Source of the DNA: Omnitrophica WOR_2 bacterium RIFCSPHIGHO2_02_FULL_50_17 | Lineage (GTDB): Bacteria; Omnitrophota; Gorgyraeia; Zapsychrales; Zapsychraceae | Assembly: GCA_001805645.1 (NCBI GenBank) | Contig: MHGQ01000049.1 | Coordinates: 6,283-64,215, forward strand | Length of the DNA stretch: 57,933 nucleotides | Reading direction: 5' to 3' | Part shown: positions 1 through 57,933 of the stretch, piece by piece | How the letters are laid out: the number at the start of each line of letters is the position of its first letter | Position numbering within the stretch: the stretch's first letter is position 1 | Translations under genes and position numbers: made by a program | Notes under the pieces: generated by a model | Told to the model about the DNA's origin: nothing | The model's input: the letters and a program-made list of their open reading frames with translations, nothing else | The model's database searches: none

Positions 1-871
1 GGACAATCTGTTCTTCGTCCGCCGCAAGCGGCTCACGGGGGCCGGCAATAACAAGGACGTCGCAGTCCTCCGGAATCCGTCCGTCCGCCGCCAAAAACAC
101 GCTGCTGCTTTCCATATTGTTTTTGGCCAATAACTGCGTCAGAGTCTTTAACCCCTTATCTTCCTTACTTGTTATGTTATATTCCCCATGCCCCGCCAGG
201 AAATAAACGCGCCGTGTTTCCCTCGTCACGCGCATAAGGGCGTTGGTCACCTGCTCTTCCGTTAAGGGGGCGTCGGTAAAATCCACGTCTTTCCTGCCGC
301 CGGAGGCCTGGACGATAACCTTCTTTTCCTTGCCGCTTATGACATTTCCGAACTGGGCCGCATAGCCGATCTCAACGAGGGGGTCGACAATGGAGGTCTT
401 GATTTTCCCGCCGGAGAGGCGCTCATACTCCTTAAATAAATCTTCCAAATATTTAGGCGGCAGGCCGACATAAAAGGCGGTGAATTCGACATTGTTTTTT
501 AACGACTTTAAAAAACGGGCCGTCGCCCCGCTAAGGGTATGCTGCCTGGCCTTTGTCAGATCCCAGCGCCTGTCATAGCGAAAAGCCAGGTAATTGACCG
601 CCACCGTAACGCCCCCTAAACCGGCGAGCGCCGACAACAACACGGCGTATCGCAAAAAACGCGGCGTCTTGACCGCGGCTTCTTTATGGCTCCTTAAAGC
701 CCAAAACGCTGTCAGGATACAGATAAGCCCGGCAAGAGAGACCAACGCCTCGGTGTTGCCGACATGAACCCTGATGTAAGAAAGGCTTAACCCATACAAG
801 AGGTCAAGGATGCCGACGGCAAAAAGCCAAGGGGCATTTCTATATTTTGCGGATGACCTTGTTATCTCCAT
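1..871 (-). CDS. GldG-like ABC transporter auxiliary component (3' end runs off window)
   Basis: Not in the ORF track; translated by hand. ATG at 871 overlaps the permease end and the frame is open to position 1: MEITRSS... TM segments ...VNYLAFRYDRRWDLTK...EEQVTNALMRV...VYFLAGHGEY...DCDVLVIAGP, typical GldG motifs. Confidence 0.85.
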   Translation of the reverse strand, partial: MEITRSSAKYRNAPWLFAVGILDLLYGLSLSYIRVHVGNTEALVSLAGLICILTAFWALRSHKEAAVKTPRFLRYAVLLSALAGLGGVTVAVNYLAFRYDRRWDLTKARQHTLSGATARFLKSLKNNVEFTAFYVGLPPKYLEDLFKEYERLSGGKIKTSIVDPLVEIGYAAQFGNVISGKEKKVIVQASGGRKDVDFTDAPLTEEQVTNALMRVTRETRRVYFLAGHGEYNITSKEDKGLKTLTQLLAKNNMESSSVFLAADGRIPEDCDVLVIAGPREPLAADEEQIV

Positions 872-1572
872 AAACGATTATCTATACCTGCCCTTGTCAG
901 GATAAGGCAAAAGAGGATGCCGCTTACATAATAAACAAAATCGGATATCGTGATGAGGCCGACGCTAAAGTTGGCCGCATGGTTGCTTGTGGAGACATAA
1001 TGAATAACGGGCTGTAAGGGTCCGCCGACATACTTGATGAAGCTCGCCGAGAAATACAGCATAAACAAGATGAGATAGGAACTGAGGGCCGCCACCACCT
1101 GGCTGCGCGTCCAAGAGGAGGCGAGGATGCCGACGGCAACGAATAATGCCCCCTCCAGCCATACACCTAGAAATCCCGTCAAGGCGGCCACGCGGTCCGG
1201 CCGGCCGAAGCACTCGATGAGGGCATAATAAACGCCCGTCATCAAAAGAATGAGGCTGAAAAAAATCAGGCTCCCCAGATATTTTCCCAGCACAATGGCC
1301 GTCGGGGATGTGGGGGTCGTCATCAGAAATTCCATGGTGCCGCCCGATTTCTCCTCGGCAAAAATACGCATGGTAAGAAGCGGCACCAGAAAGACGAACA
1401 TAAACTCCATCACCAAGAAGACATCCCGCAAGGTCGCCTCCCTGTTTTCTTCGATAATCATATAAAAAAAGATATGAAATATCGAAAGGGTCACAATCAG
1501 GATGATATAGGCGACCGGCGACTTGAAATAACCGGTCAATTCTTTTTGGGCGAGGGTGAGAATCTTATTCAT
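862..1572 (-). CDS. ABC-2 type permease, GldF-like
   Basis: Multi-TM protein; KELTGYFKSPVAY start, FAEEKSGGTMEFLMTTP and LGKYLG motifs. Confidence 0.9.
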   Translation of the reverse strand: MNKILTLAQKELTGYFKSPVAYIILIVTLSIFHIFFYMIIEENREATLRDVFLVMEFMFVFLVPLLTMRIFAEEKSGGTMEFLMTTPTSPTAIVLGKYLGSLIFFSLILLMTGVYYALIECFGRPDRVAALTGFLGVWLEGALFVAVGILASSWTRSQVVAALSSYLILFMLYFSASFIKYVGGPLQPVIHYVSTSNHAANFSVGLITISDFVYYVSGILFCLILTRAGIDNRLWR

Positions 1573-2509
1573 CGGCTCGCTCGGGCTGCGGAGGATTCAA
1601 TCTTAAGAAAACATCCTCCAGGCTCAATGGATGCTCCTTGACCTCCAGGACTTGAATGCCTGCGGCCAAGAGAGGAGAAATGAGGTCGTTGGGCGTTACT
1701 CCCTCCCCCATTTCCATCTCCAGGACATGGGTCTCCCCGTCGCAGGAGATAGGCGCCTGTCCTGAAAAACTCAAGCTTGTCATCATTCGCGCAACCCTAT
1801 CCCTTTCGCCTTTAAACCGCACACGGATTTTAGGAGGCGCCCCCCCTTGCGCCAAAAGCCCTTTCAGCGATTCATCTTTGATGATCTCTCCCCGGTTGAT
1901 AATTAAGACTCGCTGCGCGAGATGCTCGATCTCGGAGAGGATATGGGTGCTGACAAGAACCGTGCGTTTGGATTCGATATCCTTGATGAGACGGCGCACC
2001 TGCTGAATCTGGACGGGGTCTAAGCCGCTGGTGGGTTCATCCAGGATCAAAAGCTCCGGCTCATTGATGATGGCCTGGGCAATGCCGATTCTTTGTTTAT
2101 ATCCTTTGGAGAGATGGGCAATGGGCTTGTTCTGAACATACAAAAGACGGCAGTCGTCTAAAACGCGGTCAATGCGCGAGCGCATGTGCTTTACAGGGAC
2201 ATCCTTGAGCTGAGCGGCAAATTTTAGATACTCCCGGACCGTCATATTCGGATAAAGCGGCGGCGTCTCCGGGAGATAACCGATATATCTTCGGATAGCC
2301 AATGAATTTTTATCAACATCCTTCCCGCCGACAAACACCCTGCCGGAGGTAGCCGGAAGATACGAGGTCAGAATCCGCATTAACGTCGTCTTGCCGGCGG
2401 CATTTTTGCCCAGAAAGCCGACGATCTCTCCTCTGCCGATCTCAAAGCTGATATCTTTCAGGGCCGGAATCCTGCCGAAATATTTAAAGACGTTCTGAAC
2501 GGTAATCAT
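1565..2509 (-). CDS. ABC transporter ATP-binding protein, GldA-like
   Basis: Walker A GKNAAGKTT, signature LSKGYKQR, Walker B LLILDEPT, STH switch. Confidence 0.95.
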   Translation of the reverse strand: MITVQNVFKYFGRIPALKDISFEIGRGEIVGFLGKNAAGKTTLMRILTSYLPATSGRVFVGGKDVDKNSLAIRRYIGYLPETPPLYPNMTVREYLKFAAQLKDVPVKHMRSRIDRVLDDCRLLYVQNKPIAHLSKGYKQRIGIAQAIINEPELLILDEPTSGLDPVQIQQVRRLIKDIESKRTVLVSTHILSEIEHLAQRVLIINRGEIIKDESLKGLLAQGGAPPKIRVRFKGERDRVARMMTSLSFSGQAPISCDGETHVLEMEMGEGVTPNDLISPLLAAGIQVLEVKEHPLSLEDVFLRLNPPQPERADE

Positions 2510-3066
2510 AGGGGGAAAACTTCTCTTTTAAGGCATGACCGGATATGGTAGGCCACGATACCAAAGGCAACCGCCACGTTCAGGGAATTTTTTATCCCTG
2601 CCATCTCAATATCAATGGTGGCATCGCCGCAAGGGACAACGGGGGTGGAAATGCCTTCGATTTCATTGCCGATGACAAGGCAGACAGGAAACTGAGGTTT
2701 GAATTCATCATAAGGGATGCTCTCTGTCGTCTGCTCCAAGAGGACAATCTGATAGTGCCTCTCTTTCAAGTCCTTTATGACCGAAAGGATATCCTTATGG
2801 TATTCCCAGGGGACGCGGCGCTCGGCGCCCAAGGCTGTCTTGGCAATCTGGGCATGGGGCGGATAACCGGTTATCCCGCACAGCCACAATTTCTCCACGC
2901 CTGCCCCGTCGCAGGTGCGGAAGACCGCCCCGACGTTATGAAGACTGCGGATATTGTTTAAGATGACACATAAAGGCAGCCGCACCTCTTGAATCTTTTC
3001 TTTCTGCCGCCCGACGATCTCTGTGGGCGTTAATTTACGCACCGCGGACAACTTTGTCTGTATCAT
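2506..3066 (-). CDS. SpoU/TrmH family RNA methyltransferase
   Basis: NIRSLHNVGAVFRT, GNEIEG and SLNVAVA SPOUT motifs. Confidence 0.9.
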   Translation of the reverse strand: MIQTKLSAVRKLTPTEIVGRQKEKIQEVRLPLCVILNNIRSLHNVGAVFRTCDGAGVEKLWLCGITGYPPHAQIAKTALGAERRVPWEYHKDILSVIKDLKERHYQIVLLEQTTESIPYDEFKPQFPVCLVIGNEIEGISTPVVPCGDATIDIEMAGIKNSLNVAVAFGIVAYHIRSCLKREVFPL

Positions 3067-3109
3067 CGCTTCCCCAAATTTTCGATAATAGGGGTATACC
3101 CCTAAAATA

Positions 3110-3550
3110 TTATTTTACTCCCTCTTTGCCCAAATGCAGTTCCAAATCACGCGTGCCGTCATTTAAGAGCACCTTGTCCGGTTTTATGTCCAAAACCGTG
3201 CAGGGGCCGATCCTGCCTCCTATTTCAACAATCTCTCCGTCGATAATCGCGCTGGGCCTGACCGTATCCCACAAAATACCGTTGAGGATAAGCCGCTGAG
3301 GTCCGCCGGAAGAAGAACTGACAAAAGGATTCCTTCCCCAGTCTTCAAATGTACTCTTTTTCTTCGGGGGCACAGGAGTTGTGGGAATAGACCCGCTTAT
3401 TTCCACTGCGCCAGGAAGGATATTCTGAGAATCCGAACCCTGGCTGGGACGCGGCCCGGATCCCAGTACCCGAAACGCACGCACCCACACCAAAATCCCA
3501 AGGACGACAAGGACAGGCAATATAATCTTTAGCGTTTTTTCCCTGTTCAT
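3110..3550 (-). CDS. PilP/GspB-like type IV filament assembly protein
   Basis: N-terminal TM, Pro-rich linker, RNPF motif, LNGILW...AIIDG beta domain; follows pilO-like gene. Confidence 0.65.
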   Translation of the reverse strand: MNREKTLKIILPVLVVLGILVWVRAFRVLGSGPRPSQGSDSQNILPGAVEISGSIPTTPVPPKKKSTFEDWGRNPFVSSSSGGPQRLILNGILWDTVRPSAIIDGEIVEIGGRIGPCTVLDIKPDKVLLNDGTRDLELHLGKEGVK

Positions 3551-3552
3551 GG

Positions 3553-4083
3553 CTATGGCCTTAAATACACATCCAGCGTCAAATTCGATCGGACGCGGGG
3601 AAGAATGGACTCCTCCCGTCGTATCGCAAACTTTTTGACCGCGACGATGCCTTCCGTCGAGTCTTCCAGGACCCCCAGAAACAGCCCCAAATCTTTGTAT
3701 TGCGACTCAATTTCCATGCCAATGGGCAGGCGTTGATACGCCGGATTATCTGTCTTTTCAATTTCCAGCGGCGTGATAGACAAAAAGTTGATGTTGAAGG
3801 CCTTCCCCTGTTTTGTGATTTCATCCATAACCGAAGAGACCTCTTCACGCGCCAGCAAACGCCCTTTCAGAGAAATGCCCCTGCCCTTCTCCAGGGTGCG
3901 ATGCACCGTGTCTAATTCCTGCTCAAGGACGCGCAGTCTCTCGCCGGCCAGACGGACCTTGCCGGCCAGCGGCCATATGAAAATTATAGCAACAAGGATA
4001 ACAACCGCCCCTGCCGCCGACATTATTATAAGTTTACTGTTCCATTTCATGGCTGTCCCCGCCAGGATCATTCGGCCTCGCAA
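3553..4083 (-). CDS. pilO: PilO-like alignment subcomplex protein
   Basis: TM + coiled coil + ferredoxin-like part (LPIGMEIESQYKDLGLFL); downstream of PilMN. Confidence 0.75.
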   Translation of the reverse strand: MRGRMILAGTAMKWNSKLIIMSAAGAVVILVAIIFIWPLAGKVRLAGERLRVLEQELDTVHRTLEKGRGISLKGRLLAREEVSSVMDEITKQGKAFNINFLSITPLEIEKTDNPAYQRLPIGMEIESQYKDLGLFLGVLEDSTEGIVAVKKFAIRREESILPRVRSNLTLDVYLRP

Positions 4084-5765
4084 AGAATTTCAAACTCCGA
4101 GGACTCCGTCTCCTTTTCCTTCTTCTTGGATGTCACCAATTTGACATTCTTGAACAGACCTCTCTCGAGAGTCAGCATAAACTGAGAAAGGATAACCTCC
4201 GCATCCCCCCCGCCTCTGATGACCCCTTTCAGAGACAGCTTATCATCCTCTGCATTCAACTCAACCAGATACATGCGGTCCGCAACAACATGGCTCAGCT
4301 CTTTTAAAACCTCCTGCCAATGGGGACTTTTCTGCCTTGCCTCGGCCATGAGGATTTTCATTTGGTATTCGCTGAACTGCGAAAGGAGACTCTGATATTC
4401 CCGCCCGGCGGCCTCCAGTTTCTTCTCGGACACGCCCCATTGGATACGCATCCCCGCATAAAAGAGGAACGTGATAACAACGAGCGCCGTCGCGACGGCT
4501 TCCAGGGAGACCTTCTCGATGAATCGTTTGGTTTCTTGCTTCAATTCCAGAGGCAGGAGATTGATATTTTCCTCATCCGTAAAATTCGCCGATTCTGCCC
4601 CATGCATCGCCGCACCGACGGCCAAATTGAATAAATGGGATCCCCGGCCATCGCTGACACCTGCCGCCGCAAGTATCTTGGCTGTCCCGAAGGCGTCGCC
4701 GACGGATACTTCAACCCCCAGCTCGCTCTTTAAAAACGCCGCCAATCCCTTCAAAGCGGCGCCGCCGCCGAATAAAAGAATCTTATCCACCTTGCCCCCG
4801 ATGGATTCTTCCCGATAAAAATCCAAAGAGCCCTCAATATCGCCGACCAATTGCTCAACTTCAGGCCGGATAAGGGAAAGGACCTGATTCATCGAAATCT
4901 TTCCGTCAATCCTCTCTTCGGATTCAACCTCAGGGAGACCGCATGTCTTTTTCACCCGCTCTGCCTCTTCCAAACTGAGATCCACTTTCCCCTGCTCCGA
5001 GAGCAGGGTGCTCCTTAGGGCCTCGGTGATATTCCTGGAGGCCACGGACAGCTTACGGGAAAAGACAAGGCGCGCCTGTCTGTAGATATTCAGCTCTGTC
5101 ATGGCCGCCCCCATCTCAACGACGGCAACGGTCTCTTCCCCGTGCCTGCCGGCAGGCACGGCGTACTGTTTTGATCCCGCTAACAGGCTCCGCATGGCCT
5201 CGGAGACAGGAATAAGAGAGGCCGCCTTAAGACCGCACTGCGAAAAGACGGATAATAGATTCTCAACAGTCTCCTTCGGAGAGGCAGCAAGCATAATGCG
5301 CAGCTTTTTACCCCCTTTGTCCGCAACCTCACCGGTGACGGCAAAGTCCAAAACCGCCTCCTCTAAAGGGAAAGGAATGGAATTTTTGGCCTCCCAGTGC
5401 ACGGCCTCTGCCAATTCCTGCCTAGGAATAAGCGGCGTTATCAAATTTCTCGTGCATGTCTTGGGGCAGCTCACGACAGAAACGATCTTCGCCTTCTGAG
5501 TATCCATGCCACACAAGGCTTCTTTCAATGTGCGGACAACAGCCGGCGGCCTATCCTTCTCCTCAACGGAAGGAATTTCAGCGTAAGTGATTTTATGCAA
5601 AGACCATCCTCCTAAGGTCTCGACGATCTGAGCCGCTTTAACCGAACTCGCGCCGATATCGATGCCGATAATAGAAGACGGCCGGCCTAACTTGGCGAGA
5701 TAAGATTTGCACCTAACGAACACTTCTCGGTTTATCTTTAACATCTGTGTTACCTTAACTTTCAC
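4068..5765 (-). CDS. pilM: PilM-PilN fusion protein
   Basis: Actin-like GIDIGASSVK and LFGGGAALKGL motifs, then INLLP, a TM helix and a PilN-like periplasmic domain in one ORF. Confidence 0.88.
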   Translation of the reverse strand: MKVKVTQMLKINREVFVRCKSYLAKLGRPSSIIGIDIGASSVKAAQIVETLGGWSLHKITYAEIPSVEEKDRPPAVVRTLKEALCGMDTQKAKIVSVVSCPKTCTRNLITPLIPRQELAEAVHWEAKNSIPFPLEEAVLDFAVTGEVADKGGKKLRIMLAASPKETVENLLSVFSQCGLKAASLIPVSEAMRSLLAGSKQYAVPAGRHGEETVAVVEMGAAMTELNIYRQARLVFSRKLSVASRNITEALRSTLLSEQGKVDLSLEEAERVKKTCGLPEVESEERIDGKISMNQVLSLIRPEVEQLVGDIEGSLDFYREESIGGKVDKILLFGGGAALKGLAAFLKSELGVEVSVGDAFGTAKILAAAGVSDGRGSHLFNLAVGAAMHGAESANFTDEENINLLPLELKQETKRFIEKVSLEAVATALVVITFLFYAGMRIQWGVSEKKLEAAGREYQSLLSQFSEYQMKILMAEARQKSPHWQEVLKELSHVVADRMYLVELNAEDDKLSLKGVIRGGGDAEVILSQFMLTLERGLFKNVKLVTSKKKEKETESSEFEILCEAE

Positions 5766-6626
5766 CTACCAGCTTGTCACAAATTTTCCCTGACCGAGAA
5801 TGATACTTTGAATCTCATTGCTGTTATAAGTTTCGTATTCGGATATAGACGGATCTGTTCTGGTGCTTGCCGTGATGTATATCCGCTGATAACGCACCGT
5901 CACAGCATCAAAATCAACGGTTGTTACGCTTCCGTTAATCGTCTCAACCGGGTTTGAAACCGCGCTCCAACTTGTGCCGTTGCTGGAAGACTGTATCTGG
6001 TATGTCGTAATTTTATTTCCCGGGGGCTCGTCGAACGCCACCCTGTCAAATGTCTGAGCGCTCCCTAAATCCATCGCCAGCCACTCGGGACTTCCGGCGG
6101 AAGGAACGCCATTGGCACGCCATTTTGTGCTGGTTTGGCCGTCATTGGCTTTATCAGGAGTATCAACCCCCTTGTAAGAAGAGGCTGATGCCGTTGCCGT
6201 CAGGGAAAGATTGGTCAACCCTGAGGTTGTAGTAGAGATATTTCTCTCCTCCACCCTTCTCTTAGCAACCGGATTGGTATCATTGGGGACATATCCCTCA
6301 GAGACAATGGTATATGTGCTATCGCCGTTATCCGCGGTCGTTACCGTATAGGTGCCTGCGCCGAAGGAGATATCCGATTCCCCCCACCCCACACTCTGTC
6401 CGTCCGTCGTCAATGCCCACCGCGCCTTGGCCAGACCCGCCTCAGCGACATAGTAAGCCTTCGCATCTATAAGCTCGGCGCCGGCATTTTTTATATCATC
6501 ACTCACCATAACCACAAACGCCAGGGCAATGATCGTTAACCCCACCAGGACAGCGAAGGCGGCGATGAGGGCTGCCCCCTTTTCCTCTCCCCTCAAATCT
6601 AAACTGGGCTTGCGATGTCCATTCAT
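5766..6626 (-). CDS. PilX-like minor pilin with C-terminal F5/8 type C (discoidin) domain
   Basis: G|AALI prepilin site lacking Glu5; KAYYVAEAGL PilX motif; ASASS...ANDGQTSTKW...EWLAMDLG...RYQRIYIT...ISEYE discoidin pattern. Confidence 0.8.
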   Translation of the reverse strand: MNGHRKPSLDLRGEEKGAALIAAFAVLVGLTIIALAFVVMVSDDIKNAGAELIDAKAYYVAEAGLAKARWALTTDGQSVGWGESDISFGAGTYTVTTADNGDSTYTIVSEGYVPNDTNPVAKRRVEERNISTTTSGLTNLSLTATASASSYKGVDTPDKANDGQTSTKWRANGVPSAGSPEWLAMDLGSAQTFDRVAFDEPPGNKITTYQIQSSSNGTSWSAVSNPVETINGSVTTVDFDAVTVRYQRIYITASTRTDPSISEYETYNSNEIQSIILGQGKFVTSW

Positions 6627-7135
6627 TGGTTTCTTGCATAAGCGCTGGACGCCAGGGTCAATGTCTCATCGTCTTTGTCCATTGTCAAACTAACCGTAAT
6701 AACCCGTATCCCATCACGTTTGGTCTGGGTGCTTGTACCGCCGGGCGGATTCAAGAGGGTATTGTTCACATCCAGGTAAGAAAGCCCAAAGGTCTGGACA
6801 TTCGAGGCCAGGATGGTTGTAACCGCCCCTTCCATCCTTATCAGATTACTGCCGCTGGTATCGAGTGACACCGTCTCATCGGTCCCATTGCCGTCCAAGT
6901 CCGCCAAAAAAGTGATCTGATTATCCTTGGCATCCGTGATGCTGTTGGTCTGGCCCAGCTCGCGGATCATCCGTGCCATCGCTGAGCCCGCCTCCTGCCG
7001 GATCTGGGTCCGGTCCAAGGCCGTGCCCCATGTTTTGATTGCGACGGCAGAAATCCATAAGACAGAGACGGCCAGAATCGAAAACAAGACGATGACAATA
7101 AGAACTTCGGTTAAGGTAAATCCTTTATTCATCAA
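6623..7135 (-). CDS. PilW/GspJ-like minor pilin
   Basis: KG|FTLTEVLIV class III signal. Confidence 0.85.
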   Translation of the reverse strand: MMNKGFTLTEVLIVIVLFSILAVSVLWISAVAIKTWGTALDRTQIRQEAGSAMARMIRELGQTNSITDAKDNQITFLADLDGNGTDETVSLDTSGSNLIRMEGAVTTILASNVQTFGLSYLDVNNTLLNPPGGTSTQTKRDGIRVITVSLTMDKDDETLTLASSAYARNQ

Positions 7136-7518
7136 TTTTTGGATATATAGGTGACAAGAGGGACACTCACCTCATTGGCCTTGAATGTCCAGTAGGTCGT
7201 CACCGTCACCTGCTTTAAATCCGTCTGCGCGGTGGCAACACTGACCTCTCTCTGAAAGCCGGCAAAACCCGATACGCTTGCTTTAGCCTCATTGACAATC
7301 CCGGTGTCAAAATCAAGATTTTTGATTTCCTCCAGCCTCCGTTGGGAAAGATTCACGGCAATGACGGTATTTTCCGCATCAACGCTCGTAGCGAGGGCGG
7401 TGCTGAAAAGTCCAAGAACAGCCATAACACCCACTGTGAAAACGATAAGGGTCAAGAGGATTTCCAGTAACGTGAAACCGAAGGTTCTGCGAAGCAAGCC
7501 GCACCTTTCCGATCGCAT
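7132..7518 (-). CDS. PilV/GspI-like minor pilin
   Basis: FG|FTLLEILLTL class III signal; LSQRRLEEIK helix. Confidence 0.85.
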   Translation of the reverse strand: MRSERCGLLRRTFGFTLLEILLTLIVFTVGVMAVLGLFSTALATSVDAENTVIAVNLSQRRLEEIKNLDFDTGIVNEAKASVSGFAGFQREVSVATAQTDLKQVTVTTYWTFKANEVSVPLVTYISKN

Positions 7519-7973
7519 CAGGGCTGGGCATCCCGTCCGGCGTTGGAGACATAGATACAGCTCGAACCGTTTGTTTCTACAACAGCATCGCTGGTGATGG
7601 TCGCACTGCCGTTGCCGCTGGATCCCACCGAATAAATGACATAAAACTTGCTGTTGGTTCCGCCCAGGACATACCCGTAATCGGCGCCGGTGGAGCTAAA
7701 GGGGTCTGTGGGAACGTAATCAATGATATTGGGAACAGCGGAGGCCAAAGCGGTCTGGAGGGCTGAGGAGCCTGTGGCCGGATAGGCATTATTATTATGG
7801 ATGTAATAACTCTCGACGGCCGCCTGCAAGGTTCTTAACTCCGCCTTGGCCTTGGCGATGTTGCCTTCGTCCTGCATCCCTTTAAAGCGCGGGAGGGCCA
7901 GTCCCACCAAAATGGAGATAACCGCAATGACAATCAATAATTCAATGATTGTAAAACCTTTTTTTCCCGTCAT
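7518..7973 (-). CDS. Major type IV (pseudo)pilin
   Basis: KG|FTIIELLIVIAVI; AKAELRTLQAAVESY; DPF and YSVG G-like motifs; directly after the platform gene. Confidence 0.88.
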   Translation of the reverse strand: MTGKKGFTIIELLIVIAVISILVGLALPRFKGMQDEGNIAKAKAELRTLQAAVESYYIHNNNAYPATGSSALQTALASAVPNIIDYVPTDPFSSTGADYGYVLGGTNSKFYVIYSVGSSGNGSATITSDAVVETNGSSCIYVSNAGRDAQP

Positions 7974-7995
7974 CTCCCCCGTCCTTTCCTCTAAT

Positions 7996-9213
7996 TTATG
8001 GCGACCTCAAGGTCTTAATCATATCAAACATCGGCAAAAGCATCGAGGCCATGATAAACCCCACGACAGCCCCCAGAATAACCAGCAGGATCGGCTCGAT
8101 AAGCGTCGTCAATTTGCGCACCGAGAATTTTATGGAAGTATCATACAGATCGGCCACCTTATTCAACATATAACCCAATCTCCCCGTTTCCTCTCCGACA
8201 GCAATCATCTGGACGGCATCCGGAGGGAATTCTTCGCTGACTTTGAGGGGTTCGGCAATTCTGTCGCCACGCTCAACGCCCTCGCGCACATTCCGGACGG
8301 CCTGGCCGATAATCTCGTTATTCACCACATCGCGGACAATGTCCAGAGACTGTAAGATAGGAACGCCGCTTTCGACAAGGGTCGCCAGGGTACGGCTGAA
8401 ACGGGAAATGATCACCTTGCGCACCAAAGGCCCGACCACCGGCACGTCTAGCTGCAGACGATCAAACCACAACCGTCCCATTTTTGTCTGAACATATTTA
8501 CGCATGCCAAAGATACCTAAGCCGAGTCCCAGCACAACAAGATACCATGCCTTTTTTAACCCCACGCCGAATTCATAGACAATAATGGTCGGCACGGGCA
8601 GAGACACGTTGCTCTCTTTGAAAATCTCCACGAACTGCGGGATGACAAATGTTACGATTAATATTATAACAAGAAGTCCCGCGGAAAGTAATATCATCGG
8701 ATAAAAAAAAGCACCCTGGATTTTCTGCCTTAGCTCCTCCTGTTGCTCGACATAAACCGCCAGGCGGCTTAACACCAAATTCAGTTTACCGCTTGTCTCG
8801 CCGGCCTTAACCGTATGGATAAAAACCTTAGGAAAAACACGCGCATGTTTCGCCAGGGCATCGGAGAAAGAGGACCCGGCCTCGACCGATCGGCCGACAT
8901 CCTCAATAATCCTTTTCAGCTTTTTGTTCTCGGTCTGCTGGGAGATTGTCCGCAGACTGCTGATAATCGTCAGACCCGACTCAATCATGTTTGCAAGCTG
9001 GATATTAAAAAAAATAATATCTTCAGACCGTATCCTCCTTAAGCGGCTGCCGATACCCTCCAGATTAATTCCCGGGATAGCCTCCCGAATCTGAATGGGC
9101 ATATAACCCATCTTCCGCAGTTTATCGGCCACCTCGGCCGGCGAGAGGGCGTCCAAAGTCCCCTGGACAAGCTTGCCGTTTTCGTCCCTTGCTTTGTAGA
9201 GATATGTGGACAT
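7996..9213 (-). CDS. pilC: Type IV pilus inner-membrane platform protein PilC/GspF
   Basis: MSTYLYKARDENG start at 9213 (the ORF track extension to 9297 is translated repeat); GETSGKL and GEETGRL F-domain motifs. Confidence 0.95.
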   Translation of the reverse strand: MSTYLYKARDENGKLVQGTLDALSPAEVADKLRKMGYMPIQIREAIPGINLEGIGSRLRRIRSEDIIFFNIQLANMIESGLTIISSLRTISQQTENKKLKRIIEDVGRSVEAGSSFSDALAKHARVFPKVFIHTVKAGETSGKLNLVLSRLAVYVEQQEELRQKIQGAFFYPMILLSAGLLVIILIVTFVIPQFVEIFKESNVSLPVPTIIVYEFGVGLKKAWYLVVLGLGLGIFGMRKYVQTKMGRLWFDRLQLDVPVVGPLVRKVIISRFSRTLATLVESGVPILQSLDIVRDVVNNEIIGQAVRNVREGVERGDRIAEPLKVSEEFPPDAVQMIAVGEETGRLGYMLNKVADLYDTSIKFSVRKLTTLIEPILLVILGAVVGFIMASMLLPMFDMIKTLRSP

Positions 9214-9297
9214 AGAAACTAAAGAACTAAGAAACTCAGAAACTAAAGAACTAAGAAACTCAGAAACCGAAAAATGAAAAACCAGAGAACTCAACAA
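9212..9297. repeat. Downstream arm of 8-nt periodic repeats (AGAAACTA/AAGAACTA/AGAAACTC)
   Basis: Perfect 24-nt tandem AGAAACTAAAGAACTAAGAAACTC at 9214-9237 and 9238-9261, then degenerate units. Confidence 0.95.
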
Positions 9298-9681
9298 CTA
9301 TCCTTCAGCCATTTCTTTCTTCCTCACACTGGAACAAAAGGCCTTCAATTGTCGGACTAAATTATCCGCTCTTTTCAGATATCCCTCATGCTTTCCTTCA
9401 TCAATATAGTGATCATCTAACGCACAATCCAGACACGCCACAACTTCATTGACGGAAGTTAAAGAATTATTCAAAAAGCGACTGAAATCCTTGTCTGAAT
9501 ATCGGTCAGAACCTTCGGCAATATTGAGGAGCACAGAATCAAGGGCCCTCCACAATTGCGAACTCAGCGCATATTGTTCTTCTTTGGGAAATATCTTTTT
9601 GGTCAACGTCTTTAAATCCTTACGAAACTCCCTTGCATCTTTATAAACCGGAAATTCCCGAAATCGAAAAATATTGCTCAT
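9298..9681 (-). CDS. Four helix bundle protein (23S rRNA IVP/Avd-like fold)
   Basis: 127 aa; FREFPVYKDA, FPKEEQYALSSQLWRALDSVLLNIAEG, FSRFLNNSLTSVNEV family motifs. Confidence 0.93.
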   Translation of the reverse strand: MSNIFRFREFPVYKDAREFRKDLKTLTKKIFPKEEQYALSSQLWRALDSVLLNIAEGSDRYSDKDFSRFLNNSLTSVNEVVACLDCALDDHYIDEGKHEGYLKRADNLVRQLKAFCSSVRKKEMAEG

Positions 9682-9740
9682 CTGCTTTTCTGTTTCCCGT
9701 TTTTCAGTTCTTCGGTTCTTCAGTTTCTCAATCTTTCTAT
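9682..9740. repeat. Upstream arm of 8-nt periodic repeats, inverted relative to 9212-9297
   Basis: Minus strand reads ATAGAAAGATTGAGAAACTGAAGAACCGAAGAACTGAAAAACGGGAAACAGAAAAGCAG. Confidence 0.9.
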
Positions 9741-11356
9741 TCCTCCTGCGTCACGCGCAGGACTTCCTCCTGGGATGTGAGCTTCTGCGTGACCTTCTCC
9801 AGGCCGTCCTCGCGCAGCGTCTTCATCCCCGCCTTGATCGCGGCCTTGCGGATCTCCTCGGACGAAGACTTCTGTGTAATAAGCTGCCGGATGTCCTCAT
9901 TAAGAATCATCAACTCATAGATCCCCATCCGCCCTTTATAGCCCGTATTCAGGCACGCCTTGCATCCCTTGCCTTCGCAGCCTTTACAAAAAAGCCTGAC
10001 CAGCCTCTGGGCAATCACGCCAATCACAGACGAGGAGATAAGATAAGGTTCAATCCCCATATCCAACAGCCGCGTGACGGCCCCGGGGGCGTCATTGGTA
10101 TGGAGTGTGGCAAATACCAAATGCCCTGTTAAAGCGGCCTGAATAGCGATCTCGGCCGTCTCCAGGTCTCTGATCTCGCCGACCATAATGATATCGGGGT
10201 CCTGTCTTAAAACAGAGCGCAGGCCTTTGGCAAATGTCAAATCCGCCTGGAGGTTCACCTGAATCTGACGGATGCCGTGCAAACGATACTCCACCGGGTC
10301 CTCGATCGTGATAATATTTTTCTCAGGCGTATTTAAAATGTTCAAGGAGGCATAAAGCGTTGTTGTCTTTCCCGAACCCGTCGGGCCCGTGACCAGAATA
10401 ATCCCGTGCGCCTGCTTAACGAGCTTCCGGTAGTGAGTCAGAGTCTCCCGGGCAAACCCCAGTTGCTCCAGCCCCAAAACCGCGCTGGTCGCATCCAAAA
10501 GCCGCATGACGACATTCTCCCCGTAAATGGTGGGGACACACGAGATGCGCAGGTCGATCTGTCTGTTTTCCATCTTCATGTGAAACCGGCCGTCCTGGGG
10601 CCTGCGGCGCTCGGCGATATCCAGGTTGGCCAGGACCTTGATGCGGGAAATGATCGCGGATTGAAAATGCTTCGGAGGCGACTCTTTCTCGTAAAGGACT
10701 CCGTCAATGCGGAAACGTATCGCAAGGCTCTCCTCCTGCGGCTCGACATGAATATCCGAGGCGCCTTCCCTGACAGCCTCCATCACCATGATATTGACGA
10801 GGCGCACCACGGGGGGTTCATCGGCGATACCTGCAAGACGCTTGAGCTCGACCTCTTCGCCGTCCTTGATGCCCAATTTGTGTTCATCCAACCCCTTAAT
10901 CACCTCTTCCATGCTGCCCCGCACCCCGTAGTATTCATCGAGGGCCTTCTTGATTTCCGCCTCCGTGGAGACGGCCGGCTCGACAGTCAACCCCGTATTC
11001 ATCCTCACCTCATCCAGGGCAAAAATATTCATAGGATCCGCCATCGCGCATGTAACATTCCTGCCGATCTTCAAGATGGGAATCAATTGGTATTTCCGTG
11101 CCAATACCTCCGGCACACAGTCAATGACCTTGGTGTCAATCAGATAATTGCTCAGCTCGATGCGCGGGATATCCATCTGCCTGGCCAGGAAGCTGACCAT
11201 ATCCTCTTCGCTGATGGCCCCCTTCTCAACCAAAACTTTTCTCAAAGGCCTGCCTGTCTTCCTCTCTTCTTCCTGGGCCTCCTGCCATACCTTTGAGGTA
11301 ATCACCCCCTGCTCCAGCAGCCATTCCCCTAAAGATTTTTTCTCTCGTCGTGGCAT
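9737..11356 (-). CDS. pilB: PilB/GspE assembly ATPase
   Basis: MshEN-like N-terminus, ASDIHVEP, Walker A GPTGSGKTTT, TIEDPVE, LRQDPDIIMVGEIRD, TGHLVFATLHTN, CxxC pairs. Confidence 0.95.
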   Translation of the reverse strand: MPRREKKSLGEWLLEQGVITSKVWQEAQEEERKTGRPLRKVLVEKGAISEEDMVSFLARQMDIPRIELSNYLIDTKVIDCVPEVLARKYQLIPILKIGRNVTCAMADPMNIFALDEVRMNTGLTVEPAVSTEAEIKKALDEYYGVRGSMEEVIKGLDEHKLGIKDGEEVELKRLAGIADEPPVVRLVNIMVMEAVREGASDIHVEPQEESLAIRFRIDGVLYEKESPPKHFQSAIISRIKVLANLDIAERRRPQDGRFHMKMENRQIDLRISCVPTIYGENVVMRLLDATSAVLGLEQLGFARETLTHYRKLVKQAHGIILVTGPTGSGKTTTLYASLNILNTPEKNIITIEDPVEYRLHGIRQIQVNLQADLTFAKGLRSVLRQDPDIIMVGEIRDLETAEIAIQAALTGHLVFATLHTNDAPGAVTRLLDMGIEPYLISSSVIGVIAQRLVRLFCKGCEGKGCKACLNTGYKGRMGIYELMILNEDIRQLITQKSSSEEIRKAAIKAGMKTLREDGLEKVTQKLTSQEEVLRVTQEE

Positions 11357-11374
11357 CTTATCCTCACACCTCCT

Positions 11375-11746
11375 CTAATCTTCCCCCAGCAGTTCCTTCA
11401 CTTTCCCGACCAGAAGCTGAGGGTCAAACGGCTTTGTAATATAGGCATTGGCCCCCACTTCCTTTCCCAAATCCCTGTCTTTGTCTTGAGCTCTTGCCGT
11501 AAACATGATAATCGGGATCTTGGCAAACCGGGCATCCATCTTCAAGAGCCCGCAGACCTTATAACCGTCCATCTTAGGCATCATCACATCCAGGATGATC
11601 AGATCCGGTTTTTCTTTCTTGGCGACGTCCAAGCCCTCCTGCCCGTCACAGGCCGATATCACATCATATCCATGGGCCTTCAGTCTCATCCCCACCATCT
11701 GAACAATGACTCTCTCGTCGTCCACAACTAAAATTTTCTTAGGCAT
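11375..11746 (-). CDS. Single-domain response regulator (REC only)
   Basis: MPKKILVVDDE...DLIILDVMMPKMDG...TA...KPF; start moved to 11746 from ORF track 11851. Confidence 0.93.
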   Translation of the reverse strand: MPKKILVVDDERVIVQMVGMRLKAHGYDVISACDGQEGLDVAKKEKPDLIILDVMMPKMDGYKVCGLLKMDARFAKIPIIMFTARAQDKDRDLGKEVGANAYITKPFDPQLLVGKVKELLGED

Positions 11747-12113
11747 TATTCCCCTCTCCCAGATGCTTCCGTATTTTTTCCAGCAGTTCCTTGTCATTAA
11801 ACGGCTTGACAATATAATCCTTGACTCCCTCGATTTTAAATATCTCATCAAATCCCGGTTTCGCCGTCAGGACAATGATAGGACACGGCTTCAAATCCGG
11901 ATTCGTCTTGGAATCCTGCACAAAGGAATAGCCGTCCAGTTCCGGCATCATAATATCCAGGATAATCAAATCCGGTTTTTCTTTTTTCCATGTTTCCAGC
12001 CCCGCCATGCCGTCACCGGCCGTGACGACCCCATAACCATTGGCCTCCAAACGTACTTTAAGCACCTGAACGAATTGCGGTTCGTCGTCAATCACGAGTA
12101 TCTTCTTGGACAT
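11739..12113 (-). CDS. Single-domain response regulator (REC only)
   Basis: MSKKILVIDDE...LDIMMPELDG...LTAK...KPF; start moved to 12113, which has a GGGAGG SD upstream. Confidence 0.93.
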   Translation of the reverse strand: MSKKILVIDDEPQFVQVLKVRLEANGYGVVTAGDGMAGLETWKKEKPDLIILDIMMPELDGYSFVQDSKTNPDLKPCPIIVLTAKPGFDEIFKIEGVKDYIVKPFNDKELLEKIRKHLGEGNNA

Positions 12114-12134
12114 CGTCTTTCCCTCCCCTTGTAA

Positions 12135-12193
12135 TCGCCGATGACACAGATGCCAGCCCCCCGATACCACATCCTTATCGGTGTCCTCAGCGG
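12135..12193. repeat. Imperfect intergenic hairpin with about 9-nt units
   Basis: TCGCCGATGACACAGAT (12135-12151) vs ATCGGTGTCCTCAGCGG (12177-12193), 13/17 complementary. Confidence 0.6.
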
Positions 12194-12199
12194 TTGCCA

Positions 12200-15100
12200 T
12201 TATAACAGTTCTCTGACAAGCTGCCCCAGCTTTTCAAATCCCCCTGTTTTGCTGATGACAGAGATATCCCCCAGCTCCGAAAATTCTTTCTTAACCTCAC
12301 CTTTCTCCTTCGCTGTCAGGACAATCACCGGAATAGAAGCCGTGCGCACATCATGTTTTAACCGCCCCAACACCTCATAGCCGTTCATCTTCGGCAGCAT
12401 AATATCCAGGATAATCAAATCCGGCACCTTCTCCTGCACCCTGAGGAGGGCCTCCTGTCCGTCCCTGGCCGATTCGAGCTCAATGTCTTCACGCTCAAGG
12501 TTCATCTTTACAATACGGAAGATCTCCGGGTTGTCATCCACTACGAGAATGCGTTTCTTTCGGGCCATATCGTTGAAGGCCGCCTGCACCAGGCTTGGCC
12601 GGTCCCTAGCATCCAAAGGATAGGCGGCTAACCCAAATTGAATCTCCAAATCCCCTTTATCCTCAATCTGAAGGACGCATTCCTCCAGGGCGCTCTTGAA
12701 CCGTTTAATGACCGCCAAGCCGCCCGCGCGGTTCGTCCACGGCAAAACGGCGTAAACCGTATGGGCATCATAAAGAATGTAGCGATCCTGCGGCCGGGAA
12801 ACGATCTTGGAGGTGATATCGCACAAGCTGGCGATAATATCAATTAACATCTTCTCGCCATATCGATTCTTGATAACCTCGCTGTTCTTTAAATGGACAA
12901 CCATAAAAGAAACAAACTGTTTCTGGGCATCGGCCTCTTCTAAGATATGCCCCACTTGGGCATCAAAACCGGCCCGAACGGTCTTATAAGTCGGCAGGGT
13001 AAAGAAAAATGTTGTCCCTTTGCCGGATTTACTTTCGACCCAAATTTTCCCGCTGTGCAATTCCACGAGCGCCTTGGTAATCGAGAGGCCTAAACCCGTC
13101 CCCTTCATTCCCGGCCCGTAGGTCCTTCCAAATTGCTCAAACTTATTAAATACCTTAGGGAGATCCTCCTCGGCGATCCCGACACCGTTGTCTTTCACAC
13201 TGCAGAGGATGTCTTCGGGGCGCACCTGAAGACCGATTTCAATCCTACCCCCCTCAGGCGTAAATTTATGGGCGTTATTCAATAAATTTGTTATGATCTG
13301 AATAATTTTATCCCTATCCGCATACAGGGGACAGGCCTCCGGCGGCAGTTTCATCTCAACAGTCTGTTTCTTCGTTGCCAGGATTTTCTGATAAATATCG
13401 CCGATGTGTTCCAGAAGCGCGCGAAAATCCATCAACCCTTGTCTTAAAGCCACTTTGCCGGCCTCAATTTTGGAAATATCCAAAAGATCGTTGATAATGG
13501 TATTCAGCCGCGACAAATTGTCTTGGGAGGTCTGCAAAAGGTCTTTTTGCTGTTCACTGATGGGGCCGACAATCCCGTCGAGAATAAGATTAATCCCCTC
13601 CGTCGTGATGGACAACGGCGTCCTCAACTCATGAGAGACCGTGGAGACGAATTCATCCTTGAGCTTTTCGATCTGCTTTTCCCTGGTCACATCGATGAGG
13701 ATGGCAACGATTCCGATGATCTTTCCCTCTTCATCTTTGACGGGCGAGATGTCGCTGTGCACATAAAGCCCCCCCTCCCCCTGGGGGATAACGATTTCCC
13801 GCGTTACCGATCCCTTTTGCGTTTGAGATTCCTGGATGGCCTTATCCAAACCAATCATTCTCATTTTTCTATTGAGGGCCGCGCTGGAAATCTCCTCCTC
13901 CTGCATGAACCCCAGCATCTGCCTGGCCTTAGGATTAAAAACGACGATCTCGCCGCGCTCATCCACCATGATGACCCCTTCCGCCATACTCTCGACCATG
14001 CTCTCCATTTTGCTTTTTTCCGCCCTGATGACCGCCCGTAAACGTTCCAGGGCCGTAGAGGCCTGATTGACAATCGTATAAATAAGCCGCACACTGCTTT
14101 CGTTAAAGGCGTAATCTCTGCAGCTGGAGATATTAATCATGCCGATCATGCGGCCCTGAACGATAAAGGGGATATTAAAAAAAGACTTTATCTTGTCACG
14201 GGGTCTTTTCTCATCTTCTTTTCTGCCCAAAGAGGACGGTATCGAATCCTCGTAAATATGCCGGCTTTGAAGATCCTCCCCCGTCAAGACCGATGTGGCC
14301 TGAAGGAGCGTCCCTTTAACTTCTCCTATAAACTTGGAGCTTTCCTGACGGGCTGAGCGCGAGGTGATACTCACCGTGTGGTCGTCAAAAAGAAGGGAGG
14401 CGCAGATATCGTAGTCCACAACACGAGAAAGGGCCTCCATAATAAGCCCAAGCAGGGTCTGATAATCCAGGGTATAGGAAATGGCGTTCGAGACATCATA
14501 AAGCACGGAAAGCTCAAAGGTGCGCTCTTTGACCCTCTCCTCAAGGGTTTTGGAGAAAGCCTCGATTTCCTCTTTGGCGTTTCGAAATCCCCTATTGGAT
14601 CTTTCCAGTTCTCCCTTAGACTCGGCCAAGTCCTCCAGAATATTCAGCATAGCCTCCTGGTCTCGAGACAAATCCCTTGTGCGTTCCTCAACCCTATGCT
14701 CCAGGGTGTGCGACCATCCCTCCAGATCACGCTTCGACTTCTCCAAATCCTCGATGAGGTTTTTCATCCCGCGCATATCCCGCGCCGCGCCCACCACCGC
14801 TCTCGTCTTACGATGCAGGGAGGGGGAAAGACGGTCTCCCTTGGCATAGATCACGCCGCCTGAAAAACTGACCGGTATCTGTTCCCCTCCTTTTGTCACA
14901 TAAATCAGGCTGAGATTGCGTGCAGCCCCTTCCCTGAGGAATGCGTTGAAATGGGCACCGGCAAAAAAATCTTTCAGTGTGGATTCATCGCGAACAACTA
15001 TTCCCGCGTGCCGGCCGAGCAATTCCTCCTCGCTGTAGCCCACTAAATCCAATGTCGTTTGATTCACCATCTTGATAACACCCTCGGCATCGGTCACGAT

Positions 15101-16288
15101 AAGGGCATCCGTCATGGCTTTAAGAATAGAATCCACATACGCCTTCTCAATGAGTTCCGCCCGCTGCTCTTTCAAATGCCGTATCATGGCATTAAAATTT
15201 TGCGTCAAAGAACCGATTTCATCCCTGGAAGAATAATCTGCCTTTCCGTCTAAATGGCCATGAGCCGCCCGTGTCGCGATTTCCGACATATCCACGATAG
15301 GCTTGGCCATCCGGCGTGCTATGAAAAAAGCGCTCACGCCCACCAGTAAGGTCACAAGGCCCCCCAGTCCCCACGACATGGTCGTAAGCTGCCGGATACC
15401 GGCAAAGGCTTCCTGTTCATGCCGTTCGGCGACCACGACCCACTTAAAACCCCTCATGACCATACACCTCGAGGCGCCGACCACAGGAACTCCCTGATAA
15501 TCCCGCCACAGGCCGGCGGCCTCCTTCCCTTTCGCCAGGCATTCCTGCACAGGATACGTGTCCACCTTCTGGCGAAACACTGCGTCGCTCATAAAAGGCG
15601 CGGCCATCATCACGAGTCTTTCTTGATTGATCAGATAGACTTTATCCGTCTTTCCCAAACCTTCCGGCTGCTTCTCGGCCTCGCCAAGATAAAGTTCCTC
15701 AGAAGCAAATAACGCATGGACCGCCTCGGCTTGGTAATGCATCACCAAAACCCCCAGGATTCTTTGCGGCTGCCCGCGGGATCGTATCGGGGTGGAGATG
15801 TCCAACGCCAAAATCCCCTCAGGACCTCGACGGAAATCCTCGACATGCACCTCTTCCCTGCCCTTGAGATAATACCGTTGTGCAGATTGATCAAGACCGA
15901 TTCTTTTAAGATCCGTCGAGGCCGCTATCTTCCCATCCAGGCCGAGAATATCAATCACATCCAATTCCGGATCAAGGGGTTTTTTATTTTTTAATAAATG
16001 AACATTTAAATTTTGCCTAACATCCCCCATCGGTTCATCCCCTCTGGCCAGATGTTCCAGACTATCCCGGATGAATCCATCAGAGGCGAAATCCTGCGTT
16101 CTCGCCTCCCATTTCTGGAGGTAGATAAGAACCCCTTTCCCTTTGGACTCGCTGATGCTGCTTAAGCCCTGTAAGAGAGACTGCCTCAGCAAGGCGTTCG
16201 TACTATGAAAAATAACGACACCCATGAAAAGGAGAGGCAAGAGAATCGTTAACCCAACAACAACAAGGAATTTATAGCGAATAGACAT
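12200..16288 (-). CDS. Hybrid sensor histidine kinase (Cache-HAMP-PAS-GAF-PAS-HisKA-HATPase-degenerate GGDEF-REC)
   Basis: Two TMs, HAMP (SRDEIGSLTQNFNAM), PAS, H-box VSHELRTPL, N/G boxes (NLLNNAHKF, DNGVGI, GTGLGL), C-terminal REC LDIMLP. Confidence 0.93.
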   Translation of the reverse strand: MSIRYKFLVVVGLTILLPLLFMGVVIFHSTNALLRQSLLQGLSSISESKGKGVLIYLQKWEARTQDFASDGFIRDSLEHLARGDEPMGDVRQNLNVHLLKNKKPLDPELDVIDILGLDGKIAASTDLKRIGLDQSAQRYYLKGREEVHVEDFRRGPEGILALDISTPIRSRGQPQRILGVLVMHYQAEAVHALFASEELYLGEAEKQPEGLGKTDKVYLINQERLVMMAAPFMSDAVFRQKVDTYPVQECLAKGKEAAGLWRDYQGVPVVGASRCMVMRGFKWVVVAERHEQEAFAGIRQLTTMSWGLGGLVTLLVGVSAFFIARRMAKPIVDMSEIATRAAHGHLDGKADYSSRDEIGSLTQNFNAMIRHLKEQRAELIEKAYVDSILKAMTDALIVTDAEGVIKMVNQTTLDLVGYSEEELLGRHAGIVVRDESTLKDFFAGAHFNAFLREGAARNLSLIYVTKGGEQIPVSFSGGVIYAKGDRLSPSLHRKTRAVVGAARDMRGMKNLIEDLEKSKRDLEGWSHTLEHRVEERTRDLSRDQEAMLNILEDLAESKGELERSNRGFRNAKEEIEAFSKTLEERVKERTFELSVLYDVSNAISYTLDYQTLLGLIMEALSRVVDYDICASLLFDDHTVSITSRSARQESSKFIGEVKGTLLQATSVLTGEDLQSRHIYEDSIPSSLGRKEDEKRPRDKIKSFFNIPFIVQGRMIGMINISSCRDYAFNESSVRLIYTIVNQASTALERLRAVIRAEKSKMESMVESMAEGVIMVDERGEIVVFNPKARQMLGFMQEEEISSAALNRKMRMIGLDKAIQESQTQKGSVTREIVIPQGEGGLYVHSDISPVKDEEGKIIGIVAILIDVTREKQIEKLKDEFVSTVSHELRTPLSITTEGINLILDGIVGPISEQQKDLLQTSQDNLSRLNTIINDLLDISKIEAGKVALRQGLMDFRALLEHIGDIYQKILATKKQTVEMKLPPEACPLYADRDKIIQIITNLLNNAHKFTPEGGRIEIGLQVRPEDILCSVKDNGVGIAEEDLPKVFNKFEQFGRTYGPGMKGTGLGLSITKALVELHSGKIWVESKSGKGTTFFFTLPTYKTVRAGFDAQVGHILEEADAQKQFVSFMVVHLKNSEVIKNRYGEKMLIDIIASLCDITSKIVSRPQDRYILYDAHTVYAVLPWTNRAGGLAVIKRFKSALEECVLQIEDKGDLEIQFGLAAYPLDARDRPSLVQAAFNDMARKKRILVVDDNPEIFRIVKMNLEREDIELESARDGQEALLRVQEKVPDLIILDIMLPKMNGYEVLGRLKHDVRTASIPVIVLTAKEKGEVKKEFSELGDISVISKTGGFEKLGQLVRELL

Positions 16289-16303
16289 GGTTCCGATTAA
16301 GCC

Positions 16304-16975
16304 CTAGGAAATCTTTTCTTCGATTTTTCTTATTTTCTCTTTTAACTCCCTCATCTTCAGCTCCCTGTCAATAGCCACCTTATAAAAGACCTCCAGATCC
16401 CTTACCTTCTTCTCAAGTATCATGTTTGTCTTGCGCAACTCTTCCGTGCGTTCCTCAACACGCTTGTTCAGCTCTTGGCGCAGCATCAGGAGTTCATCGT
16501 TCATCTTCTGTAATTTTATTGTCTTGTCCTGCAGTTCATCGTTAGCCGTAATCAATTCACGGTTGGAGGCCTCCATCTCCTCGTTGGCCGCATTCAATTC
16601 CCGCGTCCTTTCCTCCACCTCCGCCTCCAGGTCCTGCCCCCAGTTTTTAAGCCTGTCGCTGACGCTGTTAAAATAGGAGGCAAGCAGACCGAATTCGTCC
16701 TGGCGTGTCTCATCGGCGCGGGCGGAGAAATCCCTCTCCTCGACCCGGCGCATGACCTTGAGGAGCTCATCCATAGGTCTTTTCAACATCCGGAAATACG
16801 CAAAGGTGATGATAAAAATTAACAAGACGGTATCCAGAACCGGCCCTAAGAGAACGTATTTTTCCGTTAAAACGGAAAGCGGCGTAAAAAACTCGTATAA
16901 AAGCATAGAAAACTCGACAACAGCAACGAGAAAAAGAAGTTTTATTAAAATGCTCTTTCCTATGTTCATTTTCAC
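16304..16975 (-). CDS. Membrane HAMP/coiled-coil protein without output domain
   Basis: 2 TM, HAMP (DEFGLLASYFN), long coiled coil ending IDRELKMRELKEKI. Confidence 0.8.
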   Translation of the reverse strand: MKMNIGKSILIKLLFLVAVVEFSMLLYEFFTPLSVLTEKYVLLGPVLDTVLLIFIITFAYFRMLKRPMDELLKVMRRVEERDFSARADETRQDEFGLLASYFNSVSDRLKNWGQDLEAEVEERTRELNAANEEMEASNRELITANDELQDKTIKLQKMNDELLMLRQELNKRVEERTEELRKTNMILEKKVRDLEVFYKVAIDRELKMRELKEKIRKIEEKIS

Positions 16976-16999
16976 CGTCGTCCCCCCTTGCTATTGGAA

Positions 17000-18202
17000 T
17001 TATTCCAAAAATTTTTTCAAGGCATCGAAATTCTCGCTCTCAATAAGTCTGATAACCCTGTAGAACTGCGCGACATCGAACGGCTTGACAATGTAAGAGT
17101 CAAACTTTAAGCCCTGGGACTTAAAGATCTCCTCATCTTCCTTAGAGACCGTCATAATCACAACAGGGATATCCTGCAGTAAGGAATCATTTTTTATCTC
17201 CGTTAAGACCTGTCGGCCGTCTTTCCGGGGGAGGTTTAAATCCAGGAGGATAAGATCCGGCAAAGAGACATGCGCGCGGCCTCCTTGCTCTCTGAGGATA
17301 TCCATGGCCTCGATCCCGTCTTGGGCCACCGCCAGGCGGTAGGATATCCCGCTCTCTTTCAAGGCCTCATCCGTCAGGCGCACATCGCCGGGATTATCCT
17401 CCGCGAGCAGAATTTCCAGGGGACGGCCAATCAGGATATTCGAGGTCAAAAGCCCAATCATCTTCAGGAAGGCATAGGTAAAATGCCTGAACCCCTCCGC
17501 CAGCTCCTTGGGGGGTATGTGGGGATAACGTCTTTCGACCTCATCCATCGAAAACTTCATGTCGGATAAACGGACATATTTCATAAAAGCATATCTTTCC
17601 TCTTCCAGGGAATCTTGAAGACGGCCCATCACAGTCAGGATCACCGCCTCCCCTAAAACTGATTTTATCCTTTCCATAACCAATTTATTAAAAATCATGC
17701 TGGCAAACACAAAAAAACCTTCGCGGTCGGCCTCCTCTGTCAGTTTAAGAAAGAAATGAATCTGGTTCAGGTCGATAAGCTTCTTCCCGGCCTTCCTGAA
17801 TTCCGCTTCCTCCCATATCCTGTCGATGCCTTTTAAAAAGGACTTTCTCTCCAACGGTTTGAGGATAAAGCCGTCCGCGCCGGCCTCCACGGCCTGCGCC
17901 ATGCGGGAAGTGTCTTGACGCTGGGCAAGGACAACGATGGTTAAGGGAGAGGTGCGGCGGTCATGCCGGAGCATTTTAATAAAAGAAACCGTGTCCTCCC
18001 CCAAAGAAGCCGCCCTGTCCATATCCAGGAGAAGAAGATTAAAGACATCATTCATAAGCGCCACAAAGGCCTGCTGCGCCGTCTCCACCGTCATTACCGC
18101 AAGACCATCCTCCTTCAGCCACCCCACAAGGGTCTCCCCAAGCTCCTTATCCGTTTGAAGGAGCAAAATCCTGCGCTGTCTCTCTTGTGGAATATTATCC
18201 AT
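17000..18202 (-). CDS. Dual receiver protein (REC-unknown domain-REC)
   Basis: N-terminal atypical REC (LLLLDMD...FILKP), C-terminal REC LAEDN...LDLNLPRKDG...KPF; start 18202 preferred over 18238. Confidence 0.85.
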   Translation of the reverse strand: MDNIPQERQRRILLLQTDKELGETLVGWLKEDGLAVMTVETAQQAFVALMNDVFNLLLLDMDRAASLGEDTVSFIKMLRHDRRTSPLTIVVLAQRQDTSRMAQAVEAGADGFILKPLERKSFLKGIDRIWEEAEFRKAGKKLIDLNQIHFFLKLTEEADREGFFVFASMIFNKLVMERIKSVLGEAVILTVMGRLQDSLEEERYAFMKYVRLSDMKFSMDEVERRYPHIPPKELAEGFRHFTYAFLKMIGLLTSNILIGRPLEILLAEDNPGDVRLTDEALKESGISYRLAVAQDGIEAMDILREQGGRAHVSLPDLILLDLNLPRKDGRQVLTEIKNDSLLQDIPVVIMTVSKEDEEIFKSQGLKFDSYIVKPFDVAQFYRVIRLIESENFDALKKFLE

Positions 18203-18653
18203 TTCTGCCTTTACACGACGGGAGTTTAACAACGGCAAACCAAAAATTTTCTATGGCCTGGACGATGGTTATAAACTGGTCCAAATCCATGGGTTTAATG
18301 ATGTAACAATTGGCGTAGTCCCCATAAGTCCGGGCGATGTCCTCTTCTGCCTTGGAACTTGTGAGAACGACGACGGGTATTTTTTGAAAACCGGCGTCTT
18401 CCTTGATTTCTTTTAAAACCTCACGCCCGTCTTTCTTGGGCAGGTTTAAATCCAAGAGAATAAGATCCGGCGTAGGGCGGTCAGAATAGTCTCCCCTTTT
18501 CTTTAAAAAATCCATGGCCGCCTCACCGTCCTTGACGACATAAAGATTATTGCAAACCTTGCCTTCTTTAAACGCCTCTTTCGTCAGCCGTATATCGGCC
18601 TCGTTGTCCTCAACCAACAGGATTTCGATTACTTGGAGCATATTATTGCCCAT
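18195..18653 (-). CDS. Rcp1-like single-domain response regulator
   Basis: ILLVEDNEAD, LDLNLPKKDGREVL, LTSS, ANCYIIKP; the type usually paired with SHDLQEPLR-class kinases. Confidence 0.93.
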   Translation of the reverse strand: MGNNMLQVIEILLVEDNEADIRLTKEAFKEGKVCNNLYVVKDGEAAMDFLKKRGDYSDRPTPDLILLDLNLPKKDGREVLKEIKEDAGFQKIPVVVLTSSKAEEDIARTYGDYANCYIIKPMDLDQFITIVQAIENFWFAVVKLPSCKGRNG

Positions 18654-18675
18654 ATCTTACCCCTTTCCGCACACG

Positions 18676-18839
18676 TAGTATTATCAAAAGTTTTGACTTC
18701 TAATCTGTTAATCTTCTGTGTTTTCAAACCGTTACAACAATCGAGATTCCCTCCCCCTTGTGGGGAGGGCAGGGAGGGGAATTTCTCAAAATCCCCTCAC
18801 AAGAGGAAGAGAAATTTTTCATAGAACTTTTGACACTAT
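18676..18839. mobile_element. MITE-like element (164 bp) with imperfect TIRs and 8-bp direct repeat
   Basis: TATTATCAAAAGTT (18679-18692) vs AACTTTTGACACTA (18825-18838), 12/14; flanked by CGCACACG at 18668-18675 and 18840-18847. Confidence 0.6.
18747..18780. repeat. G/C-tract palindromic repeat half-unit (BoxC-like)
   Basis: TTCCCTCCCCCTTGTGGGGAGGGCAGGGAGGGGA closely matches the reverse complement of 26591-26627. Confidence 0.75.
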
Positions 18840-18852
18840 CGCACACGCATAA

Positions 18853-20787
18853 TTAAGATCCCGGCAAAGAAAAATAAAATACAGAGCCTTTATCCGGCGC
18901 TGACTCTACCCATATACGCCCGCCGTGGCGCTCCACAATCTTTTTGCATACGGCAAGGCCGATGCCGCTGCCGGGGTATTCATCCCGGGGATACAGCCGC
19001 TGAAAAATCTGAAAAATCTTTTCATAATGTTCCGGCGCTATCCCGATGCCGTTATCCGTGACCGAAAAAACGAAAACCTTACCCTCCGGGCGGCAGGAAA
19101 TATGAACGCGCGGGGCGGTATCCTTTTTACGAAATTTAATGGCATTGGCGATAAGGTTCTGAAAAACCTGCACCATTTGAATATCATCCGCCCTGACCTT
19201 CGGCAGAGGATCCCGCGTAATCTCGACGCCATTTTCAACAATCGCCGGCTGGAGGTTTTGCATGGCCGCCTCCAACGCCTTTTCGCAGTCCATCAACGCA
19301 AGCTCTTTGGCACGGGTGCCCACCCGCGAAAACGTCAAAAGGTCGTTGAGAAGATCCTTCATCCTCTTGGCGCCGTCAACGGCAAACCCGATAAATTCAT
19401 CCGCGTCCGCGTCCAGCCGTCCCTGATAACGCCTAGCCAATAACTGCACATAACTGGCGACCATCCGCAGCGGCTCCTGCAAATCATGGGAGGCCACATA
19501 AGCAAACTGCTCCAGATCCTTGTTGGAGCGCTCCAGATCTTGGGCCTGATGGGCTAAGACATCCCTGGACTCCTCAAGCCGTTTCCTGGCCTCCTCGATA
19601 TCCTGCGTCAGATTGAGAGCCGCCATGCGCGAGGTCTTTAACTGTTCGAGACGCCGCTGTAAGTCCACCGTCAGTTTATTCAGTTCTTCCTCACTATGTT
19701 TACGTTCCGTGACATCCTGAAAAACCTCCAGGACAGCCCTTTTCCCGCCGTAACCCATCCCTGCATGAAAAATTTGGAATGCCCTGCCTCCAAATGCGCC
19801 GCCCACCTCTAAACTCTTGATTTGACCGGCGGGAATTCCCTTCCGCAAGGGACAATCGGTGCATTGATTCTTGTCGTCCTTATAAACAGACCAGCACCTC
19901 TGGCCGATGGCAGAGGTGCCGACGATGGTCTCAAGGACACGATTGACGTAAAGAATACGTCCGTCTTCATCCACGATATCCATGGCCAAGGGAATGGTCC
20001 CCAGGATCTTCTCACTCAACTCATTCGTCTGCCGGAGCTTATCCTGCACGTCCTTACGCTCTTGCGTCTCCCGCTGTAATTCATTGTTGGAACGCTCCAG
20101 CCTGACATTCGTCTCCCTCAATTCTTCCATCACTCTCTGATAAAATAAAACAATAAACCACACCACGATAAAATAGGCAAGCAGCCGTAAGCAATGCCAC
20201 CACCACCAGACAGGACACCATAAGCGGGAATATTCGAATAGAATGCCCGCGGCGCCCGATAAGGCGCACAGACCCGCCATCATCAATTCCAGCCAGTCCG
20301 GCCGCGCGCGGTAAAGTGTCATAAAGCGGACGGCGGCCATGGAAAAGAAAAGGCCGGCGGCGATATTCAATCCCCTGGCCGTCATGGAAAAATTCCCGCC
20401 GCTGACCATCACTGGGACCGCTTCCGAAAAACGAAGAGAGAAAAAGACCGTGCCAACCGTCATTACGACAACGAGTCTTGGCAGTCCTTGGGCCATCCGC
20501 GGCGAAATGAACCTCGAGGGAACCCAGGTCAAAGCAAAAAACAAACCGCCAACTAAAATAGCCAGGCTGTGCAGCCAGACAAAATTATTGCCGGTGCTGC
20601 TGACGGCGTGAAACAAATCCAAGATACCCATCCCCAAGAGGGCGCACAGGCTCCAGACGCCGTAAACAGGATCGACTCTGTGTTTCTCGGATAAAAGGAT
20701 AAGAAATGCCAGGGCAAAGGCCGCAAATGCCCCGCCCCCCTCCACAACCGCATGGAAGGGGGGATAAATCCATACAGGGTGCATCAA
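18853..20787 (-). CDS. Membrane-bound PAS sensor histidine kinase; probable 5' frameshift (natural start likely 20879)
   Basis: Multi-TM input, PAS, H-box FAYVASHDLQEPLRMV, NLIANAIKF, DNGIGI, GSGIGL. Confidence 0.92.
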   Translation of the reverse strand: MMHPVWIYPPFHAVVEGGGAFAAFALAFLILLSEKHRVDPVYGVWSLCALLGMGILDLFHAVSSTGNNFVWLHSLAILVGGLFFALTWVPSRFISPRMAQGLPRLVVVMTVGTVFFSLRFSEAVPVMVSGGNFSMTARGLNIAAGLFFSMAAVRFMTLYRARPDWLELMMAGLCALSGAAGILFEYSRLWCPVWWWWHCLRLLAYFIVVWFIVLFYQRVMEELRETNVRLERSNNELQRETQERKDVQDKLRQTNELSEKILGTIPLAMDIVDEDGRILYVNRVLETIVGTSAIGQRCWSVYKDDKNQCTDCPLRKGIPAGQIKSLEVGGAFGGRAFQIFHAGMGYGGKRAVLEVFQDVTERKHSEEELNKLTVDLQRRLEQLKTSRMAALNLTQDIEEARKRLEESRDVLAHQAQDLERSNKDLEQFAYVASHDLQEPLRMVASYVQLLARRYQGRLDADADEFIGFAVDGAKRMKDLLNDLLTFSRVGTRAKELALMDCEKALEAAMQNLQPAIVENGVEITRDPLPKVRADDIQMVQVFQNLIANAIKFRKKDTAPRVHISCRPEGKVFVFSVTDNGIGIAPEHYEKIFQIFQRLYPRDEYPGSGIGLAVCKKIVERHGGRIWVESAPDKGSVFYFSLPGS

Positions 20788-20875
20788 AAAACATCAAGGA
20801 TAACGCCTCCAGCGACGGGGAGGATAATTCCGAAAAACAAAATCCACACGACAGCCTTTGAGAATGACGGCGGCC

Positions 20876-21328
20876 TCATGAGCCTATATCCTCTTTTCTC
20901 TTCAATCTGACCAAAAACTTAAGGTCTTCGATGTCCTTCGGCCGCCCCGCGGCTCGCTTCATTTCTATAAGACTGTCCAATGAAGCAAACCAGGCGAAGG
21001 TGCTGCCGAACTTCGCCTTCACCTTATCTTCCCAAACCTTCTCAAAGGTTATTCCTTTGACAAAGGGGTGAATATCCGTCTCGACGATATATTGCCGTAT
21101 CAACAGTTTCTTCGTTAAGATATCCTTGACGGTCACGTCCGTAACGTCATAACCAAAATCCCTCAACGCCTCCCGAGTCCTATGCGCATTGGATTCCTCC
21201 GGTTCTATGAATATATCAATGTCCAGCGTGGCGCGGGAATAGCCGTGAATGGGGAAAGCCGTCGCGCCGATGACGACGAACTTCACCTTATGTTCTTTTA
21301 ATGATTTGAGTAGTTTTTCCGTATCCAT
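20876..21328 (-). CDS. Minimal nucleotidyltransferase-fold protein (putative TA component)
   Basis: VVIGATAFPIHGYSRATLDIDIFI (G..DxD motif) and C-terminal MKRAAGRPKDIEDL. Confidence 0.85.
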   Translation of the reverse strand: MDTEKLLKSLKEHKVKFVVIGATAFPIHGYSRATLDIDIFIEPEESNAHRTREALRDFGYDVTDVTVKDILTKKLLIRQYIVETDIHPFVKGITFEKVWEDKVKAKFGSTFAWFASLDSLIEMKRAAGRPKDIEDLKFLVRLKRKEDIGS

Positions 21329-21470
21329 ATTTTCCGGCGAGCCTGCGCATCTCCTGGGTTTTCTTAAACATCATCTGGAATCTCTGTCTCGTCGTTAAAG
21401 ACAAAAGATACTTCAGCTCAAACTCGATCTCTCTGTTTTCGTCGTGTTTGCTTAACTTCAATACGGCCAT
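21288..21470 (-). CDS. Small hypothetical protein, putative partner of the nucleotidyltransferase
   Basis: 60 aa, good SD (GAGAGGGG), overlaps the NTase start; typical two-gene layout. Confidence 0.7.
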   Translation of the reverse strand: MAVLKLSKHDENREIEFELKYLLSLTTRQRFQMMFKKTQEMRRLAGKYGYGKTTQIIKRT

Positions 21471-21512
21471 AACCCCTCTCTCGGCTGTTTTACTCCCCTG
21501 TCCCCGGCGGCC

Positions 21513-23207
21513 TCATGAGCCTGCATCCTTAAAAGAAAGGTCGTAGGGCGGTTCTTTGCCCGCCTGACGGGAAAGCTCGTTAATCTGCTGTTTAAGCTCC
21601 ACAATACGCAATTCGCGCCCAGCGGCCAGCTGGTTAAACCGCTCCAGCTCCTCATTGGACTTGGACAATTCTACGGTGCGCTCCAGTAATGCCTCCCGGG
21701 CCCATTCCCGTTCTGTGATATCAACAGCCATGCCGGAGAGCAACCTCTTGCCCTCCAGAGTGGCACTGATTAAAATCTTTTTGGGTTTATGATTCTTAGT
21801 TACCACATCCAGCTCATAGTTATCCACCCTGCCCGATTCCTTGAGTCTCGCGATAAAAACCTCACGGTCCTGCGGGTTCTCATATCGAGCAACAACCCTG
21901 GTCTTTTTCATCTCCTCAGGAGAGTCAAATTCCATCATCTTGGCCATGGCGTCGTTAACATAAAAAATTTGGCCATCCAGGGATGAACTGAAGACACCCA
22001 CCAGGGCGTTATCCACCAGATTACGGTATTTCTCTTCGGATCGCCTCAAATGTTCTTCCGCTTCCTTTCTTCGGCGCATTTCCTCATCAAGGCTATCCCG
22101 GCTGGCCATGACCTTTTTCAAATTTGCCGTCATCTGATCAAACGCCCTGGAAAGCTGGCCTATCTCGTCTTTCGCGTTTGTGCCGACTTTATAATCGAGG
22201 TTCCCCCGGCCAATAGTCTCGACTCCTTTATGCAAGGCGCGAATCGGGTCTGAGATTATCTTTGCCGTCGCCCAAACAACCAACGCCACAATCAACAAAA
22301 CAATGCCCTCAAAAAAGACAAGCATGTCTCTCAACTTATCAATTCGCTCAAAGGCCTCCTCTTTATCCTGCTCAGCCACGAGCGTCCATTTAAAATCACC
22401 CAGGGAAAGGCACATGGAGGAGCCAACGACCGGCACCCTACGGTAATCGAGCCACTCACCCCTAACCTCAGTATCTTCCTCAAGACATTTCCTCACAGGA
22501 TAGGTGTCCACGCGCTGACGGAAGGCGGAATTATCCATGAACCGAGAACTTGTGACCATAACTCTGTCCTGATTGACGATATACGTCTCGTCGGTCCTGG
22601 CGATATGCTGAAACTGGGTCTTGGCGCCGATATCCAGTTTAAACCTGCCGGTCATAATCCTGTCCAGCATCGCCATATTGAAATGATTGACAAGAATGCC
22701 GATGACCTGGGTGTGGCCCCGCTTTCTTATGGGAGCGGCCACCTCTATCCCAACGGTACCGTCTAATGCCTTATGAAGATCAGCGATGTAAGGGGAATTG
22801 GTCCCATGGATGAAATATTTTTTCGCGGATTCATCCAGACCGACCCTGGCGGGGATGGTGGAGGCCGCAACCTTGCCCGACGCATCAAGGATATCTATAA
22901 AATTCAAATTCTCCTCAAGGATTTTTTTGCGCTTTAAGAGGTATTCATTAAGATTTTCCCCTGTCGTCCCTGCTTCCAAAGACTCGGCGATAAAACCGTC
23001 GGAGGCAAAATCCTCCGTCCTTGTCTTTAACCGGCTTAAATTCAAAAGAACCTCCCCCTCCCTGATCTCCGAGACAACATATAAAGCGTTTAAGGCGGCC
23101 CGGTGAAGGAAATCCTTGGTCCCGTAAAAACTCACCACGCCCAAAAAGGCGAGGGAGATCAATAGGATGAAAAAAAATAAAATTAAGAGCTTCGTTCTAA
23201 TGGACAT
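21513..23207 (-). CDS. Cache-HAMP-PAS sensor lacking a kinase/output domain
   Basis: 2 TM, periplasmic Cache-like region, HAMP (DEIGQLSRAFDQM), PAS, ends in coiled coil AGRELRIVELKQQI; no H-box or HATPase. Confidence 0.85.
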   Translation of the reverse strand: MSIRTKLLILFFFILLISLAFLGVVSFYGTKDFLHRAALNALYVVSEIREGEVLLNLSRLKTRTEDFASDGFIAESLEAGTTGENLNEYLLKRKKILEENLNFIDILDASGKVAASTIPARVGLDESAKKYFIHGTNSPYIADLHKALDGTVGIEVAAPIRKRGHTQVIGILVNHFNMAMLDRIMTGRFKLDIGAKTQFQHIARTDETYIVNQDRVMVTSSRFMDNSAFRQRVDTYPVRKCLEEDTEVRGEWLDYRRVPVVGSSMCLSLGDFKWTLVAEQDKEEAFERIDKLRDMLVFFEGIVLLIVALVVWATAKIISDPIRALHKGVETIGRGNLDYKVGTNAKDEIGQLSRAFDQMTANLKKVMASRDSLDEEMRRRKEAEEHLRRSEEKYRNLVDNALVGVFSSSLDGQIFYVNDAMAKMMEFDSPEEMKKTRVVARYENPQDREVFIARLKESGRVDNYELDVVTKNHKPKKILISATLEGKRLLSGMAVDITEREWAREALLERTVELSKSNEELERFNQLAAGRELRIVELKQQINELSRQAGKEPPYDLSFKDAGS

Positions 23208-23238
23208 CGGTTAATGGCCTTATATTCTTTTAAAATCT

Positions 23239-23247
23239 ATTTTAACA
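23239..23247 (-). promoter_or_regulatory. Putative extended -10 promoter for the signalling block
   Basis: TGTTAAAAT (TGnTAAAAT) in a very AT-rich 76-nt gap; no good -35. Confidence 0.35.
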
Positions 23248-23283
23248 TTGCCGCTTTTAAATTAAATTAGAAACATTATTATT

Positions 23284-24900
23284 TTATTTATAGGGAGGGA
23301 AGGCCGGCTTATCGGTTTTCTCGCTGACATCGCCGGTCATAATCTTGGGCGTTAAAAAGATTACGATCTCAGTTTTGGAAACCGAGTCGCTTTGGCTGCG
23401 GAAGGCAATGCCTAAAAGAGGGATATCCCCCAAAAGGGGGACTTTTTTGGTTGATTTAATCGTCTCTTCCTTGATGAGTCCGCCGATCACGATCGAGACG
23501 CCGTCTTTGACCATGACAGTCGTCTCGGCCTCCGAGGTCTCGACAATGGGGATCGTGTTGTTGTTGCTGGTCGTCAGATTGCTGGTGACGGAGCTCACCT
23601 CAGGCTTGATCTTCATGGTGATAAACCCGTCATTGTGGATGGTGGGGGTGACGAACAATTTGATGCCCACCTCAATAAAATTGACGCTCTCAGCCGTCGT
23701 GGTTGGGCCTGAGGCGGGTGTAGTTGTGGTTGTGGTCACGTAGGGTTCTGTCGAGCCGACCAAAATTTTGGCCTCTTTATTGTTGACGGCCGTAATCCGC
23801 GGGCTGGAAAGGATGTTGGTCACCCCCACGGTATCCAGGGCTTCAATAAGGGCCGTGTAATCGTCGCTCGAGAGCGTCCCGATGCTGAGCTTTCCTTTTT
23901 TATCCGCCGCCCCTAAGACGTCGAAATCGCCGATCAGATCCAGGCTGTGGTAGTTCGAGACAATAGCCTCCCAGTCCACCCCCATCTTATGCTCGTTATT
24001 AAGGGCGATCTGGATGATCTTGGCCTCAATCAGGACTTGTTTATCTTTCTCGTCAAAGGCCTCGATAATCCGGCGGACTTTGTTCATGACCTGCGCGGTA
24101 TCCGAGACGACAATCTTGTTGGAGCGTTCGTCGAATTTCATGGTGCCGATCGCGGGCGTCAAAACCTCTGTAACCTTGCCGGAGATATCCTCGGCCTTGG
24201 CATACCCCAGAGGAAAAACTTCTGTCTCGACGGAGACATCCACCTGCTGGATAATCCCCTCCATCTCCTCCAGCTTTTTCGACTCGTCCATAAGGATCAA
24301 CGTACCGGATTTGGAGTCGGCAATGACCTTGCCGGCTTTCCCCTTGACCTCATTAAGGATAACCGCCACATCCGGCGCCTTGGCAAACAGAAGCTGGCGA
24401 ATGCGCGTGCGGACCTCCTGGCCGAATTTATGGCCGTACTTGGCCTCATACTCCTGGTCGGTCATGACTTTAAGGATGCCGCTCGCCGAGTCCGTCGGAG
24501 TCTGACGACCGTCTTCTATGTAGGCCCAGCCGTAGGCCTCGACGATAATCCTTAAGGCCTCCTTCACCTCGATATCTTTCAGGAAAACCGTGACCCTTCC
24601 CTTGACATTCTGTCCTGCCACGATATTCAGCCCGCTTTTCTGCGAGATCAGCTTCAAGACATCCAGGATGTCCATGTTCTTCAAATCCAGGACATCCAAA
24701 ATCTTCTTCTCTCCTTTTTGCGACGATGAGGGGACAGATGAGCCGGCAGAAACAGGCACAGCGGCTTCCTCCTCGGCAACCAAAGGAATGGTCCCCAAAG
24801 AGACAGGGGGCTCCGTCTCCTCGGCCGCGGCAAAAGTCACAAGACAAGCGGACAGGCCCAGCGCAACGCAAAAACTTAATAAAAAGAGATGTGCCCTCAT
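23284..24900 (-). CDS. gspD: Secretin (GspD/PilQ family)
   Basis: Signal peptide from 24900 (ORF track 24939), STN/N0 and N3 repeats, QVLIEAKII, ILSSPRI, GIKLFVTP, IVIGGLI, LLGDIPLLG. Confidence 0.93.
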   Translation of the reverse strand: MRAHLFLLSFCVALGLSACLVTFAAAEETEPPVSLGTIPLVAEEEAAVPVSAGSSVPSSSQKGEKKILDVLDLKNMDILDVLKLISQKSGLNIVAGQNVKGRVTVFLKDIEVKEALRIIVEAYGWAYIEDGRQTPTDSASGILKVMTDQEYEAKYGHKFGQEVRTRIRQLLFAKAPDVAVILNEVKGKAGKVIADSKSGTLILMDESKKLEEMEGIIQQVDVSVETEVFPLGYAKAEDISGKVTEVLTPAIGTMKFDERSNKIVVSDTAQVMNKVRRIIEAFDEKDKQVLIEAKIIQIALNNEHKMGVDWEAIVSNYHSLDLIGDFDVLGAADKKGKLSIGTLSSDDYTALIEALDTVGVTNILSSPRITAVNNKEAKILVGSTEPYVTTTTTTPASGPTTTAESVNFIEVGIKLFVTPTIHNDGFITMKIKPEVSSVTSNLTTSNNNTIPIVETSEAETTVMVKDGVSIVIGGLIKEETIKSTKKVPLLGDIPLLGIAFRSQSDSVSKTEIVIFLTPKIMTGDVSEKTDKPAFPPYK

Positions 24901-24947
24901 AAATACCCTTGAGAATCCTTGTTTGTCCACGGCCCACATTACACTAT

Positions 24948-25577
24948 TTAAGGAACCAATTCCACTTTTTCCTCATGAAAGATGAGGATAACCTTGTCTT
25001 CCCTGATCTCCTCGACCAAGGCCTCGCCGATCCGCTCCCCCGTAGACACAAAAAACGTCTGTTGAGTGGCCGCATCCTCGATAATAGCCTTGGGGTCATT
25101 GTCCAAAAGAATACCGACCAGCTTCAACTGCCTGCCGATCTCAGAGGCGGAGCCGGCTAAGGAGGAGGCTGTGCCTTCAGACTTCTGCCAGGGATTCTGA
25201 AAAAAATCCCGTCCCGCGATTTCCTCATCGTAGAAATCAAAAGGCCTGGGGTCGGAGATATCCCCTTGTTCCCAAACAGGTATCTTTTCAGCCGCCCCGT
25301 CGCCTAAAGTCATATCCTCCGTCGTTAAGCGCCCTTTTAGAGAATACCAGAGGACAAGGGACAAAAAAATACCTGCGGCAGCGACGGCCAGGACACGGTT
25401 GGAAACGTCCAAGAAATCACGCCGGGCATTTCCCTCCGCTTCGCCTCCTCCAGCGCCTGAGATGCCGGGAACCCTCTCGTCTTTTTTACGCCTCCCGGCC
25501 TTAACCGGAGCACTTTTCTTGCGGATAAGCCTTAAGAGTTTTTCCTCCGAGGAGATCTGTTTCTCCGTCAATTCCAT
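24948..25577 (-). CDS. GspC/PilP-like protein
   Basis: TM segment, RDFFQNP, LKLVGILL...AIIED beta domain; adjacent to the secretin. Confidence 0.7.
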   Translation of the reverse strand: MELTEKQISSEEKLLRLIRKKSAPVKAGRRKKDERVPGISGAGGGEAEGNARRDFLDVSNRVLAVAAAGIFLSLVLWYSLKGRLTTEDMTLGDGAAEKIPVWEQGDISDPRPFDFYDEEIAGRDFFQNPWQKSEGTASSLAGSASEIGRQLKLVGILLDNDPKAIIEDAATQQTFFVSTGERIGEALVEEIREDKVILIFHEEKVELVP

Positions 25578-26389
25578 CCCTTCTCCTCTGCGATAATCTT
25601 ATCGATCAACTCCGCCGTAATCATCTCATAATCCCCCACCATCAGATACTCCATCGCCTTATGGCAGATAAGGGCGATCTGTCGGGGATAGCCTTGAGTG
25701 TGTTCATACACCCTTTGGACAGCCTCACGGCTGAGGAGACTGCGCTCGCCCTTGTATCCGGCCTGCCTCAATCGGAATTCGATGAGACGGCCCGTTTCAT
25801 GCTCATCGAGGGGATTGATCATATATTTCAGGCTGACCCTGTCCATGAAGTTACGGACCCTTTTGATGCGCGGCAGCAATTCCACCTGGGCCAAGATAAC
25901 CAGTTGCAGCATCTTGTATTCATTGGTCTCGTAATTCAACAGTGTCCTTAAGACCTCCAGATGCGGCTGCGTCAGTTTCTGTCCCTCGTCGATGATGAGA
26001 ATAACGGTCTTTTGCTGTTCCACGCATTTCTGGAAAAGATACTTTTCCATGGCCTCGCGGTGATCGAGAGTGGAGCGAAAAAACGGGCTGATCCCAAACA
26101 GCTTCGTCAGATGCGCCCAAAACTGATATTCCGACTTAAAGACGGGATCCAGGATAAGGTGAAAAACGAAGTCTTCCTCGCCGTAAAAAGACTGGAGGAG
26201 TGCCCGCGAAAGGGTGGTCTTGCCTGTTCCCACATCTCCCAGGATCAGACTCAGGCCGCGCCTTAAGCGGATGGCAATCTCCAAACGGTTGAGCGCGGTG
26301 TAATGCTCCTTGGAACGGTAAAAAAAGGCCGGGTCCGGGCTTGTCGAGAATGGTTCCCGTTCTAATTTAAGAGCCGCCAGATAACTCAT
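25568..26389 (-). CDS. ExeA/MshM-type AAA ATPase
   Basis: REPFSTSPDPAFFY, GDVGTGKTT, LIIDEGQ, QGYPRQI. Confidence 0.92.
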   Translation of the reverse strand: MSYLAALKLEREPFSTSPDPAFFYRSKEHYTALNRLEIAIRLRRGLSLILGDVGTGKTTLSRALLQSFYGEEDFVFHLILDPVFKSEYQFWAHLTKLFGISPFFRSTLDHREAMEKYLFQKCVEQQKTVILIIDEGQKLTQPHLEVLRTLLNYETNEYKMLQLVILAQVELLPRIKRVRNFMDRVSLKYMINPLDEHETGRLIEFRLRQAGYKGERSLLSREAVQRVYEHTQGYPRQIALICHKAMEYLMVGDYEMITAELIDKIIAEEKGWN

Positions 26390-26420
26390 AACGAATAGAA
26401 CTCCATATATGACAATATAT

Positions 26421-26454
26421 TATGTTTAACTCTCTGGGCGGAGAGTTAAACATA
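26421..26454. promoter_or_regulatory. Perfect 14-bp inverted repeat upstream of the exeA-like gene (operator or terminator)
   Basis: TATGTTTAACTCTC-tgggcg-GAGAGTTAAACATA. Confidence 0.6.
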
Positions 26455-26456
26455 TT

Positions 26457-26483
26457 TTTATACACCCGCGCCTCTTTTGTCAA
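26457..26483 (-). promoter_or_regulatory. Putative internal sigma70 promoter for exeA-gspC-secretin
   Basis: TTGACA at 26483-26478 then TATAAA after 15 nt; spacing is suboptimal. Confidence 0.4.
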
Positions 26484-26527
26484 CCAAAATTCAAATTTTT
26501 TCGTAATTGATCGAGAGAGTTCGATAG

Positions 26528-26627
26528 TTCCCCTCCCCTTGCGAGAGGGGCTAGGGGAGGGGGATCGTCGACGGAAACAGTCCTCAACTATCCCCCTCTC
26601 TGACCCTCCCCACGAAGGGGGAGGGAA
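26528..26627. repeat. Bipartite G/C-tract palindromic element (BoxC-like)
   Basis: TTCCCCTCCCCTTGCGAGAGGGGCTAGGGGAGGGGGAT ... ATCCCCCTCTCTGACCCTCCCCACGAAGGGGGAGGGAA; two inverted halves, each a small hairpin. Confidence 0.8.
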
Positions 26628-26652
26628 AAACTTGGAATAGCTTCCAGACGAA

Positions 26653-27192
26653 TCAGGGGAGAGATATCTTCTCCAGCACGATCTGGGTTCGGATGGTCGT
26701 GGCAGTCATGGCGGCCCCCTTCTCGAAGTGGACTTCTTCAATGCGAAAGAGATGCGGATCGTTTTGCAGGATATACAAAAAATGCAGGACATCGGCAAAA
26801 TCGCTCTCCAGACTGAGGCTCACCGAGAACCGATTATAAAATTCTTCCTTTTTGACCTTGTTAGGTTTCAGGTTCGAGATGCGTAAGTTCAATCCGCCTG
26901 CCACCTCTTCTATCTCGGCGAGGATAGACGACATCGCCTGCTCGTTGCTTTTGGACTGCTTGAATTTCTTCAAATAGGGGTCATATTTTCTCTCGAGGGA
27001 CTCGGCCTCGCGGATCATACGCAGGTTCTGGCTCAACTTTCTTTGATGAGCCCCGATAGATTGATCCAACAGGATAATTTTTTCATGGAAGGGGCGCACC
27101 AGACCGTTATAGCCCATATAAATAAAAGCCAAAATCAGGCAAACGGCAAAAATGTTTTGCTCGCGTTGCGTGAGGCGTCTGACTGTTATCAT
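26653..27192 (-). CDS. GspM/PilO-like protein
   Basis: RLTQREQ start, TM, coiled coil, FSVSLSLESDFADVLHFL. Confidence 0.8.
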   Translation of the reverse strand: MITVRRLTQREQNIFAVCLILAFIYMGYNGLVRPFHEKIILLDQSIGAHQRKLSQNLRMIREAESLERKYDPYLKKFKQSKSNEQAMSSILAEIEEVAGGLNLRISNLKPNKVKKEEFYNRFSVSLSLESDFADVLHFLYILQNDPHLFRIEEVHFEKGAAMTATTIRTQIVLEKISLP

Positions 27193-27197
27193 CTCAT

Positions 27198-28637
27198 TTA
27201 TTCCCTGCCGGCCGCCCAGCGAGCGGTTATCTTGAAATCCGTCAGCTCCATGTTAAAAATCTTGCGTTTCGTCGCGTATTCGAGATTCACCTCTTTAAAA
27301 AGCGGCGATTTCACCAGGCTGGCCTGAAAGGAACTGATGCTGACGCCGGCTACCGTGTATCCCTGCAAACTCAACCGGCCGCCCTCGTCCAGATGCAATA
27401 ACCGCAGGGAAACGTCCTGCGGCATCAAAGCGTTTAATTCATGCATGAGAGGTACCATCATGACTCGTCCCGTCATTTCCCGCTGAAATGCCCGGATAAA
27501 CCGGAGGGTCTGCTGAGCCCTTTCCACTTTCGGTTTTATCCGGCCAAGCCGCTCTTCCAGCCCCCGCACGTGAGTCCTTTTTTGATAAAGCCGTATCGCA
27601 GGGACCGATGCCCCCAAAAGGAAAATAATCCCTAAGAGGACCGCAAATTTCATCTTTTGGATGATTTTCAACCGCGTCTGCTTGACGGTGTGGACCTCTT
27701 GGGGGATCAGATTGATCATCTTCTTCATATCGGATAAGAGCACGCCGAACCCGACCCCGAAGGAAAGCCCCGACTGATCTTTGAGCGTTGACAAATCCAT
27801 ATTTTTCTGGCATAAGACATTTTCAAGGGGAGAGGAAATATCCACCGGGATTTTCATCTCTTCCTGCAATTTCTCCTTAAGAAGCGCCGCCTCGGGGCGC
27901 GTCGAGACAACAACCGCCCTCGTCACCTCCGGCCCCATCTCCTCTTTACGGTAATTGCGCGCGCTTAAAACGACCTGATCAACCAGCCCCTTCATCTGAT
28001 CGCCGCCGAGGTCCTTGACCCCGTAACGGATGTTCCTGGAAAAAAACAATTTGCGGTCATGGCAAAAACAAACCTCTGAATGGACGGCATCCACGTCAAT
28101 CAAAAGAACAGATTCTTTACTGCTGATCTTCCGCCGGTGCTCCTGATAGATCAGCCAGCCCAAAAGCCCCCAGGAACTGGGAATAAATTTTTCAGGGCTC
28201 AACCCCGCCTCTTGAAAAAGATTCAGATACCGGCGGCTGACCTCTTTATGAAGCGCCATGACCAGCACCCGGACATAACCGGAGGACTCTTTCTCCAAAA
28301 GCTCATAATCATACACCACATCCTCCACAGAGTAAGGGAGCTGACTGACCAACTGCAATCCCACCATCTTCCTGATCTCCCGTTCATTCTGCGACGGCAG
28401 GCGCATCTGTTTCAGGATAATAAGCCGTCGGGGAATGACTCCCATCAGACTTTCCGAAGGGATGGTGCGGGAGGCGGTCATGTCCTTCAGTGCCTTAACG
28501 ATGCCCTCATCCCTAGAATCCGCAACCGGCCGGAGTGTGCACAGGGAAAGGACGCTCCCCCCCCGCACAACCTTGGCCTGCAACAGCTTGATGTGGGTAT
28601 CTGTGATCTCAATGGTGGTTAAAAGATTTTTCTTCAT
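27198..28637 (-). CDS. GspL-like / PilM-PilN fusion
   Basis: Actin-like cytoplasmic part, INLIP, TM, PilN-like domain; lacks the GGG nucleotide loop seen in the 4068-5765 paralog. Confidence 0.8.
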   Translation of the reverse strand: MKKNLLTTIEITDTHIKLLQAKVVRGGSVLSLCTLRPVADSRDEGIVKALKDMTASRTIPSESLMGVIPRRLIILKQMRLPSQNEREIRKMVGLQLVSQLPYSVEDVVYDYELLEKESSGYVRVLVMALHKEVSRRYLNLFQEAGLSPEKFIPSSWGLLGWLIYQEHRRKISSKESVLLIDVDAVHSEVCFCHDRKLFFSRNIRYGVKDLGGDQMKGLVDQVVLSARNYRKEEMGPEVTRAVVVSTRPEAALLKEKLQEEMKIPVDISSPLENVLCQKNMDLSTLKDQSGLSFGVGFGVLLSDMKKMINLIPQEVHTVKQTRLKIIQKMKFAVLLGIIFLLGASVPAIRLYQKRTHVRGLEERLGRIKPKVERAQQTLRFIRAFQREMTGRVMMVPLMHELNALMPQDVSLRLLHLDEGGRLSLQGYTVAGVSISSFQASLVKSPLFKEVNLEYATKRKIFNMELTDFKITARWAAGRE

Positions 28638-28641
28638 AAAT

Positions 28642-29724
28642 CTAATCCCTGTGCCAGTAATGGACGGTCAAATCGGGACGATAAATGACCGCGCTCATTT
28701 CTGTTTTCGCGCCCCGTCTGTATTCAACGCCTTCGCTGTGGACGTAAATATAATCGGACTTTTCCGTCCGGAACTGATTCATGGCCAGAAACAAGACATT
28801 TTCCTTGGCGTTCAACGCCATCTTGCCCATCTCGATCGGACGGTCGTCGACGGTGAATTCCCTCCCGTCCTCGCCGCGGCGGTAATCCAAAATCTTTGTC
28901 GCCAAGGCATCCGCATCGGCTGTATCCGTGTTGGTGAGGGACCCTTTAAACGCATAAGCGAGGGCTTGCAGGACGGCCTCAGAGGCCGTGTCAAAATTGA
29001 TGCGCAAATTTCCGCTTTTGGGAAAAATCGTAATATCATCCTCTATCTTCTGGAATGCCTCCGGATCCATCCCCCGCACGAGAAGCAGCTCCTCCTTGGA
29101 ATCCAAGGGGCGGTTCTTGCAATGATACGGATTGGAAAGACCCATGTAATAATCATCCTCGGCGCCCGAACCCTCCTGGCTGAGGAGATTATCCGCATCC
29201 TTCCAGTCCAGCAGGGAAAAAGTTATTATCTGCGCCGTCTGGGGGTCGGATCCCCGAAGGATGAGGAGGCTGTTCAAAACAAAGGCATTGGAGGATGTCA
29301 GGGCGTTGACATTGATCCTGCGCTCCTCGTCCTGCAGGCCGTAATAAACGCCCCCCTCCTCTTGCCCTGCAAAGCCATCAGCCCTGGAGGATATCTCGAA
29401 ATACCCGTCCCCCACGACGCGTTCCTTAAAAAGCTCGACGGGCGTGTGTTCTTCATTCATTGGAATCGCACAGTAATAAAGCGTATCGCGCCTGCCTGAC
29501 AAGGAATCATGGGAATCTTCCCTTATCTGATCCAAGGCATAGACAATGCCCGCCCAGGCCAGATATTTTGATTTTGCCTTGGCAACGGTGTGTTTTGTCA
29601 AGGCCAGTTCAAGAGCTGTGCTGCGCCCCACGCTTAAGGTGAGGGCTGTCAAAACAACCAATACCCATAAAGTAACAAGGAGTATTGTACCAGACTGCTC
29701 TTTTTTCCCTAAAAAAACCTTCAT
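28642..29724 (-). CDS. gspK: Type II secretion minor pseudopilin GspK
   Basis: SG|TILLVTLWVL, LQDEERRINVN, DWKDAD, ELLLVRGM, INFDTAS. Confidence 0.9.
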   Translation of the reverse strand: MKVFLGKKEQSGTILLVTLWVLVVLTALTLSVGRSTALELALTKHTVAKAKSKYLAWAGIVYALDQIREDSHDSLSGRRDTLYYCAIPMNEEHTPVELFKERVVGDGYFEISSRADGFAGQEEGGVYYGLQDEERRINVNALTSSNAFVLNSLLILRGSDPQTAQIITFSLLDWKDADNLLSQEGSGAEDDYYMGLSNPYHCKNRPLDSKEELLLVRGMDPEAFQKIEDDITIFPKSGNLRINFDTASEAVLQALAYAFKGSLTNTDTADADALATKILDYRRGEDGREFTVDDRPIEMGKMALNAKENVLFLAMNQFRTEKSDYIYVHSEGVEYRRGAKTEMSAVIYRPDLTVHYWHRD

Positions 29725-30485
29725 GACGCCTCTTTCCCTAACGACCCCTGGGGAATGAGAACCCTCCTGTCGAGCCGTGCCGCCTCTTTATTCCCGCCCT
29801 CAACAAAAAAATCCATTTCGATACGGACGGCCAGAGGCGGATAAGGATTCTGCCATTTGTCCTTCCAGGCAGAGAGGCGGTCTTCGCCCTCTTTCAAATA
29901 ACCGAAAGAAAATTTAAGACCGTTTTCTTCAATATTGGTGGCAATGACCTCACTCGTCCCGCCCGCCCCTGAATTCCCTTCCAGAGAATCCACAAATTCC
30001 CTTTCCTCCCTCACGAGGCAATAGAGACGGCGCGCGCGCTCATCGCGCAGGGTCATGTCCACATTCTTGCGATATGCGGCGCCGACGATAATCCGATGGA
30101 TTTGGGTTTCCTCCGGCGGGACAAGATAATAACTCACGGCCTTTAACCCGCCTTCAGAGACGGTCATAAAAGTTATTTTGTTATCGCCTCCCTCAAACGC
30201 CCTCTTCTCAGGATAAGAATTGGAAAAGTCATAAGGGACTGTGTTTTCCATATCCCTCACCATCAGCTCCAATGCCCAGCGTATCTCCCGGTAGGAACCG
30301 CCGCTCCTTTCAGAGCGGCGGCTTAAGTTCATGCCTGCCCAAAAGGTGCTGTAAACACACACGGCGATGACGGAAAAAAGACTCAATCCCAAAAGAAGCT
30401 CAAGGAGCGTGAAGCCTGCATACTTTTTTCTCGCCGTCTGTGATATTTTAGACTTGAGGTTGTGTTTTGAGCGTGAGTTGCCCAT
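29721..30485 (-). CDS. GspJ-like minor pseudopilin
   Basis: AG|FTLLELLLGL; W.DKWQ..YPPLAVRI C-terminus. Confidence 0.85.
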   Translation of the reverse strand: MGNSRSKHNLKSKISQTARKKYAGFTLLELLLGLSLFSVIAVCVYSTFWAGMNLSRRSERSGGSYREIRWALELMVRDMENTVPYDFSNSYPEKRAFEGGDNKITFMTVSEGGLKAVSYYLVPPEETQIHRIIVGAAYRKNVDMTLRDERARRLYCLVREEREFVDSLEGNSGAGGTSEVIATNIEENGLKFSFGYLKEGEDRLSAWKDKWQNPYPPLAVRIEMDFFVEGGNKEAARLDRRVLIPQGSLGKEAS

Positions 30486-30489
30486 GACA

Positions 30490-30903
30490 TTATTCCTGTT
30501 TTTTCTTAACGTCGCTGCCCAGAGAATATGTCTTTAAGACAATACGGTTTTGCCGTCTTCCCGACTTCCACTGGATTTGTGCACTGACCTTCTGAATACC
30601 GCCCGGCGATGTCTCCTGAAAGGGATCCGCCTCTAAGAAATACTGATAGGCTGCATCGGGATCGGCAAGCTGCTTTTGACTTGAGCCTGTCTCGAGGAAA
30701 CCTCCTTCCATGAGATCGAACATCTGATCTTCCAAGGCCGTTAAAGCTGCCGTATAATCCGCGCTGTAACGGATGGCGCGTAAGGCTGAGGTCATAGATT
30801 GGACGATCACACTCAGGCTGACCGAAAGGACCATAACCGACAATAAGGCCTCCAAAAGAAGAGACCCTCTTTCTTTATCCTTTGTTTTCAAGAATCCAGA
30901 CAT
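30490..30903 (-). CDS. GspI-like minor pseudopilin
   Basis: RG|SLLLEALLSV class III signal; position between H and J. Confidence 0.8.
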   Translation of the reverse strand: MSGFLKTKDKERGSLLLEALLSVMVLSVSLSVIVQSMTSALRAIRYSADYTAALTALEDQMFDLMEGGFLETGSSQKQLADPDAAYQYFLEADPFQETSPGGIQKVSAQIQWKSGRRQNRIVLKTYSLGSDVKKKQE

Positions 30904-31360
30904 GGCCCCGCTGTCCCTGGGTTGAGATTGTAAGACACTTCTCCTGACGGCAGATGGAAATATCCTGTTTCTCTATACGCCCGTCGGGAAAAAAATAAAC
31001 AAAAGGATCATCCGTGTGAACCGTTACATCATCCGGGATCCGAAAAACCCTGCCCCAGCGCCCCCCGACGGGCTCAAAGGCCCCCTCGCCTTCTCCCGAT
31101 GGGGGTGTCTGCTGCATCAGTTGATATTCTGACAATGTAGAATCAAACGCCAGACGGATGCGCCGGTTGTTCATGACACAGCGGCTCTGGGCATAGCGCA
31201 TGACGAACGCAAGGTCTTCGACCGTTTTATGCAGTTGAAGGCGCGCATAGGCGGGACTGAAACTGGGAACGGTCAATCCCACGACCACTAAGAGAATGAT
31301 AACGACCAGCAATAGCTCGATAATCGTAAACCCTAAAAGTAGACGGTGGCGAAGCCCCAT
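30875..31360 (-). CDS. GspH-like minor pseudopilin
   Basis: LG|FTIIELLLVV; FFPDG motif; start 31360 preferred over 31390. Confidence 0.85.
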   Translation of the reverse strand: MGLRHRLLLGFTIIELLLVVIILLVVVGLTVPSFSPAYARLQLHKTVEDLAFVMRYAQSRCVMNNRRIRLAFDSTLSEYQLMQQTPPSGEGEGAFEPVGGRWGRVFRIPDDVTVHTDDPFVYFFPDGRIEKQDISICRQEKCLTISTQGQRGHVWILENKG

Positions 31361-31368
31361 GCCTTGAC

Positions 31369-31806
31369 CTACTCTTCCAAATCCGTCCAATTGACGATAT
31401 CATCGCCGCTTTCCACGCCATCAGGGCCGTAAGAAAAAAGGTCAAAGCCGTCCGTGTTATGAACGCCCGGCGAGACATACGCATATTCCTTCCCCCACGG
31501 ATCCAAAGCAATCGCCTTCTTCTTAAGATAGGGGCCGCTCCAATTCTCCGGGACAGGCGAGGCGGACGGTTTCTGAATCAACGCCTTTAAGCTCTGGTCG
31601 GTCGTAGGGTACTGGCTGTTATCCAGCTCGTAGAGATCCAGGGCCGTTGTCAGATTGGCCTCAATATCCGCACGGGCCGCGGCCGCGCGCGCCTGCTTGC
31701 CCCGTCCGGCGATATTCGGAATAACCATCGCGGCCAAGATGCCGATAATCATCACAACCAGCATAATTTCAATCAACGTAAATGCCTTCCTGTTTTTAAG
31801 AACCAT
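31369..31806 (-). CDS. gspG: Major pseudopilin GspG
   Basis: KA|FTLIEIMLVV, ALDLYELDN..YPTTDQSLKAL, WSGPYL, DPWGKEY, DLFSYGPDG, DDIVNW. Confidence 0.95.
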   Translation of the reverse strand: MVLKNRKAFTLIEIMLVVMIIGILAAMVIPNIAGRGKQARAAAARADIEANLTTALDLYELDNSQYPTTDQSLKALIQKPSASPVPENWSGPYLKKKAIALDPWGKEYAYVSPGVHNTDGFDLFSYGPDGVESGDDIVNWTDLEE

Positions 31807-31821
31807 TGTCTTCTCCTTGCC

Positions 31822-33066
31822 TCATGAGATCAACACGTTCATCCTAAGAATCGGAAGCAGCATGGCGATGACCGCAAATCCGACCAGGACAACAATTGCG
31901 ATAAGAACAACGGGCCCCAACAGCGATATCATCAACCGGACAGTCTGCTCGGACTGCCTCTCCAGCGTATCCGCCATCTTAAAGAGGCTTTCCTCCAGCC
32001 GTCCGGCCTCCTCCCCGACGGAAACCATGGAGACCGCCATCTCTGGGAAAAAAGCGCTTTTCTGAAACGCCGCCCTCAGCGTCGATCCGTCGCCCACCTC
32101 ATGCGATATTCCTCGGATGGCCTCGCTTAATACCGTATTACCGACAACAGGATACACCGCATTTAAGGCAGAGGTGATGGGAACCCCGTTTTCCAGCAGC
32201 GCGCCTAATGTCCGCGCAAACCGCCCGATTTCAACGACCTTTATAAATTCGCCCAGGAAAGGAAGCCGCAGTTTCCAATCGTCAAACCACAAACGCCCCT
32301 TTGCAGAATTGACCCATCGATTCCCATATATCCCCCCTAGGACGATAACGCTGAACAGCCACCACCAATGGCGGGCAAAAAATCCGCTCACGCGCATCAA
32401 CACAAGAGTCGGCAGAGGCAGAGCCTCATCAAAATCATCAAACATAATGGACAAACGGGGGATGACGAAGACCAGAAGGACAACCACCGTCAAAACGCCC
32501 ACCGCAAGAATCAATAAGGGGTAAGTCAGGCTTGAGCGGACTTTGCTGCGTATCTCATAATCCTTTTCAAGATGGCTGGCGAGCCGCTCCAGCACCTTAT
32601 CCAAATGCCCGCCCACCTCGCCGGTTCTGGCCATATTCACATAAAAGGGGGAAAACAAATCCGGGTGCCTCGCCAGCGCCCCGGAAAACGAACCGCCGTT
32701 CTGAACAAAATGATACATATCATCCACCATATCGCGCAACGGCGAACTTCTCAGTTGATGCAGGACGATCTGCAATGCCCTTAAAAGGGGGACAGAGGCG
32801 CCGACCAGATCGCTGATCTGCCTTGTCAATAACAGAATCTGCTGAGGACCTGCCCTCCGTGGCCCTATCCACGAAGACTTTAAAGTGCGCTGAAGGCTTG
32901 CGTCTTGTTCCTTTCCAGCCTCCGCGGCCTCCACAAGGGTCACATCAATGGGTGCCAGGCCCTGCCGAATAATTTGGACAACGGCATTATCCAGATTCGA
33001 GGACTCGACAATGCCGCTCACAACCTTATCCGGGCCTCCCTTGGCCTTGTATCGAAACGCCGGCAT
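31822..33066 (-). CDS. gspF: Type II secretion platform protein GspF
   Basis: MPAFRYKA start at 33066 with strong SD; GEVGGHL and GEEAGRL motifs. Confidence 0.93.
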   Translation of the reverse strand: MPAFRYKAKGGPDKVVSGIVESSNLDNAVVQIIRQGLAPIDVTLVEAAEAGKEQDASLQRTLKSSWIGPRRAGPQQILLLTRQISDLVGASVPLLRALQIVLHQLRSSPLRDMVDDMYHFVQNGGSFSGALARHPDLFSPFYVNMARTGEVGGHLDKVLERLASHLEKDYEIRSKVRSSLTYPLLILAVGVLTVVVLLVFVIPRLSIMFDDFDEALPLPTLVLMRVSGFFARHWWWLFSVIVLGGIYGNRWVNSAKGRLWFDDWKLRLPFLGEFIKVVEIGRFARTLGALLENGVPITSALNAVYPVVGNTVLSEAIRGISHEVGDGSTLRAAFQKSAFFPEMAVSMVSVGEEAGRLEESLFKMADTLERQSEQTVRLMISLLGPVVLIAIVVLVGFAVIAMLLPILRMNVLIS

Positions 33067-33140
33067 CCTGCCCTCTTCCTCCTCCTCACAACCCACAGCA
33101 CATTCTCATCCGTTCAATGAGCTGCCATGACGTTATAAGG

Positions 33141-34841
33141 TTAATTTTCCTCTTCCTGCGTCACCCGTAAAACCTCTTGGATCGTTGTGATCCCTTTCCT
33201 GACCTTTTCCCAGCCGGCCTGACGCAGCGTCCTCATCCCGCATGCAACAGCCCTTTCTTTAAGCCGGCCCGCGGCTGCCCGCTCCAGGATCAGCTGACGG
33301 ATGGCATCATTAAAAATAAAAAATTCATAGATGGCCTCCCGTCCGCTGAAGCCGGTAAAATTGCAGGCCTTGCATCCCTTGCCTTCGTAAACATCTCTCG
33401 TCGAAGAGATATCCGCCTCTGAGCCAAAGTCTTTGATCATCTCAGGCGTTACCTGAACCGGCATCTTACATTTGGGACAGATAATACGGACCAAACGCTG
33501 GGCGATAAAATCCTCCACCGTGCTGGTAATCAGATAAGGCTCCACCCCCATGTCCAAAAGCCTCGTGACGCCGCTGGCGGCGTCATTGGTGTGCAGCGTG
33601 GAGAAAATCAAATGACCCGTCAAGGCAATCTGAACGGAGATCTGGGCGGTCTCCCTATCGCGGACCTCACCCACCATCATAATATCGGGATCGTGCCTGA
33701 GCATCGAACGCAGGCCATGGGCGAAACTCAGGCCTATCGCCGGATTGACCTGAATCTGGATAATCCCTTTAAGCTGATACTCGATAGGGTCCTCAATGGT
33801 GATAATCTTTTTCTCCTGCGTATTGATATGCGCCAGACAAGAGTAAAGGGTTGTGGTCTTTCCCGAACCCGTCGGGCCCGTCAAGAATATAATCCCATGC
33901 GGTTTCTTAATCAAACCTTCCAAGAGACTTTTCTCTCTTTCCGAAAGTCCCAATTCCTCAAGGCTGTAAAGCCGGGTGGTATTGAGAATACGCAGGACAA
34001 CGCTCTCCCCGTAAGGTGTCGGAATAAACGAAACCCTTAAGTCAAGGTCGATGTCCCCCACACACACCTTAAACCGGCCGTCCTGCGGCATCCTCTTCTC
34101 GGCGATGTTCAGGTTCGATAGAATCTTAATGCGGGAGACAATCGCCTCCCGGAAATGTTTGATGTCGGGGGGGACGCGCGCATCGTATAAAACCCCGTCC
34201 ACGCGGTAGCGCACCTGCAGCCCGCCCTCAAAGGGCTCAATATGGATATCCGTTGCGCGATCCCTATAGGCCTCCAGGAGAATCTGGTTGAAGAATTTGC
34301 TGATGGAGGCCTCGGACTGTGTCTCCTCGATATTGGTGACCTCGCGGGCGGCCTGGACAACCGGCTGAGCGGTATCCATCATCCGCTCAATCGTCTCGGC
34401 CCCGATGCCGTAATACCGGCGGATGGCCTCCAGAATTTCCCTCTGTCCCGACAAAACAGGATTTAACCGGGCGTCCACCACAAGCCCTATTTCATCCAAA
34501 AGATGGATATCCCAAGGCCTCGTTGTTGCAATCGTGAGTGTATCGTTTTCTAACCGTAAGGGGATAACCTGATAATGACTGACAAACTGGGCGGGGATTT
34601 TTTTTATAACCTCAGCGGAAATTTCGATATCTCTGAGAGTGACATAAGCCACTCCCATCTCGTGGGCCAGGACCGGCAAAATCGCGGTCTCATCGTCGAT
34701 GAAACCAAGCTCCAAAAGGATTACCTTAAGCTCTTTTCCTGTCTCTTCCTGTTTCTTAAGGGCGAGACCCAGCTGCTCGGAGGTGATGATATGTTTGTCA
34801 ACAAGCAACGGCCCTAAAACTTTACTCTCAGGAAGGGTCAT
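33141..34841 (-). CDS. gspE: Type II secretion ATPase GspE
   Basis: ATDIHIEP, GPTGSGKTTT, LRHDPDIMMVGEVRD, TGHLIFSTLHTN, CPKC/CKAC. Confidence 0.95.
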   Translation of the reverse strand: MTLPESKVLGPLLVDKHIITSEQLGLALKKQEETGKELKVILLELGFIDDETAILPVLAHEMGVAYVTLRDIEISAEVIKKIPAQFVSHYQVIPLRLENDTLTIATTRPWDIHLLDEIGLVVDARLNPVLSGQREILEAIRRYYGIGAETIERMMDTAQPVVQAAREVTNIEETQSEASISKFFNQILLEAYRDRATDIHIEPFEGGLQVRYRVDGVLYDARVPPDIKHFREAIVSRIKILSNLNIAEKRMPQDGRFKVCVGDIDLDLRVSFIPTPYGESVVLRILNTTRLYSLEELGLSEREKSLLEGLIKKPHGIIFLTGPTGSGKTTTLYSCLAHINTQEKKIITIEDPIEYQLKGIIQIQVNPAIGLSFAHGLRSMLRHDPDIMMVGEVRDRETAQISVQIALTGHLIFSTLHTNDAASGVTRLLDMGVEPYLITSTVEDFIAQRLVRIICPKCKMPVQVTPEMIKDFGSEADISSTRDVYEGKGCKACNFTGFSGREAIYEFFIFNDAIRQLILERAAAGRLKERAVACGMRTLRQAGWEKVRKGITTIQEVLRVTQEEEN

Positions 34842-35651
34842 CTATGATATTCCGGCGCTCAACCCCGCCGTCGGCGGACTCAACGCCTCCCGAACGGCCT
34901 TAACAACGCTCTCTTTGTCATCGGTTTTTCTGATAAAGCCCCAAGCCCCCGCCTTGAGGGCGCTTGGGCGTCCCTCCTCTATACTTTCTTCACCGCAAAT
35001 AATGAAAGAAAAATCTTTCAAAGACGATATTCCCTTGATAATCTCCATAAGTTTATCGGCACCCACCCCATCCAATTGAACCTTAAGGATAACCGCATCC
35101 GGTTTGAGGCGCAGGACATGGTTAACGCCCTCGGCTATCGTATTGGCGATGTAGACTTCGTAACCGCTTCCCGTCAGCATCCCCTCCAATTTTGAGCCAA
35201 GAAACACATCGTTTTCAAGGATCAATATTTTCTTCTTCATGCCGGCGCTGATATCAATGCTTTTTGTCTTGGATTGCTTCTCCCGGGCCCTATACAAGAC
35301 CTTTTTCACTCTCGCCAGCAGATCCTCGGCATCAAAAGGCTTTATGATGAAATCATCCACCTCTATGACCTCAAAATAATCGTGCATCTGGCCGCGGGCG
35401 GTCAGGACAATAAAGGGAATCTCTTTGCCGAAGTCGCTGCCGCGCAATTTCTGCATCAATTGATTGCCGTCCATATTCGGCATCAGGATATCCGAAATGA
35501 TCAGATCCGGTTTAACCTCAGTTGCGGTTTGAAAGCCCTTCTGGCCGTCCTCGGCCTGATGGACCTCGTATCCGGCCGTCTCCAGCTCCAGGCTCAGCAT
35601 CATCCTCATATGGCTTTCATCTTCGACAATGAGAATCTTTTTTTTATCCAT
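34842..35651 (-). CDS. Tandem receiver protein (REC + pseudo-REC)
   Basis: First REC canonical (SDILMP); second has VILKVQ in place of the phosphoacceptor Asp. ORF track start is 35672. Confidence 0.88.
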   Translation of the reverse strand: MDKKKILIVEDESHMRMMLSLELETAGYEVHQAEDGQKGFQTATEVKPDLIISDILMPNMDGNQLMQKLRGSDFGKEIPFIVLTARGQMHDYFEVIEVDDFIIKPFDAEDLLARVKKVLYRAREKQSKTKSIDISAGMKKKILILENDVFLGSKLEGMLTGSGYEVYIANTIAEGVNHVLRLKPDAVILKVQLDGVGADKLMEIIKGISSLKDFSFIICGEESIEEGRPSALKAGAWGFIRKTDDKESVVKAVREALSPPTAGLSAGIS

Positions 35652-35679
35652 ATCTTCCACGCCCCCCTGCAATAGACAA

Positions 35680-38253
35680 TTAAGAAATTCCCGGCTTGGG
35701 AACGATAAACGAGAACGTAGAGCCTTTTCCTACTTCGCTGACAACGCTGATCCGTCCCCCGTGCAACCCCACCAAGGATTTAACGATATTGAGACCTAAC
35801 CCCGTTCCATACATGCCGGGGCCGTAGGTCCGCTCCCCCTGATAGAATTTCTCAAAGAGTCTTGGCAGATCCTCCTGCGGAATTCCCACGCCTGTATCGA
35901 TGACGGAAAATTTAACGTTTGTCTCCTCCTCCTCAACGGTAACGGTGATTTTTCCTTTTTCCGGCGTAAACTTAAAGGCATTGCTGATCAGATTCGAAAG
36001 GATTTGCATGAATCTCATCTTATCGATATCGAGTATAATCGATTTTGGAGGGACATCCAAACAGAAATTGATTTCTTTGGCCTTGACCCTCAATGCCCAC
36101 CCGCGGCAATTCTCTTGGACCAGTTCCGCCACATCCACCGATTCCCTGTAGAGGGGCATCTTACCGGCCTCGATCTTGGAGACATCGAGAATATCATCAA
36201 TGAGAAACGCCAGGCGGTCGATATTGGAGGCGGCCATGTCGACAATCTCCTTCTGCTGGGAGGTCATTTCGCCGGCTTTGCCCCGGCGCAGCAACGACAG
36301 CCCTTCTTTGGAAATCGCCAAGGGAGTGCGCAATTCATGAGAGACCGTTGAAACAAATTCGTCTTTCATCTGCATAACCTTTTTAATTTCCTCTTCGGAG
36401 TGTTTGCGTTCGGTGATATCGCGAAGATAACCGGTAAATATCGGCGGGCCTTGTGCCGGGATACGGACAATCGATAGTTCGACGGGGAATTCGGAACCGT
36501 CAGAGCGAAGGGCTGTCAACTCCAAACGTTTATTAAGGACAGGGCCTTCGCCGGTTGCCAGATAACGCGCCATACCGCGGCGATGGCCTTCCCGCAGAGA
36601 GGGAGGGATAATCACATCCGCCATTTCTCTACCGATAACCTCCTTACGGCTGAAGCCAAATGTCCTCTCGGCGGCGGGGTTAAATTCCGTGATCCGCCCC
36701 TCATGATTGATGGATATAATACAATCCATCGCCGAATCCACAATCACGGCCTTGTGCGCCTCAGCCTCATGGATAAGACGCTCAATTCTCTTGCGGTCTG
36801 TAATATCGTGAACCAGGCAGACAATCCCCCGGATTTGACGGTCATCGTCAAACATGACTGATGCCGAGAACTCAACGGGAATTTCTCGATTTTCCCGGGT
36901 CAAAAACGTCCTCTCGTCACTGCGGATAGCGTGATCGGCGGCCACTTTTTCAAGAATTAGTTCCTCTCCTGCGCCAACAAATAAACTGTGAAGGGATTGG
37001 CCTGTCAATTCTTCCTGCGTATAACCGGACAATTGGGCCGCCCTGTCATTCACCATCTGAATCATGGCGCCGGCATCCACCACAAACAGGGCATCGGCCA
37101 TATTCGATATAATCGAATGAATATGCGCCTTCTCCCTCAACAGCTGCATGCGATGATCTTTTAAATCCTTGATCATCCTGTTAAAGGCCTCCGCCAATAT
37201 CCCCAATTCATCCCCGCCTGTGTATCTCACCTCCTGCTCCAAATCCAAATCCCCGTTGGCCACCCGCTCGGCCACATACGCCATCTTCAGCACGGGTCTT
37301 GAAATATTTTTAGATGCCTTAAGGGCAATTAGGATAACACAGGCAACGACCACAAAAAAAATCCATGCAATAAGCGAACTTAAGCGCGTTACGGGTATGA
37401 AGACGACTCCCGCCTCCTGAACGACCAAAACCGTCCAGCCTAACCCCTTAAGATCTCCATACCTTTGTGAATAACTGTATCCGATAAAGTAATTTTTCCC
37501 TTCAGCATCTTTCCTCTCGAGCAAATACCCCTCTTTTTGCTGCCGGGCTAAACGGACGGATTCAAATCCCTGCCGAGTCAAATCGGCCTCAAGCCGCAGC
37601 CCCTGAGTGTCCTTCGTCCCTGCGATCACCAGACCATTTTTGCGCAAGAGCAAAATACGCCCCACAGGCAGAACGCCTCTTATGAACGAGGTCTCCAGCA
37701 CCTGCGAGAGTTCTTGAGTCCTCCAGCGTGCCCTGACCACGCCGATGATTCCCCTCCCCTGTTCATAGGCAGATCGTATAGGGAACGCAAAATCCATCCC
37801 CCCTTCGTGTGTAACGGGATCTTGCTCCATGTCCCCTATGTAAGATAAGCCGGCCATCGCCTCCCTAAAAAACCTTTCCCGAGAGAAACTCTGCCCCACC
37901 GGGGAAAAACTCGATGCGACAACTTCACCGGAAACATTCAAGACATCCATCCGGGAAAAAATCCCGTATTCCTTCTGAGCGCGCACCAAAAACGAGACAA
38001 TGCGTCCATCAACATCTCCCGTCACGACATCCTGCATGAATTCCAATCCGGTCCAGCGGCGGACATCTTCGGCGATCTCAAAAACTTTGTCGTCTATCTT
38101 CTCTATAGAGCGCCGGGCGACAAACTGAAAATACGATCCCATAATCCGGCGCAAGGAAGTTACGCCGTTATAATAGGCAATAATACTAATAACAAGTAAA
38201 GGGACGAGAGACAAAAGGAGAAGCAGGGTGGTAATCTTAGGCCGAAGTCGCAT
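35680..38253 (-). CDS. Sensor histidine kinase (Cache-HAMP-PAS-PAS-HisKA-HATPase)
   Basis: 2 TM, HAMP, two PAS, VSHELRTPL, NLISNAFKF, DTGVGI, GTGLGL. Confidence 0.94.
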   Translation of the reverse strand: MRLRPKITTLLLLLSLVPLLVISIIAYYNGVTSLRRIMGSYFQFVARRSIEKIDDKVFEIAEDVRRWTGLEFMQDVVTGDVDGRIVSFLVRAQKEYGIFSRMDVLNVSGEVVASSFSPVGQSFSRERFFREAMAGLSYIGDMEQDPVTHEGGMDFAFPIRSAYEQGRGIIGVVRARWRTQELSQVLETSFIRGVLPVGRILLLRKNGLVIAGTKDTQGLRLEADLTRQGFESVRLARQQKEGYLLERKDAEGKNYFIGYSYSQRYGDLKGLGWTVLVVQEAGVVFIPVTRLSSLIAWIFFVVVACVILIALKASKNISRPVLKMAYVAERVANGDLDLEQEVRYTGGDELGILAEAFNRMIKDLKDHRMQLLREKAHIHSIISNMADALFVVDAGAMIQMVNDRAAQLSGYTQEELTGQSLHSLFVGAGEELILEKVAADHAIRSDERTFLTRENREIPVEFSASVMFDDDRQIRGIVCLVHDITDRKRIERLIHEAEAHKAVIVDSAMDCIISINHEGRITEFNPAAERTFGFSRKEVIGREMADVIIPPSLREGHRRGMARYLATGEGPVLNKRLELTALRSDGSEFPVELSIVRIPAQGPPIFTGYLRDITERKHSEEEIKKVMQMKDEFVSTVSHELRTPLAISKEGLSLLRRGKAGEMTSQQKEIVDMAASNIDRLAFLIDDILDVSKIEAGKMPLYRESVDVAELVQENCRGWALRVKAKEINFCLDVPPKSIILDIDKMRFMQILSNLISNAFKFTPEKGKITVTVEEEETNVKFSVIDTGVGIPQEDLPRLFEKFYQGERTYGPGMYGTGLGLNIVKSLVGLHGGRISVVSEVGKGSTFSFIVPKPGIS

Positions 38254-38321
38254 AGAAAATCTGTGCAGAGGAGCCCTCAGGGGGCTGCGCAGGCATCATC
38301 CCTGTTATGACGATTGACCGG

Positions 38322-39035
38322 CTAATTTGCCTTAAGATACTTGTCAATCTCGCTTAAGAGATGTTCCGAATCAAAAGGTTTTGTGATGTATTTCTCGGCG
38401 CCGAGGACGCCGCCGATAATCTTATCCGCCTCCTGATCCCGGGCGGTCAGCATGATGATGGGTGTTTTGGTATCGTTTTTCTCTCTGCGGATCTTTCGGC
38501 AGACCTCGTAGCCGTTGAGTTTGGGAAGGCTTAAATCCAGGATAATTAAATCGGGCCATTCCTCCAGATATTTAGTAAATCCTTCCTGGCCGTCACAGGC
38601 GCTGACGACGTCATATTCCTTCTGTTTCAACTCATAGGTCAACAAATCCACCATATCTTTTTCATCTTCAATGATAAGGATCTTCTTTCTGCTCATCAGG
38701 AAGTTGAATAACCTCTGGCAGTAAAAATACACAAATCTTTCCAAGTCCTGTTTGGCGATATCTACAATCTTAACCCCGGCCCTGGCCGGCTCTGCCCCTT
38801 GGGGCCCCTCAGACCAGGTGACCTTTGCCTTCATGGTTATCTTCTCATTATTATCAAGCTTAATCTGGATCTCAGCCTGTGTCCCTAATTCGATTTTATC
38901 GTTGGTCAGGAAACATATACCGCCGGGGGAGATATCATAAACTTTTGTGGAAAAACAAATCTCTGAAGGGCCGTAAATCTTGCACTGGGCAGGAAGATCG
39001 ATTCTAATCCTTTTATACTGTCGTCTCTCTTTCAC
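38322..39035 (-). CDS. PilZ-receiver fusion protein
   Basis: RRQYKR and DISPGG PilZ motifs, then a full REC (IEDE, LDLSLPKLNG, LTA, KPF). Confidence 0.9.
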   Translation of the reverse strand: MKERRQYKRIRIDLPAQCKIYGPSEICFSTKVYDISPGGICFLTNDKIELGTQAEIQIKLDNNEKITMKAKVTWSEGPQGAEPARAGVKIVDIAKQDLERFVYFYCQRLFNFLMSRKKILIIEDEKDMVDLLTYELKQKEYDVVSACDGQEGFTKYLEEWPDLIILDLSLPKLNGYEVCRKIRREKNDTKTPIIMLTARDQEADKIIGGVLGAEKYITKPFDSEHLLSEIDKYLKAN

Positions 39036-39089
39036 GGCGGCACCTCACTTTGATGCAACTCCATATTCCATTCGTAACCAAACGGTTTT

Positions 39090-39117
39090 ATTATACATAA
39101 AAGTATCCCTTTGTCCA
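39090..39117 (-). promoter_or_regulatory. Putative sigma70 promoter for PilZ-REC/T2SS-like operon
   Basis: TGGACA-16 nt-TATAAT on the minus strand. Confidence 0.55.
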
Positions 39118-39131
39118 AATAAGAATAAGAA

Positions 39132-39167
39132 AAAAAGGGAAACAGCGCATGCGCTGTTTCCCTTTTT
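39132..39167 (-). terminator. Rho-independent terminator after gap (potentially bidirectional)
   Basis: Perfect 36-bp palindrome AAAAAGGGAAACAGCGCATGCGCTGTTTCCCTTTTT, giving U tracts on both strands. Confidence 0.85.
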
Positions 39168-39208
39168 CTTACAAGCTTCCCACCTGCCCCTCAACGATGG
39201 GGCAGGCG

Positions 39209-40264
<1,056 letters not shown>

Positions 40265-40334
40265 CTATTTGTGATAAAACATTCCCTTGTTAAAAAAGCA
40301 TTCCCTTTTCCAAAATCCTTACAATGGAAAATAT

Positions 40335-40363
40335 ACAATATACTCTCCGTCCTGAATTGTCAA
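40335..40363 (-). promoter_or_regulatory. Sigma70 promoter for gap
   Basis: TTGACA-17 nt-TATTGT on the minus strand. Confidence 0.7.
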
Positions 40364-40397
40364 GAGGGAATTCGGGGCTGTGGCGGGATTGTGGGCA

Positions 40398-41456
40398 TCA
40401 AGAAGAGTTTGGAGACGATACCGCGCGCAGGTATCCGGCAGCCATGCGGGGGTCGGTGCGCACCATGTAAAATCCCGTCCCGCGCTCGAAGCCGGTGGTG
40501 CGTGTTAACTTGGGGATAATCTCAATATGCCAGTGGAAACAATGAGACACATCCAGTTTTCCGCCATGGCACCAGGGCGGTTCGTGATCTTCCCCTTTGC
40601 TGTTTATAGGGGAGACATGGCAATAATAATTGTACGGCGGATCGTTCAGACATGCCTTCATCCGGGACAAGACATCTTTAAGAATGCGGCCCAACGCGTA
40701 TCTCTCCTTATCGTCGATGGCTGAAAAGTCAGCATTGTGCTTTTTAGGAAATATCCAACATTCAAAAGGATACCGCGGGGCAAAGGGACAAAAAACGATA
40801 AAATGCTCATTCTCCGTGATAATCCGTTCCTGATCGCTGTATTCCTGGGCCAGGATATCGCAATAGACGCAGCGCCCCTTCTCCTCGTAATACTTCTGGG
40901 CGCCCTGAAGCTCCTGGAGGACATATTTGGGAACCATGGGAAGGGCAATGATCTGGCTGTGGGGATGTCCCACCGTGGCGCCGGCCGACTCGCCGTAATT
41001 CCTGAAGAGGACAATATATTTGAACCGCTTATCCTTGCGAAGGTCTGTAAAACGGCTTTGATACTTACTGATCACATGGGCTATTTCCTCATCCGTAAAC
41101 TCGGCCAGATTCTTATCATGCACCGGTGTCTCGATCAGAACCTCATGCGCGCCGATGCCGTTAAAAAATGTATAAACACCCTCCTGGCGTTCATCCAGGT
41201 TCCCCTCGATCCTCAAGGCCGGGAATTTATTGGGTACCACACGCACCCGCCAGCCTGGGGCATTGGCCGCCGACCCTTCGGGACGGATGGCGTCGATCTC
41301 TGGCGGCGTGAAAAATTCTTTCCCGGGGCAAAACTGACAGGTCGACAGCCGTTCACGGTGACGGCTTTCCCTCTCATACCTTTCCGGAGCCCAGGAATCC
41401 TGCGTATGAACAATCACCCACTGCCCCATGATAAGATCCCGGCGCAATTCTGTCAT
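40398..41456 (-). CDS. galT: GalT-family nucleotidyltransferase (HPH motif intact)
   Basis: MTELRRD start at 41456 (ORF track 41606), CQFC, VVPNKFPAL, GAHEVLIETP, NYGESAGATVGHPHSQ, HWHIEIIP. Confidence 0.9.
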   Translation of the reverse strand: MTELRRDLIMGQWVIVHTQDSWAPERYERESRHRERLSTCQFCPGKEFFTPPEIDAIRPEGSAANAPGWRVRVVPNKFPALRIEGNLDERQEGVYTFFNGIGAHEVLIETPVHDKNLAEFTDEEIAHVISKYQSRFTDLRKDKRFKYIVLFRNYGESAGATVGHPHSQIIALPMVPKYVLQELQGAQKYYEEKGRCVYCDILAQEYSDQERIITENEHFIVFCPFAPRYPFECWIFPKKHNADFSAIDDKERYALGRILKDVLSRMKACLNDPPYNYYCHVSPINSKGEDHEPPWCHGGKLDVSHCFHWHIEIIPKLTRTTGFERGTGFYMVRTDPRMAAGYLRAVSSPNSS

Positions 41457-42445
41457 GGGGTCTCCTCTTCTCTTAAATATTCGGCCGTATCCTCCGGCGG
41501 AATACCGCAGATATAAAACCCCGTCCCCTTCTCGAAACCAGCAACCTGCGTCAGCCGGGGGATAATTTCTATATGCCAATGATAATCTTTCTCCAGTGTT
41601 TCCCACTTATAGTCATCACCCTTCCTTCGGTAAGGCGCCGTCTGCACGATGAGATTGTACGCCGGATCATCCAGCCCTTCTTTGAGCTTTTGCAGGATCC
41701 CTTTAAGTATCCCGGCCAGGTCATCTTCGCGGTCTTGAATCCCTTCGGCGAAGTCGCAGTGATGGTCTTTAGGCAAAATCCACACCTCAAACAAAAACCG
41801 TGCGGCAAACGGCGTCACGGCTATGAAATGCTGCGTCTCCAGGACAAGGCGTTTCCCGTCCTCCCTCTCCTGAAGAATCACGTCGCAATAAAGACACCTC
41901 TTCTTCGCCTCAAAGTATTTCTGGGCCTCCTGAAGCTTTTCCTTCACGCGCCGCGGACGGACAGGGGTGGCGAGGATATGGGAACAGGTGTGCTGGATAT
42001 GCCGGTGGCTGATCGTTGGGCCGTGGTTTTTATAAACCAGGATATTGGCCAGCGACGAATTTTTCTCCAGATCGCGGAACCGATGAGCATATGCCCGGAT
42101 GACATGCTGGATTTGCCGGACATCCAAATCCGCCATATTGGCGATATGATCAGGCGTTTCAATCACGATCTCGTGTATCCCCATCCCTGTAATCCGATCA
42201 TACAGACCATGGTGCCGGCGCTCCAATACAGCTATACTCTCCGGAGAATACTGTCTCGAAGGAATAATCCGCACATCTTCCTCTGCGTAGACCGGCTCGC
42301 GGTCAGGATGACATAACGGGCAGGCTTGAGGGTTCTCCTCCAGCGTCCCGTCGTTTACATCAACAAAATTACCCGGCCTTCGGGCCCGTTCCGTGGCGAC
42401 AATAATCCAGCGCCCTGAAAGGGGATCTCTTCGTAATTGAGGCAT
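41453..42445 (-). CDS. GalT-family paralog with altered catalytic motif
   Basis: MPQLRRDP, CPLC, HEIVIETP, HWHIEIIPR, FEKGTG; HPHSQ replaced by HTCSH. Confidence 0.88.
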   Translation of the reverse strand: MPQLRRDPLSGRWIIVATERARRPGNFVDVNDGTLEENPQACPLCHPDREPVYAEEDVRIIPSRQYSPESIAVLERRHHGLYDRITGMGIHEIVIETPDHIANMADLDVRQIQHVIRAYAHRFRDLEKNSSLANILVYKNHGPTISHRHIQHTCSHILATPVRPRRVKEKLQEAQKYFEAKKRCLYCDVILQEREDGKRLVLETQHFIAVTPFAARFLFEVWILPKDHHCDFAEGIQDREDDLAGILKGILQKLKEGLDDPAYNLIVQTAPYRRKGDDYKWETLEKDYHWHIEIIPRLTQVAGFEKGTGFYICGIPPEDTAEYLREEETP

Positions 42446-42447
42446 AG

Positions 42448-43380
42448 CTATTCAAACCGAAATCCAACTCCGAGTTTATGCCCTGCGACAAAATCATGCG
42501 CCTCCATCGGCCTGGAGGCCTCGAAATGAACCTTTTTAATTCGCAGTCCACCTCCGGCGGCGGCGACCACAAAACCTTTCTTGTCAATTTCCGTTACTTC
42601 TCCTGAAGATACAACAGAAAAATCTTTGTCCATAACCTCGGTCTCCAGTATCTTCAGTAATTTCCCCTTATAAAAAGTATACGCCGCCGGCCACGGCAAA
42701 AGACCGCGCACAAGATTATAAATCACTTCAGCCTTACTATCCCAGCGGATACGTCCCAATTCTTTCGTCAATTTAGGGGCAAAGGTCGCCGCCTCATGCG
42801 CCTGCGGGGTCAAGGTATACGCATTTTTTTCAATTGTATCCATTGTCTCAAGAAGAAAAAACGGACATATCTGAGACATTCTAGTCCGTAATGTGACCGC
42901 GGTATCGTCCCGGGCGATGGCTATTTTTTCCTGAACCAAGATATCCCCAGCATCCAGGACAGAACTGATCTTCATAATAGAAATTCCCGTCTGCCGTTCT
43001 CCGTTGACAATTGCCCAGTTGATCGGCGCGGCCCCGCGGTATTTGGGCAGAAGGGAACTATGGACATTGACGGCAAAACGATGCGGCACCGCCAAAACCT
43101 CGTCGGGGAGAAACTGGCCGTAGGCAACCACAACAAATAAATCGCTGTCCAGGCATCTTAACTGGCTTAAAAAAACCTCATCCCGAAGACGCGTCGGCTG
43201 CAACACCAAAATCTTATGCTCCCCGGCGCACTGTTTAACCGGGGAACCGCTCACCTTCCAGCCCCTTCCCTTAGGCTTGTCAGGCTGCGTCACACAGGCT
43301 GCCACCTCATGTCTCGAGTCAATCAACGCCTTCAGATGCGCCGCGGCAAAATCATCGCTGCCAAAAAAGACAATATTCAT
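42448..43380 (-). CDS. fmt: Methionyl-tRNA formyltransferase
   Basis: FFGSDDF, TQPDKPKGRG, VVAYG, NVHSSLLPKYRGAAPI, LDAGDI. Confidence 0.97.
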   Translation of the reverse strand: MNIVFFGSDDFAAAHLKALIDSRHEVAACVTQPDKPKGRGWKVSGSPVKQCAGEHKILVLQPTRLRDEVFLSQLRCLDSDLFVVVAYGQFLPDEVLAVPHRFAVNVHSSLLPKYRGAAPINWAIVNGERQTGISIMKISSVLDAGDILVQEKIAIARDDTAVTLRTRMSQICPFFLLETMDTIEKNAYTLTPQAHEAATFAPKLTKELGRIRWDSKAEVIYNLVRGLLPWPAAYTFYKGKLLKILETEVMDKDFSVVSSGEVTEIDKKGFVVAAAGGGLRIKKVHFEASRPMEAHDFVAGHKLGVGFRFE

Positions 43381-43386
43381 AACATT

Positions 43387-43465
43387 ATCGCATGAAGCGT
43401 GAAACGTATTTCGTGAAGCGCAAAAAATATCTTACGAGATACTCTTCACGAGCGGCGCTTTACGA
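43387..43465. repeat. Intergenic hairpin of 7-nt periodic repeats (CGTGAAG-like)
   Basis: CATGAAG CGTGAAA CGTATTT CGTGAAG vs reverse complement CGTAAAG CGCCGCT CGTGAAG AGTATCT CGTAAG. Confidence 0.85.
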
Positions 43466-45310
43466 TTAAGGATCCACGTTAAGCGTTATCAGCGTGCTGT
43501 GCCTGCGTTTGAAATCTTTAATGACCGGCGTCGCATACGCCAGTATATCTTTTACCGACAGGCCTTTCAATAGAATTGTAAAACGATATTTATCCCGCAG
43601 CTTAGGATTCACATCCGGGTGCGGGTCAAGGACATCTATCCCTTGAGGTTTGCGCTTCTCCAAGCGCGCATAGAGATCCTTGGCCTGCTCAAAGACACGT
43701 TCTTCGTCGCTCCCGCGCAGTCCGACAGCCGCCAAATGTTTATAGGGAGGGAATCCCAGCTCCTGCCGGAATTTGAGCTCCTTGCGATAAAATCCATCGA
43801 AATCCCCCTTAAGGACCGCCCTCAGACAGTAGTTGTCGATCATCCGTGTCTGAACCAGCAGCTTCCTGACGGCAAACTGCCTTAAATGAACCAGGAGGGC
43901 AAAGGCCTTCTGGGCGCTGCGAAAATCCATGTGGTGCAGTTCGGCGTCAAAATTCACAACCGCCATTAAATCCACCGGAAAAGCCCCCTGTCCTTTCAAG
44001 ACCGCCTGGGTGGCAATCACCACATCCGCCTCCCGAGGGAATTCTGCCGTTTGCCGGTCGTAACGGCTGATGCGGGCATGGGGATAGAGCCGCGCCGCCT
44101 CGCTTTCCAGTTTCTCTATTCCTGTCCCGCTTGAACGCAGGTAGGAACCCGGACAGTGAGGACAAAATCCCGGCAATTCTGTCTTAAAAGAACAATGCCG
44201 GCAAACCATCCTCTTGGAGACGTACAAATACGTCAGATTGACATCGCAGCGCGGGCATTTCAGCGTCCATCCGCACTGAGGACAGCGCGTCTGTGTGCTG
44301 AAACCCTTGCGGTTCATAAATAAAACCACCTTGCCTTGCGCCGTCAGGGTCTCCTGTATCGCACTCTGTAAAGGAAAAGAAAGAATCGATGTCCGCTGGG
44401 GATTGTAATTGGTCATATCCACAGGCTGCATTTCGCTTAAACGATCCGGCTCATAGGTGATCTTTGTCCAACGCTCTTTTTTTGCCTTGTGCCATGTCTC
44501 GGCAGAAGGCGCTGAGCTGACATAAAGAAGAGAACATCCTTCACTCTGGGAGCGCATCTGCGCTATGGTCTGCGCCCGGTAATGAGGGGACTGCTCCTGT
44601 TTGTAAGCCGCATGCTCTTCCTCGTAAATAACAATCAAACCTAAAGAGGACACCGGGGCAAAAACCGCGGACCGCGTCCCCACAACGACCGTCGCCCTGC
44701 CTTCTTTGACCTTGATCCACTGCTCCAACTCCCGCGAGGAGCGCATCTTTTTATCCAGTACGATGACCGGACAGGAAACCTCTTTGAGCCTCTGCAGGAC
44801 AGATTCAATGAGCGATGCCTCGGGGACAAGAAAGATAACACGGCGTTTGGCCTCCCATACCTTTCGGATCGTCTCCAGGATAAACGGCCACCTCTTATCA
44901 GGGCTTTTGTCATGAAGCAAAATGACCTTCTTTCCCAAGGGCGCTTCGGCCTTATCTTCGCCGCAAGGCGTCCATTGAAGTTCTTTGGCCTTTCGCAGGG
45001 CCGTCGGCAGCCACGTCTGTGCGGCCTCCCCCCACGAACAGCCATAATATCTCCCGAAAGCCCTGGTGAGTTTGAGCGCCTTTTCATCAAGGGACGGATA
45101 ATCGTCGAGGATGGACAGAACAGGATTCAACGGCTTAAAGGGACTGTTCTTTTGGAATCGGACAACGACCCCTATGCTGGGGCGACGGTTAAACACCATA
45201 CGCACCCTTTGCCCCACCGCGATTCTATCCCGAAGGGATTTGCCGACAGAGTAATCGAAGGGGCCTTCGACGGGCAGGCCGACAATGACTTGTGCAATCC
45301 GTTTGTTCAT
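43466..45310 (-). CDS. priA: Primosomal protein N' (PriA) with degenerate helicase motifs
   Basis: 3'BD FDYSV, VVGTRSAVFAP, YKQE, FMNRKGFS, four CxxC, GTGIEK, FPPY; adjacent to fmt. Confidence 0.9.
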   Translation of the reverse strand: MNKRIAQVIVGLPVEGPFDYSVGKSLRDRIAVGQRVRMVFNRRPSIGVVVRFQKNSPFKPLNPVLSILDDYPSLDEKALKLTRAFGRYYGCSWGEAAQTWLPTALRKAKELQWTPCGEDKAEAPLGKKVILLHDKSPDKRWPFILETIRKVWEAKRRVIFLVPEASLIESVLQRLKEVSCPVIVLDKKMRSSRELEQWIKVKEGRATVVVGTRSAVFAPVSSLGLIVIYEEEHAAYKQEQSPHYRAQTIAQMRSQSEGCSLLYVSSAPSAETWHKAKKERWTKITYEPDRLSEMQPVDMTNYNPQRTSILSFPLQSAIQETLTAQGKVVLFMNRKGFSTQTRCPQCGWTLKCPRCDVNLTYLYVSKRMVCRHCSFKTELPGFCPHCPGSYLRSSGTGIEKLESEAARLYPHARISRYDRQTAEFPREADVVIATQAVLKGQGAFPVDLMAVVNFDAELHHMDFRSAQKAFALLVHLRQFAVRKLLVQTRMIDNYCLRAVLKGDFDGFYRKELKFRQELGFPPYKHLAAVGLRGSDEERVFEQAKDLYARLEKRKPQGIDVLDPHPDVNPKLRDKYRFTILLKGLSVKDILAYATPVIKDFKRRHSTLITLNVDP

Positions 45311-46392
45311 GAAATGAGGGCAAGGATATCCCGCACGGCAGAAGGACGCGCCAGCTCACGCGTCCTTTTGAGGGTTGTGAGATAGAGATCCCGCGAGGAT
45401 TGTAACTTTTTGAGTTCCTCCACTATGCCGCTTATATCTGCGGGGCTTGCGCCGATACCGTGTTCTCTTAAAATGCGCACATTCTTGGCCTCCTGCCCGG
45501 GAATCGGGTTGAAAAAAATCAGCGGCAATTGGCTGACCAAGGCCTCGGCAATCGACAAGCCGCCGGGCTTGGTGAGCATCACATCGGAGACGGCCATCAG
45601 CTCATGCATGTTATCGACTAGCCCCATCACCTTGACCCAATCATCCTTCTTCCCGCTCAGCCGCCTAAAAAGGCTTTGATTATGGCCGCAGACGACGATA
45701 ATCTGAACCCCCTTAAGGGCATGGATGATCTCTTCAATAGGACCGATCCCGAAGGAGCCCGTGGCCATAAGGACCGTGAACATATCCTCTTGAAGACCTA
45801 TCCGTTTTTTAAGCTGTCCCCTGTCTTTCGGGAGAAAAAAATTTTCGTGCGTGGGAATCCCGGAGACCACAATCCTCGAGGCCTCAACGCCGAGGCCCTG
45901 CAGTTTCTGTTTTGTCCAGTCGCTGGCGACGGCATAGACATCGGCCCCTGCGCCCAGCCAAAACTGGTGCACGTCAAAGTCCGTGACAACGGTAATAAGA
46001 CGGGAACGGATACGGCCGGATCGCTTGAGGGCGCAGGCCACATCGCTGGGCAGGAAATGGGTGCTTAGAATATAATCAAAGGCCTCTTGTTCGAGGAATT
46101 CGCCGAGCCGCTTGGCGTTCACCACATTATAAAGCCGCCGGGCCGGTTGCATGAGCGGCCCCAGCCAGGGAATATCCAAAATCCGGAAAAAAAATCCCCA
46201 CAGCCACGGAATCCCGGAGATAAGAAAAAGATAGGTCTGGCGGTAAAATTTCTTAAAAAAAACGCTCGTATAGTCGAGGGCATCCACAAGGACAGCCTCA
46301 TGGAGGGAAGATTTACGAATACCGTCATAGAGGGCCTCGGCCGCCTTCTGATGACCGGCCCCTGCCGAGGCATGAATGACAAGGACTTTCAT
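45307..46392 (-). CDS. MGDG synthase/UgtP-like GT28 glycosyltransferase
   Basis: HASAGAGHQKAAEAL, STHFLP, VVTDF, KPGGLSIAEAL, PIPGQEAKN; start 46392 preferred over 46479. Confidence 0.9.
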   Translation of the reverse strand: MKVLVIHASAGAGHQKAAEALYDGIRKSSLHEAVLVDALDYTSVFFKKFYRQTYLFLISGIPWLWGFFFRILDIPWLGPLMQPARRLYNVVNAKRLGEFLEQEAFDYILSTHFLPSDVACALKRSGRIRSRLITVVTDFDVHQFWLGAGADVYAVASDWTKQKLQGLGVEASRIVVSGIPTHENFFLPKDRGQLKKRIGLQEDMFTVLMATGSFGIGPIEEIIHALKGVQIIVVCGHNQSLFRRLSGKKDDWVKVMGLVDNMHELMAVSDVMLTKPGGLSIAEALVSQLPLIFFNPIPGQEAKNVRILREHGIGASPADISGIVEELKKLQSSRDLYLTTLKRTRELARPSAVRDILALIS

Positions 46393-46400
46393 GATATGTT

Positions 46401-46961
46401 TCAGGTCAAATGATTCTGACCGATGATTTGCGCCGCCTCCAAAAGGTTTTGGGCAATGAAATCTGGTTTGACCGTCCACCCGCGCATGTGCCGGCGGTCC
46501 TCGCGGCCGGATAGGACAAAGATTGTCTTGCAGCCCGCGTTATGACCGGCCAGGATATCGACCTCAGTATCACCGATAAAAAACGCCCGCTGCGCCGAGC
46601 GAATGGATTTATTCATTAACTCCAGCGCCCGTCTGACCAACCCTATTCCCGGCTTGCGGCAGTCGCATCCATGGTCAGAGCGGTGGGTGCAGTAGAAAAC
46701 ACGCTTGATCCGTCCGCCGGTCTTTTTAACTGCCCCCAACATGTGACGGGTGATTTGATTCAATTTCTGTTTCGTATACACCCCTTTGCCGACACCGGCC
46801 TGATTCGAGATGACGAAAATAGTATAATCATTCTCCGTCAAAAGATGCAGGGCCTCCAACGCCCCGGGGATAAAATGAAACTCTTTCAGTTTCGTGACAT
46901 AATTGCCGTTGCCTGGAAACTCGTTGATTACACCGTCTCTGTCGAGAAAGACGACCTTCAT
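46401..46961 (-). CDS. gmhB: D-glycero-manno-heptose 1,7-bisphosphate phosphatase
   Basis: FLDRDGVIN, SNQAG, CTH...CDCRKP, IGD..DI.AG. Confidence 0.93.
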   Translation of the reverse strand: MKVVFLDRDGVINEFPGNGNYVTKLKEFHFIPGALEALHLLTENDYTIFVISNQAGVGKGVYTKQKLNQITRHMLGAVKKTGGRIKRVFYCTHRSDHGCDCRKPGIGLVRRALELMNKSIRSAQRAFFIGDTEVDILAGHNAGCKTIFVLSGREDRRHMRGWTVKPDFIAQNLLEAAQIIGQNHLT

Positions 46962-46964
46962 GGA

Positions 46965-47780
46965 TTACCCTTTGCGTTGCTTCATCTCCCAATATTTGGC
47001 ATAACTCATAATCTGGTACAAAGAGGCGAAAAAAGCGATCATAAAACCGATAAAGCCGTCTTTGTATCCCTTCTTCCCGATCCACACGCGCGGAAACCTG
47101 TCCAGTGTCCGCCAGACGGCTTTCCCTAAAGACATACGCCGTCCTGTCTGAATCCATTTTCTGGCCTCCAGTGTCGTCTGGCGGTTCAAGCTGGCTAAAA
47201 AATGCTCAAAATCCGGATAGCCTTTATGGACAATATCTTTAGTGAGATGCCCTGTCTCTCCATCCAAAAAAACGCGCGGATGCACCTCCACCTCTTCATA
47301 TTTAAAACGGCTTTTCATAAAAAGCCTCAGTTTTCCTGCCGGATACCATCCCGAATGCTTGACCCAATAATCCCCGATATAATTCCGCAAAGGGATGGAA
47401 AAGGCATGATAAGGAGTGCTTTTGAGGCCTTCCCTGATTTCCTCTCTCAGTTCCCCGCTGACATATTCATCGGCATCCAGGCTTAAGACCCATTCGTTCC
47501 TGGCCTGGGCATAGGCCCAGTTGCGGTGGATGCCTTCATTCTCCATTTTGCGGCGGAAAATCCTGTCCGTATACTGACGGGCCAACTCCATGGTGCTGTC
47601 CGTGCTTTCATCATCCACCACAACAATCTCATCGGCCCAGCCGTGCACGCTTCTAAGGCAATCCTCGATATTGGCCTCTTCATTCTTGGTAATCACGACA
47701 ACCGACAGCGGCACCCTGACCGCCGCAAGGCTTTTATTATCCACCATCTCTTGAGTATTCAGCGCCGTTTCTGTATTCAT
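46965..47780 (-). CDS. GT2 glycosyltransferase (WaaE/KdtX-like)
   Basis: SVVVITKNEE, VVDDESTD, WVLSLDADE. Confidence 0.9.
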   Translation of the reverse strand: MNTETALNTQEMVDNKSLAAVRVPLSVVVITKNEEANIEDCLRSVHGWADEIVVVDDESTDSTMELARQYTDRIFRRKMENEGIHRNWAYAQARNEWVLSLDADEYVSGELREEIREGLKSTPYHAFSIPLRNYIGDYWVKHSGWYPAGKLRLFMKSRFKYEEVEVHPRVFLDGETGHLTKDIVHKGYPDFEHFLASLNRQTTLEARKWIQTGRRMSLGKAVWRTLDRFPRVWIGKKGYKDGFIGFMIAFFASLYQIMSYAKYWEMKQRKG

Positions 47781-47782
47781 GC

Positions 47783-48904
47783 TTATCCTTTACACGAAGG
47801 ACTTAAGACTATTTCCTTAAGCGTCTCACACACGTAATCAATCTGATCCTTGGTCATATGAGGAAACATGGGAAGCGACAGGATCTCATCCGCCACATGC
47901 TCGGCGACGGGAAAATCCCCTTTCTTGTATCCCAGCTCCGCATACGCCTCCTGAAGATGCAGCGGAATCGGATAATGAATCAATACCCCGATGCCCCTCT
48001 TTTTCATCTCTTCGCAAACCTTATTGCGATGGGGCACACGCACGGCAAACGTCTGAAAGACGTGGGTGCGATCCCCTTGGATGACGGGCGTTCTCACCCC
48101 ATCCACATCCTTTAATGATTCGCAGTAATAGGCGGCATGAGCCTGGCGCATCCGGTTCCATTCATCCAAATGCGGCAGTTTGGCCAATAGAACGACGGCC
48201 TGCACCGTGTCCAGCCGCGAATTGTATCCCTTGATTGCATGGTCGTAGCGGTCTTTGCGGCCGTAATCCCGCAGCATATTGGCCTTTTCATAAATCTTCT
48301 GATCGTTGGTTACAATCATGCCGCCGTCGCCAAATGCCCCCAGCCCTTTAGTCGGATAAAAACTAAAACAAGCGACATCGCCCAGTGAACCGATCTTCTT
48401 CCCCTGATAGACAGCGCCGTGGGCCTGGGCCGCATCCTCGACAACCGTAATCTTACGCTGGCGCGCCAAATCCATAATTTCCTTCATATTCGCCGCCTGA
48501 CCATAAATATGCACAGGGATAATCGCCTTGGTCTTTGGGGTGATCAAAGATTTAAGTTTGCGCACATTTATATTGTACGTCTCCTCTTCTATATCCACGA
48601 AGACAGGGGTCGCGCCCGTATAGGAAACACACAGAGCTGTTGCGATAAATGTAAAGCAGGGGAGAATCACCTCATCCCCTACGCCGATATTCAGAGCCGC
48701 CAGCGCCAGATACAAGGCATCTGTCCCGGAATTGACCCCAACGGCATATTGAGCGTCGCAATACTGGGCAAATTGAGCCTCGAACTCCTTTTCCTCCTGC
48801 CCCAAGATGAAATCCCCGCGCTCAAAGACCTTTTTAAGGCCGACGTCAATTTGGTCTTTGATGGTGTAATACTGCTCACGAAAATCAAGAAACGGAACAT
48901 TCAT
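47783..48904 (-). CDS. DegT/DnrJ/EryC1 sugar aminotransferase
   Basis: VNSGTDAL, VEDAAQAHG, SFYPTKGLGAFGDGG with catalytic Lys, NSRLD. Confidence 0.95.
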   Translation of the reverse strand: MNVPFLDFREQYYTIKDQIDVGLKKVFERGDFILGQEEKEFEAQFAQYCDAQYAVGVNSGTDALYLALAALNIGVGDEVILPCFTFIATALCVSYTGATPVFVDIEEETYNINVRKLKSLITPKTKAIIPVHIYGQAANMKEIMDLARQRKITVVEDAAQAHGAVYQGKKIGSLGDVACFSFYPTKGLGAFGDGGMIVTNDQKIYEKANMLRDYGRKDRYDHAIKGYNSRLDTVQAVVLLAKLPHLDEWNRMRQAHAAYYCESLKDVDGVRTPVIQGDRTHVFQTFAVRVPHRNKVCEEMKKRGIGVLIHYPIPLHLQEAYAELGYKKGDFPVAEHVADEILSLPMFPHMTKDQIDYVCETLKEIVLSPSCKG

Positions 48905-50019
48905 GAAATCTTTTCCACCCTTTCTAAGACATCTTCAACCGTTATCTGCCGTAAACAGCTTATGTGTTCACAACTCGCCTTTCGAAACTGCCGGTAACAC
49001 GGCCGGCAGACTATGTCTTTCTTTATAACTATATGATTTCCTAACGGATACGGGCCGTATACCCTCTCATCCACAGGGCCAAAAATGGAAACCGTCTTTG
49101 CCCCCACCGCCACGGCCACATGCAGAGGCCCGCCGTCATTGGTGACAACCAGGGAACACCTTTGCATTAAAGCGGCGAATTGGCCCAGGGAAGTCTTCCC
49201 GCAAGTCTCAATCGGGCGGTTCTGCATCAATTGTGCTGTTTTCTCGCAAAGATCAAGCTCAACCAAGCCACCCATCAGTATAATAGTGGCTGATTTTTTT
49301 TCAACCAATTTATCAGCTAATTTTGCAAAGCATTCCGCCGGCCAGCGTTTATAGCCGGCATCCTTTCCCCAGCTCTCCCCCCCGCCTGGGATAAGGCCAA
49401 TCACCGGCCAGCCTGCCCCGCCAGCCTGCCCCGCCAACGGCGGGGCAGGCTGGCGGACGGAGATACGGTTTTCTTCCAAAAATTCGGCGGCCCACTGGAT
49501 ATCTTCCGGAATTAAAGGAAACTCCATGTCCCTGCTCTGGGCCGGCACGCCGAAGGCGGCCAGAAGATCCAGGTAATACTCCGCCACATGCCTGTCTTCG
49601 TAGCCTGCCAGAGGAATTCTTTGAGTCAGAAAAATACCGCGGCCTTTATAGTCGTATCCTATCCGGCGGGGAATCCCGGCCGCGAAAGCAAGAAAACTCA
49701 TAAAACTGTTCAAGGAAACATCCAAAACCATATCAAACCGCTCGCCCCTGATGTCCTGAATCAACCGCCGGACAGCTTTGAGGTATTGCCAGGCCGATTT
49801 CTGGCGCAGGGTCTCTAACTCATCGCGTTCATAAATAAAAATCCGGCTGATTTTAGAATTGTGCTCCAAAAGAGGAATCGTCCGGCGGTTGCACAAATAC
49901 CCAATAAAGATATCCGGATACGCCGCCTTCAAATTATTGATCAAAGGTGTTGTAAAAAGGACATCTCCGATGCCGAAAATGTTGATGAGGAGAATCCTTT
50001 GAGGAGGATTAAGGCGCAT
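48901..50019 (-). CDS. GT9 heptosyltransferase (WaaF-like)
   Basis: GIGDVLFTTP, KRWP, VTNDGGPLHVAVA, SIFGP. Confidence 0.92.
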   Translation of the reverse strand: MRLNPPQRILLINIFGIGDVLFTTPLINNLKAAYPDIFIGYLCNRRTIPLLEHNSKISRIFIYERDELETLRQKSAWQYLKAVRRLIQDIRGERFDMVLDVSLNSFMSFLAFAAGIPRRIGYDYKGRGIFLTQRIPLAGYEDRHVAEYYLDLLAAFGVPAQSRDMEFPLIPEDIQWAAEFLEENRISVRQPAPPLAGQAGGAGWPVIGLIPGGGESWGKDAGYKRWPAECFAKLADKLVEKKSATIILMGGLVELDLCEKTAQLMQNRPIETCGKTSLGQFAALMQRCSLVVTNDGGPLHVAVAVGAKTVSIFGPVDERVYGPYPLGNHIVIKKDIVCRPCYRQFRKASCEHISCLRQITVEDVLERVEKIS

Positions 50020-50041
50020 ACCTATTGAATCTCCAGTTTAT

Positions 50042-51046
50042 CTAAATAATCGTCATCCGCGCCCCGAGTTTTTTCTTCAAGGCGGCCTTGTAAATGAGGC
50101 TGGCAACGGCGGTGTCCTGAATAGCGAGCCCCGTCGAATCGAAAACGGTCACCTCACGCTCGCTCGTCCTTCCTTTCTTCCTGCCAGCCACAATCTCGCC
50201 TAAGCTCGCGTGAATATCCTTGAGCTTAAAAATCCCTTTTTGGACAGGCACGTTGATTTCGCCGCTATGAGCGGCCTGGGCGAAATCATCCACCACCACC
50301 TTGGCCCTTTTTAAAATCTTGGGATCCAATTCTTCCTTGCCCGGCGCATCCGCCCCGATAGCGTTGATATGGGTGCCTTCTTTGATCCATCCTGATTGGA
50401 CAAGGGGAACGCGCGAGGGCGTTGTCGTCACCACGATATCCGCGCCTTCAACACATTCCCGGATGGTCGCGGCGGCAATCATCGCTTCCTTCTTTTTCTT
50501 CATCGCGCGGATAAATTTTTGAATCAAAGCCTTCTGGGGGCCCCACACGCGCACTTCCTTAATCTTAAAAATTTCGTGAAGCCCCGTAAGCTGTGCGCGC
50601 GCCTGAACACCGCAGCCGACCAATGCCACGATTTCAGAATTTCTTCGCGCCAAAAATTTGGCGGCCACCGCCCCGCCCGCGCCGGTTCGAAGGCTTGTGG
50701 CCAGCGTCCCGTCCATAATGGCCAGGGGAAAACCGGTTTGGGGATCGCTGACAATCATAACCGCCATGACCGCCGGAAGTCCGAAGACCGCGTTTTTCGG
50801 GTGCGCGTTGACCCACTTGAGGGTACAGAGGTTGAATTTGCGCACGTAGGAGGGCATCGCACGAAAGTCACCCGAAAACTCTTTGAGGTCTAGATAAATC
50901 TTCGGCGGCATCTGCGCCCGGCCCAAACCGTATTCCCGAAACGCCTCTTCCACCGCCCCAATGGCGCTTTTGACGTTAACAACCTTCGCGACGTCTCTTT
51001 GACTAAGGATTAAAGTTTCGTGTTTGGGCATGAGCAATGGATGCAT
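50042..51046 (-). CDS. Ornithine cyclodeaminase/mu-crystallin family, archaeal-type alanine dehydrogenase-like
   Basis: MPPKIYL, DFRAMP, LKWVNAHP, TSLRTGAGG, GCGVQA, GADAPGKEE, FDSTGLAIQD. Confidence 0.88.
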   Translation of the reverse strand: MHPLLMPKHETLILSQRDVAKVVNVKSAIGAVEEAFREYGLGRAQMPPKIYLDLKEFSGDFRAMPSYVRKFNLCTLKWVNAHPKNAVFGLPAVMAVMIVSDPQTGFPLAIMDGTLATSLRTGAGGAVAAKFLARRNSEIVALVGCGVQARAQLTGLHEIFKIKEVRVWGPQKALIQKFIRAMKKKKEAMIAAATIRECVEGADIVVTTTPSRVPLVQSGWIKEGTHINAIGADAPGKEELDPKILKRAKVVVDDFAQAAHSGEINVPVQKGIFKLKDIHASLGEIVAGRKKGRTSEREVTVFDSTGLAIQDTAVASLIYKAALKKKLGARMTII

Positions 51047-51054
51047 TCCTATTA

Positions 51055-52104
51055 TTATTGTTCCGAACGATTCTTTTGTTTTAAAAAAGCGGCCAAATTT
51101 TTGACGTCTTGTGACAAATGTTTAGGACAAATCAAAAGGGCGTCAGAGGTATCAATAACGACCAGATCGTTTAAACCAATGGCGGCGACAAGACGTTGAT
51201 GGGCCCAAATCAGCGTGTCCCGGCAATCTAGGGAGACGACGTTGCCCCGCATTGTGTTACCTGCTTTGTCTTTAGGTAGAATTTCAAAAAGCGCCTCCCA
51301 GCTTCCCAAATCCGACCAGCCGATGCCGGCGGCTGAAACCGCCACAACATTAGAAGCCTTCTCTAATATACCGTAATCAACCGAGATGTTTGGCAGGCGA
51401 TTCCAAATCTTCTGGATAGGATCCTGACGATCCGCCCCCCCGACGTCGGCATAAATGGAAGGCAGATATTTCTTGAAGGCACGCAGGATAACTTCTGCCT
51501 TCCATACGAACATGCCGCTGTTCCACAGGTAACCCCCATTTTTCAAAAATTGTTTGGCCTTGACAAAATTCGGCTTCTCGATAAATTTTTCGACGTGTAA
51601 AACATTCTTGTCCTGTTTGGTTTTCAAATAGCCGTAGCCGGTTTCGGCGCGCGCGGGAACGATTCCGAAAGTAACGAGATACTCCTGCTGGGCCAGGTCA
51701 ACCGCTTTTTCCAGAAGCCGCAAAAATTTCGTGCGGTTGGCAATGAGGTGATCCGACGGCAAGACAACCATGACCGCGTGGGGATTCACGGCGTGGATGC
51801 GCGCCGCGGCCCAACCAATCGCCGGCGCTGTATTCTTCGCGCTGGGTTCCCACAATACCTGGGAGGCCCGCACCCCGAACCCGGCTGTATGACGTTTGAT
51901 TTCTTTCCGGTAGCGGCGGTTGGCGACAATCCAGATGTTTCCCGCAGGCACTTTCGGCGCGATGCGGCGGATCGTCTGGCACAGCAGGCTTTCTTTGCCG
52001 ACGAGATTCAGAAACTGCTTGGGCCGGCTCTGGCGGCTGGCCGGCCAGAACCGCGTGCCGGAACCACCGGCCAGGATGACGGCGTGTAAATTATTTATAC
52101 CCAT
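51055..52104 (-). CDS. manC: Mannose-1-phosphate guanylyltransferase
   Basis: LAGGSGTRFWP.SR..PKQF, EP..KNTAPAI, LPSDH, ETGYGY, FIEKP, WNSGMF, WSDLGSW. Confidence 0.95.
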   Translation of the reverse strand: MGINNLHAVILAGGSGTRFWPASRQSRPKQFLNLVGKESLLCQTIRRIAPKVPAGNIWIVANRRYRKEIKRHTAGFGVRASQVLWEPSAKNTAPAIGWAAARIHAVNPHAVMVVLPSDHLIANRTKFLRLLEKAVDLAQQEYLVTFGIVPARAETGYGYLKTKQDKNVLHVEKFIEKPNFVKAKQFLKNGGYLWNSGMFVWKAEVILRAFKKYLPSIYADVGGADRQDPIQKIWNRLPNISVDYGILEKASNVVAVSAAGIGWSDLGSWEALFEILPKDKAGNTMRGNVVSLDCRDTLIWAHQRLVAAIGLNDLVVIDTSDALLICPKHLSQDVKNLAAFLKQKNRSEQ

Positions 52105-52224
52105 TGTTTCCCAAAAAGGTTAAAAAAAGTTATGGGATGTTGGAAAAGGTTTCAAAAAGATTTGGGGGTCAAACCTGTTTCAACTTATTTCAACCTCTTC
52201 CAACATTTTTCAACCTTAAACAAT
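52103..52224. repeat. Intergenic hairpin of 10-nt periodic repeats (AAGGTTGAAA-like)
   Basis: Arms 52116-52164 and 52170-52217 with a 5-nt loop; outer 7-bp IR ATTGTTT/AAACAAT. Confidence 0.85.
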
Positions 52225-53058
52225 TTTCTCTTTCACTCTTCTTCCCGTCTTATACCTGACTCTAAACCATCTGGCCGGAAACCACCAATATTTCTGCTTG
52301 ATATTTTGCCAGTCCTGTTGGCTCAATGGATGCGCTTGGATCTTCGGCTCCATAACCTTCGGATGGGTACCGAAATAGACAGGGAACCGGTTGAGGTCGC
52401 CGTAGAAATATTCTTCCCGCCCCGCATCCCCATTTAAAGCCACAAAACCGATCGCCTCGGCATTAGCCCGCCGCTGGGCCATCACATCCTGCGGCTGCAC
52501 CCACCCGTAATGATAGACAAAACACCCTGTGTTTTTCCGGCGCAAAGGCTGCCCATCCTTACGTCTAAAGCCAAAGGCATCGCCGAAGGATTCGATTTGA
52601 CCGTTATTGCGGATGATACGGTCCTGCTTCTGATACCAGCCGCTGTCAATCCTGTAACGAAAATAACTGCCATAAAAATGCAGCCATTGAAACCGCAGGG
52701 CATCCACTTGAGAGTCGTCTTTGTAACGCCGCATCGTATTTCTTAACTTATCCCTATCATCCTCGTGAATCACCTCATCGGACTGAAGATAAAAAGCCCA
52801 GTCGCCGGTGCACGCTGCCAGCGCCAGGTTCGTCTGATGCGAAAGCATTTCGGATTTTTGGGACATATCCCAGGTATTCTGGATAATCCGTATTTTATCG
52901 CTCTTTATGCCGGCAATCAAATCGGCCGTGCCGTCCTCGCAGTCCCCGATGTTGACGACAAATTCATCGCAGACCGGCAAAACCGACCGGATGGATTCCG
53001 AAACCGGATAATTATATTTAACCGCGTTGCGGATGATGGTAAAACCGCTGATTTTCAT
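52216..53058 (-). CDS. GT2-like glycosyltransferase
   Basis: MKISGFTIIRN start (ORF track 53082), DGT, WAFYLQSDE, YHYGWV. Confidence 0.88.
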   Translation of the reverse strand: MKISGFTIIRNAVKYNYPVSESIRSVLPVCDEFVVNIGDCEDGTADLIAGIKSDKIRIIQNTWDMSQKSEMLSHQTNLALAACTGDWAFYLQSDEVIHEDDRDKLRNTMRRYKDDSQVDALRFQWLHFYGSYFRYRIDSGWYQKQDRIIRNNGQIESFGDAFGFRRKDGQPLRRKNTGCFVYHYGWVQPQDVMAQRRANAEAIGFVALNGDAGREEYFYGDLNRFPVYFGTHPKVMEPKIQAHPLSQQDWQNIKQKYWWFPARWFRVRYKTGRRVKEKIV

Positions 53059-54172
53059 AAGTAACTTTACAAACCTCCTCATAAATTTTCAGTGTCTCCC
53101 GGGCTGTCTTAAGATTGTCGAATTCTTCGGCGCGTTTCAGCGCCTTCTGCCGCAGCCGATGTTTGAGGCCGTCGTCCTGAATAATTCTGCCAATCGCCTC
53201 GGCAATTTCCTGGCTGTTCGACGGATCAACCAGCAGCGCCGCCTCCGCCGCGAGCTCGCGGCACGAGGAAGCATTGGAGGTCACAACCGCGGCGCCGCAA
53301 CTAAAGGCCTCGACGATAGGATAGCCGAACCCCTCATAAAAGGAAGGAAAGACAAAAACCTCGGCTAAGTTATAAAAAGCGCGCAAATCATCATTGGTCA
53401 CGAACCCTAAGAAGACAACCTCTTCTTTTATCTTAAGCCTCTCAATCAAATCCGCCATATCTCCTGTTTTCCATCCGTCCATACCAATCACGACCAATTT
53501 CCCACGAAAAATCCTTTTCCCCCTTAATTGCGCAAAGGCCTCCAGAAGCCCTTTTAGATTCTTGCGCGGCTCAATAGTCCCGACAAAAAGAATAAAAGGA
53601 TTCTCAATTCCCTTAAACCGGACAGCTTCCTGAGCGAGCCTCATTTGCCGCTCATCAACAGGATAAAAGATATTCTTATCTGTCCCCTGATGGATATAGC
53701 AGGTTTTCTCACGGTCAATCGTAAAATATTTATGCAGGTCTTCCTGCGTATTTTGGGAGCTGCAGATAATCTTGGATGCCCGGCGAATAAAAGACTGAAA
53801 CTGCCTCTCTGTCAAATCAACAGTTTCAGGAGTGTGGCTCTGGGGGTAAGCCTTATATATTAAATCATGAACGGTTACAATGACCTTCGCGCGGCTTACC
53901 TCAATGACCTCAGGGCTGGGCGCATGATAAATGTCAACAGCCGGCAACATTTTATCCACGCCTTTTCTGAAGAAATCGAACCGAAGAAAGAAATTTCCTG
54001 CCTCACTCAAAGGGATTCTTCTTTTAACCTCCTCGTACCCCCTTGTCGTATAAAGGGAATACCGGTTGGCGCGGTCAATCTTCGCAAGAGAGGCAACGAG
54101 GCTGGATGCATATCGCCCGATTCCTGTGAATTGCTTCTTAGAAAACGAACGGCAGTTGATAGCGATATGCAT
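53018..54172 (-). CDS. GT4 (group 1) glycosyltransferase
   Basis: TGIGRY, TVHDL, VGTIEPRKN, FPSFYEGFGYPIVEA. Confidence 0.93.
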   Translation of the reverse strand: MHIAINCRSFSKKQFTGIGRYASSLVASLAKIDRANRYSLYTTRGYEEVKRRIPLSEAGNFFLRFDFFRKGVDKMLPAVDIYHAPSPEVIEVSRAKVIVTVHDLIYKAYPQSHTPETVDLTERQFQSFIRRASKIICSSQNTQEDLHKYFTIDREKTCYIHQGTDKNIFYPVDERQMRLAQEAVRFKGIENPFILFVGTIEPRKNLKGLLEAFAQLRGKRIFRGKLVVIGMDGWKTGDMADLIERLKIKEEVVFLGFVTNDDLRAFYNLAEVFVFPSFYEGFGYPIVEAFSCGAAVVTSNASSCRELAAEAALLVDPSNSQEIAEAIGRIIQDDGLKHRLRQKALKRAEEFDNLKTARETLKIYEEVCKVTYENQRFYHHPQRG

Positions 54173-54175
54173 GGT

Positions 54176-55354
54176 TCAGCACTTAAGCCCCTGGGATTTC
54201 AGGAAGTCTGCTGTGACTTCGGCAACATAATCCAAATCCTTCAACTCAATATCCTGGTGGATGCCGATGTGGGTGCCGTGGTCGGAACAATATTCGGCCT
54301 CAGGGAAGTCCCCAAGCTTCTTCCCCAAAAAGGCATAACTGGGGCATTGCGTCGGTATAGAATAAAATAGATTCCTTGAGTCAATCCCCTCCCCCTCTAT
54401 ATAACGGACGAACTCGTCCTTGGTAAAGCCGGTGTTTTCTTTGACGATAATCGAAAAGGCATGCGGCCCGATTTTTTCGTAAGGCTCCTCCTTTAGGGTA
54501 ATGAAATATTCTTCAAATTTTTTAAATTTATCAATGAGATACCGCAGATTCCGCCGCCGCTTCTGTAAAATCTCATGAAATATCCTGATATTGCCTAAGC
54601 CGACGGCGGCCTCCAGCTCATTCATCTTGGCTGAAAAACCGATACGCCGAAACTCGAACTTTCCCACGATGCCGTGATTGCGCAGCGACCGTAAGATATC
54701 CGCTGTCTGAGGATTATCGGTAATCACAACACCGCCCTCTATGGTCGTCACGATATGCGCCGCATAGAGGCTGAAGGCGGCCATATCGCCTAAAGATCCG
54801 ATTTTCCTCTCCTTATATTCGGCGCCATGCGCCTCAGCCGCATCCTCAATCACAAAAAGGCGGTGTCTTTTGGCAATCTCCGAAATCTTGTCCATCTCAG
54901 CCGGCTTTCCCATCAAATGCACCGGCATAATCGCACGCGTGCGCGGCGTGACGGCCTCCTCGATTTTGTCGAAATCAATGTTCAGCGTCTCCCGGCGGAC
55001 ATCCACAAAAACAGGCGTAAGGCCGGCCTGAAAAACCGCGTTGCCGGTTGCAACAAACGAAAGAGCCGGGACAATCACCTCATCCCCGCGCTTGGCCCCG
55101 TAATCGTACAGGACAGCGCAGGAGAGCGCATCAGCATCCGTGCCGCTGCTGACCGCCACCGCCTCTTTCACGCCGAACAACCGGGCAAACTTCTCCTCGA
55201 ATTCCTGGACGTATTTTCCTCTTGTAAGCCATTTGGATTCAACAGCCTCGTTAATCAGCCGATGGGCCTCCTCGGTAATGGAAACCGTTCCGAACGGAAC
55301 CCTGAACTTCGCTTTCGCAGAAAGAGTGCCGCTCTTATTTGTATTAATCTTCAC
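54176..55354 (-). CDS. DegT-fold enzyme with His at the PLP-lysine position (ColD/E1-type 3-dehydratase-like)
   Basis: SSGTDA, IEDAAEAHG, SLYAAHIVTTIEGG. Confidence 0.82.
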   Translation of the reverse strand: MKINTNKSGTLSAKAKFRVPFGTVSITEEAHRLINEAVESKWLTRGKYVQEFEEKFARLFGVKEAVAVSSGTDADALSCAVLYDYGAKRGDEVIVPALSFVATGNAVFQAGLTPVFVDVRRETLNIDFDKIEEAVTPRTRAIMPVHLMGKPAEMDKISEIAKRHRLFVIEDAAEAHGAEYKERKIGSLGDMAAFSLYAAHIVTTIEGGVVITDNPQTADILRSLRNHGIVGKFEFRRIGFSAKMNELEAAVGLGNIRIFHEILQKRRRNLRYLIDKFKKFEEYFITLKEEPYEKIGPHAFSIIVKENTGFTKDEFVRYIEGEGIDSRNLFYSIPTQCPSYAFLGKKLGDFPEAEYCSDHGTHIGIHQDIELKDLDYVAEVTADFLKSQGLKC

Positions 55355-56097
55355 TTGAGTGCATCCTTTCCTGGCCCACCTAAGATCTCCCTGGCCTTAT
55401 CGTATCGTGCCGGCGTGCCGATGTCATAAAATTCCTGAGAGACACAGAACCCGTAAAATCCCTTTCCCGACAATCCGGGAAAAAAGTCATACTCGAGTGA
55501 AAACGCCTCATCCTCCGGCATAAACGAAAAAATATCTTCATTAAAGCAATAAATGCCGGTATTGACGTAGCGCGGCGCCGTCTCTTTCTCTTTTTCCCTA
55601 AAGCCTGTGACCCGCGCCGAATCATCGAGGGTGATTCCGCCGAAGTCGCTTCCTTGCGCTCCTGGCGATATGGCAATGCTCGCCCGCGCCAATTTCGATT
55701 TATGAAAATCTAAGAAAGCGTTTAAATCAATCTCGCAAAAGGAATCACCGTTAAAGACAAAAAAAGGATTACTCTGGATGAAATGCCGGGCATTTTTTAA
55801 CGCCCCTCCCGTGCCCAGGGGCCGGTCTTCCCGGGAAAATTCAAAACTCAGGCCTTGATCATTCTCCCGGTAATATCCTTCAATTTGGTCCGCCTTGTAG
55901 CCTGTACAAAAAACGATATGACTAATCCCCTGCCTTTTCAAATGCCCTATCAGGATATCCAGAAAAGGACGGGCATTGATCCTTGCCAACACCTTAGGCT
56001 CATCGGCCACGACAGACCGCAGCCTCTTGCCCAGCCCCCCGCAAAGAATAACAGCATCAAGCTTATTGATATCGGACATTATAGATCTTATGACCAA
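55351..56097 (-). CDS. Sugar-phosphate nucleotidyltransferase (HddC-like)
   Basis: LCGGLGKRLR, PKVL, PLGTGGA, NGDSF, DIGTP. Confidence 0.85.
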   Translation of the reverse strand: MVIRSIMSDINKLDAVILCGGLGKRLRSVVADEPKVLARINARPFLDILIGHLKRQGISHIVFCTGYKADQIEGYYRENDQGLSFEFSREDRPLGTGGALKNARHFIQSNPFFVFNGDSFCEIDLNAFLDFHKSKLARASIAISPGAQGSDFGGITLDDSARVTGFREKEKETAPRYVNTGIYCFNEDIFSFMPEDEAFSLEYDFFPGLSGKGFYGFCVSQEFYDIGTPARYDKAREILGGPGKDALK

Positions 56098-56137
56098 TGG
56101 ATTATGCAGGATCTCAGCGCACCGGAATTCGTCTGCT

Positions 56138-56166
56138 ATAATAACAATAATGATAAAATATTACAA
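56138..56166 (-). promoter_or_regulatory. Putative sigma70 promoter for the glycan operon
   Basis: TTGTAA-17 nt-TATTAT in an AT-rich gap. Confidence 0.5.
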
Positions 56167-56200
56167 ATTCTATCCAAGCAATAGATTCCTCTCTTAAAAG

Positions 56201-56995
56201 CTACATTAAAACACCGCTTATACGAATAAATCCCTTGTTTGCCCTAAAAAATAATGGCAGATATCGTTGGCCGGCCTTCATTAAATATGCCGTCGCTCCC
56301 CATTCGCCTGACTTGTTAAAGGTTTTATCCAATTGAAAAATCTTCAATCTCACCTGCACAACCCTTTCTTGCGGGAACTGTTTTCTCGGCAAATCCATCT
56401 CTCTTGTCTTTCCCGCCACCAGATAAATTGTTCTATTGATATTCATGGTCGTCTTTAAAAATCTTTCATCGCTATATTCTTGGGACATAAGCCAGAAAAT
56501 CATGCTCACAACATCCCGCGTGTCATCCCAGATGTCCTCTTTATACCCCTTTCGCTCCATCCATAATGCCTCATGATGATAAACAATCCTCTTAGGGCTC
56601 TTTCCTTTTTTGGCCGAATACACGTCACTTTGTTCAAAATAGTACGGCAGCAAATCCTGCGCATCCATGACCGTCGTCAAATTCAACCCGATGTTATCGA
56701 AAGAAACGGCCCTGAATAGGGCAGGAGGCCTAAGCTGAAAATGGATTTTGCGGGCATGGCGTCCTTCGTAGATAAGGGGCTCTTCCGTTAGCCGGAAAGA
56801 GCCAAACGGGATATTCATAATATATATCCTATACCCCACATCTCTTCGCGTCTCCTCTCCTGAATACTTCTGATGCGTTCTCTCAAGAATATATCCAAGC
56901 TTTTGAGACCGGACAGAGATTCCAATGATAACTGTAAAACAAATGACGAGGGCTCCAGCCGCACAACACAAGACCCGCTTATTCCTTCTTGACAT
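56201..56995 (-). CDS. Membrane-anchored hypothetical protein (possibly DUF3108-like)
   Basis: N-terminal hydrophobic helix followed by a beta-rich region; family assignment is tentative. Confidence 0.6.
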   Translation of the reverse strand: MSRRNKRVLCCAAGALVICFTVIIGISVRSQKLGYILERTHQKYSGEETRRDVGYRIYIMNIPFGSFRLTEEPLIYEGRHARKIHFQLRPPALFRAVSFDNIGLNLTTVMDAQDLLPYYFEQSDVYSAKKGKSPKRIVYHHEALWMERKGYKEDIWDDTRDVVSMIFWLMSQEYSDERFLKTTMNINRTIYLVAGKTREMDLPRKQFPQERVVQVRLKIFQLDKTFNKSGEWGATAYLMKAGQRYLPLFFRANKGFIRISGVLM

Positions 56996-57015
56996 AGATA
57001 TTCCCTCGAAATGCC

Positions 57016-57933
57016 TTATAACCCAGAGAAGGTCTGGAGGACTAACTTCGCTTCAAGCAGCGATCTGGCCTTAAATACCAGTTCCTCTCCAACCTGCCTG
57101 CCGGTAGGCGCGGCAAAACAGTAATACATATCGCCTTCCTTTATAACACGAAAACCCTGAGCATCTAATAGGATCCGACCAGAGGCTTCTTTTGCTGTTC
57201 CCTTCTCTTGAGAATAATCCAAACCCAGGGCATCAATAGAATCTTTAACTTCATGCCGAGTTTTAGCGACAAAACAATTCTCATACCGCTTGTTTTTGTA
57301 TTTAACGAGACTGAACTGCCCCTCATTTTCCGGCAGCGCAAAATAAAAATCTTCATGCCAGACGATATTAAACCCTTTATAAGTCTCAACAGAAACGCCG
57401 GCACGGGGCATTATCCGCCGAGAAAAGACAGCATCATTTTTTTCGATGAAATCATAAAAATCTCCGAACTTTGCATCGGCATGATAGGCCCATCGCGGGT
57501 AATCCATAATATCTTCCTTCGCCATAAATAGAGAGGCCTCCTTTAATAAGGCGGCGCTTTCCTCTCGGCTCTCCCTCGCGCCCTTGAAATAAGAAAGGAG
57601 TGCCGCGGCCATACCATAATCCTGCGCCTCGATTTGTATCATGTTGTCGATATAATTCATCTTTCTATCCCCATCGTAATAAGTCGCATATATTTTATAG
57701 ATAACATCCGCGGCCTTTTCCATCAAAAAATCGGAAGGCATAGTTTGAGTCGCCCTCCTATCGGAAACAAAACGTATCAGGAAGGGTTTATGGTAAACGG
57801 CTTGTTCAAGGGCTTCCGCCGCCTTGGCCATGTTCCCTTCTCCTAAAGACTTAAAAGCTGATTGAAAATAACGGTAAAAAGGCTCAACGCTCTCCCCCTT
57901 GTCATCCAGGACTGTAAAATCATTAATCAGATA
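57016..57933 (-). CDS. Hypothetical protein, 5'-truncated by window edge
   Basis: The frame of ORF 57016-57831 stays open for 34 more codons to the window end (YLINDFTVLDDKG...GEGN-MAKAAE). Confidence 0.75.
   Translation of the reverse strand, partial: YLINDFTVLDDKGESVEPFYRYFQSAFKSLGEGNMAKAAEALEQAVYHKPFLIRFVSDRRATQTMPSDFLMEKAADVIYKIYATYYDGDRKMNYIDNMIQIEAQDYGMAAALLSYFKGARESREESAALLKEASLFMAKEDIMDYPRWAYHADAKFGDFYDFIEKNDAVFSRRIMPRAGVSVETYKGFNIVWHEDFYFALPENEGQFSLVKYKNKRYENCFVAKTRHEVKDSIDALGLDYSQEKGTAKEASGRILLDAQGFRVIKEGDMYYCFAAPTGRQVGEELVFKARSLLEAKLVLQTFSGL

What the first reader, a model, noticed from the sequence alone, without database searches (positions are those of the whole stretch)
3110..39035. 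Two parallel type IV filament machines, each headed by kinase and receiver genes
Seen: both clusters run kinase > receiver(s) > ATPase > platform > pilins > MN fusion > O > P-like. The right one has GspG/K, ExeA and the only secretin. The left one has PilM with an intact nucleotide loop and a lectin-like tip, but no secretin or PilT in the window. Inference: an ancient duplication yielding a secretion-type and an adhesion-type filament that may share one secretin and a phosphorelay. This would fit contact-dependent (predatory or epibiotic) behaviour.
Basis: partly seen in the sequence, partly recalled or inferred. Interest (0 to 1): 0.65.

Follow-up and report, generated by a model that had tools for sequence, protein, structure and literature searches.

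The report
Tandem secretion-like and pilus machines, Omnitrophota
An uncultured groundwater bacterium (phylum Omnitrophota) carries a secretion-type and a pilus-type type IV filament machine side by side in a conserved layout with one outer-membrane pore gene between them, but whether the two share that pore is unproven because the phylum also has a second pore family.

Summary
Positions 3110-39035 (minus strand) hold two complete type IV filament gene sets.

The right set is T2SS-like. It has GspG-K pseudopilins, a PilM-PilN fusion that has lost its nucleotide motifs (GspL-like), PilO/GspM, an ExeA-like ATPase, a GspB/C-type docking protein and the window's only secretin.

The left set is T4P-like. 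It has an ATP-motif-intact PilM-PilN fusion, a discoidin-tipped minor pilin and its own docking protein, but no secretin and no PilT.

The DNA is from Omnitrophota (class Velamenicoccia). The order "right set, secretin, sensory block, left set" is verified in three deeply diverged lineages.

The two sets form separate orthologue groups that split before the sampled radiation. Their ATPases are as far apart as PilBs of different phyla. A sister relationship gets only 42% bootstrap, although both share the rare full-length PilM-PilN fusion.

The kinase/receiver head is conserved for the left set but not for the right.

"Shared secretin" is unproven. A second secretin family is widespread in the phylum and sits in cis with left-type operons in 7 of about 24 loci. 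The source MAG is only about 70% complete.

Verdict: a real, conserved, modestly novel variant of known systems.

The parts
38322..39035 (-). PilZ-REC protein at the head of the right cluster. The c-di-GMP motifs RxxxR (RRQYKR) and DxSxxG (DISPGG) are intact.
   Evidence: Pfam PilZ 4e-15 and Response_reg 2.6e-28. Motifs read from the translation.
35680..38253 (-). Membrane sensor histidine kinase: dCache-HAMP-PAS-PAS-HisKA-HATPase.
   Evidence: Its kinase core is 36% identical to that of the left hybrid kinase.
34842..35672 (-). Double-receiver protein (REC-REC).
33141..34841 (-). R-type assembly ATPase: MshEN N-domain, T2SSE core, CxxC...CxxC zinc site.
   Evidence: T2SSE 1.5e-126. GspE 599 and PilB 569 bits, both below the curated cut-offs. 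Lies outside the proteobacterial GspE clade.
31822..33096 (-). R-type platform protein (GspF/PilC family).
   Evidence: T2SSF 4.7e-63. GspF 348 bits, below the 424-bit cut-off.
31369..31806 (-). Major pseudopilin GspG.
   Evidence: TIGR01710 at 142.7 bits, above the 88.85-bit cut-off. T2SSG 6e-33.
30875..31390 (-). GspH-like minor pseudopilin.
   Evidence: Pfam GspH 23.2 bits, above the 21-bit cut-off. Prepilin motif G|FTIIE.
30490..30903 (-). GspI-like minor pseudopilin, assigned by position and prepilin motif G|SLLLE.
   Evidence: No Pfam hit. Conserved in L008 and L009. Motif.
29721..30485 (-). GspJ-like minor pseudopilin.
   Evidence: N_methyl. The L009 orthologue carries a weak T2SSJ match.
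28642..29724 (-). GspK tip pseudopilin (no Glu5).
   Evidence: T2SSK_1st 1.2e-19.
27198..28637 (-). Degenerate PilM-PilN fusion, working like GspL. Nucleotide motifs are lost, about 42 residues are deleted, and the INLIP junction motif, TM helix and PilN domain are kept.
   Evidence: hhalign to the L-type fusion family: 99.2%, E 6e-20 over 455 columns.
26653..27192 (-). PilO/GspM-like protein.
   Evidence: PilO 1.6e-7; T2SSM 27.9 bits. hhalign to the L-type PilO family: 92%.
25568..26389 (-). ExeA/GspA/MshM-like AAA ATPase with the ATPase domain only. It is the first gene of a separable outer-membrane module.
   Evidence: AAA_22 2.5e-16. TIGR03015 164 bits, below cut-off. 75-82% identical in L007-L009. 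A 263-nt gap upstream contains a promoter-like site.
24948..25577 (-). Bitopic GspB/GspC-type protein with a C-terminal HR (secretin-docking) domain.
   Evidence: T2SSC 9.6e-5. The joint profile hits the 3OSS GspC HR domain at E 0.0018; T2SSC and T2SSB each match 6 of 9 members.
23284..24939 (-). Secretin (N0, two Secretin_N domains, secretin domain). It is the only secretin in the window.
   Evidence: GspD 262 and PilQ 261 bits, both below cut-offs. 60-76% identical across many Omnitrophota. It always follows ExeA-like and P-like genes.
21513..23207 (-). Sensor protein (HAMP-PAS-coiled coil) without a kinase domain. It is a paralogue of the sensor part of the left hybrid kinase.
   Evidence: 38% identity over 375 aa.
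20876..21328 (-). DUF6036 nucleotidyltransferase, probably a passenger gene. It is also found ahead of the sensory block in L017.
18853..20787 (-). Polytopic PAS histidine kinase, first gene of the left sensory block.
18195..18653 (-). Single-domain receiver.
17000..18238 (-). Two-receiver protein.
16304..16975 (-). TM-HAMP-coiled-coil protein.
12200..16288 (-). Hybrid sensor kinase: dCache-HAMP-PAS-GAF-PAS-HisKA-HATPase, a degenerate GGDEF domain, then REC.
   Evidence: No GG(D/E)EF motif in the translation. HK-GGDEF-REC proteins recur upstream of L-type operons.
11739..12200 (-). CheY-like single receiver.
   Evidence: Called as 124 aa in the MAG.
11375..11851 (-). CheY-like single receiver directly upstream of the L-type ATPase. 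This position is conserved.
   Evidence: A REC lies within 1.3 kb upstream of the ATPase in 17 of 22 metagenome loci and in all the loci inspected one by one.
9737..11356 (-). L-type assembly ATPase: MshEN N-domain, T2SSE core, shortened CxxC-x4-CxxC zinc site.
   Evidence: T2SSE 2.6e-141. PilB 630 and GspE 609 bits, both below cut-offs. Best PDB match is Geobacter PilB at 527 bits.
9298..9681 (-). Inserted 23S_rRNA_IVP (four-helix-bundle) gene. It is not part of the machine and is absent in relatives.
7996..9297 (-). L-type platform protein. The true start is probably Met29, near position 9213.
   Evidence: T2SSF 1.2e-61. Homologues align from residue 29 onward.
7518..7973 (-). L-type major pilin, GspG-like fold family, with prepilin motif G|FTIIE.
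   Evidence: T2SSG 1.3e-7. TIGR01710 57 bits, below cut-off.
7132..7518 (-). Minor pilin (G|FTLLE).
6623..7135 (-). Minor pilin (G|FTLTE), distantly GspJ-like.
   Evidence: BLAST hit to the right-cluster J-like protein.
5766..6626 (-). Tip-type minor pilin (no Glu5, in the GspK/PilX position) carrying an inserted discoidin (F5/8 type C) lectin module.
   Evidence: F5_F8_type_C 7e-18. The module is present in L019 and precisely absent in the closest relative L018.
4068..5765 (-). PilM-PilN fusion with intact actin-fold nucleotide motifs and the INLLP junction motif.
   Evidence: PilM_2 1.4e-38. TIGR01175 173 bits, above the 133-bit cut-off. Thermus PilM 2YCH at 2e-28. Motifs.
3553..4083 (-). 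PilO.
   Evidence: PilO 7.7e-8.
3110..3550 (-). Bitopic P-like protein: TM helix, WGRNPF motif, and a C-terminal HR/PilP-type docking domain.
   Evidence: No Pfam hit. hhalign to the right-cluster P family: 94%, E 1.2e-7. The joint profile hits the GspC HR domain of 3OSS.

Best explanation
This is a conserved super-locus of Omnitrophota (class Velamenicoccia). It encodes two anciently diverged type IV filament machines on one strand.

The upstream machine works like a type II secretion system. A PilB-like ATPase and platform assemble a GspG pseudopilus capped by GspH-I-J-K. A PilM-PilN fusion that no longer binds nucleotide acts as GspL, and a PilO homologue acts as GspM. A separable outer-membrane module follows: an ExeA-like ATPase, a GspB/C-type HR docking protein and a secretin.

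The downstream machine works like a type IVa pilus. It has a PilB-like ATPase, a platform, a GspG-like major pilin and minor pilins. Its tip subunit carries an exchangeable adhesin cassette, here a discoidin lectin. It also has an ATP-motif-intact PilM-PilN fusion, PilO, and its own HR-type docking protein. Its output is set by a sensory block of histidine kinases, a hybrid kinase with a dead GGDEF domain, and CheY-like receivers placed directly before the ATPase. In one relative that block is a complete Che pathway.

Both machines need a prepilin peptidase encoded elsewhere. The pilus machine also needs a secretin that is not in its operon. That could be the neighbour's secretin, or a member of the phylum's second secretin family encoded elsewhere in the genome.

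Shown: gene content, motifs, orthology groups and synteny. Inferred: secretion versus adhesion roles, docking to a secretin, and control by phosphorylation or c-di-GMP.
For: - Domain content.
- Source organism: a 99%-identical protein in the Omnitrophica MAG; taxonomy from the supplement of PMC10066038.
- Two clean orthologue groups: L-type ATPases score 700-970 bits to L_E against 440-480 bits to R_E, and R-type ATPases show the reverse.
- Tandem order verified in the window, in L007+L005 and in L008+L019, which overlap on one 50.6-kb contig. All are flanked by the same GAPDH and SpoU/ABC genes.
- PilM motifs are kept in L-type and lost in R-type fusions.
- The R-type fusion is a full-length homologue of the L-type fusion.
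- The P-like proteins are homologous to each other and best match the GspC HR domain that binds secretin N0.
- The tip adhesin cassette is present or absent between close relatives.
- A REC lies directly upstream of the L-type ATPase in 17 of 22 loci, and a kinase core within 4.5 kb in 16 of 22. One relative has a Che operon there.
- Both ATPases pass the NCBIfam MshE-related c-di-GMP-motif domain cut-off, and the PilZ motifs are intact.
Against: - No experimental or expression data exist; only DNA metagenomes hold the locus.
- The R-type ATPase is not in the GspE clade, and all its equivalog scores are below cut-off. 'Secretion' therefore rests mainly on the pseudopilin set.
- No substrate is identified.
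- No PilT was found, so pilus retraction is unsupported.
- The first Arg of both MshEN motifs is replaced in both ATPases, so c-di-GMP binding is uncertain.
- The single-sequence AlphaFold models of the P-like proteins were too poor to confirm the fold.
- One relative's R-type cluster lacks gspG.
Confidence: 0.7

Rival explanations
1. One reading: the pilus-type machine has no secretin of its own and shares the secretion-type machine's secretin. Two inner-membrane machines dock to one outer-membrane pore.
For: - The L cluster encodes an HR/PilP-type docking protein but no secretin.
- There is no second secretin and no remnant of one in the 58-kb window.
- In three verified lineages the L operon lies 10-12 kb downstream of the R-type secretin, on the same strand, with no second secretin between them.
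- The closest relative, L018, also lacks a cis secretin.
- The ExeA-P-secretin genes form a separable module behind a 263-nt gap with a promoter-like site.
- Co-option of secretins between TFF systems is described as common (PMC6668835).
Against: - A second secretin family (STN plus TPR-like tail, about 33% identical to the window's secretin) is widespread in the phylum: 910 hits at E<=1e-30.
- That family is encoded in cis with L-type operons in L002, L011, L016, L079, L080, L096 and L075. It is therefore the likely ancestral partner.
- The near-identical MAG is only about 70-74% complete, so a distant copy cannot be excluded.
- L-type docking domains from operons without a cis secretin are not clearly more R-like than the others.
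Confidence: 0.3
2. The pilus-type machine uses a dedicated second-family secretin encoded elsewhere in the genome, for example with a third filament cluster. The tandem position next to the T2SS-like cluster would then be inherited gene order with no sharing of parts.
For: - The second family is common and is the cis partner of L-type operons in 7 of about 24 classifiable loci.
- It also accompanies a third cluster type (L012, L017) that follows the same kind of sensory block.
- About 70% of L-type operons lack any cis secretin, so supply in trans is normal for this family.
- In L009 the R-type cluster stands alone at the same site, so the two machines are separable.
Against: No such gene has been seen for this species. 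It is absent from the 58-kb window and was not found by the genome-contig scan, which has low sensitivity.
Confidence: 0.45
3. The right cluster is not a secretion system but a second surface pilus of MSH-like type. The locus would then encode two adhesive pili.
For: - The ATPase has an MshEN N-domain and lies outside the GspE clade.
- The ExeA-like ATPase has the AAA domain only, as I recall for MshM. A PilM-PilN fusion also occurs in MshI (from memory).
- JGI names several secretin orthologues MshL.
- The cluster lacks a prepilin peptidase, as MSH loci do (PMC6668835).
- 'T2SS' clusters of Bacteroidetes group with T4aP (PMC6668835).
Against: - GspG passes the equivalog cut-off, and GspK (T2SSK_1st) and GspH are recognised.
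- MshL scores 194 bits, below its 250-bit cut-off.
- The PilM part has lost its nucleotide motifs, as in GspL.
Confidence: 0.2
4. The left cluster is a DNA-uptake (competence) pilus rather than an adhesin or motility pilus.
For: - Weak ComGC and ComGE similarity of the major pilin, 35-38 bits and below cut-offs.
- The genome is reduced. From general knowledge, type IV pili are proposed to take up DNA in other ultra-small bacteria.
Against: - The tip subunit carries a lectin module that is swapped between lineages.
- A chemosensory pathway controls the operon in a relative.
- No comEA or comEC is found in the window.
Confidence: 0.12
5. The two clusters are a recent, lineage-specific tandem duplication.
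For: Same gene order and same strand; the ATPases are 45% identical.
Against: - L_E is closer to Geobacter PilB (527 bits) than to R_E (485 bits).
- Both types have separate orthologues at 61-89% and 70-76% identity in distant relatives.
- The MN fusions give no BLAST hit to each other.
Confidence: 0.02

Closest known systems
Canonical type II secretion system (Gsp/Eps/Pul of Proteobacteria)
   Same: Right cluster: the gene order E-F-G-H-I-J-K-L-M; a GspG that passes the equivalog cut-off; a GspK tip; an HR-domain protein; a secretin; an ExeA/GspA-like ATPase.
   Different: - The ATPase lies outside the GspE clade and has a PilB/MshE-type MshEN N-domain.
- The 'GspL' is a degenerate PilM-PilN fusion that still carries the PilN INLLP motif, and it shows no detectable similarity to E. 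coli GspL.
- The GspC-like protein lacks a PDZ or coiled-coil domain.
- There is no GspO or GspN.
- The secretin is short (about 540 aa).
- The secretin and docking genes lie at the end of the cluster, not the start.
Type IVa pilus (PilBC, PilMNOPQ; Myxococcus, Thermus, Geobacter)
   Same: Left cluster: a PilB-like ATPase whose best PDB hits are PilB proteins; PilC; PilM with nucleotide motifs (Thermus PilM at 2e-28); PilN; PilO; a secretin-docking protein; control by CheY-like receivers or a Che system, as in Pil-Chp.
   Different: - PilM and PilN are one polypeptide.
- The major pilin is GspG-like.
- The docking protein is a bitopic HR-type protein, not the lipoprotein PilP.
- There is no PilQ in the operon in most lineages.
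- No PilT was found.
- The gene order is T2SS-like, in a single locus.
'Type-4a pilus' clusters reported for Omnitrophota (Seymour et al. 2023, PMC10066038; expressed in Velamenicoccus archaeovorus)
   Same: Same phylum and class. That study reports at least one T4aP cluster in 135 of 141 Velamenicoccia genomes and interprets it as host or prey attachment.
   Different: The main text has no mention of T2SS, secretin or PilT. It does not separate the two machine types, the tandem super-locus, the two secretin families or the degenerate PilM. The F-type ATPase it finds next to T4aP clusters is not in this window.
MSH pilus (Vibrio mshI-Q)
   Same: MshE-type ATPase with an MshEN domain; an ExeA-like AAA ATPase next to the secretin (MshM is mandatory in the MSH model, PMC6668835); a single locus; no prepilin peptidase.
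   Different: The MshL model is below cut-off. The right cluster has a GspG/H/K pseudopilin set. No MshN-like TPR protein is present.
Akkermansia Amuc_1098-1102 pilus-like cluster (Verrucomicrobiota)
   Same: The NCBIfam 'Amuc_1101 family PilM-like' model aligns over PilM and beyond in both fusions (110 and 72 bits). The Amuc_1098 secretin model also gives a hit.
   Different: All scores are far below the family cut-offs (650 and 750 bits), so the relationship is distant at best.

Membership tests
Type II secretion system | Major pseudopilin GspG | tested here: met
   31369-31806 scores 142.7 bits against TIGR01710, above the 88.85-bit cut-off.
Type II secretion system | Minor pseudopilins GspH, I, J and K | tested here: inconclusive
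   GspK T2SSK_1st 71.5 bits (cut-off 26.2) and GspH 23.2 bits (cut-off 21) are met. The I- and J-like genes are assigned only by position, prepilin motif and a weak T2SSJ match in an orthologue.
Type II secretion system | ATPase belonging to the GspE family | tested here: not met
   TIGR02533 599 bits, below the 630-bit cut-off. The NJ tree puts it outside the 100%-supported E. coli/Vibrio GspE clade. The N-domain is MshEN type.
Type II secretion system | GspL and GspM assembly-platform proteins | tested here: inconclusive
   T2SSM 27.9 bits against a 27.8-bit cut-off. T2SSL 19.8 bits, below its 25.5-bit cut-off. The protein is a degenerate PilM-PilN fusion.
Type II secretion system | GspC (HR domain) and secretin GspD | tested here: inconclusive
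   T2SSC 22.7 bits, below its 27-bit cut-off. The joint profile hits the 3OSS GspC HR domain at E 0.0018. The secretin domain is strong, but GspD scores 262 bits against a 351-bit cut-off.
Type II secretion system | Secretes folded periplasmic substrates | not testable with these tools
   No substrate can be assigned from the sequence.
Type IVa pilus | PilM with nucleotide-binding fold, PilN, PilO | tested here: met
   The left cluster scores TIGR01175 173 bits (cut-off 133), PilN 29.9 bits (cut-off 22.8) and PilO 33 bits (cut-off 22). Motifs are conserved.
Type IVa pilus | Assembly ATPase PilB | tested here: inconclusive
   TIGR02538 630 bits, below the 675.65-bit cut-off. The best PDB hits are PilB proteins. 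Tree placement is unresolved.
Type IVa pilus | Retraction ATPase PilT | tested here: not met
   None in the window. The candidate near a relative's operon is CpaF-like. The rest of the genome could not be searched.
Type IVa pilus | PilP lipoprotein and PilQ secretin encoded with PilMNO | tested here: not met
   The P-like protein is a bitopic HR-type protein with no Pfam PilP hit. There is no secretin in the operon in the window or in about 17 of 24 related loci.
MSH pilus | [quoted passage not shown] | tested here: inconclusive
   The MshL model scores 194 bits, below its 250-bit cut-off. An MshEN domain and an MshM-like AAA ATPase are present. The MacSyFinder MSH profiles were not available.

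The most novel reading that the evidence does not exclude
In one branch of Velamenicoccia the pilus-type machine has lost its dedicated secretin. It now docks, through its own HR-domain protein, to the secretin of the adjacent T2SS-like machine. A secretion piston and an adhesive pilus would then take turns at one outer-membrane pore, under chemosensory and c-di-GMP control. Separately, the R-type 'GspL' is a PilM-PilN fusion caught after loss of nucleotide binding but before loss of the INLLP motif. That would be a living intermediate for how GspL arose from PilM+PilN.
Probability: 0.2. Interest if true: 0.7.

Novelty: new variant of a known kind. Interest (0 to 1): 0.42.

Why it matters
Omnitrophota are abundant, uncultured, ultra-small bacteria thought to live by attaching to or preying on other cells. 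Their 'type IV pili' are central to that idea but have been treated as one category.

This locus shows that the category contains at least two, probably three, distinct machines. They have different inferred roles, two secretin families, a conserved sensory input and a swappable lectin tip.

That gives concrete targets for proteomics or cryo-ET in Velamenicoccus enrichments: which filament is made on contact, what the tip binds, and which pore is used.

The degenerate PilM-PilN fusion is also a useful comparative case for the origin of GspL and of T2SS-like machines outside Proteobacteria.

Tried and rejected
- Exact look-up of the window's secretin ORF found nothing because the ORF start overshoots.
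- The genome-contig scan with the second-family secretin returned only 3 species. The protein search found hundreds of homologues, so the scan is too insensitive to say anything about the window's species.
- Matching 'longest contig' lengths between hit lists looked like evidence that genes share a contig. It failed in one case: the R-type secretin P0177 is not on L016. I therefore count only the three tandem lineages verified by coordinates or overlap.
- hhalign of the P, MN and O families against single E. coli GspB/C/L/M and HofM/N/O/P sequences gave nothing. The power is too low for this to count as evidence of absence.
- Single-sequence AlphaFold2 of both P-like proteins gave pLDDT 53 and 43, so I ran no fold search.
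- I tested whether docking domains of L-type operons without a cis secretin resemble R-type docking domains more closely. The score ranges overlap, so the test is inconclusive.
- I checked for a DGR around the Avd-like IVP gene. There are no template/variable repeats.
- Rfam found no c-di-GMP riboswitch or any other family.
- No RNA-seq runs hold the locus.
- Cluster-member names gave no taxonomy for the outgroup PilM-PilN fusions.
- The promoter/terminator scan is only suggestive: 12 promoter-like sites against 8.6 expected, and 22 terminator-like sites against 11 expected.
- The 421-aa ATPase near a relative's operon was considered as a PilT candidate and rejected. It is CpaF-like.

Full report
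**What is there**

All long ORFs of the window are on the minus strand.

The right cluster runs in this order:
- PilZ-REC, a sensor kinase and a REC-REC protein;
- an MshEN/T2SSE ATPase and a T2SSF platform;
- GspG (TIGR01710 at 143 bits, above its cut-off), then GspH-, I- and J-like pseudopilins and GspK;
- a PilM/PilN fusion and PilO/GspM;
- an ExeA-like AAA ATPase, a 209-aa protein with a weak T2SSC match, and a secretin.

A kinase-less HAMP-PAS sensor and a DUF6036 nucleotidyltransferase follow.

The left cluster starts with seven signalling genes: two kinases, one of them a 1362-aa hybrid with a degenerate GGDEF domain, a HAMP-coiled-coil protein, and four receiver proteins. It continues with:
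- an MshEN/T2SSE ATPase, an inserted 23S_rRNA_IVP gene and a platform;
- a GspG-like pilin, two minor pilins, and a pilin carrying a discoidin (F5/8 type C) domain;
- a PilM-PilN fusion, PilO and a 146-aa protein with no Pfam match.

The rest of the window holds GAPDH, Fmt, PriA, sugar/LPS enzymes, a SpoU methylase and an ABC transporter. No PilT, prepilin peptidase or second secretin is present. A permissive tblastn finds no remnant of another secretin.

**Source**

The left PilM-PilN fusion is 99% identical to a protein of 'Omnitrophica WOR_2 bacterium RIFCSPLOWO2_12_FULL_50_9'. The supplement of Seymour et al. 2023 places this MAG in Omnitrophota, class Velamenicoccia, order Zapsychrales, genus O2-FULL-52-10. 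Its completeness is about 70-74%. Only groundwater and soil DNA metagenomes contain the locus, so there is no expression evidence.

**How the two clusters relate**

Between clusters, the ATPases are 45% identical, the platforms 31% and the major pilins 29%. The MN fusions give no BLAST hit to each other.

On one scoring scale, the left ATPase is closer to Geobacter PilB (527 bits) than to its neighbour in the window (485 bits).

Mapping the window's proteins onto relatives' loci gives two clean orthologue groups. L-type ATPases are 61-89% identical to the left ATPase. R-type ATPases are 70-76% identical to the right one. Cross-scores are about 440-480 bits. The split therefore predates the sampled Omnitrophota, and a recent duplication is excluded.

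A bootstrapped NJ tree of the ATPase core used Myxococcus and Geobacter PilB, Thermus PilF, Vibrio and E. coli GspE, and HofB as references. The L-type, R-type, GspE and Geobacter+Myxococcus PilB clades each get 100% support. The R-type ATPases do not join the GspE clade. An L+R sister grouping gets only 42%. Duplication in the stem lineage is therefore neither shown nor excluded.

Three shared features favour common descent:
- Both clusters have a full-length PilM-PilN fusion with the PilN 'INLLP' motif at the junction (hhalign 99.2%, E 6e-20 over 455 columns).
- Both have a bitopic protein with the same small C-terminal domain (hhalign 94%, E 1.2e-7).
- Both have MshEN-type ATPases and the same gene order.

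**What each machine looks like**

In every R-type orthologue the PilM part has lost the three actin-fold nucleotide motifs and about 42 residues. Every L-type orthologue keeps them. The R-type protein therefore works like GspL, while being a PilM-PilN fusion by descent. Together with GspG-K, this makes the right cluster T2SS-like. Because its ATPase fails the GspE test, I do not file it as a canonical T2SS. Denise et al. 2019 note similar cases, such as the Bacteroidetes 'T2SS' that groups with T4aP.

A joint profile of the P-like domains best matches the GspC HR domain of PDB 3OSS, the domain crystallised bound to GspD N0-N1 (E 0.0018). Myxococcus PilP comes second. Pfam T2SSC and T2SSB each match 6 of 9 family members. 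By homology, both clusters therefore encode a secretin-docking protein. Single-sequence AlphaFold models were too poor to add to this.

The left cluster's fourth pilin lacks Glu5 and sits where GspK/PilX sits. Its discoidin module is present in the window and in L019. In the closest relative, L018, it is precisely excised, and the flanking N-terminal core and C-terminal strand are retained. More distant relatives have unrelated 360-582-aa proteins in that position. This is the pattern expected of an exchangeable tip adhesin.

**Synteny**

The order GAPDH, R-type cluster, ExeA/P/secretin, sensory block, L-type cluster, SpoU, ABC transporter is verified in three lineages whose L-type fusions are only 45-49% identical:
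- the window;
- L007 plus L005, where coordinate arithmetic fits the 78.9-kb contig;
- L008 plus L019, which overlap on one 50.6-kb contig.

In the L008/L019 lineage the sensory block is a complete Che operon, and GAPDH directly precedes the R-type ATPase. The right-hand 'kinase and receiver head' is therefore specific to the window's lineage.

The left-hand head is conserved. A CheY-like receiver lies within 1.3 kb upstream of the L-type ATPase in 17 of 22 metagenome loci, and a kinase core within 4.5 kb in 16 of 22. The receiver is also there in every locus I inspected individually.

In L009 the R-type cluster is followed directly by SpoU and ABC genes. There the sensory block and the L-type operon are absent from the site as a unit.

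**The secretin question**

The window's secretin is 60-76% identical across many Omnitrophota. In the three relatives inspected it follows the ExeA-like and P-like genes, so it belongs to the R-type cluster.

A second secretin family is also widespread in the phylum. It has an STN domain and a TPR-like tail, is about 33% identical to the window's secretin, and gives 910 hits at E<=1e-30. It lies directly upstream of REC and the L-type ATPase in L002, L011 (Ca. Zapsychrus exili), L016, L079, L080 and L096. In L075 it lies downstream. It also accompanies a third cluster type in L012 and L017.

Among L-type operons with enough upstream sequence, about 17 of 24 have no cis secretin. These include the window, L018, L007 and L019.

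Two readings remain. In the first, the tandem lineages lost the dedicated secretin and use the neighbour's. In the second, a second-family secretin is encoded elsewhere in the genome. The MAG's incompleteness and the low sensitivity of the genome scan prevent a decision. An indirect test on the docking domains was inconclusive. I put sharing at about 0.3.

**Regulation**

The PilZ domain of the first gene has intact RxxxR and DxSxxG motifs. Both ATPases pass the NCBIfam MshE-related c-di-GMP-motif domain cut-off, but the first Arg of the motif is replaced in both.

The hybrid kinase's GGDEF domain lacks the catalytic motif. Related HK-GGDEF(-REC) proteins recur upstream of L-type operons.

Kinase cores and receivers of the two clusters are 36-46% identical, which is ordinary for paralogues. 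Nothing indicates a shared phosphorelay.

**Comparison with the literature**

Seymour et al. 2023 report 'type-4a pilus' clusters in nearly all Omnitrophota and read them as attachment devices for a host-dependent or predatory life. Two preprints note T2SS/T4P-like genes next to giant ORFs.

None of the texts I searched separates the two machine types. None describes the tandem super-locus, the two secretin families, the degenerate PilM or the tip cassette.

**Verdict**

The finding is a real and conserved feature. It is a new variant of known kinds of system rather than a new kind, and of moderate interest.

Noticed in passing
window 9298-9681 and 9214-9300: A 23S_rRNA_IVP (Avd-like four-helix-bundle) gene is inserted between the L-type ATPase and platform genes. 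It is absent from all relatives inspected. An 8-nt-period tandem repeat follows it and inflates the platform ORF call by about 28 codons. No DGR-type template/variable repeats are nearby.
   Followed up: partly
L005 2600-9900; L002 8167-8916; L007 2395-8424; L018 2586-4078: Relatives' filament operons are repeatedly interrupted by selfish or defence-type genes: three PIN genes and Fic in L005, GIY-YIG in L002, AbiEii/DUF3800/DUF1016 in L007, and NYN plus a Fic fragment in L018. The L007 insert sits exactly in the PilO-ExeA gap.
   Followed up: no
window 26390-26652: The 263-nt gap between the PilO/GspM-like and ExeA-like genes holds a 14-15-bp perfect palindrome (26421-26454) and a TTGACA-18-AAAAAT promoter-like site. 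This suggests that ExeA, the P-like gene and the secretin form their own transcription unit.
   Followed up: partly
L008 2452-4214: In this relative the R-type cluster has no gspG between the platform and gspH genes, although the rest of the cluster is intact.
   Followed up: no
L017 8482-21713; L012 4125-10052: A third filament cluster type has the order PilN, 303-aa protein, second-family secretin, platform, pilin, ATPase. It lies next to a 1490-aa DUF2341/H_lectin protein and further pilins. In L017 it follows the same sensory block that precedes the L-type operon in L007.
   Followed up: partly
L009 18043-21647; L019 21498-21683: Very large secreted-looking proteins lie a few kb downstream of the super-locus in two relatives. 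One is a Peptidase_S8/He_PIG/Big_9/CARDB protein of more than 2038 aa. The other is a Peptidase_M64/Cadherin protein. They are possible substrates or partners.
   Followed up: no
window 21513-23207 vs 12200-16288: The kinase-less HAMP-PAS protein between the clusters has a periplasmic/HAMP region 38% identical to that of the left hybrid kinase. It may be a split or decoy sensor paralogue.
   Followed up: no
window 40398-42445: Two tandem GalT/HIT-like (galactose-1-phosphate uridylyltransferase family) paralogues have ORF calls that overlap by about 150 nt.
   Followed up: no
window 9737-11356: The L-type ATPase has a shortened tetracysteine site (CKGCEGKGCKAC, CxxC-x4-CxxC). The R-type ATPase and the reference PilB/GspE proteins have a spacer of about 30 residues.
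   Followed up: no
L002 18220-19485: A CpaF-like Tad ATPase lies 6.5 kb downstream of a relative's L-type operon. That genome therefore carries yet another filament system.
   Followed up: partly

Follow-up and report, generated by a model that had tools for sequence, protein, structure and literature searches.

A conserved four-helix-bundle gene between complementary repeat arms is inserted at the pilB–pilC junction of an Omnitrophica WOR_2 bacterium

Organization of the pilB–pilC junction

In the stretch of 57,933 nucleotides analysed here (the window), from an Omnitrophica WOR_2 bacterium, the gene for the GspE-type pilus assembly ATPase, pilB (9737..11356, minus strand), lies upstream of pilC, which encodes the GspF-type platform protein (7996..9213, minus strand). 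PilB matches PF00437 (2.6e-141), PF05157 and TIGR02538, and PilC matches PF00482 (1e-61); the surrounding 20 kb encode pilus proteins, response regulators and a histidine kinase. The space between the two genes is filled by a 127-residue four-helix-bundle (4HB) gene of the 23S_rRNA_IVP, 'S23p' or Avd-like type (9298..9681, minus strand). This gene is enclosed by a purine-rich array of 8-nt units on one side and a complementary pyrimidine-rich array on the other, as an earlier note on this DNA had described.

The 5′ arm (9686..9729, minus strand) consists of about five purine-rich tandem units (GAGAAACT, GAAGAACC, GAAGAACT, GAAAAACG and GGAAACAG) of the AGAAACTG/AAGAACCG/AAGAACTG type and ends 5 nt before the 4HB ATG. 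It contains repeat families D3 and I1-I7 and a TRF array of period 8 (9699-9725). Copies of this locus in other samples (L002 and L088) carry a 16-nt, two-unit insertion in this arm. The 3′ arm (9214..9297, minus strand) has about ten 8-nt units, rich in pyrimidines and complementary to those of the 5′ arm, and it abuts the ATG of pilC. Here the repeats belong to family D1, with a TRF array of period 8 at 9214-9300 and, within the arm, a perfect 24-nt tandem of 2.2 copies (9214-9267; 24 nt is three 8-nt units), in which the period-24 array shows 100% matches.

Together, the arms and the gene form a cassette of 516 bp with inferred boundaries at 9214..9729 (minus strand). Its termini, GAGAAACTGAAGAAC... 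and ...GTTCTTTAGTTTCT, are inverted repeats that match at 14 of 15 positions, and its GC content is 38%, compared with 51% for the window. The 4HB protein is the sole ORF of the cassette, in which no transposase family was matched. A search of the arms and cassette against Rfam (9000-9950, E ≤ 1) gave no match, and PADLOC did not assign the cassette to any defence system. Within the window, tblastn found no further copies and the 8-mers are not enriched elsewhere. The minus strand within the cassette shows no promoter-like or terminator-like site; therefore, the cassette would be transcribed within the pilus operon.

Regarding the host genes, pilB ends in ...CAGGAGGAATAG, with TAG (9737-9739) as its stop codon. 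Its final codons are CAG GAG GAA, and the GGAGG within them is plain coding sequence for Q-E-E. The true start of pilC is the ATG at 9213-9211 (MSTYLYKARDENGK...), from which the N-terminus aligns with relatives beginning MPTYLYKARDENGK. The GenBank form of PilC has 433 residues and starts from TTG 9297, directly after the 4HB stop codon. We rejected such read-in through the arm as a general mechanism: among 56 loci, the 3′ arm is free of stops in the frame of the downstream gene in 12 cases, compared with 22 and 15 in the other two frames. Since stop-free arms are not enriched in the downstream frame, the TTG start is probably an annotation artefact.

The four-helix-bundle protein

The 4HB protein scores 93.1 bits with PF05635 (cut-off 33.8) and 90.1 bits with TIGR02436 (cut-off 24), and phmmer matches it to PDB entry 2gsc (E 2.8e-10). 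The AF2 monomer model has a pLDDT of 88.7 and shows four long helices (residues 11-30, 36-59, 63-89 and 95-126). In Foldseek, this model matches 2gsc (Xcc0516) with TM scores of 0.84/0.93 and 2rld (BT_0352) with 0.75/0.87, and both crystal structures contain five chains per entry. It also matches Avd, the accessory protein of diversity-generating retroelements (DGRs), at 10% identity, with TM scores of 0.74/0.86 and an rmsd of 1.9 Å for 4dwl_D and of 0.72/0.82 for 8ub7_E. PHROG 3206, 'Avd protein of DGR', is matched as well (E 4.5e-7). The link to 23S rRNA intervening sequences (IVSs) and to Avd drawn in the earlier note is thus borne out by profile and structure matches alike, which indicate a four-helix bundle of the 23S-IVS type with an Avd-like structure.

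Proteins of PF05635/TIGR02436 share the conserved motif GxxRxxxSxxxNxxE (PMC3936711). The 4HB protein has the motif residues Arg45, Ser49, Asn53 and Glu56, none of which varies across 35 homologues. In place of Gly at the first position it has Gln42, which does not vary within this subfamily either. Purifying selection acts on the protein, with pN of about 0.17-0.21 and pS of 0.72-0.94 against homologues that are 64-71% identical in nucleotides.

Filled and empty sites

The earlier note proposed an inserted IVS-like cassette and suggested aligning the junction across relatives in search of empty sites; such sites are found in the three nearest relatives. Their PilB proteins are 96% (L084), 89% (L085/L086) and 79% (L087) identical to that of the window, and only 7-9 nt separate pilB and pilC with no cassette between them. 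The empty junction reads TAG-aagaatt-ATG in L087 and TAA-cccgcgatt-ATG in L084. The window reads ...TAG AAAGATT|GAGAAACTG...AGTTTCT|ATG, and comparison with the empty sites shows no target-site duplication. AAAGATT (9730..9736, minus strand) would be the retained original 7-nt spacer, with a boundary that could be off by a few bases. The ends of the inverted repeats fall on the insertion boundaries inferred here, and in the register of the terminal repeats the stem leaves ...GGAGGAATAG AAAGATT | ATG..., which reproduces the 7-nt spacer of L087. The cassette is an insertion into the pilB–pilC spacer.

A second filled and empty pair comes from cultured cyanobacteria. The nrdA|nrdB junction is filled on plasmid pNe_5 of Nostoc edaphicum and empty in Calothrix NIES-4105, and no target duplication is evident at this Nostoc insertion.

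Pairing of the arms

Strong pairing of the arms in the transcript was another proposal of the earlier note, and the computed folds agree with it. The arm-to-arm duplex alone is an imperfect helix of 53 bp with an energy of -49.9 kcal/mol (z = -3.35; 2 of 500 dinucleotide shuffles were as good). In transcripts of 561, 961 and 1401 nt, a nucleotide of the 5′ arm has a mean probability of 0.78-0.85 of being paired to the 3′ arm. Against shuffled controls only the duplex stands out; the whole 561-nt fold is unremarkable (z = -1.25). Both the MFE and the centroid fold join the arms end to end, and the outermost helix of the MFE fold is the predicted ATAGAAA/TTTCTAT pairing. The bases of the pilC AUG pair with probabilities of 0.15 to 0.96, mostly above 0.6, and GGA pairs with UCC.

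It had also been noted that several arm mismatches become G–U pairs only on the transcribed strand. This is literally true of the window, where the duplex contains eight G–U pairs, the sense duplex is more stable than that of the antisense transcript (-49.9 versus -37.5 kcal/mol), and the mismatches in the arm alignment are six of the G–U type and three of the A–C type. However, the bias is not significant. Across the class of homologous loci described below, the mismatches divide into 56 G–U and 48 A–C, and the sense duplex is more stable in 41 loci and the antisense duplex in 38. We therefore do not accept strand-specific G–U enrichment, absent across the class, as proof of an RNA stem. Because there is no class-wide excess of G–U pairs or of sense stability, the complementarity is as expected of inverted repeats at the DNA level, and this strand symmetry is compatible with arms that may act as RNA, as DNA or as both.

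A class of repeat-armed cassettes

Repeat-armed 4HB cassettes between operon genes form a large class. Significant inverted flanks are present in 109 of 133 non-redundant homologous loci. The arrays are direct instead of inverted in eight loci and missing in 14, and the gene is intact in these; L044 and L046, from a vertically inherited CPR pilB|pilC group, are among the loci without inverted arrays. Tandem arrays, called by TRF with a score of at least 24, flank the gene upstream in 118 and downstream in 117 of 135 cases. In about 93%, the period is 7, 8 or a multiple of these, and any array at all is found in 26% of control segments. The unit sequence varies by subfamily with the arms remaining complementary (GAAACTNA, GACAATT/GACATTT, GGGCTGAA, GACGATGAC and GGGAGTA are examples). 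We used these arms, which differ between subfamilies yet stay complementary, in place of a covariation model; variable unit numbers make column-wise alignment arbitrary. The two arms of a cassette may differ greatly in length (at least 12 units versus three in L005), and the unit number also differs between L094 and L095.

The cassettes occupy junctions of co-transcribed gene pairs, such as pilB|pilC, pilC|pilin, LemA|M48, def|fmt, atpG|atpD, rpsB|tsf and yebC|ruvC. Where both neighbours are co-directional, 60 cassettes are in the sense orientation and two are antisense; in cyanobacteria, some cassettes run against the direction of the host operon. At most other loci, the 3′ arm stops 5-25 nt upstream of the next start codon, and the downstream gene often keeps its own Shine–Dalgarno (SD) sequence there. 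Cassettes of the same architecture also lie inside 23S rRNA genes (L071 and L081), and the 23S gene of L071 additionally holds two group I introns. The hosts are many uncultured bacteria and some cyanobacteria; for example, cassettes on Nostoc plasmids are flanked by (GGGAGTA)n / (TACTCCC)n and by GGGAAAA-type arrays.

Pilus-operon junctions account for about 12 of 79 loci, with eight at pilB|pilC and three to four at pilC|pilin. 4HB proteins that are 53-71% identical follow PilB proteins that are only 38-48% identical; thus, insertion has occurred repeatedly and independently, with at least four events after pilB. In one CPR clade, the cassette has been retained vertically while PilB diverged to 71% identity. 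In literature accessible as full text without subscription, we found no description of repeat-flanked 4HB cassettes outside rRNA, although a prior description is possible.

Interpretation

We consider it probable that the locus holds a mobile, selfish cassette of the IVS type, inserted recently into a spacer of 7-9 nt, whose arms close the insert off in the operon transcript. The conserved Avd-like gene between inverted arrays of tandem 8-nt units would itself constitute this selfish element. In the operon transcript, the arms are predicted to form an imperfect helix, about 50 bp long, which would shut the insert off from the host RNA, and the stem most likely makes the insertion tolerable by folding the insert out of the host message. 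By analogy with the Coxiella IVS, excision or cleavage of the RNA is plausible, the stem being a probable substrate of RNase III. Once the 3′ arm is transcribed, the stem would also mask the ribosome-binding region of the 4HB gene. Since the closed stem covers the AUG of pilC, translation of pilC would need either processing or coupling by unmasking, in which ribosomes terminating at the pilB stop codon would melt the base of the stem. Mobility of the cassette has to be accounted for with no transposase, reverse transcriptase or target duplication as a mechanism, which counts against this reading. So do the strand symmetry of the complementarity, the loci with an intact gene but direct or missing arrays, the very unequal arms of some cassettes, the unremarkable fold of the whole region and the enrichment at pilus-operon junctions, for which the reading does not account.

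A lesser but appreciable chance attaches to the arms being chiefly terminal inverted repeats at the DNA level. They would serve as sites at which the pentameric 4HB protein or a recombinase supplied in trans moves or copies the cassette, and RNA pairing would be a by-product. The strand-symmetric complementarity argues for this, as do the coincidence of the inverted termini with the insertion boundaries, the shift of unit sequence with protein subfamily, the antisense insertions in cyanobacterial operons and the repeated independent insertion after divergent PilB proteins. Arrays also persist in direct orientation, in L011, L021, L044, L046 and at cas6|cas4 of Pseudanabaena. However, neither transposase nor target-site duplication accompanies the cassette, and DNA binding by the 4HB protein is purely putative. 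The strong sense bias and the missing promoter suggest that the cassettes live within host transcripts, and the relatives in rRNA have to fold at the RNA level, where they are also cleaved (PMC4990558). A role of the arms in DNA is compatible with the selfish IVS-type cassette, and both could hold.

A broader and more speculative extension, which we regard as rather unlikely, would make the 23S IVSs a minority niche of a larger family of transcript-embedded cassettes. Such cassettes, each with an Avd-like pentameric protein and arrays of 7-8-mers, would colonize the gaps between cistrons in essential operons of CPR bacteria, Omnitrophota and cyanobacteria. Folding out by the stem, cutting by RNase III and translational coupling would be kept as above. 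In addition, the protein would recognize the arrays with approximately one subunit per unit and would promote or control copying, perhaps aided by a reverse transcriptase supplied in trans.

The earlier note had suggested that the looped-out cassette sets the GGAGG at the end of pilB beside the AUG of pilC, where it would serve as the SD sequence and allow non-polar insertion or tuning of PilC. There is precedent in gene 38 of phage T4, where a hairpin between the SD sequence and the start codon shortens the effective distance. The arms pair robustly, the closed stem recreates ...GGAGGAATAG-AAAGATT|ATG, the layout of L087, in which GGAGG lies 12 nt from the ATG, and pilC indeed has no SD sequence of its own between the arm and its start. 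Nevertheless, support for this proposal is poor, and we hold it to be improbable. The GGAGG is not conserved, the 96%-identical relative having GGAAGAG. Even in the empty sites, the 12-14 nt that separate it from the start make a long interval for an SD sequence, and an SD-like 4-mer precedes only 19 of 55 ORFs of the window. In the closed stem, both the GGA (with UCC) and the AU of the AUG are paired, which hides the start of pilC, and a 50-bp helix adjoining the AUG would be hard to fit into the 30S initiation complex. Most other cassettes leave a gap before the downstream start, often with an SD sequence in it, and the cyanobacterial antisense cassettes do not suit the proposal either.

Lastly, we give almost no credence to the view that the gene is a normal accessory of the pilus operon, passed on vertically, with flanking repeats that are incidental low-complexity sequence: recurrence in type IV pilus operons and the CPR clade with vertical retention would fit, but the empty junctions of the three nearest relatives already contradict it, the same cassette type is found in many unrelated operons and in 23S rRNA, the arms are significant in most loci with subfamily-specific units, the GC content is foreign to the window, and no cassette was found at the second GspE|GspF junction of the window.

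Comparison with known systems

MITEs and the REP/BIME/REPIN elements, which are moved by RAYT transposases, are non-autonomous repeat elements with inverted ends. The cassettes resemble them in being small and intergenic, in having inverted termini capable of forming a hairpin, in occurring in many copies across lineages and in lacking an internal transposase. They differ in carrying a conserved protein gene, in having tandem 7-8-mer arrays as ends, in the absence of a target duplication and in an orientation tied to host transcription. Tandem heptanucleotide repeats in intergenic regions, termed short tandemly repeated repetitive (STRR) sequences, are known from heterocystous cyanobacteria, and the heptamer arrays flanking the Nostoc plasmid cassettes resemble them. 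To our knowledge, STRRs have been described as repeats without an associated gene. Our literature search found no paper connecting them with the 4HB gene family, and the cassettes offer a possible origin for part of these cyanobacterial repeats.

Group I and II introns with homing endonucleases, and likewise inteins, also reside in essential, highly expressed genes and are tolerated through self-removal or neutralization after transcription. In contrast to these, the cassette has no ribozyme and no ligation, consistent with the negative Rfam search; it lies between cistrons, and its flanks need no rejoining. If the stem insulates host operons, it would represent a natural design for adding genes to operons without polarity.

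The protein shares its four-helix-bundle fold with Avd (4dwl; 8ub7 in the DGR ribonucleoprotein), a pentamer that binds RNA and reverse transcriptase. The sequence identity is low, and the neighbours are pilB and pilC. No reverse transcriptase adjoins the gene and there is no pair of template and variable repeats, so we rejected a role as a DGR component. In the rest of the window, no reverse-transcriptase family is among the 25 of 57 families listed.

The closest counterpart is the 23S rRNA IVS with an ORF, known from Coxiella burnetii, Leptospira and others, which encodes a protein of the same PF05635 family ('S23p'). [quoted passage not shown] The Coxiella IVS has a 28-bp terminal stem that is cut by RNase III, and tandem heptamers upstream of its ORF vary in number between strains (PMC4990558). 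Variable 7-8-nt tandem repeats upstream of the ORF are thus a shared feature, seen here as the two-unit difference in L002 and L088. On the other hand, the Coxiella ORF is reported to be decaying, whereas the 4HB ORF described here is under purifying selection. The host RNA also differs, being a polycistronic mRNA with the insertion in an intercistronic spacer instead of an rRNA helix (of the helix 25/45 type). Excision by RNase III without religation is known for the Coxiella element and would apply here by analogy, with the difference that cutting of an mRNA would affect the stability and translation of both flanking cistrons.

Until now, bacterial IVSs have been regarded as a peculiarity of rRNA genes, and the function of their ORF as obscure and possibly decaying. 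Elements of this kind, their arms likewise built of repeats, lie mostly between protein-coding cistrons. Such elements have entered the same types of junction in repeated, independent events, and their protein is kept under strong purifying selection, which recasts the question of what IVSs are. The set of more than 130 loci, with pairs of filled and empty sites, provides a basis for comparative work and exposes an annotation error that recurs: start codons within the 3′ arm are taken as the beginnings of downstream genes. Nostoc edaphicum CCNP1411 and Nostoc sp. ATCC 53789 are cultured hosts available for functional tests.

The cassette between pilB and pilC

The cassette lies on the minus strand, as do all the genes around it, between pilB, which encodes a GspE-type ATPase (9737–11356; PF00437 at 2.6e-141, near TIGR02538), and pilC, which encodes a GspF-type platform protein (PF00482) and starts with the ATG at 9213–9211. 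The 3′ end of pilB reads CAG GAG GAA TAG, and the 523-nt gap contains a single ORF (9298–9681, minus strand) for a 127-aa four-helix-bundle (4HB) protein that matches PF05635 with 93.1 bits (cut-off 33.8) and TIGR02436 with 90.1 bits (cut-off 24). Upstream of pilB are genes for two response regulators and one large histidine kinase, and pilins and pilM/N/O-like genes lie downstream of pilC. PilC is 433 aa long in the public record (7996–9297; gene 3385–4686 of locus L001), with a TTG start at 9297 that falls within the 3′ repeat arm; PilC in relatives starts at the ATG equivalent to 9213, and the additional 28 aa (LSSLVFHFSVSEFLSSLVSEFLSSLVS) are translated repeat sequence and probably an annotation artefact. 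The window also has a second GspE/GspF pair (31840–34829), 45 and 31% identical to pilB and pilC at the cassette junction and accompanied by genes for a secretin and a GspG-like protein. The paralogous junction of this pair (33066–33150) has no cassette, and the 74-nt spacer carries a strong Shine–Dalgarno (SD) sequence (GAGGAGGAGGAAG).

The 4HB gene is enclosed by two repeat arms on the minus strand. The 5′ arm (9686–9729) comprises the 44 nt before the ORF and about five purine-rich 8-nt units, and the 3′ arm (9214–9297) comprises the 84 nt after it and about ten complementary pyrimidine-rich 8-nt units, within which a 24-nt stretch (3 × 8) is repeated perfectly for 2.2 copies. In both the minimum-free-energy and the centroid folds of 9200–9760 (minus strand), the arms are paired along their whole length, starting from the helix ATAGAAA/UUUCUAU that the earlier note placed outermost. 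Compared with shuffled controls, the region as a whole folds unexceptionally (z = −1.25), whereas the arm-to-arm duplex of 53 bp and −49.9 kcal/mol is exceptional (z = −3.35; 2 of 500 dinucleotide shuffles are equally good). The mean 5′ arm–3′ arm pairing probability from the partition function is 0.85, 0.80 and 0.78 in transcripts of 561, 961 and 1401 nt, respectively. These results confirm the repeat-armed 4HB gene that the earlier note described at this junction.

Insertion into the pilB–pilC spacer

We compared the junction with those of the nearest PilB homologues (96, 89 and 79% identical). In all of them, response regulators, then pilB, pilC and pilins follow one another as they do here, and pilB and pilC are spaced only 7–9 nt apart. 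Empty sites are found in L084 (...CAGGAAGAGTAA cccgcgatt ATGCCCACATATCTC), L085 (...CAGGAGGAGTAA ccagagcgt ATG...) and L087 (...CAGGAGGAATAG aagaatt ATGTCAACATAC). The filled junction of the window reads ...CAGGAGGAATAG AAAGATT, followed by the cassette from GAGAAACTG to TAGTTTCT and then by ATGTCCACATATCTC. The simplest reading of these junctions takes AAAGATT as the old spacer and places a 516-bp insertion (9214–9729) immediately before the pilC ATG. The cassette ends are inverted copies (GAGAAACTGAAGAAC versus the reverse complement AGAAACTAAAGAACT), and comparison with the empty junctions shows no target-site duplication. The GC content is 38% in the cassette against 51% in the window, and the coding strand of the cassette has no promoter-like or terminator-like sites. 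Contigs that other samples yielded for this population (L002, ∼190–210; L088) have two additional units (16 nt) in the 5′ arm. At another locus sampled twice (L094 and L095), the 3′ arm differs by several units.

It had been suggested that the cassette loops itself out and thereby brings the pilB-terminal GGAGG to the pilC start as an SD sequence. The loop-out holds to the extent that a closed stem in the terminal-repeat register recreates the ancestral junction, but the evidence speaks against the role assigned to GGAGG. The motif simply encodes Q-E-E, and the closest relative has GGAAGAG in its place. Of the 55 window ORFs, only 19 have an SD-like 4-mer in front, and at most other cassettes the downstream gene keeps its own leader. 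Moreover, the stem itself takes up the GGA and the AU of the AUG in base pairs; for the three AUG bases, the probability of being paired is 0.15–0.96, mostly above 0.6. In a more conventional variant, a ribosome terminating at the pilB stop may melt the stem base and so unmask the pilC start, which would keep pilB–pilC translational coupling over 516 nt.

A class of repeat-armed intercistronic cassettes

The survey set combines 79 loci of species-representative genomes with 80 metagenomic ones; the encoded homologues are 44–82% identical. On reading their flanks, a near-universal design appears, with tandem short units 5′ of the gene and their reverse complement 3′. Flank similarity is significantly inverted-dominant in 109 of 133 non-redundant loci, direct-dominant in 8 and neither in 14. 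Of 135 flanks on each side, 118 (upstream) and 117 (downstream) hold tandem arrays (TRF), with 103 loci having them on both sides; any array is present in 26% of control segments. The median array spans 31 nt, and ∼93% have periods of 7 or 8 or multiples of these. The unit is GAGAAACT/AAGAACGG among the window's close relatives and GACAATT/GACATTT in many CPR bacteria, and other subfamilies have their own (GGGCTGAA, GACGATGAC, AACAATTA). Arm complementarity is kept in each cassette although the unit changes between subfamilies, a pattern that amounts to covariation of whole arms.

Direct arrays are seen in L011, L021, L044, L046, L090 and L169. Within one vertically inherited CPR pilB–pilC lineage, the downstream heptamer array is direct in L044 and L046 and inverted in L050, L057, L058 and L061; GACAATT is nearly palindromic, so that the two orientations differ at one position per unit. 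In L099–L101, a ttgcca...tataat that resembles a sigma-70 promoter follows the 5′ arm and precedes the 4HB ATG by ∼70 nt, and thus some family members may have their own promoter.

The neighbours are co-transcribed pairs: pilB–pilC (8), pilC–pilin (3–4), LemA–M48 peptidase (4), def–fmt (3), atpG–atpD (2), rpsB–tsf, yebC–ruvC and others. Junctions within pilus operons are over-represented. The cassette is in sense orientation in 60 of 62 loci with co-directional neighbours. This bias rests on loci other than the window, where 55 of 56 non-overlapping ORFs of ≥90 aa (1–57933) are on the minus strand and co-orientation is therefore uninformative. A Nomurabacteria ATP synthase operon (L066) has two different cassettes, at atpG–atpD (972–1367) and atpD–atpC (2863–3261), whose proteins are 58% identical and whose arms are both of GACAATT-type heptamers. 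Insertions in 23S rRNA proper are found in L071 and L081; the former (CPR 23S rRNA, 9–5311) has a 4HB cassette (2495–2854) and two group I introns (3051–3714 and 3946–4505).

Among the window, L015, L038 and the CPR group, PilB is only 38–48% identical, yet the 4HB protein encoded after it is 53–71% identical, which points to four or more independent arrivals at the pilB 3′ end. Within the CPR group, PilB identity (71–97%) tracks 4HB identity (75–89%), indicating long vertical retention. 4HB proteins of 72–75% identity occur in Omnitrophota and Patescibacteria at unrelated loci.

Cyanobacterial homologues (tblastn against plasmids) are 32–39% identical. In Nostoc edaphicum pNe_5 (L168), the gene is antisense between nrdA and nrdB and flanked by (GGGAGTA)n and (TACTCCC)n; a promoter might lie in the 40 nt between the arm and its ATG. 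In Calothrix NIES-4105 the nrdA–nrdB junction is empty, with 16 nt between the genes, and it forms with pNe_5 a second filled/empty pair, again with insertion into an intercistronic spacer. Inverted arms of the GGGAAAA type are present in Nostoc sp. ATCC 53789 pNsp_c. On Pseudanabaena galeata plasmid pPg_01 (L169, 1350–1990), the gene is flanked by cas6 and cas4 and its arrays are direct, CTAAAAG ∼15 times upstream and CCAAAAG ∼10 times downstream. No arrays are seen at the gene of Calothrix PCC 7716 (L170), which is antisense between an HlyD-like gene and an ABC transporter gene. Such antisense placement within an operon (L168, L170) departs from the 60:2 preference for sense orientation in CPR bacteria and Omnitrophota.

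The 4HB protein

The AlphaFold model of the window protein is a four-helix bundle (pLDDT 88.7). The nearest solved structures are Xcc0516 (2gsc), on which the model superposes with TM 0.84/0.93, and BT_0352 (2rld). It also superposes on the DGR protein Avd (4dwl; TM 0.74/0.86, 10% identity), and the protein matches the PHROG family 'Avd protein of DGR' at 4.5e-7. The family has 5183 clusters at 50% identity (E ≤ 0.001). Against homologues of 64–71% nucleotide identity, pN is 0.17–0.21 and pS is 0.72–0.94, with synonymous sites saturated; the protein is under purifying selection.

Action of the arms and comparison with known systems

An exclusively RNA-level reading of the arms is weakened by their strand symmetry. 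Across the class, G-U (56) is not in excess over A-C (48) among the mismatches, and the sense duplex has no advantage, being more stable in 41 loci against 38 for the antisense. The minority of cassettes with direct arrays or none weakens it further. Inverted repeats at the DNA level, or arrays of sites for a protein to bind, are an equally good account of the arms and could also hold alongside a role in RNA. The antisense insertions in cyanobacteria are compatible with a strand-symmetric requirement, as host mRNA forms the stem whichever way round the cassette lies.

PF05635 genes have been reported outside rRNA in cas loci (PMC3936711) and in the vicinity of DGRs (PMC10053308), as well as among rRNA insertions of CPR bacteria (PMC11270868). 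In the openly accessible literature searched, we found no description of inverted tandem-repeat arms or of systematic intercistronic placement for PF05635 genes outside rRNA. The window cassette is ordinary for its class, and it is the class that we did not find described there in an intercistronic setting. To our knowledge, the rRNA intervening sequences are the sole relatives studied experimentally. That of Coxiella has tandem GACAGAT heptamers before the ORF in strain-variable copy number (PMC4990558), and each of its structural features is also present in the window cassette. From these common features, the arms most likely act within the host transcript, where they would fold the insert away and their duplex would offer an RNase III site.

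What the first reader, a model, noticed from the sequence alone, without database searches (positions are those of the whole stretch)
9212..52224. Candidate system: periodic-repeat hairpins at gene junctions, one loaded and three empty
Seen: four junctions (pilB/pilC, kinase/REC, priA/fmt, GT2/manC) carry imperfect inverted arms made of short repeat units of different period (8, about 9, 7 and 10 nt). Each starts at or within 7 nt of the upstream stop and ends shortly before the next start or SD. The units are unrelated in sequence, so these are not copies of one MITE, yet they share one architecture. Only one holds a passenger gene. Inference: a single mechanism builds or captures such arms and inserts them at stop/start junctions. 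The empty hairpins would be scars or non-autonomous forms of four-helix-bundle-type cassettes.
Basis: partly seen in the sequence, partly recalled or inferred. Interest (0 to 1): 0.82.

Follow-up and report, generated by a model that had tools for sequence, protein, structure and literature searches.

The report
Repeat-armed hairpin cassettes at gene junctions
A small selfish-looking gene, of the family found inside ribosomal-RNA intervening sequences, sits exactly between two pilus genes and is bracketed by hairpin arms built from 8-base tandem units; related genes in several phyla show the same layout, two of the three 'empty' hairpins are gene-less insertions of similar design, and the third is an ordinary miniature transposon.

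Summary
All four junctions carry real sense-strand hairpins. Only J1 (pilB/pilC, 8-nt units) and J4 (GT2/manC, 10-nt units) have clearly periodic arms. J3 (priA/fmt) is marginal. J2 (kinase/REC) is not periodic: it is a 164-nt MITE-like insert with an 8-bp target duplication.

J1 encloses a PF05635/TIGR02436 four-helix-bundle gene, the family encoded in 23S rRNA intervening sequences and related to DGR Avd.

The layout is family-wide. In 38 of 41 homologous cassettes from Omnitrophota, Patescibacteria and other MAGs, a 7- or 8-nt periodic segment abuts the gene (5% of control windows). All 8 distant cyanobacterial plasmid homologues examined have periodic repeats beside the gene; in six of them complementary arms lie on both sides. 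Empty hairpins with the same units lie next to loaded ones.

Syntenic relatives have 0-19 nt where J3 and J4 sit, so both are insertions filling the stop-to-start gap. The pilB/pilC junction occurs tight, empty-hairpin or loaded in different lineages.

Best reading: an IVS-like cassette whose slippage-built arms zip up in the operon mRNA, plus gene-less hairpins of the same class. Nothing shows that J3 or J4 ever held a gene. The mechanism is inferred. I found no paper linking this gene family to such arms.

The parts
9682..9736 (-). J1 5' arm: purine-rich array of 8-nt units (GAAGAACN type). It runs from directly after the pilB stop (UAG, 9737-9739) to the passenger start codon.
   Evidence: Period 8, P<0.001. 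It pairs with 9214-9297. Another assembly of the same population (L002) carries a 16-nt, two-unit insertion here.
9298..9681 (-). Passenger gene, 127 aa: PF05635 23S_rRNA_IVP / TIGR02436 four-helix-bundle protein, related to Avd.
   Evidence: Pfam E 1.5e-26 and NCBIfam E 1e-25. PDB relatives are 2GSC and 2RLD, each deposited with five chains. Hundreds of homologues at 65-82% identity occur in MAGs from several phyla.
9214..9297 (-). J1 3' arm: pyrimidine-rich array of 8-nt units (AGTTTCTN type). It ends at the pilC AUG (9211-9213) and contains an exact 24-nt (three-unit) duplication.
   Evidence: TRF reports period 8/16/24, with the 24-nt unit 100% identical over 2.2 copies. Period 8, P<0.001. 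The stem base pairs the pilB UAG region opposite the pilC AUG region.
52105..52215 (-). J4: ORF-less hairpin between the GT2 stop (UAA, 52216-52218) and the manC AUG (52102-52104). The 5' arm is 52169-52215 (GTTGAAANAN x4-5), the loop is 52161-52168, and the 3' arm is 52106-52160.
   Evidence: Fold -37.4 kcal/mol, z -3.0. Period 10. The syntenic relatives L078/L079 have a 19-nt spacer at this junction. No terminator-like site. Sense RNA folds at -32.3 against -23.8 kcal/mol for antisense.
43381..43465 (-). J3: 85-nt insertion between the priA stop and the fmt start. It holds a 54-nt hairpin (43411-43464) with CGTGAAG-like motifs on both arms. Periodicity is marginal.
   Evidence: Fold -25.2 kcal/mol, z -2.1. 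Period 7 in the 3' arm only, P=0.014. Syntenic relatives have 5 nt (L075) or overlapping TAATG (L078) at this junction. The sequence is identical in 7 assemblies of the population.
18676..18839 (-). J2: 164-nt MITE-like element, which does NOT belong to the periodic-hairpin class. It has imperfect terminal inverted repeats (ATAGTGTCAAAAGTT ... AACTTTTGATAATACTA), inner GC-rich hairpins, and 8-bp direct repeats CGTGTGCG on each side at 18840-18847 and 18668-18675.
   Evidence: An empty site with a 27-nt spacer exists in L110 (kinase 85% identical). The site is filled in L111 (76% identical). A related partial copy lies at another junction, L110 14673-14816. No periodicity.
9737..11356 (-). pilB (T2SSE ATPase), the gene upstream of J1. 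Its last codons contain AGGAGG just before the stop.
   Evidence: Pfam. In relatives with a tight junction the equivalent purine-rich stretch lies 9-14 nt before the pilC AUG.
7996..9213 (-). pilC (T2SSF platform protein), the gene downstream of J1. It starts at the AUG at 9211-9213, with no Shine-Dalgarno sequence in the 15 nt upstream.
   Evidence: Pfam. Sequence read. The orthologue start is aligned.

Best explanation
What it is. J1 is an IVS-like gene cassette. A PF05635 (Avd-related, four-helix-bundle) gene is bracketed by inverted arms that are arrays of an 8-nt unit. The cassette sits precisely between the pilB stop and the pilC start of a type IV pilus operon. J4 clearly, and J3 possibly, are ORF-less hairpins of the same design. 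Both were inserted in this lineage between a stop and the next start. J2 is unrelated: it is a MITE-type DNA transposon remnant.

How it works (inferred). In the polycistronic transcript the two arms pair into a long, imperfect stem that contains G-U pairs. This stem loops the insert out and puts the upstream stop codon directly opposite the downstream start codon. That could act in two ways:
- The downstream gene stays translationally coupled, because a terminating ribosome opens the stem base.
- The stem is cut by a double-strand-specific RNase, as happens when RNase III excises rRNA intervening sequences that carry the same gene family.
Either way, an insertion into an operon junction becomes tolerable.

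How the arms evolve. They grow, shrink and drift by whole-unit slippage (shown). They stay complementary, either through selection on the RNA stem or through templated repair (inferred).

How cassettes spread. They move horizontally together with their arms. This is inferred from arm type tracking protein subclade and from the patchy distribution. The integration mechanism is unknown.
For: Shown:
- Passenger family.
- The arms pair across the open reading frame. In the 541-nt fold they form the enclosing stem, and the arms-only construct folds at -52.9 kcal/mol, z -4.0. UAG and AUG both lie in the stem base.
- J4 has the same geometry, with stop and start in the stem base.
- Family-wide layout. 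38 of 41 homologous cassettes have a 7- or 8-nt periodic segment abutting the gene, against 27 of 575 control windows. The two flanks are complementary at z <= -2.5 in 29 of 41. Both arms share one period in 37 of 39.
- The eight distant cyanobacterial plasmid homologues examined (32-39% identity) sit between operon genes such as cas6/cas4, cmr2/cmr3 and nrdB/nrdA. All have periodic repeats beside the gene; six have complementary arms on both sides.
- Unit-level changes: a 16-nt insertion in L002 and an exact 24-nt duplication. The arms of the orthologous cassette in L101 and of L110 keep period 8 but have diverged in sequence.
- J3 and J4 are absent from syntenic relatives, which have 0-19 nt there. 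The pilB/pilC junction is tight in most relatives.
- The sense-strand duplex is more stable than the antisense in 24-25 of 36 cassettes (P 0.01-0.06) and at all four window junctions. J1 gives -44.7 against -30.8 kcal/mol.
- No terminator-like site at any junction, and no Rfam family.
- The flanking genes are co-oriented with the passenger in 31 of 36 cases upstream and 33 of 36 downstream.

Precedent: the Coxiella IVS has the same gene family, a 28-bp terminal stem and RNase III cleavage (PMC4990558). 23S_rRNA_IVP open reading frames occur in Patescibacteria rRNA inserts (PMC11270868).
Against: - There are no RNA data. Processing, coupling and even co-transcription are untested.
- The sense/antisense asymmetry is modest.
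- Co-orientation is expected anyway in genomes with long same-strand gene runs. At least one plasmid cassette (Nostoc, nrdB/nrdA) is antisense to its neighbours.
- Some cassettes have other topologies. In L105 and L109 the open reading frame lies between two complete hairpins. L011 and L021 have direct arrays.
- The J3 and J4 units resemble no loaded cassette. Their kinship to J1 rests on architecture only. J3 is barely periodic.
- Period 10 (J4) was seen nowhere else: all 38 cassettes with a periodic segment have period 7 or 8.
- The 5' and 3' arms of J1 differ in length (55 and 84 nt).
Confidence: 0.5

Rival explanations
1. DNA-level mobile elements. The periodic arms are terminal inverted repeats of non-autonomous elements (MITE- or REPIN-like). 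A hairpin-recognising transposase or recombinase encoded elsewhere moves them in trans. Passengers are cargo, and the empties are the minimal mobile form.
For: - The insertions are precise relative to their relatives.
- Distribution across lineages is patchy, and the passenger is more conserved (82%) than the flanking PilC (64%).
- Cargo includes toxin-antitoxin pairs (DUF433/DUF5615, AbiEii, MNT/HEPN, HicA) as well as PF05635.
- The genome does host a real MITE, J2.
Against: - J1, J3 and J4 have no target-site duplication, unlike J2.
- Each hairpin has its own unit sequence rather than belonging to a near-identical family.
- No transposase lies in or next to any cassette examined.
- The many G-U pairs weaken a DNA hairpin but not an RNA one.
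Confidence: 0.2
2. No system. The periodic hairpins are simple-sequence repeats that arise in place by replication slippage in intergenic DNA, like cyanobacterial heptamer (STRR-type) arrays. J3 and J4 are independent local products with at most generic effects on mRNA stability. J1's arms belong to its cassette, and the resemblance among junctions is coincidental.
For: - Whole-unit insertions and deletions, and an exact recent duplication.
- Unit sequences differ at each site.
- Intergenic heptamer arrays close to start codons are known in Beggiatoaceae, Cyanobacteria, Bacteroidetes and Xanthomonas. Their function is unknown, and related species lack them at the same junctions (PMC4679880, PMC4692102).
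- J3 is statistically marginal.
Against: - Slippage alone makes direct arrays. It does not explain a complementary array on the other side of a gene or loop in 29 of 41 cassettes and in J4.
- Periodic segments are strongly tied to PF05635 genes: 38 of 41 against 5% of control windows.
- Only J1 and J4 carry such segments in 58 kb.
Confidence: 0.2
3. Ordinary intrinsic terminators or attenuators between genes.
For: They are hairpins placed after stop codons.
Against: - No terminator-like site is called at any of the four junctions.
- The stems are long, AT-rich and imperfect, with no U-tract. In J1 and J4 they run into the next start codon.
- The window's terminator-like palindrome at 39132-39167 looks quite different: a perfect 18-bp GC-containing stem flanked by T/A runs.
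- Relatives have overlapping or near-overlapping, presumably coupled genes at these junctions.
Confidence: 0.03

Closest known systems
23S rRNA intervening sequences (IVS) that carry an S23p/PF05635 open reading frame (Leptospira, Coxiella burnetii; also found in Patescibacteria rRNA inserts)
   Same: - Same protein family inside.
- The open reading frame is enclosed by terminal inverted repeats that form a long stem in the transcript.
- Both gene-containing and short gene-less versions exist.
- Distribution is sporadic, which suggests horizontal transfer.
- Excision by RNase III is documented for the rRNA versions (PMC4990558, PMC11270868).
   Different: - Here the host transcript is an mRNA, and the site is an intercistronic stop/start junction rather than an rRNA helix.
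- The arms are tandem arrays of 7-10-nt units. To my knowledge this has not been reported for rRNA IVS stems.
- RNase III processing is untested here.
Intergenic short tandem repeats of 7 nt: cyanobacterial STRR/heptamer arrays (STRR from my own knowledge), TAACTGA repeats of Beggiatoaceae (PMC4679880), GGGAATC repeats of Xanthomonas/Nostoc (PMC4692102)
   Same: - Same unit size range.
- Intergenic location, often ending within a few nt of a start or stop codon.
- Variable copy number.
- Absent from the same junction in close relatives.
- Found in lineages that also have PF05635 genes. The Nostoc, Calothrix and Picosynechococcus plasmid cassettes examined here are flanked by just such heptamers.
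   Different: - These repeats are described as direct repeats of a few genome-wide unit sequences.
- The papers I could read report no pairing into inverted arms and no link to enclosed genes.
- Here each junction has its own unit, and the arrays come as complementary pairs.
MITEs and REP/REPIN elements
   Same: - Small intergenic hairpin-forming insertions that lack a transposase.
- J2 fits the MITE definition (target duplication, terminal inverted repeats, second copy).
   Different: J1, J3 and J4 have no target duplication, no multi-copy sequence family and internally periodic arms.
Integron gene cassettes with attC hairpins
   Same: - Promoterless, co-oriented small cassettes with imperfect hairpin recombination sites.
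- Cargo is rich in toxin-antitoxin pairs and small unknown genes. L011 looks like an array of such modules.
   Different: - No integrase was seen.
- The arms bracket the gene rather than forming one attC downstream.
- Sites are scattered in operons rather than gathered in one array.
- attC core motifs were not examined.
DGR accessory protein Avd
   Same: The passenger belongs to the Pfam family that also matches Avd. The solved relative 2GSC is a pentamer of four-helix bundles, and Avd is structurally homologous to it (PMC10053308).
   Different: There is no reverse transcriptase, template repeat or variable repeat next to the gene. The neighbours are pilus genes.

Membership tests
IVS-type element with PF05635 ORF | Encodes a 23S_rRNA_IVP / TIGR02436 four-helix-bundle protein | tested here: met
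   PF05635 E 1.5e-26 and TIGR02436 E 1e-25 for 9298-9681. Applies to J1 only.
IVS-type element with PF05635 ORF | Terminal inverted repeats form a stem that encloses the ORF in the transcript | tested here: met
   The arms pair across the open reading frame in the 541-nt fold. The arms-only construct folds at -52.9 kcal/mol, z -4.0.
IVS-type element with PF05635 ORF | Inserted in a helix of an rRNA gene | tested here: not met
   The element lies between pilB and pilC. No rRNA or any other Rfam family is found in the window.
IVS-type element with PF05635 ORF | Excised from the precursor by RNase III | not testable with these tools
   Needs RNA end-mapping or an in vitro cleavage assay.
STRR/heptamer-type intergenic tandem repeats | Tandem units of about 7 nt in non-coding DNA next to genes | tested here: inconclusive
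   The window's periods are 8 (J1), 10 (J4) and a weak 7 (J3). Related cassettes have period 7 or 8. The cyanobacterial ones carry true heptamers.
STRR/heptamer-type intergenic tandem repeats | The same unit sequence recurs at many places in the genome | tested here: not met
   Within the 58-kb window and all fetched loci, the J3 and J4 units are unique. The rest of the genome could not be scanned.
MITE | Short element without an ORF, with terminal inverted repeats, a direct target-site duplication and related copies elsewhere | tested here: met
   Applies to J2 only. The element is 164 nt, with an 8-bp CGTGTGCG duplication. The site is empty in L110 and filled in L111, and a related copy lies at L110 14673-14816.
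MITE | Target-site duplication and a multi-copy family (applied to J1, J3, J4) | tested here: not met
   Comparison with empty orthologous junctions shows no duplication. No other copies were found.
Intrinsic terminator | Short GC-rich stem followed by a U-tract | tested here: not met
   No terminator-like site at any of the four junctions.
DGR (Avd as accessory gene) | Avd gene adjacent to a reverse transcriptase and template/variable repeats | tested here: not met
   The genes around J1 are response regulators and type IV pilus genes. The rest of the window was not fully annotated.
Integron cassette | attC site with conserved core motifs, and an IntI integrase with attI | not tested
   No integrase appeared among the genes examined. 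The attC motifs were not searched for.

The most novel reading that the evidence does not exclude
PF05635 genes with their tandem-repeat arms may form a cross-phylum class of self-insulating mobile cassettes. They would home to hairpin-forming sites, that is rRNA helices and operon stop/start junctions alike, by an RNA- or hairpin-dependent route. One such route would have the Avd-like protein recruit a reverse transcriptase to the excised stem-loop RNA. On this reading, the long-unexplained intergenic heptamer arrays of cyanobacteria, Xanthomonas and Beggiatoaceae, and hairpins such as J3 and J4, are the cassettes' landing pads or empty relics.
Probability: 0.15. Interest if true: 0.9.

Novelty: new variant of a known kind. 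Interest (0 to 1): 0.7.

Why it matters
- **A function-less family gets a testable role.** PF05635/TIGR02436 proteins are among the commonest bacterial proteins without a known function. They are known mainly as the odd reading frame inside rRNA intervening sequences and as relatives of the DGR protein Avd.
- **The rRNA case may be a special case.** The same gene, with the same stem-enclosed layout, sits routinely in mRNA junctions of operons across Omnitrophota, Patescibacteria and Cyanobacteria. That would make the rRNA IVS one instance of a general 'insert that loops itself out of its host transcript'.
- **A concrete hypothesis for heptamer repeats.** Intergenic heptamer repeats have been described since about 1990 (from my own knowledge) without a function. 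This reading proposes one.
- **A rule for tolerated insertions.** Stop and start are held together by the arms. This would explain how selfish genes enter essential operons (pilus, cas, nrd, def/fmt) without polar damage.
- **Annotation.** Several database proteins carry false N-terminal extensions that are translated arms.

Tried and rejected
- **Rfam.** Gathering thresholds over the whole window gave no family.
- **Terminator scan.** Nothing at the four junctions, so the terminator reading was rejected.
- **Other copies of J2, J3 and J4.** I searched for other copies, and for the J4 unit, in the window and in 83-100 fetched loci. J3 and J4 have none. J2 shares only a 24-nt GC hairpin with 26604-26627. 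A variable-gap pattern search over the loci returned nothing even where a match is expected, so I do not rely.
- **Phage collection.** No homologue of the passenger.
- **Length polymorphism of J3 and J4.** Among 7-10 other assemblies of the same population there is none. J4 has one SNP, in an unpaired stretch.
- **Outer stem limits from duplex folding of 130-nt flanks.** The prediction over-extends into coding sequence, so those 'gap' numbers were discarded. A tighter version is noisy, because alternative start codons lie inside the arms. It gave 14 of 20 cassettes with the stem within 10 nt of both stop and start.
- **Unit-complementarity test.** The cross-cassette control is weak, because many cassettes share unit families: 30 of 37 within cassettes against 53% across.
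- **J2's outer 'stem with G-U pairs'.** I first read it as RNA structure. Comparison with the empty site shows it is the direct target duplication CGTGTGCG, which happens to be self-complementary through G-U pairs.
- **Literature.** Seven searches found no paper linking PF05635/S23p/four-helix-bundle genes to periodic or heptamer arms. The library is incomplete, so this is absence of evidence only.

Full report
**Source and layout**

The window is part of contig MHHB01000084.1 of GCA_001805855.1. A protein from the same 68,234-nt contig is named as coming from Omnitrophica WOR_2 bacterium RIFCSPLOWO2_12_FULL_50_9. All substantial genes lie on the - strand.
- pilB (9737-11356, T2SSE) and pilC (7996-9213, T2SSF)
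- a HisKA/HATPase kinase (18853-20787) and a receiver protein (18195-18653)
- priA (43466-45310) and fmt (42448-43380)
- a GT2 glycosyltransferase (52216-53082) and manC (51055-52104)

**Checking the observation**

All four junctions fold into hairpins on the sense RNA. Periodicity is uneven.
- J1: both arms have period 8 (P<0.001).
- J4: both arms have period 10 (P<0.001 and 0.018).
- J3: only the 3' arm is weakly periodic (period 7, P=0.014).
- J2: no periodicity at all.

A uniform scan finds three periodic segments in the 58 kb. All three are in J1 and J4, against 0.18 expected. None of the junctions has a terminator-like site, and Rfam finds nothing.

In J1 the 5' arm starts right after the pilB UAG, and the 3' arm ends at the pilC AUG. 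In the fold the two codons face each other at the base of a stem of roughly 60 pairs. J4 has the same geometry: the GT2 UAA abuts the first unit and the manC AUG lies in the stem.

**The passenger**

ORF 9298-9681 (127 aa) is a PF05635 / TIGR02436 four-helix-bundle protein. Its solved relatives are 2GSC and 2RLD. This family is encoded inside 23S rRNA intervening sequences, where terminal inverted repeats form a stem cut by RNase III (PMC4990558). The family also occurs in rRNA inserts of Patescibacteria (PMC11270868). It is also the Pfam family that matches the DGR protein Avd (PMC10053308). No reverse transcriptase lies nearby; the neighbours are pilus and two-component genes.

**The layout is family-wide**

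This is the main new result. The passenger has hundreds of homologues at 65-82% identity. I fetched 44 loci from species-representative genomes: Omnitrophota, many Patescibacteria, WOR-1/Saganbacteria and others.
- In 38 of 41 usable cassettes a segment of period 7 or 8 abuts the gene, on both sides in 23. Control windows from the same loci give 27 of 575.
- The two flanks are complementary at z <= -2.5 in 29 of 41.
- Both arms share one period in 37 of 39.
- Arm type tracks the protein subclade. Arms of 8-nt GAAGAACN/GAAAAACN units go with the closest homologues, and 7-nt TGACAWT units with a more distant group.
- Some database proteins have N-terminal extensions (for example KTEELKNERT) that are simply translated 5' arms.

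Nine distant homologues (32-39% identity) were found on cyanobacterial plasmids, and I examined eight. Three of them sit between cas6/cas4, cmr2/cmr3 and nrdB/nrdA. All eight have periodic repeats beside the gene. Six have complementary arms on both sides; Nostoc, for instance, has AGTAGGG x7 against CCCTACT x5, -82 kcal/mol, z -8. In Pseudanabaena (L081) the complementary arrays both lie upstream, and in Calothrix (L112) the 3' array is too short to score. These are heptamer arrays of the kind long known in cyanobacteria.

**Empty forms and other cargo**

ORF-less hairpins built from the same unit as a neighbouring loaded cassette occur in the following loci:
- L032 (1622-1701 and 5128-5255)
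- L033 (1628-1713)
- L040 (3800-3911, 4355-4533, 5498-5562)
- L045 (5938-6103)
- L105

Others have their own units:
- L007 (5041-5117)
- L029 (1642-1740)
- L055 (2725-2801)

Periodic arms also accompany toxin-antitoxin pairs: DUF433/DUF5615 in L006, AbiEii in L008 (nested with a PF05635 gene), and MNT/HEPN and HicA in L011.

Periodic segments are about five-fold enriched outside long open reading frames. This estimate is conservative.

**Orthologous junctions**

*pilB/pilC:*
- Tight (0-25 nt) in L050, L051, L052, L054-L063 and L066, which have PilC 45-68% identical, and in L111.
- An empty hairpin of 7-nt units (GGTCAGY against GCTGAAA) in L053.
- Loaded in L101-L104. There the passenger is 82% identical while PilC is only 64% identical.
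- Loaded independently in L015 (PilC 31% identical) and L047 (27%).
- L110, the closest relative by kinase identity (85%), has a similar 5' arm with a different unit order.

*priA/fmt and GT2/manC:*
- Syntenic relatives have 5 nt (L075) or an overlap (L078/L079) at priA/fmt, and 19 nt at GT2/manC.
- J3 and J4 are therefore insertions specific to this lineage. No target duplication is visible.
- A loaded cassette sits at def/fmt in the Parcubacteria locus L036. L026 looks the same from its flanking sequence, though I did not run Pfam on its neighbours.

**Dynamics**

Another assembly of the same population has two extra units (16 nt) in the J1 5' arm. The 3' arm contains an exact three-unit duplication. 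J3 and J4 are fixed in length in 7-10 assemblies of the population.

**J2 is something else**

Compared with the empty site in L110 (27-nt spacer), the window and L111 carry a 164-nt insert (18676-18839). It has imperfect terminal inverted repeats and 8-bp direct repeats CGTGTGCG on each side. A related partial copy lies at a different junction in L110. This is a MITE-type DNA insertion. The 'outer stem with G-U pairs' is the target duplication.

**Mechanism**

*Shown:*
- the anatomy of the hairpins and the cassette
- the family-wide association between PF05635 genes and periodic arms
- the insertional nature of J1, J3 and J4
- unit-wise change in the arms
- the absence of terminator features

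*Weakly supported:*
- RNA-level function. The sense duplex is more stable than the antisense in 24-25 of 36 cassettes (P 0.01-0.06) and at all four window junctions. Predicted stems contain 2-16 G-U pairs.

*Inferred:*
- The stem loops the insert out of the operon transcript and keeps stop and start adjacent, which preserves coupling. In J1 the AGGAGG at the end of pilB and the pilC AUG, 530 nt apart in sequence, meet at the stem base.
- Alternatively, or in addition, the stem is cut by RNase III as in rRNA IVSs.

How cassettes integrate is unknown.

**Rivals**

- Trans-mobilised DNA elements.
- In-place slippage products with no common system.
- Terminators (rejected).

**Novelty**

Intervening sequences with this gene, and intergenic heptamer repeats, are each known (PMC4990558, PMC4679880, PMC4692102). 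I found no report that links them, or that describes PF05635 cassettes with periodic arms in operon junctions. I therefore rate this a new variant of a known kind. The caveat is that the literature I could search is incomplete.

Noticed in passing
window 18676-18839 (flanking repeats 18840-18847 and 18668-18675); L110 14673-14816; L111 4334-4533: J2 is a MITE-like element with an 8-bp target duplication. The site is filled in the window and L111 but empty in L110, which is the closer relative. A related partial copy sits between a receiver gene and pilB in L110.
   Followed up: yes
window 26390-26652: A 263-nt intergenic region with nested GC-rich hairpins (MFE -102.8 kcal/mol). It includes a CCCTCCCC...GGGGAGGG palindrome that also forms the core of the J2 element (26604-26625 against 18749-18769). 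It may hold further MITE copies, or be a promoter/leader region.
   Followed up: partly
window 39132-39167: A perfect 18+18-nt palindrome (AAAAAGGGAAACAGCGCA/TGCGCTGTTTCCCTTTTT) with A and T runs on either side. It looks like a bidirectional intrinsic terminator and shows what ordinary terminators look like in this genome.
   Followed up: no
window 49407-49456: A 13-nt unit GCCAGCCTGCCCC repeated 2.3 times, overlapping a perfect 18-bp inverted repeat. The whole feature lies inside ORF 48901-50019.
   Followed up: no
window 40276-40315: A 19-nt tandem repeat (AAAACATTCCCTTGTCAAA, 2.1 copies) in the 151-nt intergenic region upstream of gene 39209-40246. It may be an operator or promoter repeat.
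   Followed up: no
L015, L047, L033, L029, L032, L040, L101-L104, L053 (junction regions): PF05635 cassettes and periodic hairpins turn up repeatedly inside type IV pilus clusters of unrelated lineages: pilB/pilC, pilB/pilin, pilC/pilin, and between pilins. L045 (pilC/pilin) was read from the sequence only. A second recurrent site is immediately upstream of fmt. Whether this reflects targeting or tolerance was not tested statistically.
   Followed up: partly
L110 16436-16558: After pilB come a J1-like 5' arm and the first three codons of the passenger (ATGAGCAAT). The sequence then switches to a CCCTCCCCC hairpin element and the contig ends. The passenger may be interrupted by a MITE in this relative.
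   Followed up: no
L006 200-1270: A DUF433/DUF5615 toxin-antitoxin pair is flanked by a direct duplication of the last ~30 nt of the upstream gene plus its 5' arm. The 3' arm of the following hairpin is read as part of the N-terminal hydrophobic segment (GLLTFDFRLLTFDYGL) of the downstream 590-aa protein.
   Followed up: partly
L011 100-3500: In a WOR-1 genome there is a run of small modules separated by same-sense GAAGAACN arrays and by a repeated ~60-nt GC-rich junction sequence. The modules are PF05635, an unknown 181-aa protein, MNT/HEPN and HicA. The arrangement looks like a cassette array.
   Followed up: partly
P0005, P0070, P0080: Database gene calls for several homologues begin inside the 5' arm. 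This gives false N-terminal extensions rich in K/T/E/N, which are translated repeat units.
   Followed up: yes
window 1-57933: Every substantial gene in 58 kb is on one strand, and GC skew is negative throughout, so cumulative skew falls steadily. This is consistent with a long co-directional stretch on one replichore.
   Followed up: no
L050 16631-19513: The closest syntenic relative at the pilus locus has about 2.9 kb more than the window between the orthologues of genes 2506-3066 and 1565-2509. I did not examine this segment.
   Followed up: no

Follow-up and report, generated by a model that had tools for sequence, protein, structure and literature searches.

Insertion of a two-gene nucleotidyltransferase module at a coupled sensor-kinase junction in Omnitrophota: a direct repeat as the probable scar of a microhomology-mediated event

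The window analysed here, a 57,933-nt stretch of Omnitrophota DNA, carries a two-gene nucleotidyltransferase (NTase) module between a sensor gene and a kinase gene, and the module is bounded by an exact 18-bp direct repeat. We consider it probable (at about 0.6) that this repeat was left behind when the module was inserted at the ATGA overlap of the two flanking genes by an illegitimate, microhomology-mediated process that needs no recombinase. It would then represent a target duplication edged by microhomologies common to the donor DNA. Since there is one clean insertion event at this site, common to the window and to the related locus L015, the mechanism is read from the anatomy of the junctions. 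The way in which toxin-antitoxin-like (TA-like) modules spread without mobility genes of their own is usually left vague. The Omnitrophota locus described here provides an allelic series consisting of an empty site, an intact insert, a decayed insert and the module at a neighbouring junction, and its joints can be followed nucleotide by nucleotide. They indicate an insertion mediated by microhomology, with duplication of the target, a route proposed earlier for restriction-modification (RM) genes. We regard the case as a clean example of a known, recombinase-free type of module movement and not as a new kind of mobile element or a new mobility mechanism.

A search of the window with the 18-mer CGGCGGCCTCATGAGCCT detected two exact copies only, on the + strand at 20868-20885 and 21505-21522, and no further match with up to two mismatches. 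The copies are 637 bp apart from start to start and 619 bp lie in between. The longer repeat comprises 25 nt with two adjacent mismatches (20868-20892 and 21505-21529) and reads AGGAT[GC/AT]AGGCTCATGAGGCCGCCG on the coding (minus) strand. Both the 18-bp repeat and the palindrome CTCATGAG inside it had been reported in the preliminary description and were confirmed in the sequence; the palindrome is nearly automatic, since the serine codon TCA meets an ATGA stop/start overlap, and TCATGA occurs 22 times in the window. The repeat copy that is upstream in the direction of transcription (21505..21529, minus strand; exact 18 nt at 21505-21522) holds the final codons and the TGA stop of the sensor (..KDAGS*); the start codon (ATG) of the 8-codon mini-ORF MRPPGTGE* (21490-21516, minus strand) lies there too. 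The downstream copy (20868..20892, minus strand; exact 18 nt at 20868-20885) contains the final codons and the stop of the NTase (..EDIGS*) plus an ATG which is the kinase start in relatives.

The chance that the repeat is fortuitous or an assembly artefact, the latter having been raised in the preliminary description, is negligible. No 18-mer repeat was obtained by chance in 100 shuffles. The identical NTase is present on 21 contigs, and an assembly artefact was refuted by the presence of both repeat copies, 637 bp apart, in all 12 distinct contigs inspected (11 from ENA/Logan and NCBI MHHB01000084.1), which had been assembled independently in several projects. These contigs, having been retrieved by exact-protein look-ups, represent the occupied allele only; the predicted empty junction is ..GATGCAGGCTCATGAGGCCGCCGTCATTC.. 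and the predicted circle junction ..GAGGATATAGGCTCATGAGGCCGCCGGGGACAG...

The genes on the minus strand are arranged in the order HAMP-PAS sensor, 60-aa ORF, 150-aa DUF6036 NTase and kinase. The sensor (21513..23207, minus strand) is a membrane protein of 564 aa with HAMP and PAS domains; Pfam detected no kinase domain in it and no Cache domain at E <= 0.01. Of the previous assignment of one repeat copy to the stop of a 'Cache-HAMP-PAS' gene, the stop, HAMP and PAS hold and Cache was not confirmed. The ATG of the downstream repeat copy opens a 31-codon ORF in the window (MRPPSFSKAVVWILFFGIILPVAGGVILDVF*; 20784..20879, minus strand), which is the true N-terminus of the kinase with its first transmembrane helix in relatives and is cut off here by a frameshift 90 nt downstream. 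The main kinase ORF (644 aa; 18853..20787, minus strand), with PAS, HisKA and HATPase_c domains, lies in a different frame. The kinase is split in the window because a run of T on the coding strand is one base short: it is T6 at 20786..20791 (A6 on the + strand) and T7 in 12 related contigs, in which the kinase forms a single 675-aa ORF from the ATG of the repeat. The second repeat copy had been described as supplying both the NTase stop and the kinase ATG, and the insertion as preserving both neighbours. The NTase stop is indeed there and the duplicated junction preserves the stop/start and the ATGA coupling, but in the window the ATG leads into only 31 codons and the kinase is frameshifted.

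Two related Omnitrophota lineages, L013 and L014, have sensor and kinase genes that overlap directly by ATGA. Empty alleles of this kind had been suggested as something to look for, and they bear out the statement that deletion of the 637-bp unit restores the ATGA coupling. The L014 junction has the sequence predicted for the empty site, ggttcATGAggccgccgtcatttcc, and the empty sites of both lineages match one copy of the repeat. The inserted 619 bp (20886..21504, minus strand), made up of a chimeric leader, the 60-aa ORF and the NTase gene, are missing from these orthologous junctions, and the comparison supports the view that, measured against related genomes, the 637-bp unit has been inserted. 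A third lineage (L015/L073) has a decayed copy of the module with the left and right junctions of the window. Its right repeat copy retains the GC of the sensor end, which speaks for 23-25 nt or more having been duplicated. The repeat copies differ at 2 of 25 positions in the window and at 9 of 25 in L015, where the two copies are hybrids. Nucleotide identity between the window and L015 is 91% in the cassette remnant and 76% in the flanks, and the dS of the small ORF (0.40, from 52 codons that are partly overlapped by a second frame) is lower than that of the flanking genes (0.69-0.86), which hints at a later lateral spread into the same site and not at one old event. The secretin dS is 0.69 for window-L015 and 2.05 for window-L013, whereas the kinase dS to the window is 0.80 for L015, 0.36 for L013 and 0.55 for L014; since the locus is mosaic between the lineages, no reliable tree can be given.

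A possible though doubtful reading of these alleles is that the module is old at the junction and that L013 and L014 became empty by precise deletion between the direct repeats, which would change how the comparison is polarised and leave the origin of the repeat untouched. Repeats of this kind (direct, 18-25 nt) are a textbook target of precise deletion, and L015/L073 share the insertion despite having the most diverged flanks (dS about 0.8), whereas the closer L013 and L014 lack it. The closeness is judged from a mosaic locus without a reliable lineage tree, however, two independent precise losses would be required, and the near-identical repeat copies of the window speak against a great age.

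The same module was found in relatives about 1.7 kb upstream, between the secretin and sensor genes, beside a MenAT1-like module (module B). These secretin|sensor copies, in L070, L068, L071/L072 and L034, exhibit 84-90% nucleotide identity to the module of the window. Leaders, NTase tails and flanking repeats differ between the sites: the flanking repeats at the secretin-sensor site are GGGAAAGACATGA (13 nt; L068/L071/L072) and GGGGAAAGA (9 nt; L070), compared with 18-25 nt in the window. CATGA is present at both junctions in two contexts, sensor|kinase in the window and secretin|module A|module B in L068/L072, as is expected for ATGA overlaps. The secretin-sensor spacer of the window itself contains no module remnant detectable by tblastn. 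It had been proposed that homologous cassettes might also show long duplications at ATGA junctions; this was not borne out among 40 more distantly related members of the family in other phyla (14 species-genome loci, 23 JGI metagenome loci with usable flanks, plus L069 and others), none of which has flanking repeats above chance. A 43-nt repeat in L034 was considered as a second target duplication and dropped, the secretin|module junction being colinear with that of the undisrupted L070. The second repeat copy in L034 is part of a patch between modules A and B that consists of 24 nt of the sensor start, 13 nt, and 53 nt of the secretin end, and this 43-53-nt repeat is a different rearrangement.

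The leader of the inserted module is chimeric. Its segment GAGGCCGCCGGGGACAGGGGAGTAAAACAG (21485..21514, minus strand) encodes in frame EAAGDRGVKQ, that is, codons of the small ORF of module B, and is identical to it at 21/21 nt in L072 and 25/30 nt in L034. The GCCGCCG of this segment overlaps the repeat as a microhomology with the kinase start, and it is common to the donor sequence and to the kinase start of the empty alleles. At a common AAAACAG, the B-derived segment switches to the module's native leader (AAAACAGCCGAGAGAGGGGTT; 21471..21491, minus strand), which is homologous to the leaders that precede the module in L034 and L070, with 16/20 identical nt in the case of the module-A leader of L070. 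The third junction microhomology, AGGAT, is common to the sensor end and the NTase tail.

These joints can be arranged into a single event. The inserted unit would be a small, horizontally mobile two-gene NTase module, and the donor a copy at the commoner position between secretin and sensor, beside module B. Synthesis or end-joining would have departed from the target just past ATGAGGCCGCCG, at a 7-10-nt match with the donor, after which 21-30 nt of module-B sequence, already fused to the module leader at AAAACAG, would have been copied. Copying would have continued through both genes into the lysine-rich tail of the NTase before rejoining the target at AGGAT. Since this point is 25 nt upstream of the one from which synthesis had departed, 18-25 bp would have been duplicated. 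Because this duplication spans the stop/start overlap, the sensor retains a stop of its own, the last codons and the stop of the sensor serve the NTase in frame, and neither the ATG of the kinase nor its translational coupling is lost. The insert could in this way enter a translationally coupled operon and leave it unbroken. Selection would retain only harmless insertions of this kind, and the flanking repeats would also permit precise loss. The former description of a cassette precisely inserted at a stop/start junction is upheld as far as the insertion is concerned; the repeat itself is not supported as the end of a defined cassette or as a recombination core.

Several features do not fit easily with an illegitimate insertion. 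CATGA at both junctions in both well-defined contexts may reflect a site preference, the hybrid repeat copies of L015 also fit a crossover inside TCATGAG, and the repeat copies differ at more positions in L015 (9/25) than in the window (2/25). Site-specific (Campbell-type) integration, which we regard as distinctly improbable, would have involved a small circle with the module and a single copy of a TCATGAG-centred core, its integration at ATGA stop/start overlaps by a recombinase encoded elsewhere, and the 18-bp repeat as the attL/attR core. The palindromic core and the CATGA at the junctions in the window and L068/L072 are consistent with it. The L015 copies resemble host-left plus foreign-right and foreign-left plus host-right sequences with only TCATGAG in common, but ordinary divergence of about 20-25% would give such a pattern as well. 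The lower divergence of the cassette remnant compared with the flanks (91% vs 76% nt identity; dS 0.40 vs about 0.8) and the chimeric leader, which implies a circular or tandem intermediate, likewise agree with integration of a circle. On the other hand, a recombinase is absent from the unit and from the surrounding +/-10 kb, and TCATGA arises automatically from a TCA codon and an ATGA overlap, hence its 22 occurrences in the window. Repeat length (13 vs 18-25 nt), leader and NTase tail vary by site, the putative core leaves out 13 of the 18 repeat bases, which agree with the empty-site sequence of the host, and the 40 other family members have no flanking repeat.

Another history would be a segmental tandem duplication running from the module through the sensor, with the joint at GCCGCCG just inside the kinase, followed by deletions that took away the first copy of the module and almost the whole second copy of the sensor, of which the last 13-25 nt would survive as the downstream repeat copy. 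Such a history is unlikely. It would make the move a local one of about 1.7 kb, in keeping with the module's position upstream of the sensor in relatives, and the locus exhibits many microhomology-type deletions, a 53-nt duplicated secretin end in L034, and at the right junction an AGGAT microhomology typical of deletion. But it takes at least three separate events against one for an insertion, none of the loci retrieved is an intermediate allele with a doubled sensor, and the secretin-sensor spacer of the window is free of any module remnant. We give very little credence to a more far-reaching proposal, according to which ATGA overlaps (TCATGA/ACATGA) would be the preferred landing site of very widespread, highly conserved and tiny DUF6036 NTase modules without a mobility gene, moving as small circles by means of a host recombinase or of their own NTase, which might tail or prime DNA ends. 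If true, it would mean a new and minimal type of parasite at operon junctions, inserting itself between translationally coupled genes.

Microhomology-mediated insertion also agrees with what the unit lacks. As previously stated, no transposase or integrase is encoded: none was found by Pfam in the ORFs of the unit, and the precomputed Pfam assignments for every called gene within +/-10 kb include no mobility gene. The unit does not end in inverted repeats and has no room for an attC site, since the NTase stop lies inside the repeat and there is no non-coding 3' end. The module resembles non-autonomous transposons and MITEs in having a flanking target duplication and no transposase inside, but its ends vary between copies, inverted repeats are missing and the duplication is long and apparently of no fixed length. 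With integron cassettes it shares a small, promoter-less and co-directional unit in a transcription unit, without a recombinase of its own; unlike them, it has no attC, no integron integrase or attI nearby, and a duplicated target, which integron cassettes do not leave. Template switching of the MMBIR/FoSTeS type is known, as is homology-facilitated illegitimate recombination in transformable bacteria. The likeness to MMBIR/FoSTeS-type events lies in several new joints with 5-10 nt of microhomology each, an insert built from two donor segments, and a short duplication with the return point upstream of the departure point, the difference being that the mechanism is proposed here from sequence, for uncultured Omnitrophota.

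[quoted passage not shown] 2010, PMC2853133). The repeats formed by the insertion of RM genes often span a translation start or stop and leave the target genes intact, and RM insertions into operon-like structures occur (PMC2853133; PMC2875022). The present case is similar in that a small addiction-type unit without a mobility gene is inserted at an operon-like site, with flanking repeats which align once to the empty site of a relative, span the stop/start, leave the target genes intact and may vary in length from event to event. It differs in its cargo, an NTase/small-ORF pair instead of an RM system, in a donor that seems to be a copy from the same locus, and in microhomologies and a chimeric leader which are readable here and undocumented in the RM cases. 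The duplication of 18-25 bp, long by transposon standards, is also below the criterion of >30 bp used by Furuta et al., and falls within the range of 19-26 bp quoted for IS1630 (PMC2853133).

The NTase (150 aa; 20876..21328, minus strand) matches the Pfam families DUF6036 (33.5 bits) and DUF2204 (27.4 bits), both above the cut-offs, and scores 21.6 bits against AbiEii (cut-off 22.5). The pol-beta motif hG[GS]x9-13Dh[DE]h is present (IGATAFPIHGYSRATLDIDIF, residues 20-40), readable as GA..(13)..DID at residues 21-38, and G21, A22, D36 and D38 are invariant among 25 homologues. The NTase is 27% identical (E 9e-9) to the MenT1-like NTase of module B, which itself scores 42.7 bits against AbiEii, above the cut-off, and matches PDB 8AN4, an AbiEii-family 'bacterial toxin' (E 4e-7). 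The AlphaFold model of the NTase is poor (pLDDT 67); Foldseek returned TM1012 alone (E 0.04), and PDB sequence and profile searches again gave only a weak match to TM1012. The 60-aa ORF (21288..21470, minus strand), a putative antitoxin-like partner, belongs to no family in Pfam, NCBIfam or PADLOC and has no detectable similarity to the small ORF of module B; NCBIfam and PADLOC contributed nothing useful for either ORF. A small ORF of 60-82 aa is conserved beside the NTase across phyla, and its 41-nt overlap with the NTase start, seen in the window, is present in all phyla sampled. No relatives were found among viral contigs or phage genomes, and plasmid-borne relatives are only 27-33% identical. 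Promoter and terminator scans of the unit gave results at chance level, and its GC content (46-48%) is slightly below that of the flanks (49-55%).

In the MenAT1 system, an NTase toxin is paired with a 68-aa antitoxin (PMC10435456), and the DUF1814 domain of MenAT1/AbiE TA systems is Pfam AbiEii (PMC7450476; PMC10435456; PMC11375011). The module has the same arrangement of a small upstream ORF (60 aa, compared with 68 aa for MenA1) followed by a pol-beta-type NTase, and the neighbouring module B of the relatives is a clear homologue of these systems. The NTase of the window is nevertheless shorter, belongs to DUF6036/DUF2204 with an AbiEii score just under the cut-off, and is accompanied by an ORF outside the known antitoxin families. 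The module is probably a pair of an NTase toxin and a small antitoxin, and the label TA-like is plausible in view of homology, gene order and decay pattern. This uncharacterised and unusually conserved NTase/small-ORF family, related to the MenT/AbiEii toxins, is a candidate for functional study. Among the decayed copies, four independent ones have kept the small ORF while their NTase is destroyed.

The sensor, a 60-aa ORF, a nucleotidyltransferase (NTase) and a histidine kinase are transcribed in this order, all from the minus strand. The HAMP-PAS sensor (564 aa, Pfam; 21513-23207) gave no Pfam match to the Cache domain that had been ascribed to it. The 60-aa ORF lies at 21288-21470 and the NTase (150 aa; DUF6036 and DUF2204 over the Pfam cut-off, AbiEii slightly under it) at 20876-21328. 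The exact 18-bp repeat of the preliminary description, CGGCGGCCTCATGAGCCT, was found at 20868-20885 and 21505-21522; there is no third copy in the window with up to 2 mismatches allowed, and no match was obtained in 100 shuffles. A repeat search lengthened the match to 25 nt, two neighbouring positions being mismatched: AGGAT[GC/AT]AGGCTCATGAGGCCGCCG on the coding (minus) strand. As described earlier, the sensor stop (..KDAGS-stop) lies within the upstream copy; the NTase stop (..EDIGS-stop) and the ATG overlapping it lie within the downstream one. In the window this ATG opens a 31-codon ORF (20784-20879, minus), and the kinase body is a 644-aa ORF in a different frame (18853-20787, minus). 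[quoted passage not shown]

Twenty-one public contigs encode the identical NTase. We inspected 11 distinct ENA/Logan contigs and the NCBI MAG contig MHHB01000084.1 (Omnitrophica WOR_2 bacterium RIFCSPLOWO2_12_FULL_50_9); all 12 contain both repeat copies, 637 bp apart, which rules out the repeat as an assembly artefact. A homopolymer of the coding strand is T6 in the window (A6 at 20786-20791 of the plus strand) and T7 in all 12. With T7 the kinase is one uninterrupted 675-aa ORF that starts at the ATG of the repeat, whereas T6 splits it into the 31-codon and 644-aa ORFs. Only the window sequence has this frameshift; possible explanations are a sequencing or assembly error, a pseudogene and phase variation. 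The earlier claim that both neighbours were preserved is thus not literally true of the window, in which the kinase is frameshifted.

Three other lineages were reached via kinase orthologues (85%, 75% and 69% identity). At the related loci L013 and L014 the sensor and kinase genes are in direct ATGA overlap, so that the empty allele proposed for relatives does exist. The L014 junction, ggttcATGAggccgccgtcatttcc, is exactly one repeat copy fused to the downstream flank of the window, just as predicted for removal of the 637-bp unit. At the same junction, locus L015 and its close relative L073 (NCBI assembly) carry a decayed copy of the 60-aa ORF-NTase pair (module A). Its left (..ttcATGAggccggcagggacagaagagtaa) and right (..gaggaggcgggctcATGAgattgcc) joints are the same as in the window, its leader contains an additional repeat-rich insert of ~400 bp, the small ORF is intact through codon 52, and the NTase lacks everything between about codon 6 and its last 13 codons. 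At the position of the window AT, the right repeat copy still has the sensor-type GC, which speaks for a duplication that originally measured at least 23-25 nt and for one insertion event common to the window and L015/L073.

Microhomologies of 5-10 nt are present at each joint. On the left, the leader GAGGCCGCCGGGGACAGGGGAGTAAAACAG follows the sensor stop and reads in frame EAAGDRGVKQ, matching internal codons of the small ORF of module B, a MenAT1-like small ORF-NTase pair located beside module A in relatives (21/21 nt with L072; 25/30 nt with L034, KAGGDKGVKQ). An internal joint at AAAACAG marks the switch to the native module A leader (CCGAGAGAGGGGTT-ATG; 16/20 nt with L070). Sequence normally downstream of module A thus stands upstream of it in a chimeric insert, an order implying that the intermediate was circular, tandem or produced by template switching. 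The left microhomology GCCGCCG is common to the module B donor sequence and the kinase start of the empty alleles. On the right, the NTase tail is homologous to relatives until ..AAAAGAGGA, followed by the last codons of the sensor; AGGAT is common to the NTase tail and the sensor end.

The simplest account, to which we assign a probability of about 0.6, would be an illegitimate, microhomology-mediated insertion that duplicated its target, via template switching or joining at a staggered break, with selection then favouring the harmless product. The duplication arises because return to the target occurs 25 nt upstream of the point where it was left. Since the duplicated stretch spans the stop/start overlap, the sensor retains its stop, the NTase gains one in frame and the kinase retains its ATG and coupling. 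Of the cassette insertion proposed previously, the insertion itself is borne out by the empty sites, but the repeat appears to be a target duplication with microhomologous edges and not a cassette boundary or recombination core. Previously described insertions of restriction-modification genes with long target duplications have no mobility genes, their repeats frequently span translation start or stop sites, leaving target genes intact, and operon-like structures also serve as targets (PMC2853133, PMC2875022). The window case is apparently a further instance of this known class, although its duplication (18-25 bp) is shorter than the >30 bp working threshold of the survey (PMC2853133).

Neither terminal inverted repeats nor an attC-like 3' region were found in the inserted unit, and no recombinase gene was found in it or within ±10 kb, in agreement with the earlier statement on transposases and integrases. 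Site-specific integration or reintegration of a circle has a low probability; it is kept alive by CATGA at both joints in two contexts, by the mismatches between the repeat copies (2/25 in the window vs 9/25 in L015) and by the small ORF, which is less diverged between the window and L015 (dS 0.40 over 52 codons) than the flanks. A tandem duplication followed by deletions may also have led to the window arrangement. The empty alleles may also be products of precise repeat-mediated deletion instead of ancestral, and both readings fit a locus that is mosaic between lineages. Over window positions 18853-24939, compared with L013, L014, L015 and L034, the closest lineage differs by gene: L015 for the secretin (dS 0.69 vs 2.05 with L013), L013 for the kinase (0.36 vs 0.80 with L015) and L014 for the sensor (0.47). 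This pattern points to recombination between lineages, the breakpoints lying around the sensor.

The family of NTases and small ORFs is very large and unusually conserved: it comprises 3680 database clusters, and the best 120 of these are 73-90% identical across many phyla. Planctomycetota, Desulfobacterales, Acidobacteriota, Chloroflexota and Margulisiibacteriota are among the groups that retain the small ORF, and its 41-nt overlap with the NTase is kept everywhere. At 40 more distant family loci no flanking direct repeat exceeded chance; the repeat is therefore not a family property, and the proposed check of homologous cassettes showed no long duplications there. The DUF6036 pair was absent from phage and viral sequence sets, and our literature search found no paper that mentions DUF6036. 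The pair is mostly located on short contigs, and its plasmid homologues are merely 27-33% identical.

The closest module A copies (84-90% nt identity) are at the same locus in related Omnitrophota at another junction, between secretin and sensor. The order in L070 is secretin, module A (60 aa and 155-aa NTase), ATGA, module B (82 aa and 200-aa NTase), sensor; L068 and L071/L072, the latter with deletions, agree with it, and L014 has module B upstream of the sensor. In these relatives the module A NTase tail is longer (..KKRDVRDAGRGKT-stop) and overlaps the ATG of module B, and the leaders differ from that of the window. The repeat flanking module A, GGGAAAGACATGA, matches at 13/13 positions in L071/L072 and 12/13 in L068; in L070 it is GGGGAAAGA. 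Module B (L070 1939-2782; also L071/L072, L034 and L014) consists of an 82-86-aa ORF and a 200-aa NTase that is over the Pfam AbiEii cut-off, matches PDB 8AN4 (AbiEii-family 'bacterial toxin', E 4e-7) and is 27% identical to the window NTase (E 9e-9). The secretin-sensor spacer of these Omnitrophota thus seems to be a small island of NTase toxin-antitoxin-like modules. L034 represents a rearranged form of this order (6413-6543 and 6824-8392). The patch that separates its modules A and B combines 24 nt from the start of a window-type sensor, 13 nt of filler and a second, 53-nt copy of the secretin 3' end; nearly all of the sensor gene is missing, what is left of it is joined in frame to the kinase, and the TAG stop of the secretin has become CAG. 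These features show repeated illegitimate rearrangement in the locus.

We infer that module A is a putative toxin-antitoxin pair from the pol-beta motif, intact in the window NTase, the homology of this NTase to that of the MenT1/AbiEii-like module B, the precedent of MenAT1, in which a 68-aa antitoxin is paired with an NTase toxin (PMC10435456), and the decay pattern. Structure-based support for the toxin assignment is weak. In four independent decayed copies, of module A in L015/L073 and L071/L072 and of module B in L034 and L071/L072 (L015 5783-5980; L073 3851-4048; L071 2355-2648; L072 273-566; L034 6546-6806), the NTase is deleted or truncated and the small upstream ORF is still open, in some copies fused to the last NTase codons. 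Such asymmetry would be expected with the NTase as the toxin.

A G/C-rich palindromic MITE-like repeat (..CCCCCTCTTTTTCT..AGAGGGGGTGAGGGGGAG..) occurs in several copies in L015 (~3500-3640, ~5430-5560) and L073 (~3440-3740, ~7770-7925). The leader of the decayed cassette contains one of these copies, which in L073 holds a further nested insert. An 8-codon mini-ORF, MRPPGTGE-stop (21490-21516, minus), starts at the ATG of the upstream repeat copy, and its frame and stop are retained in L015 and L073 (MRPAGTEE-stop). It may play a role in translational coupling into the 60-aa ORF or be a mere relic of the duplicated kinase start.
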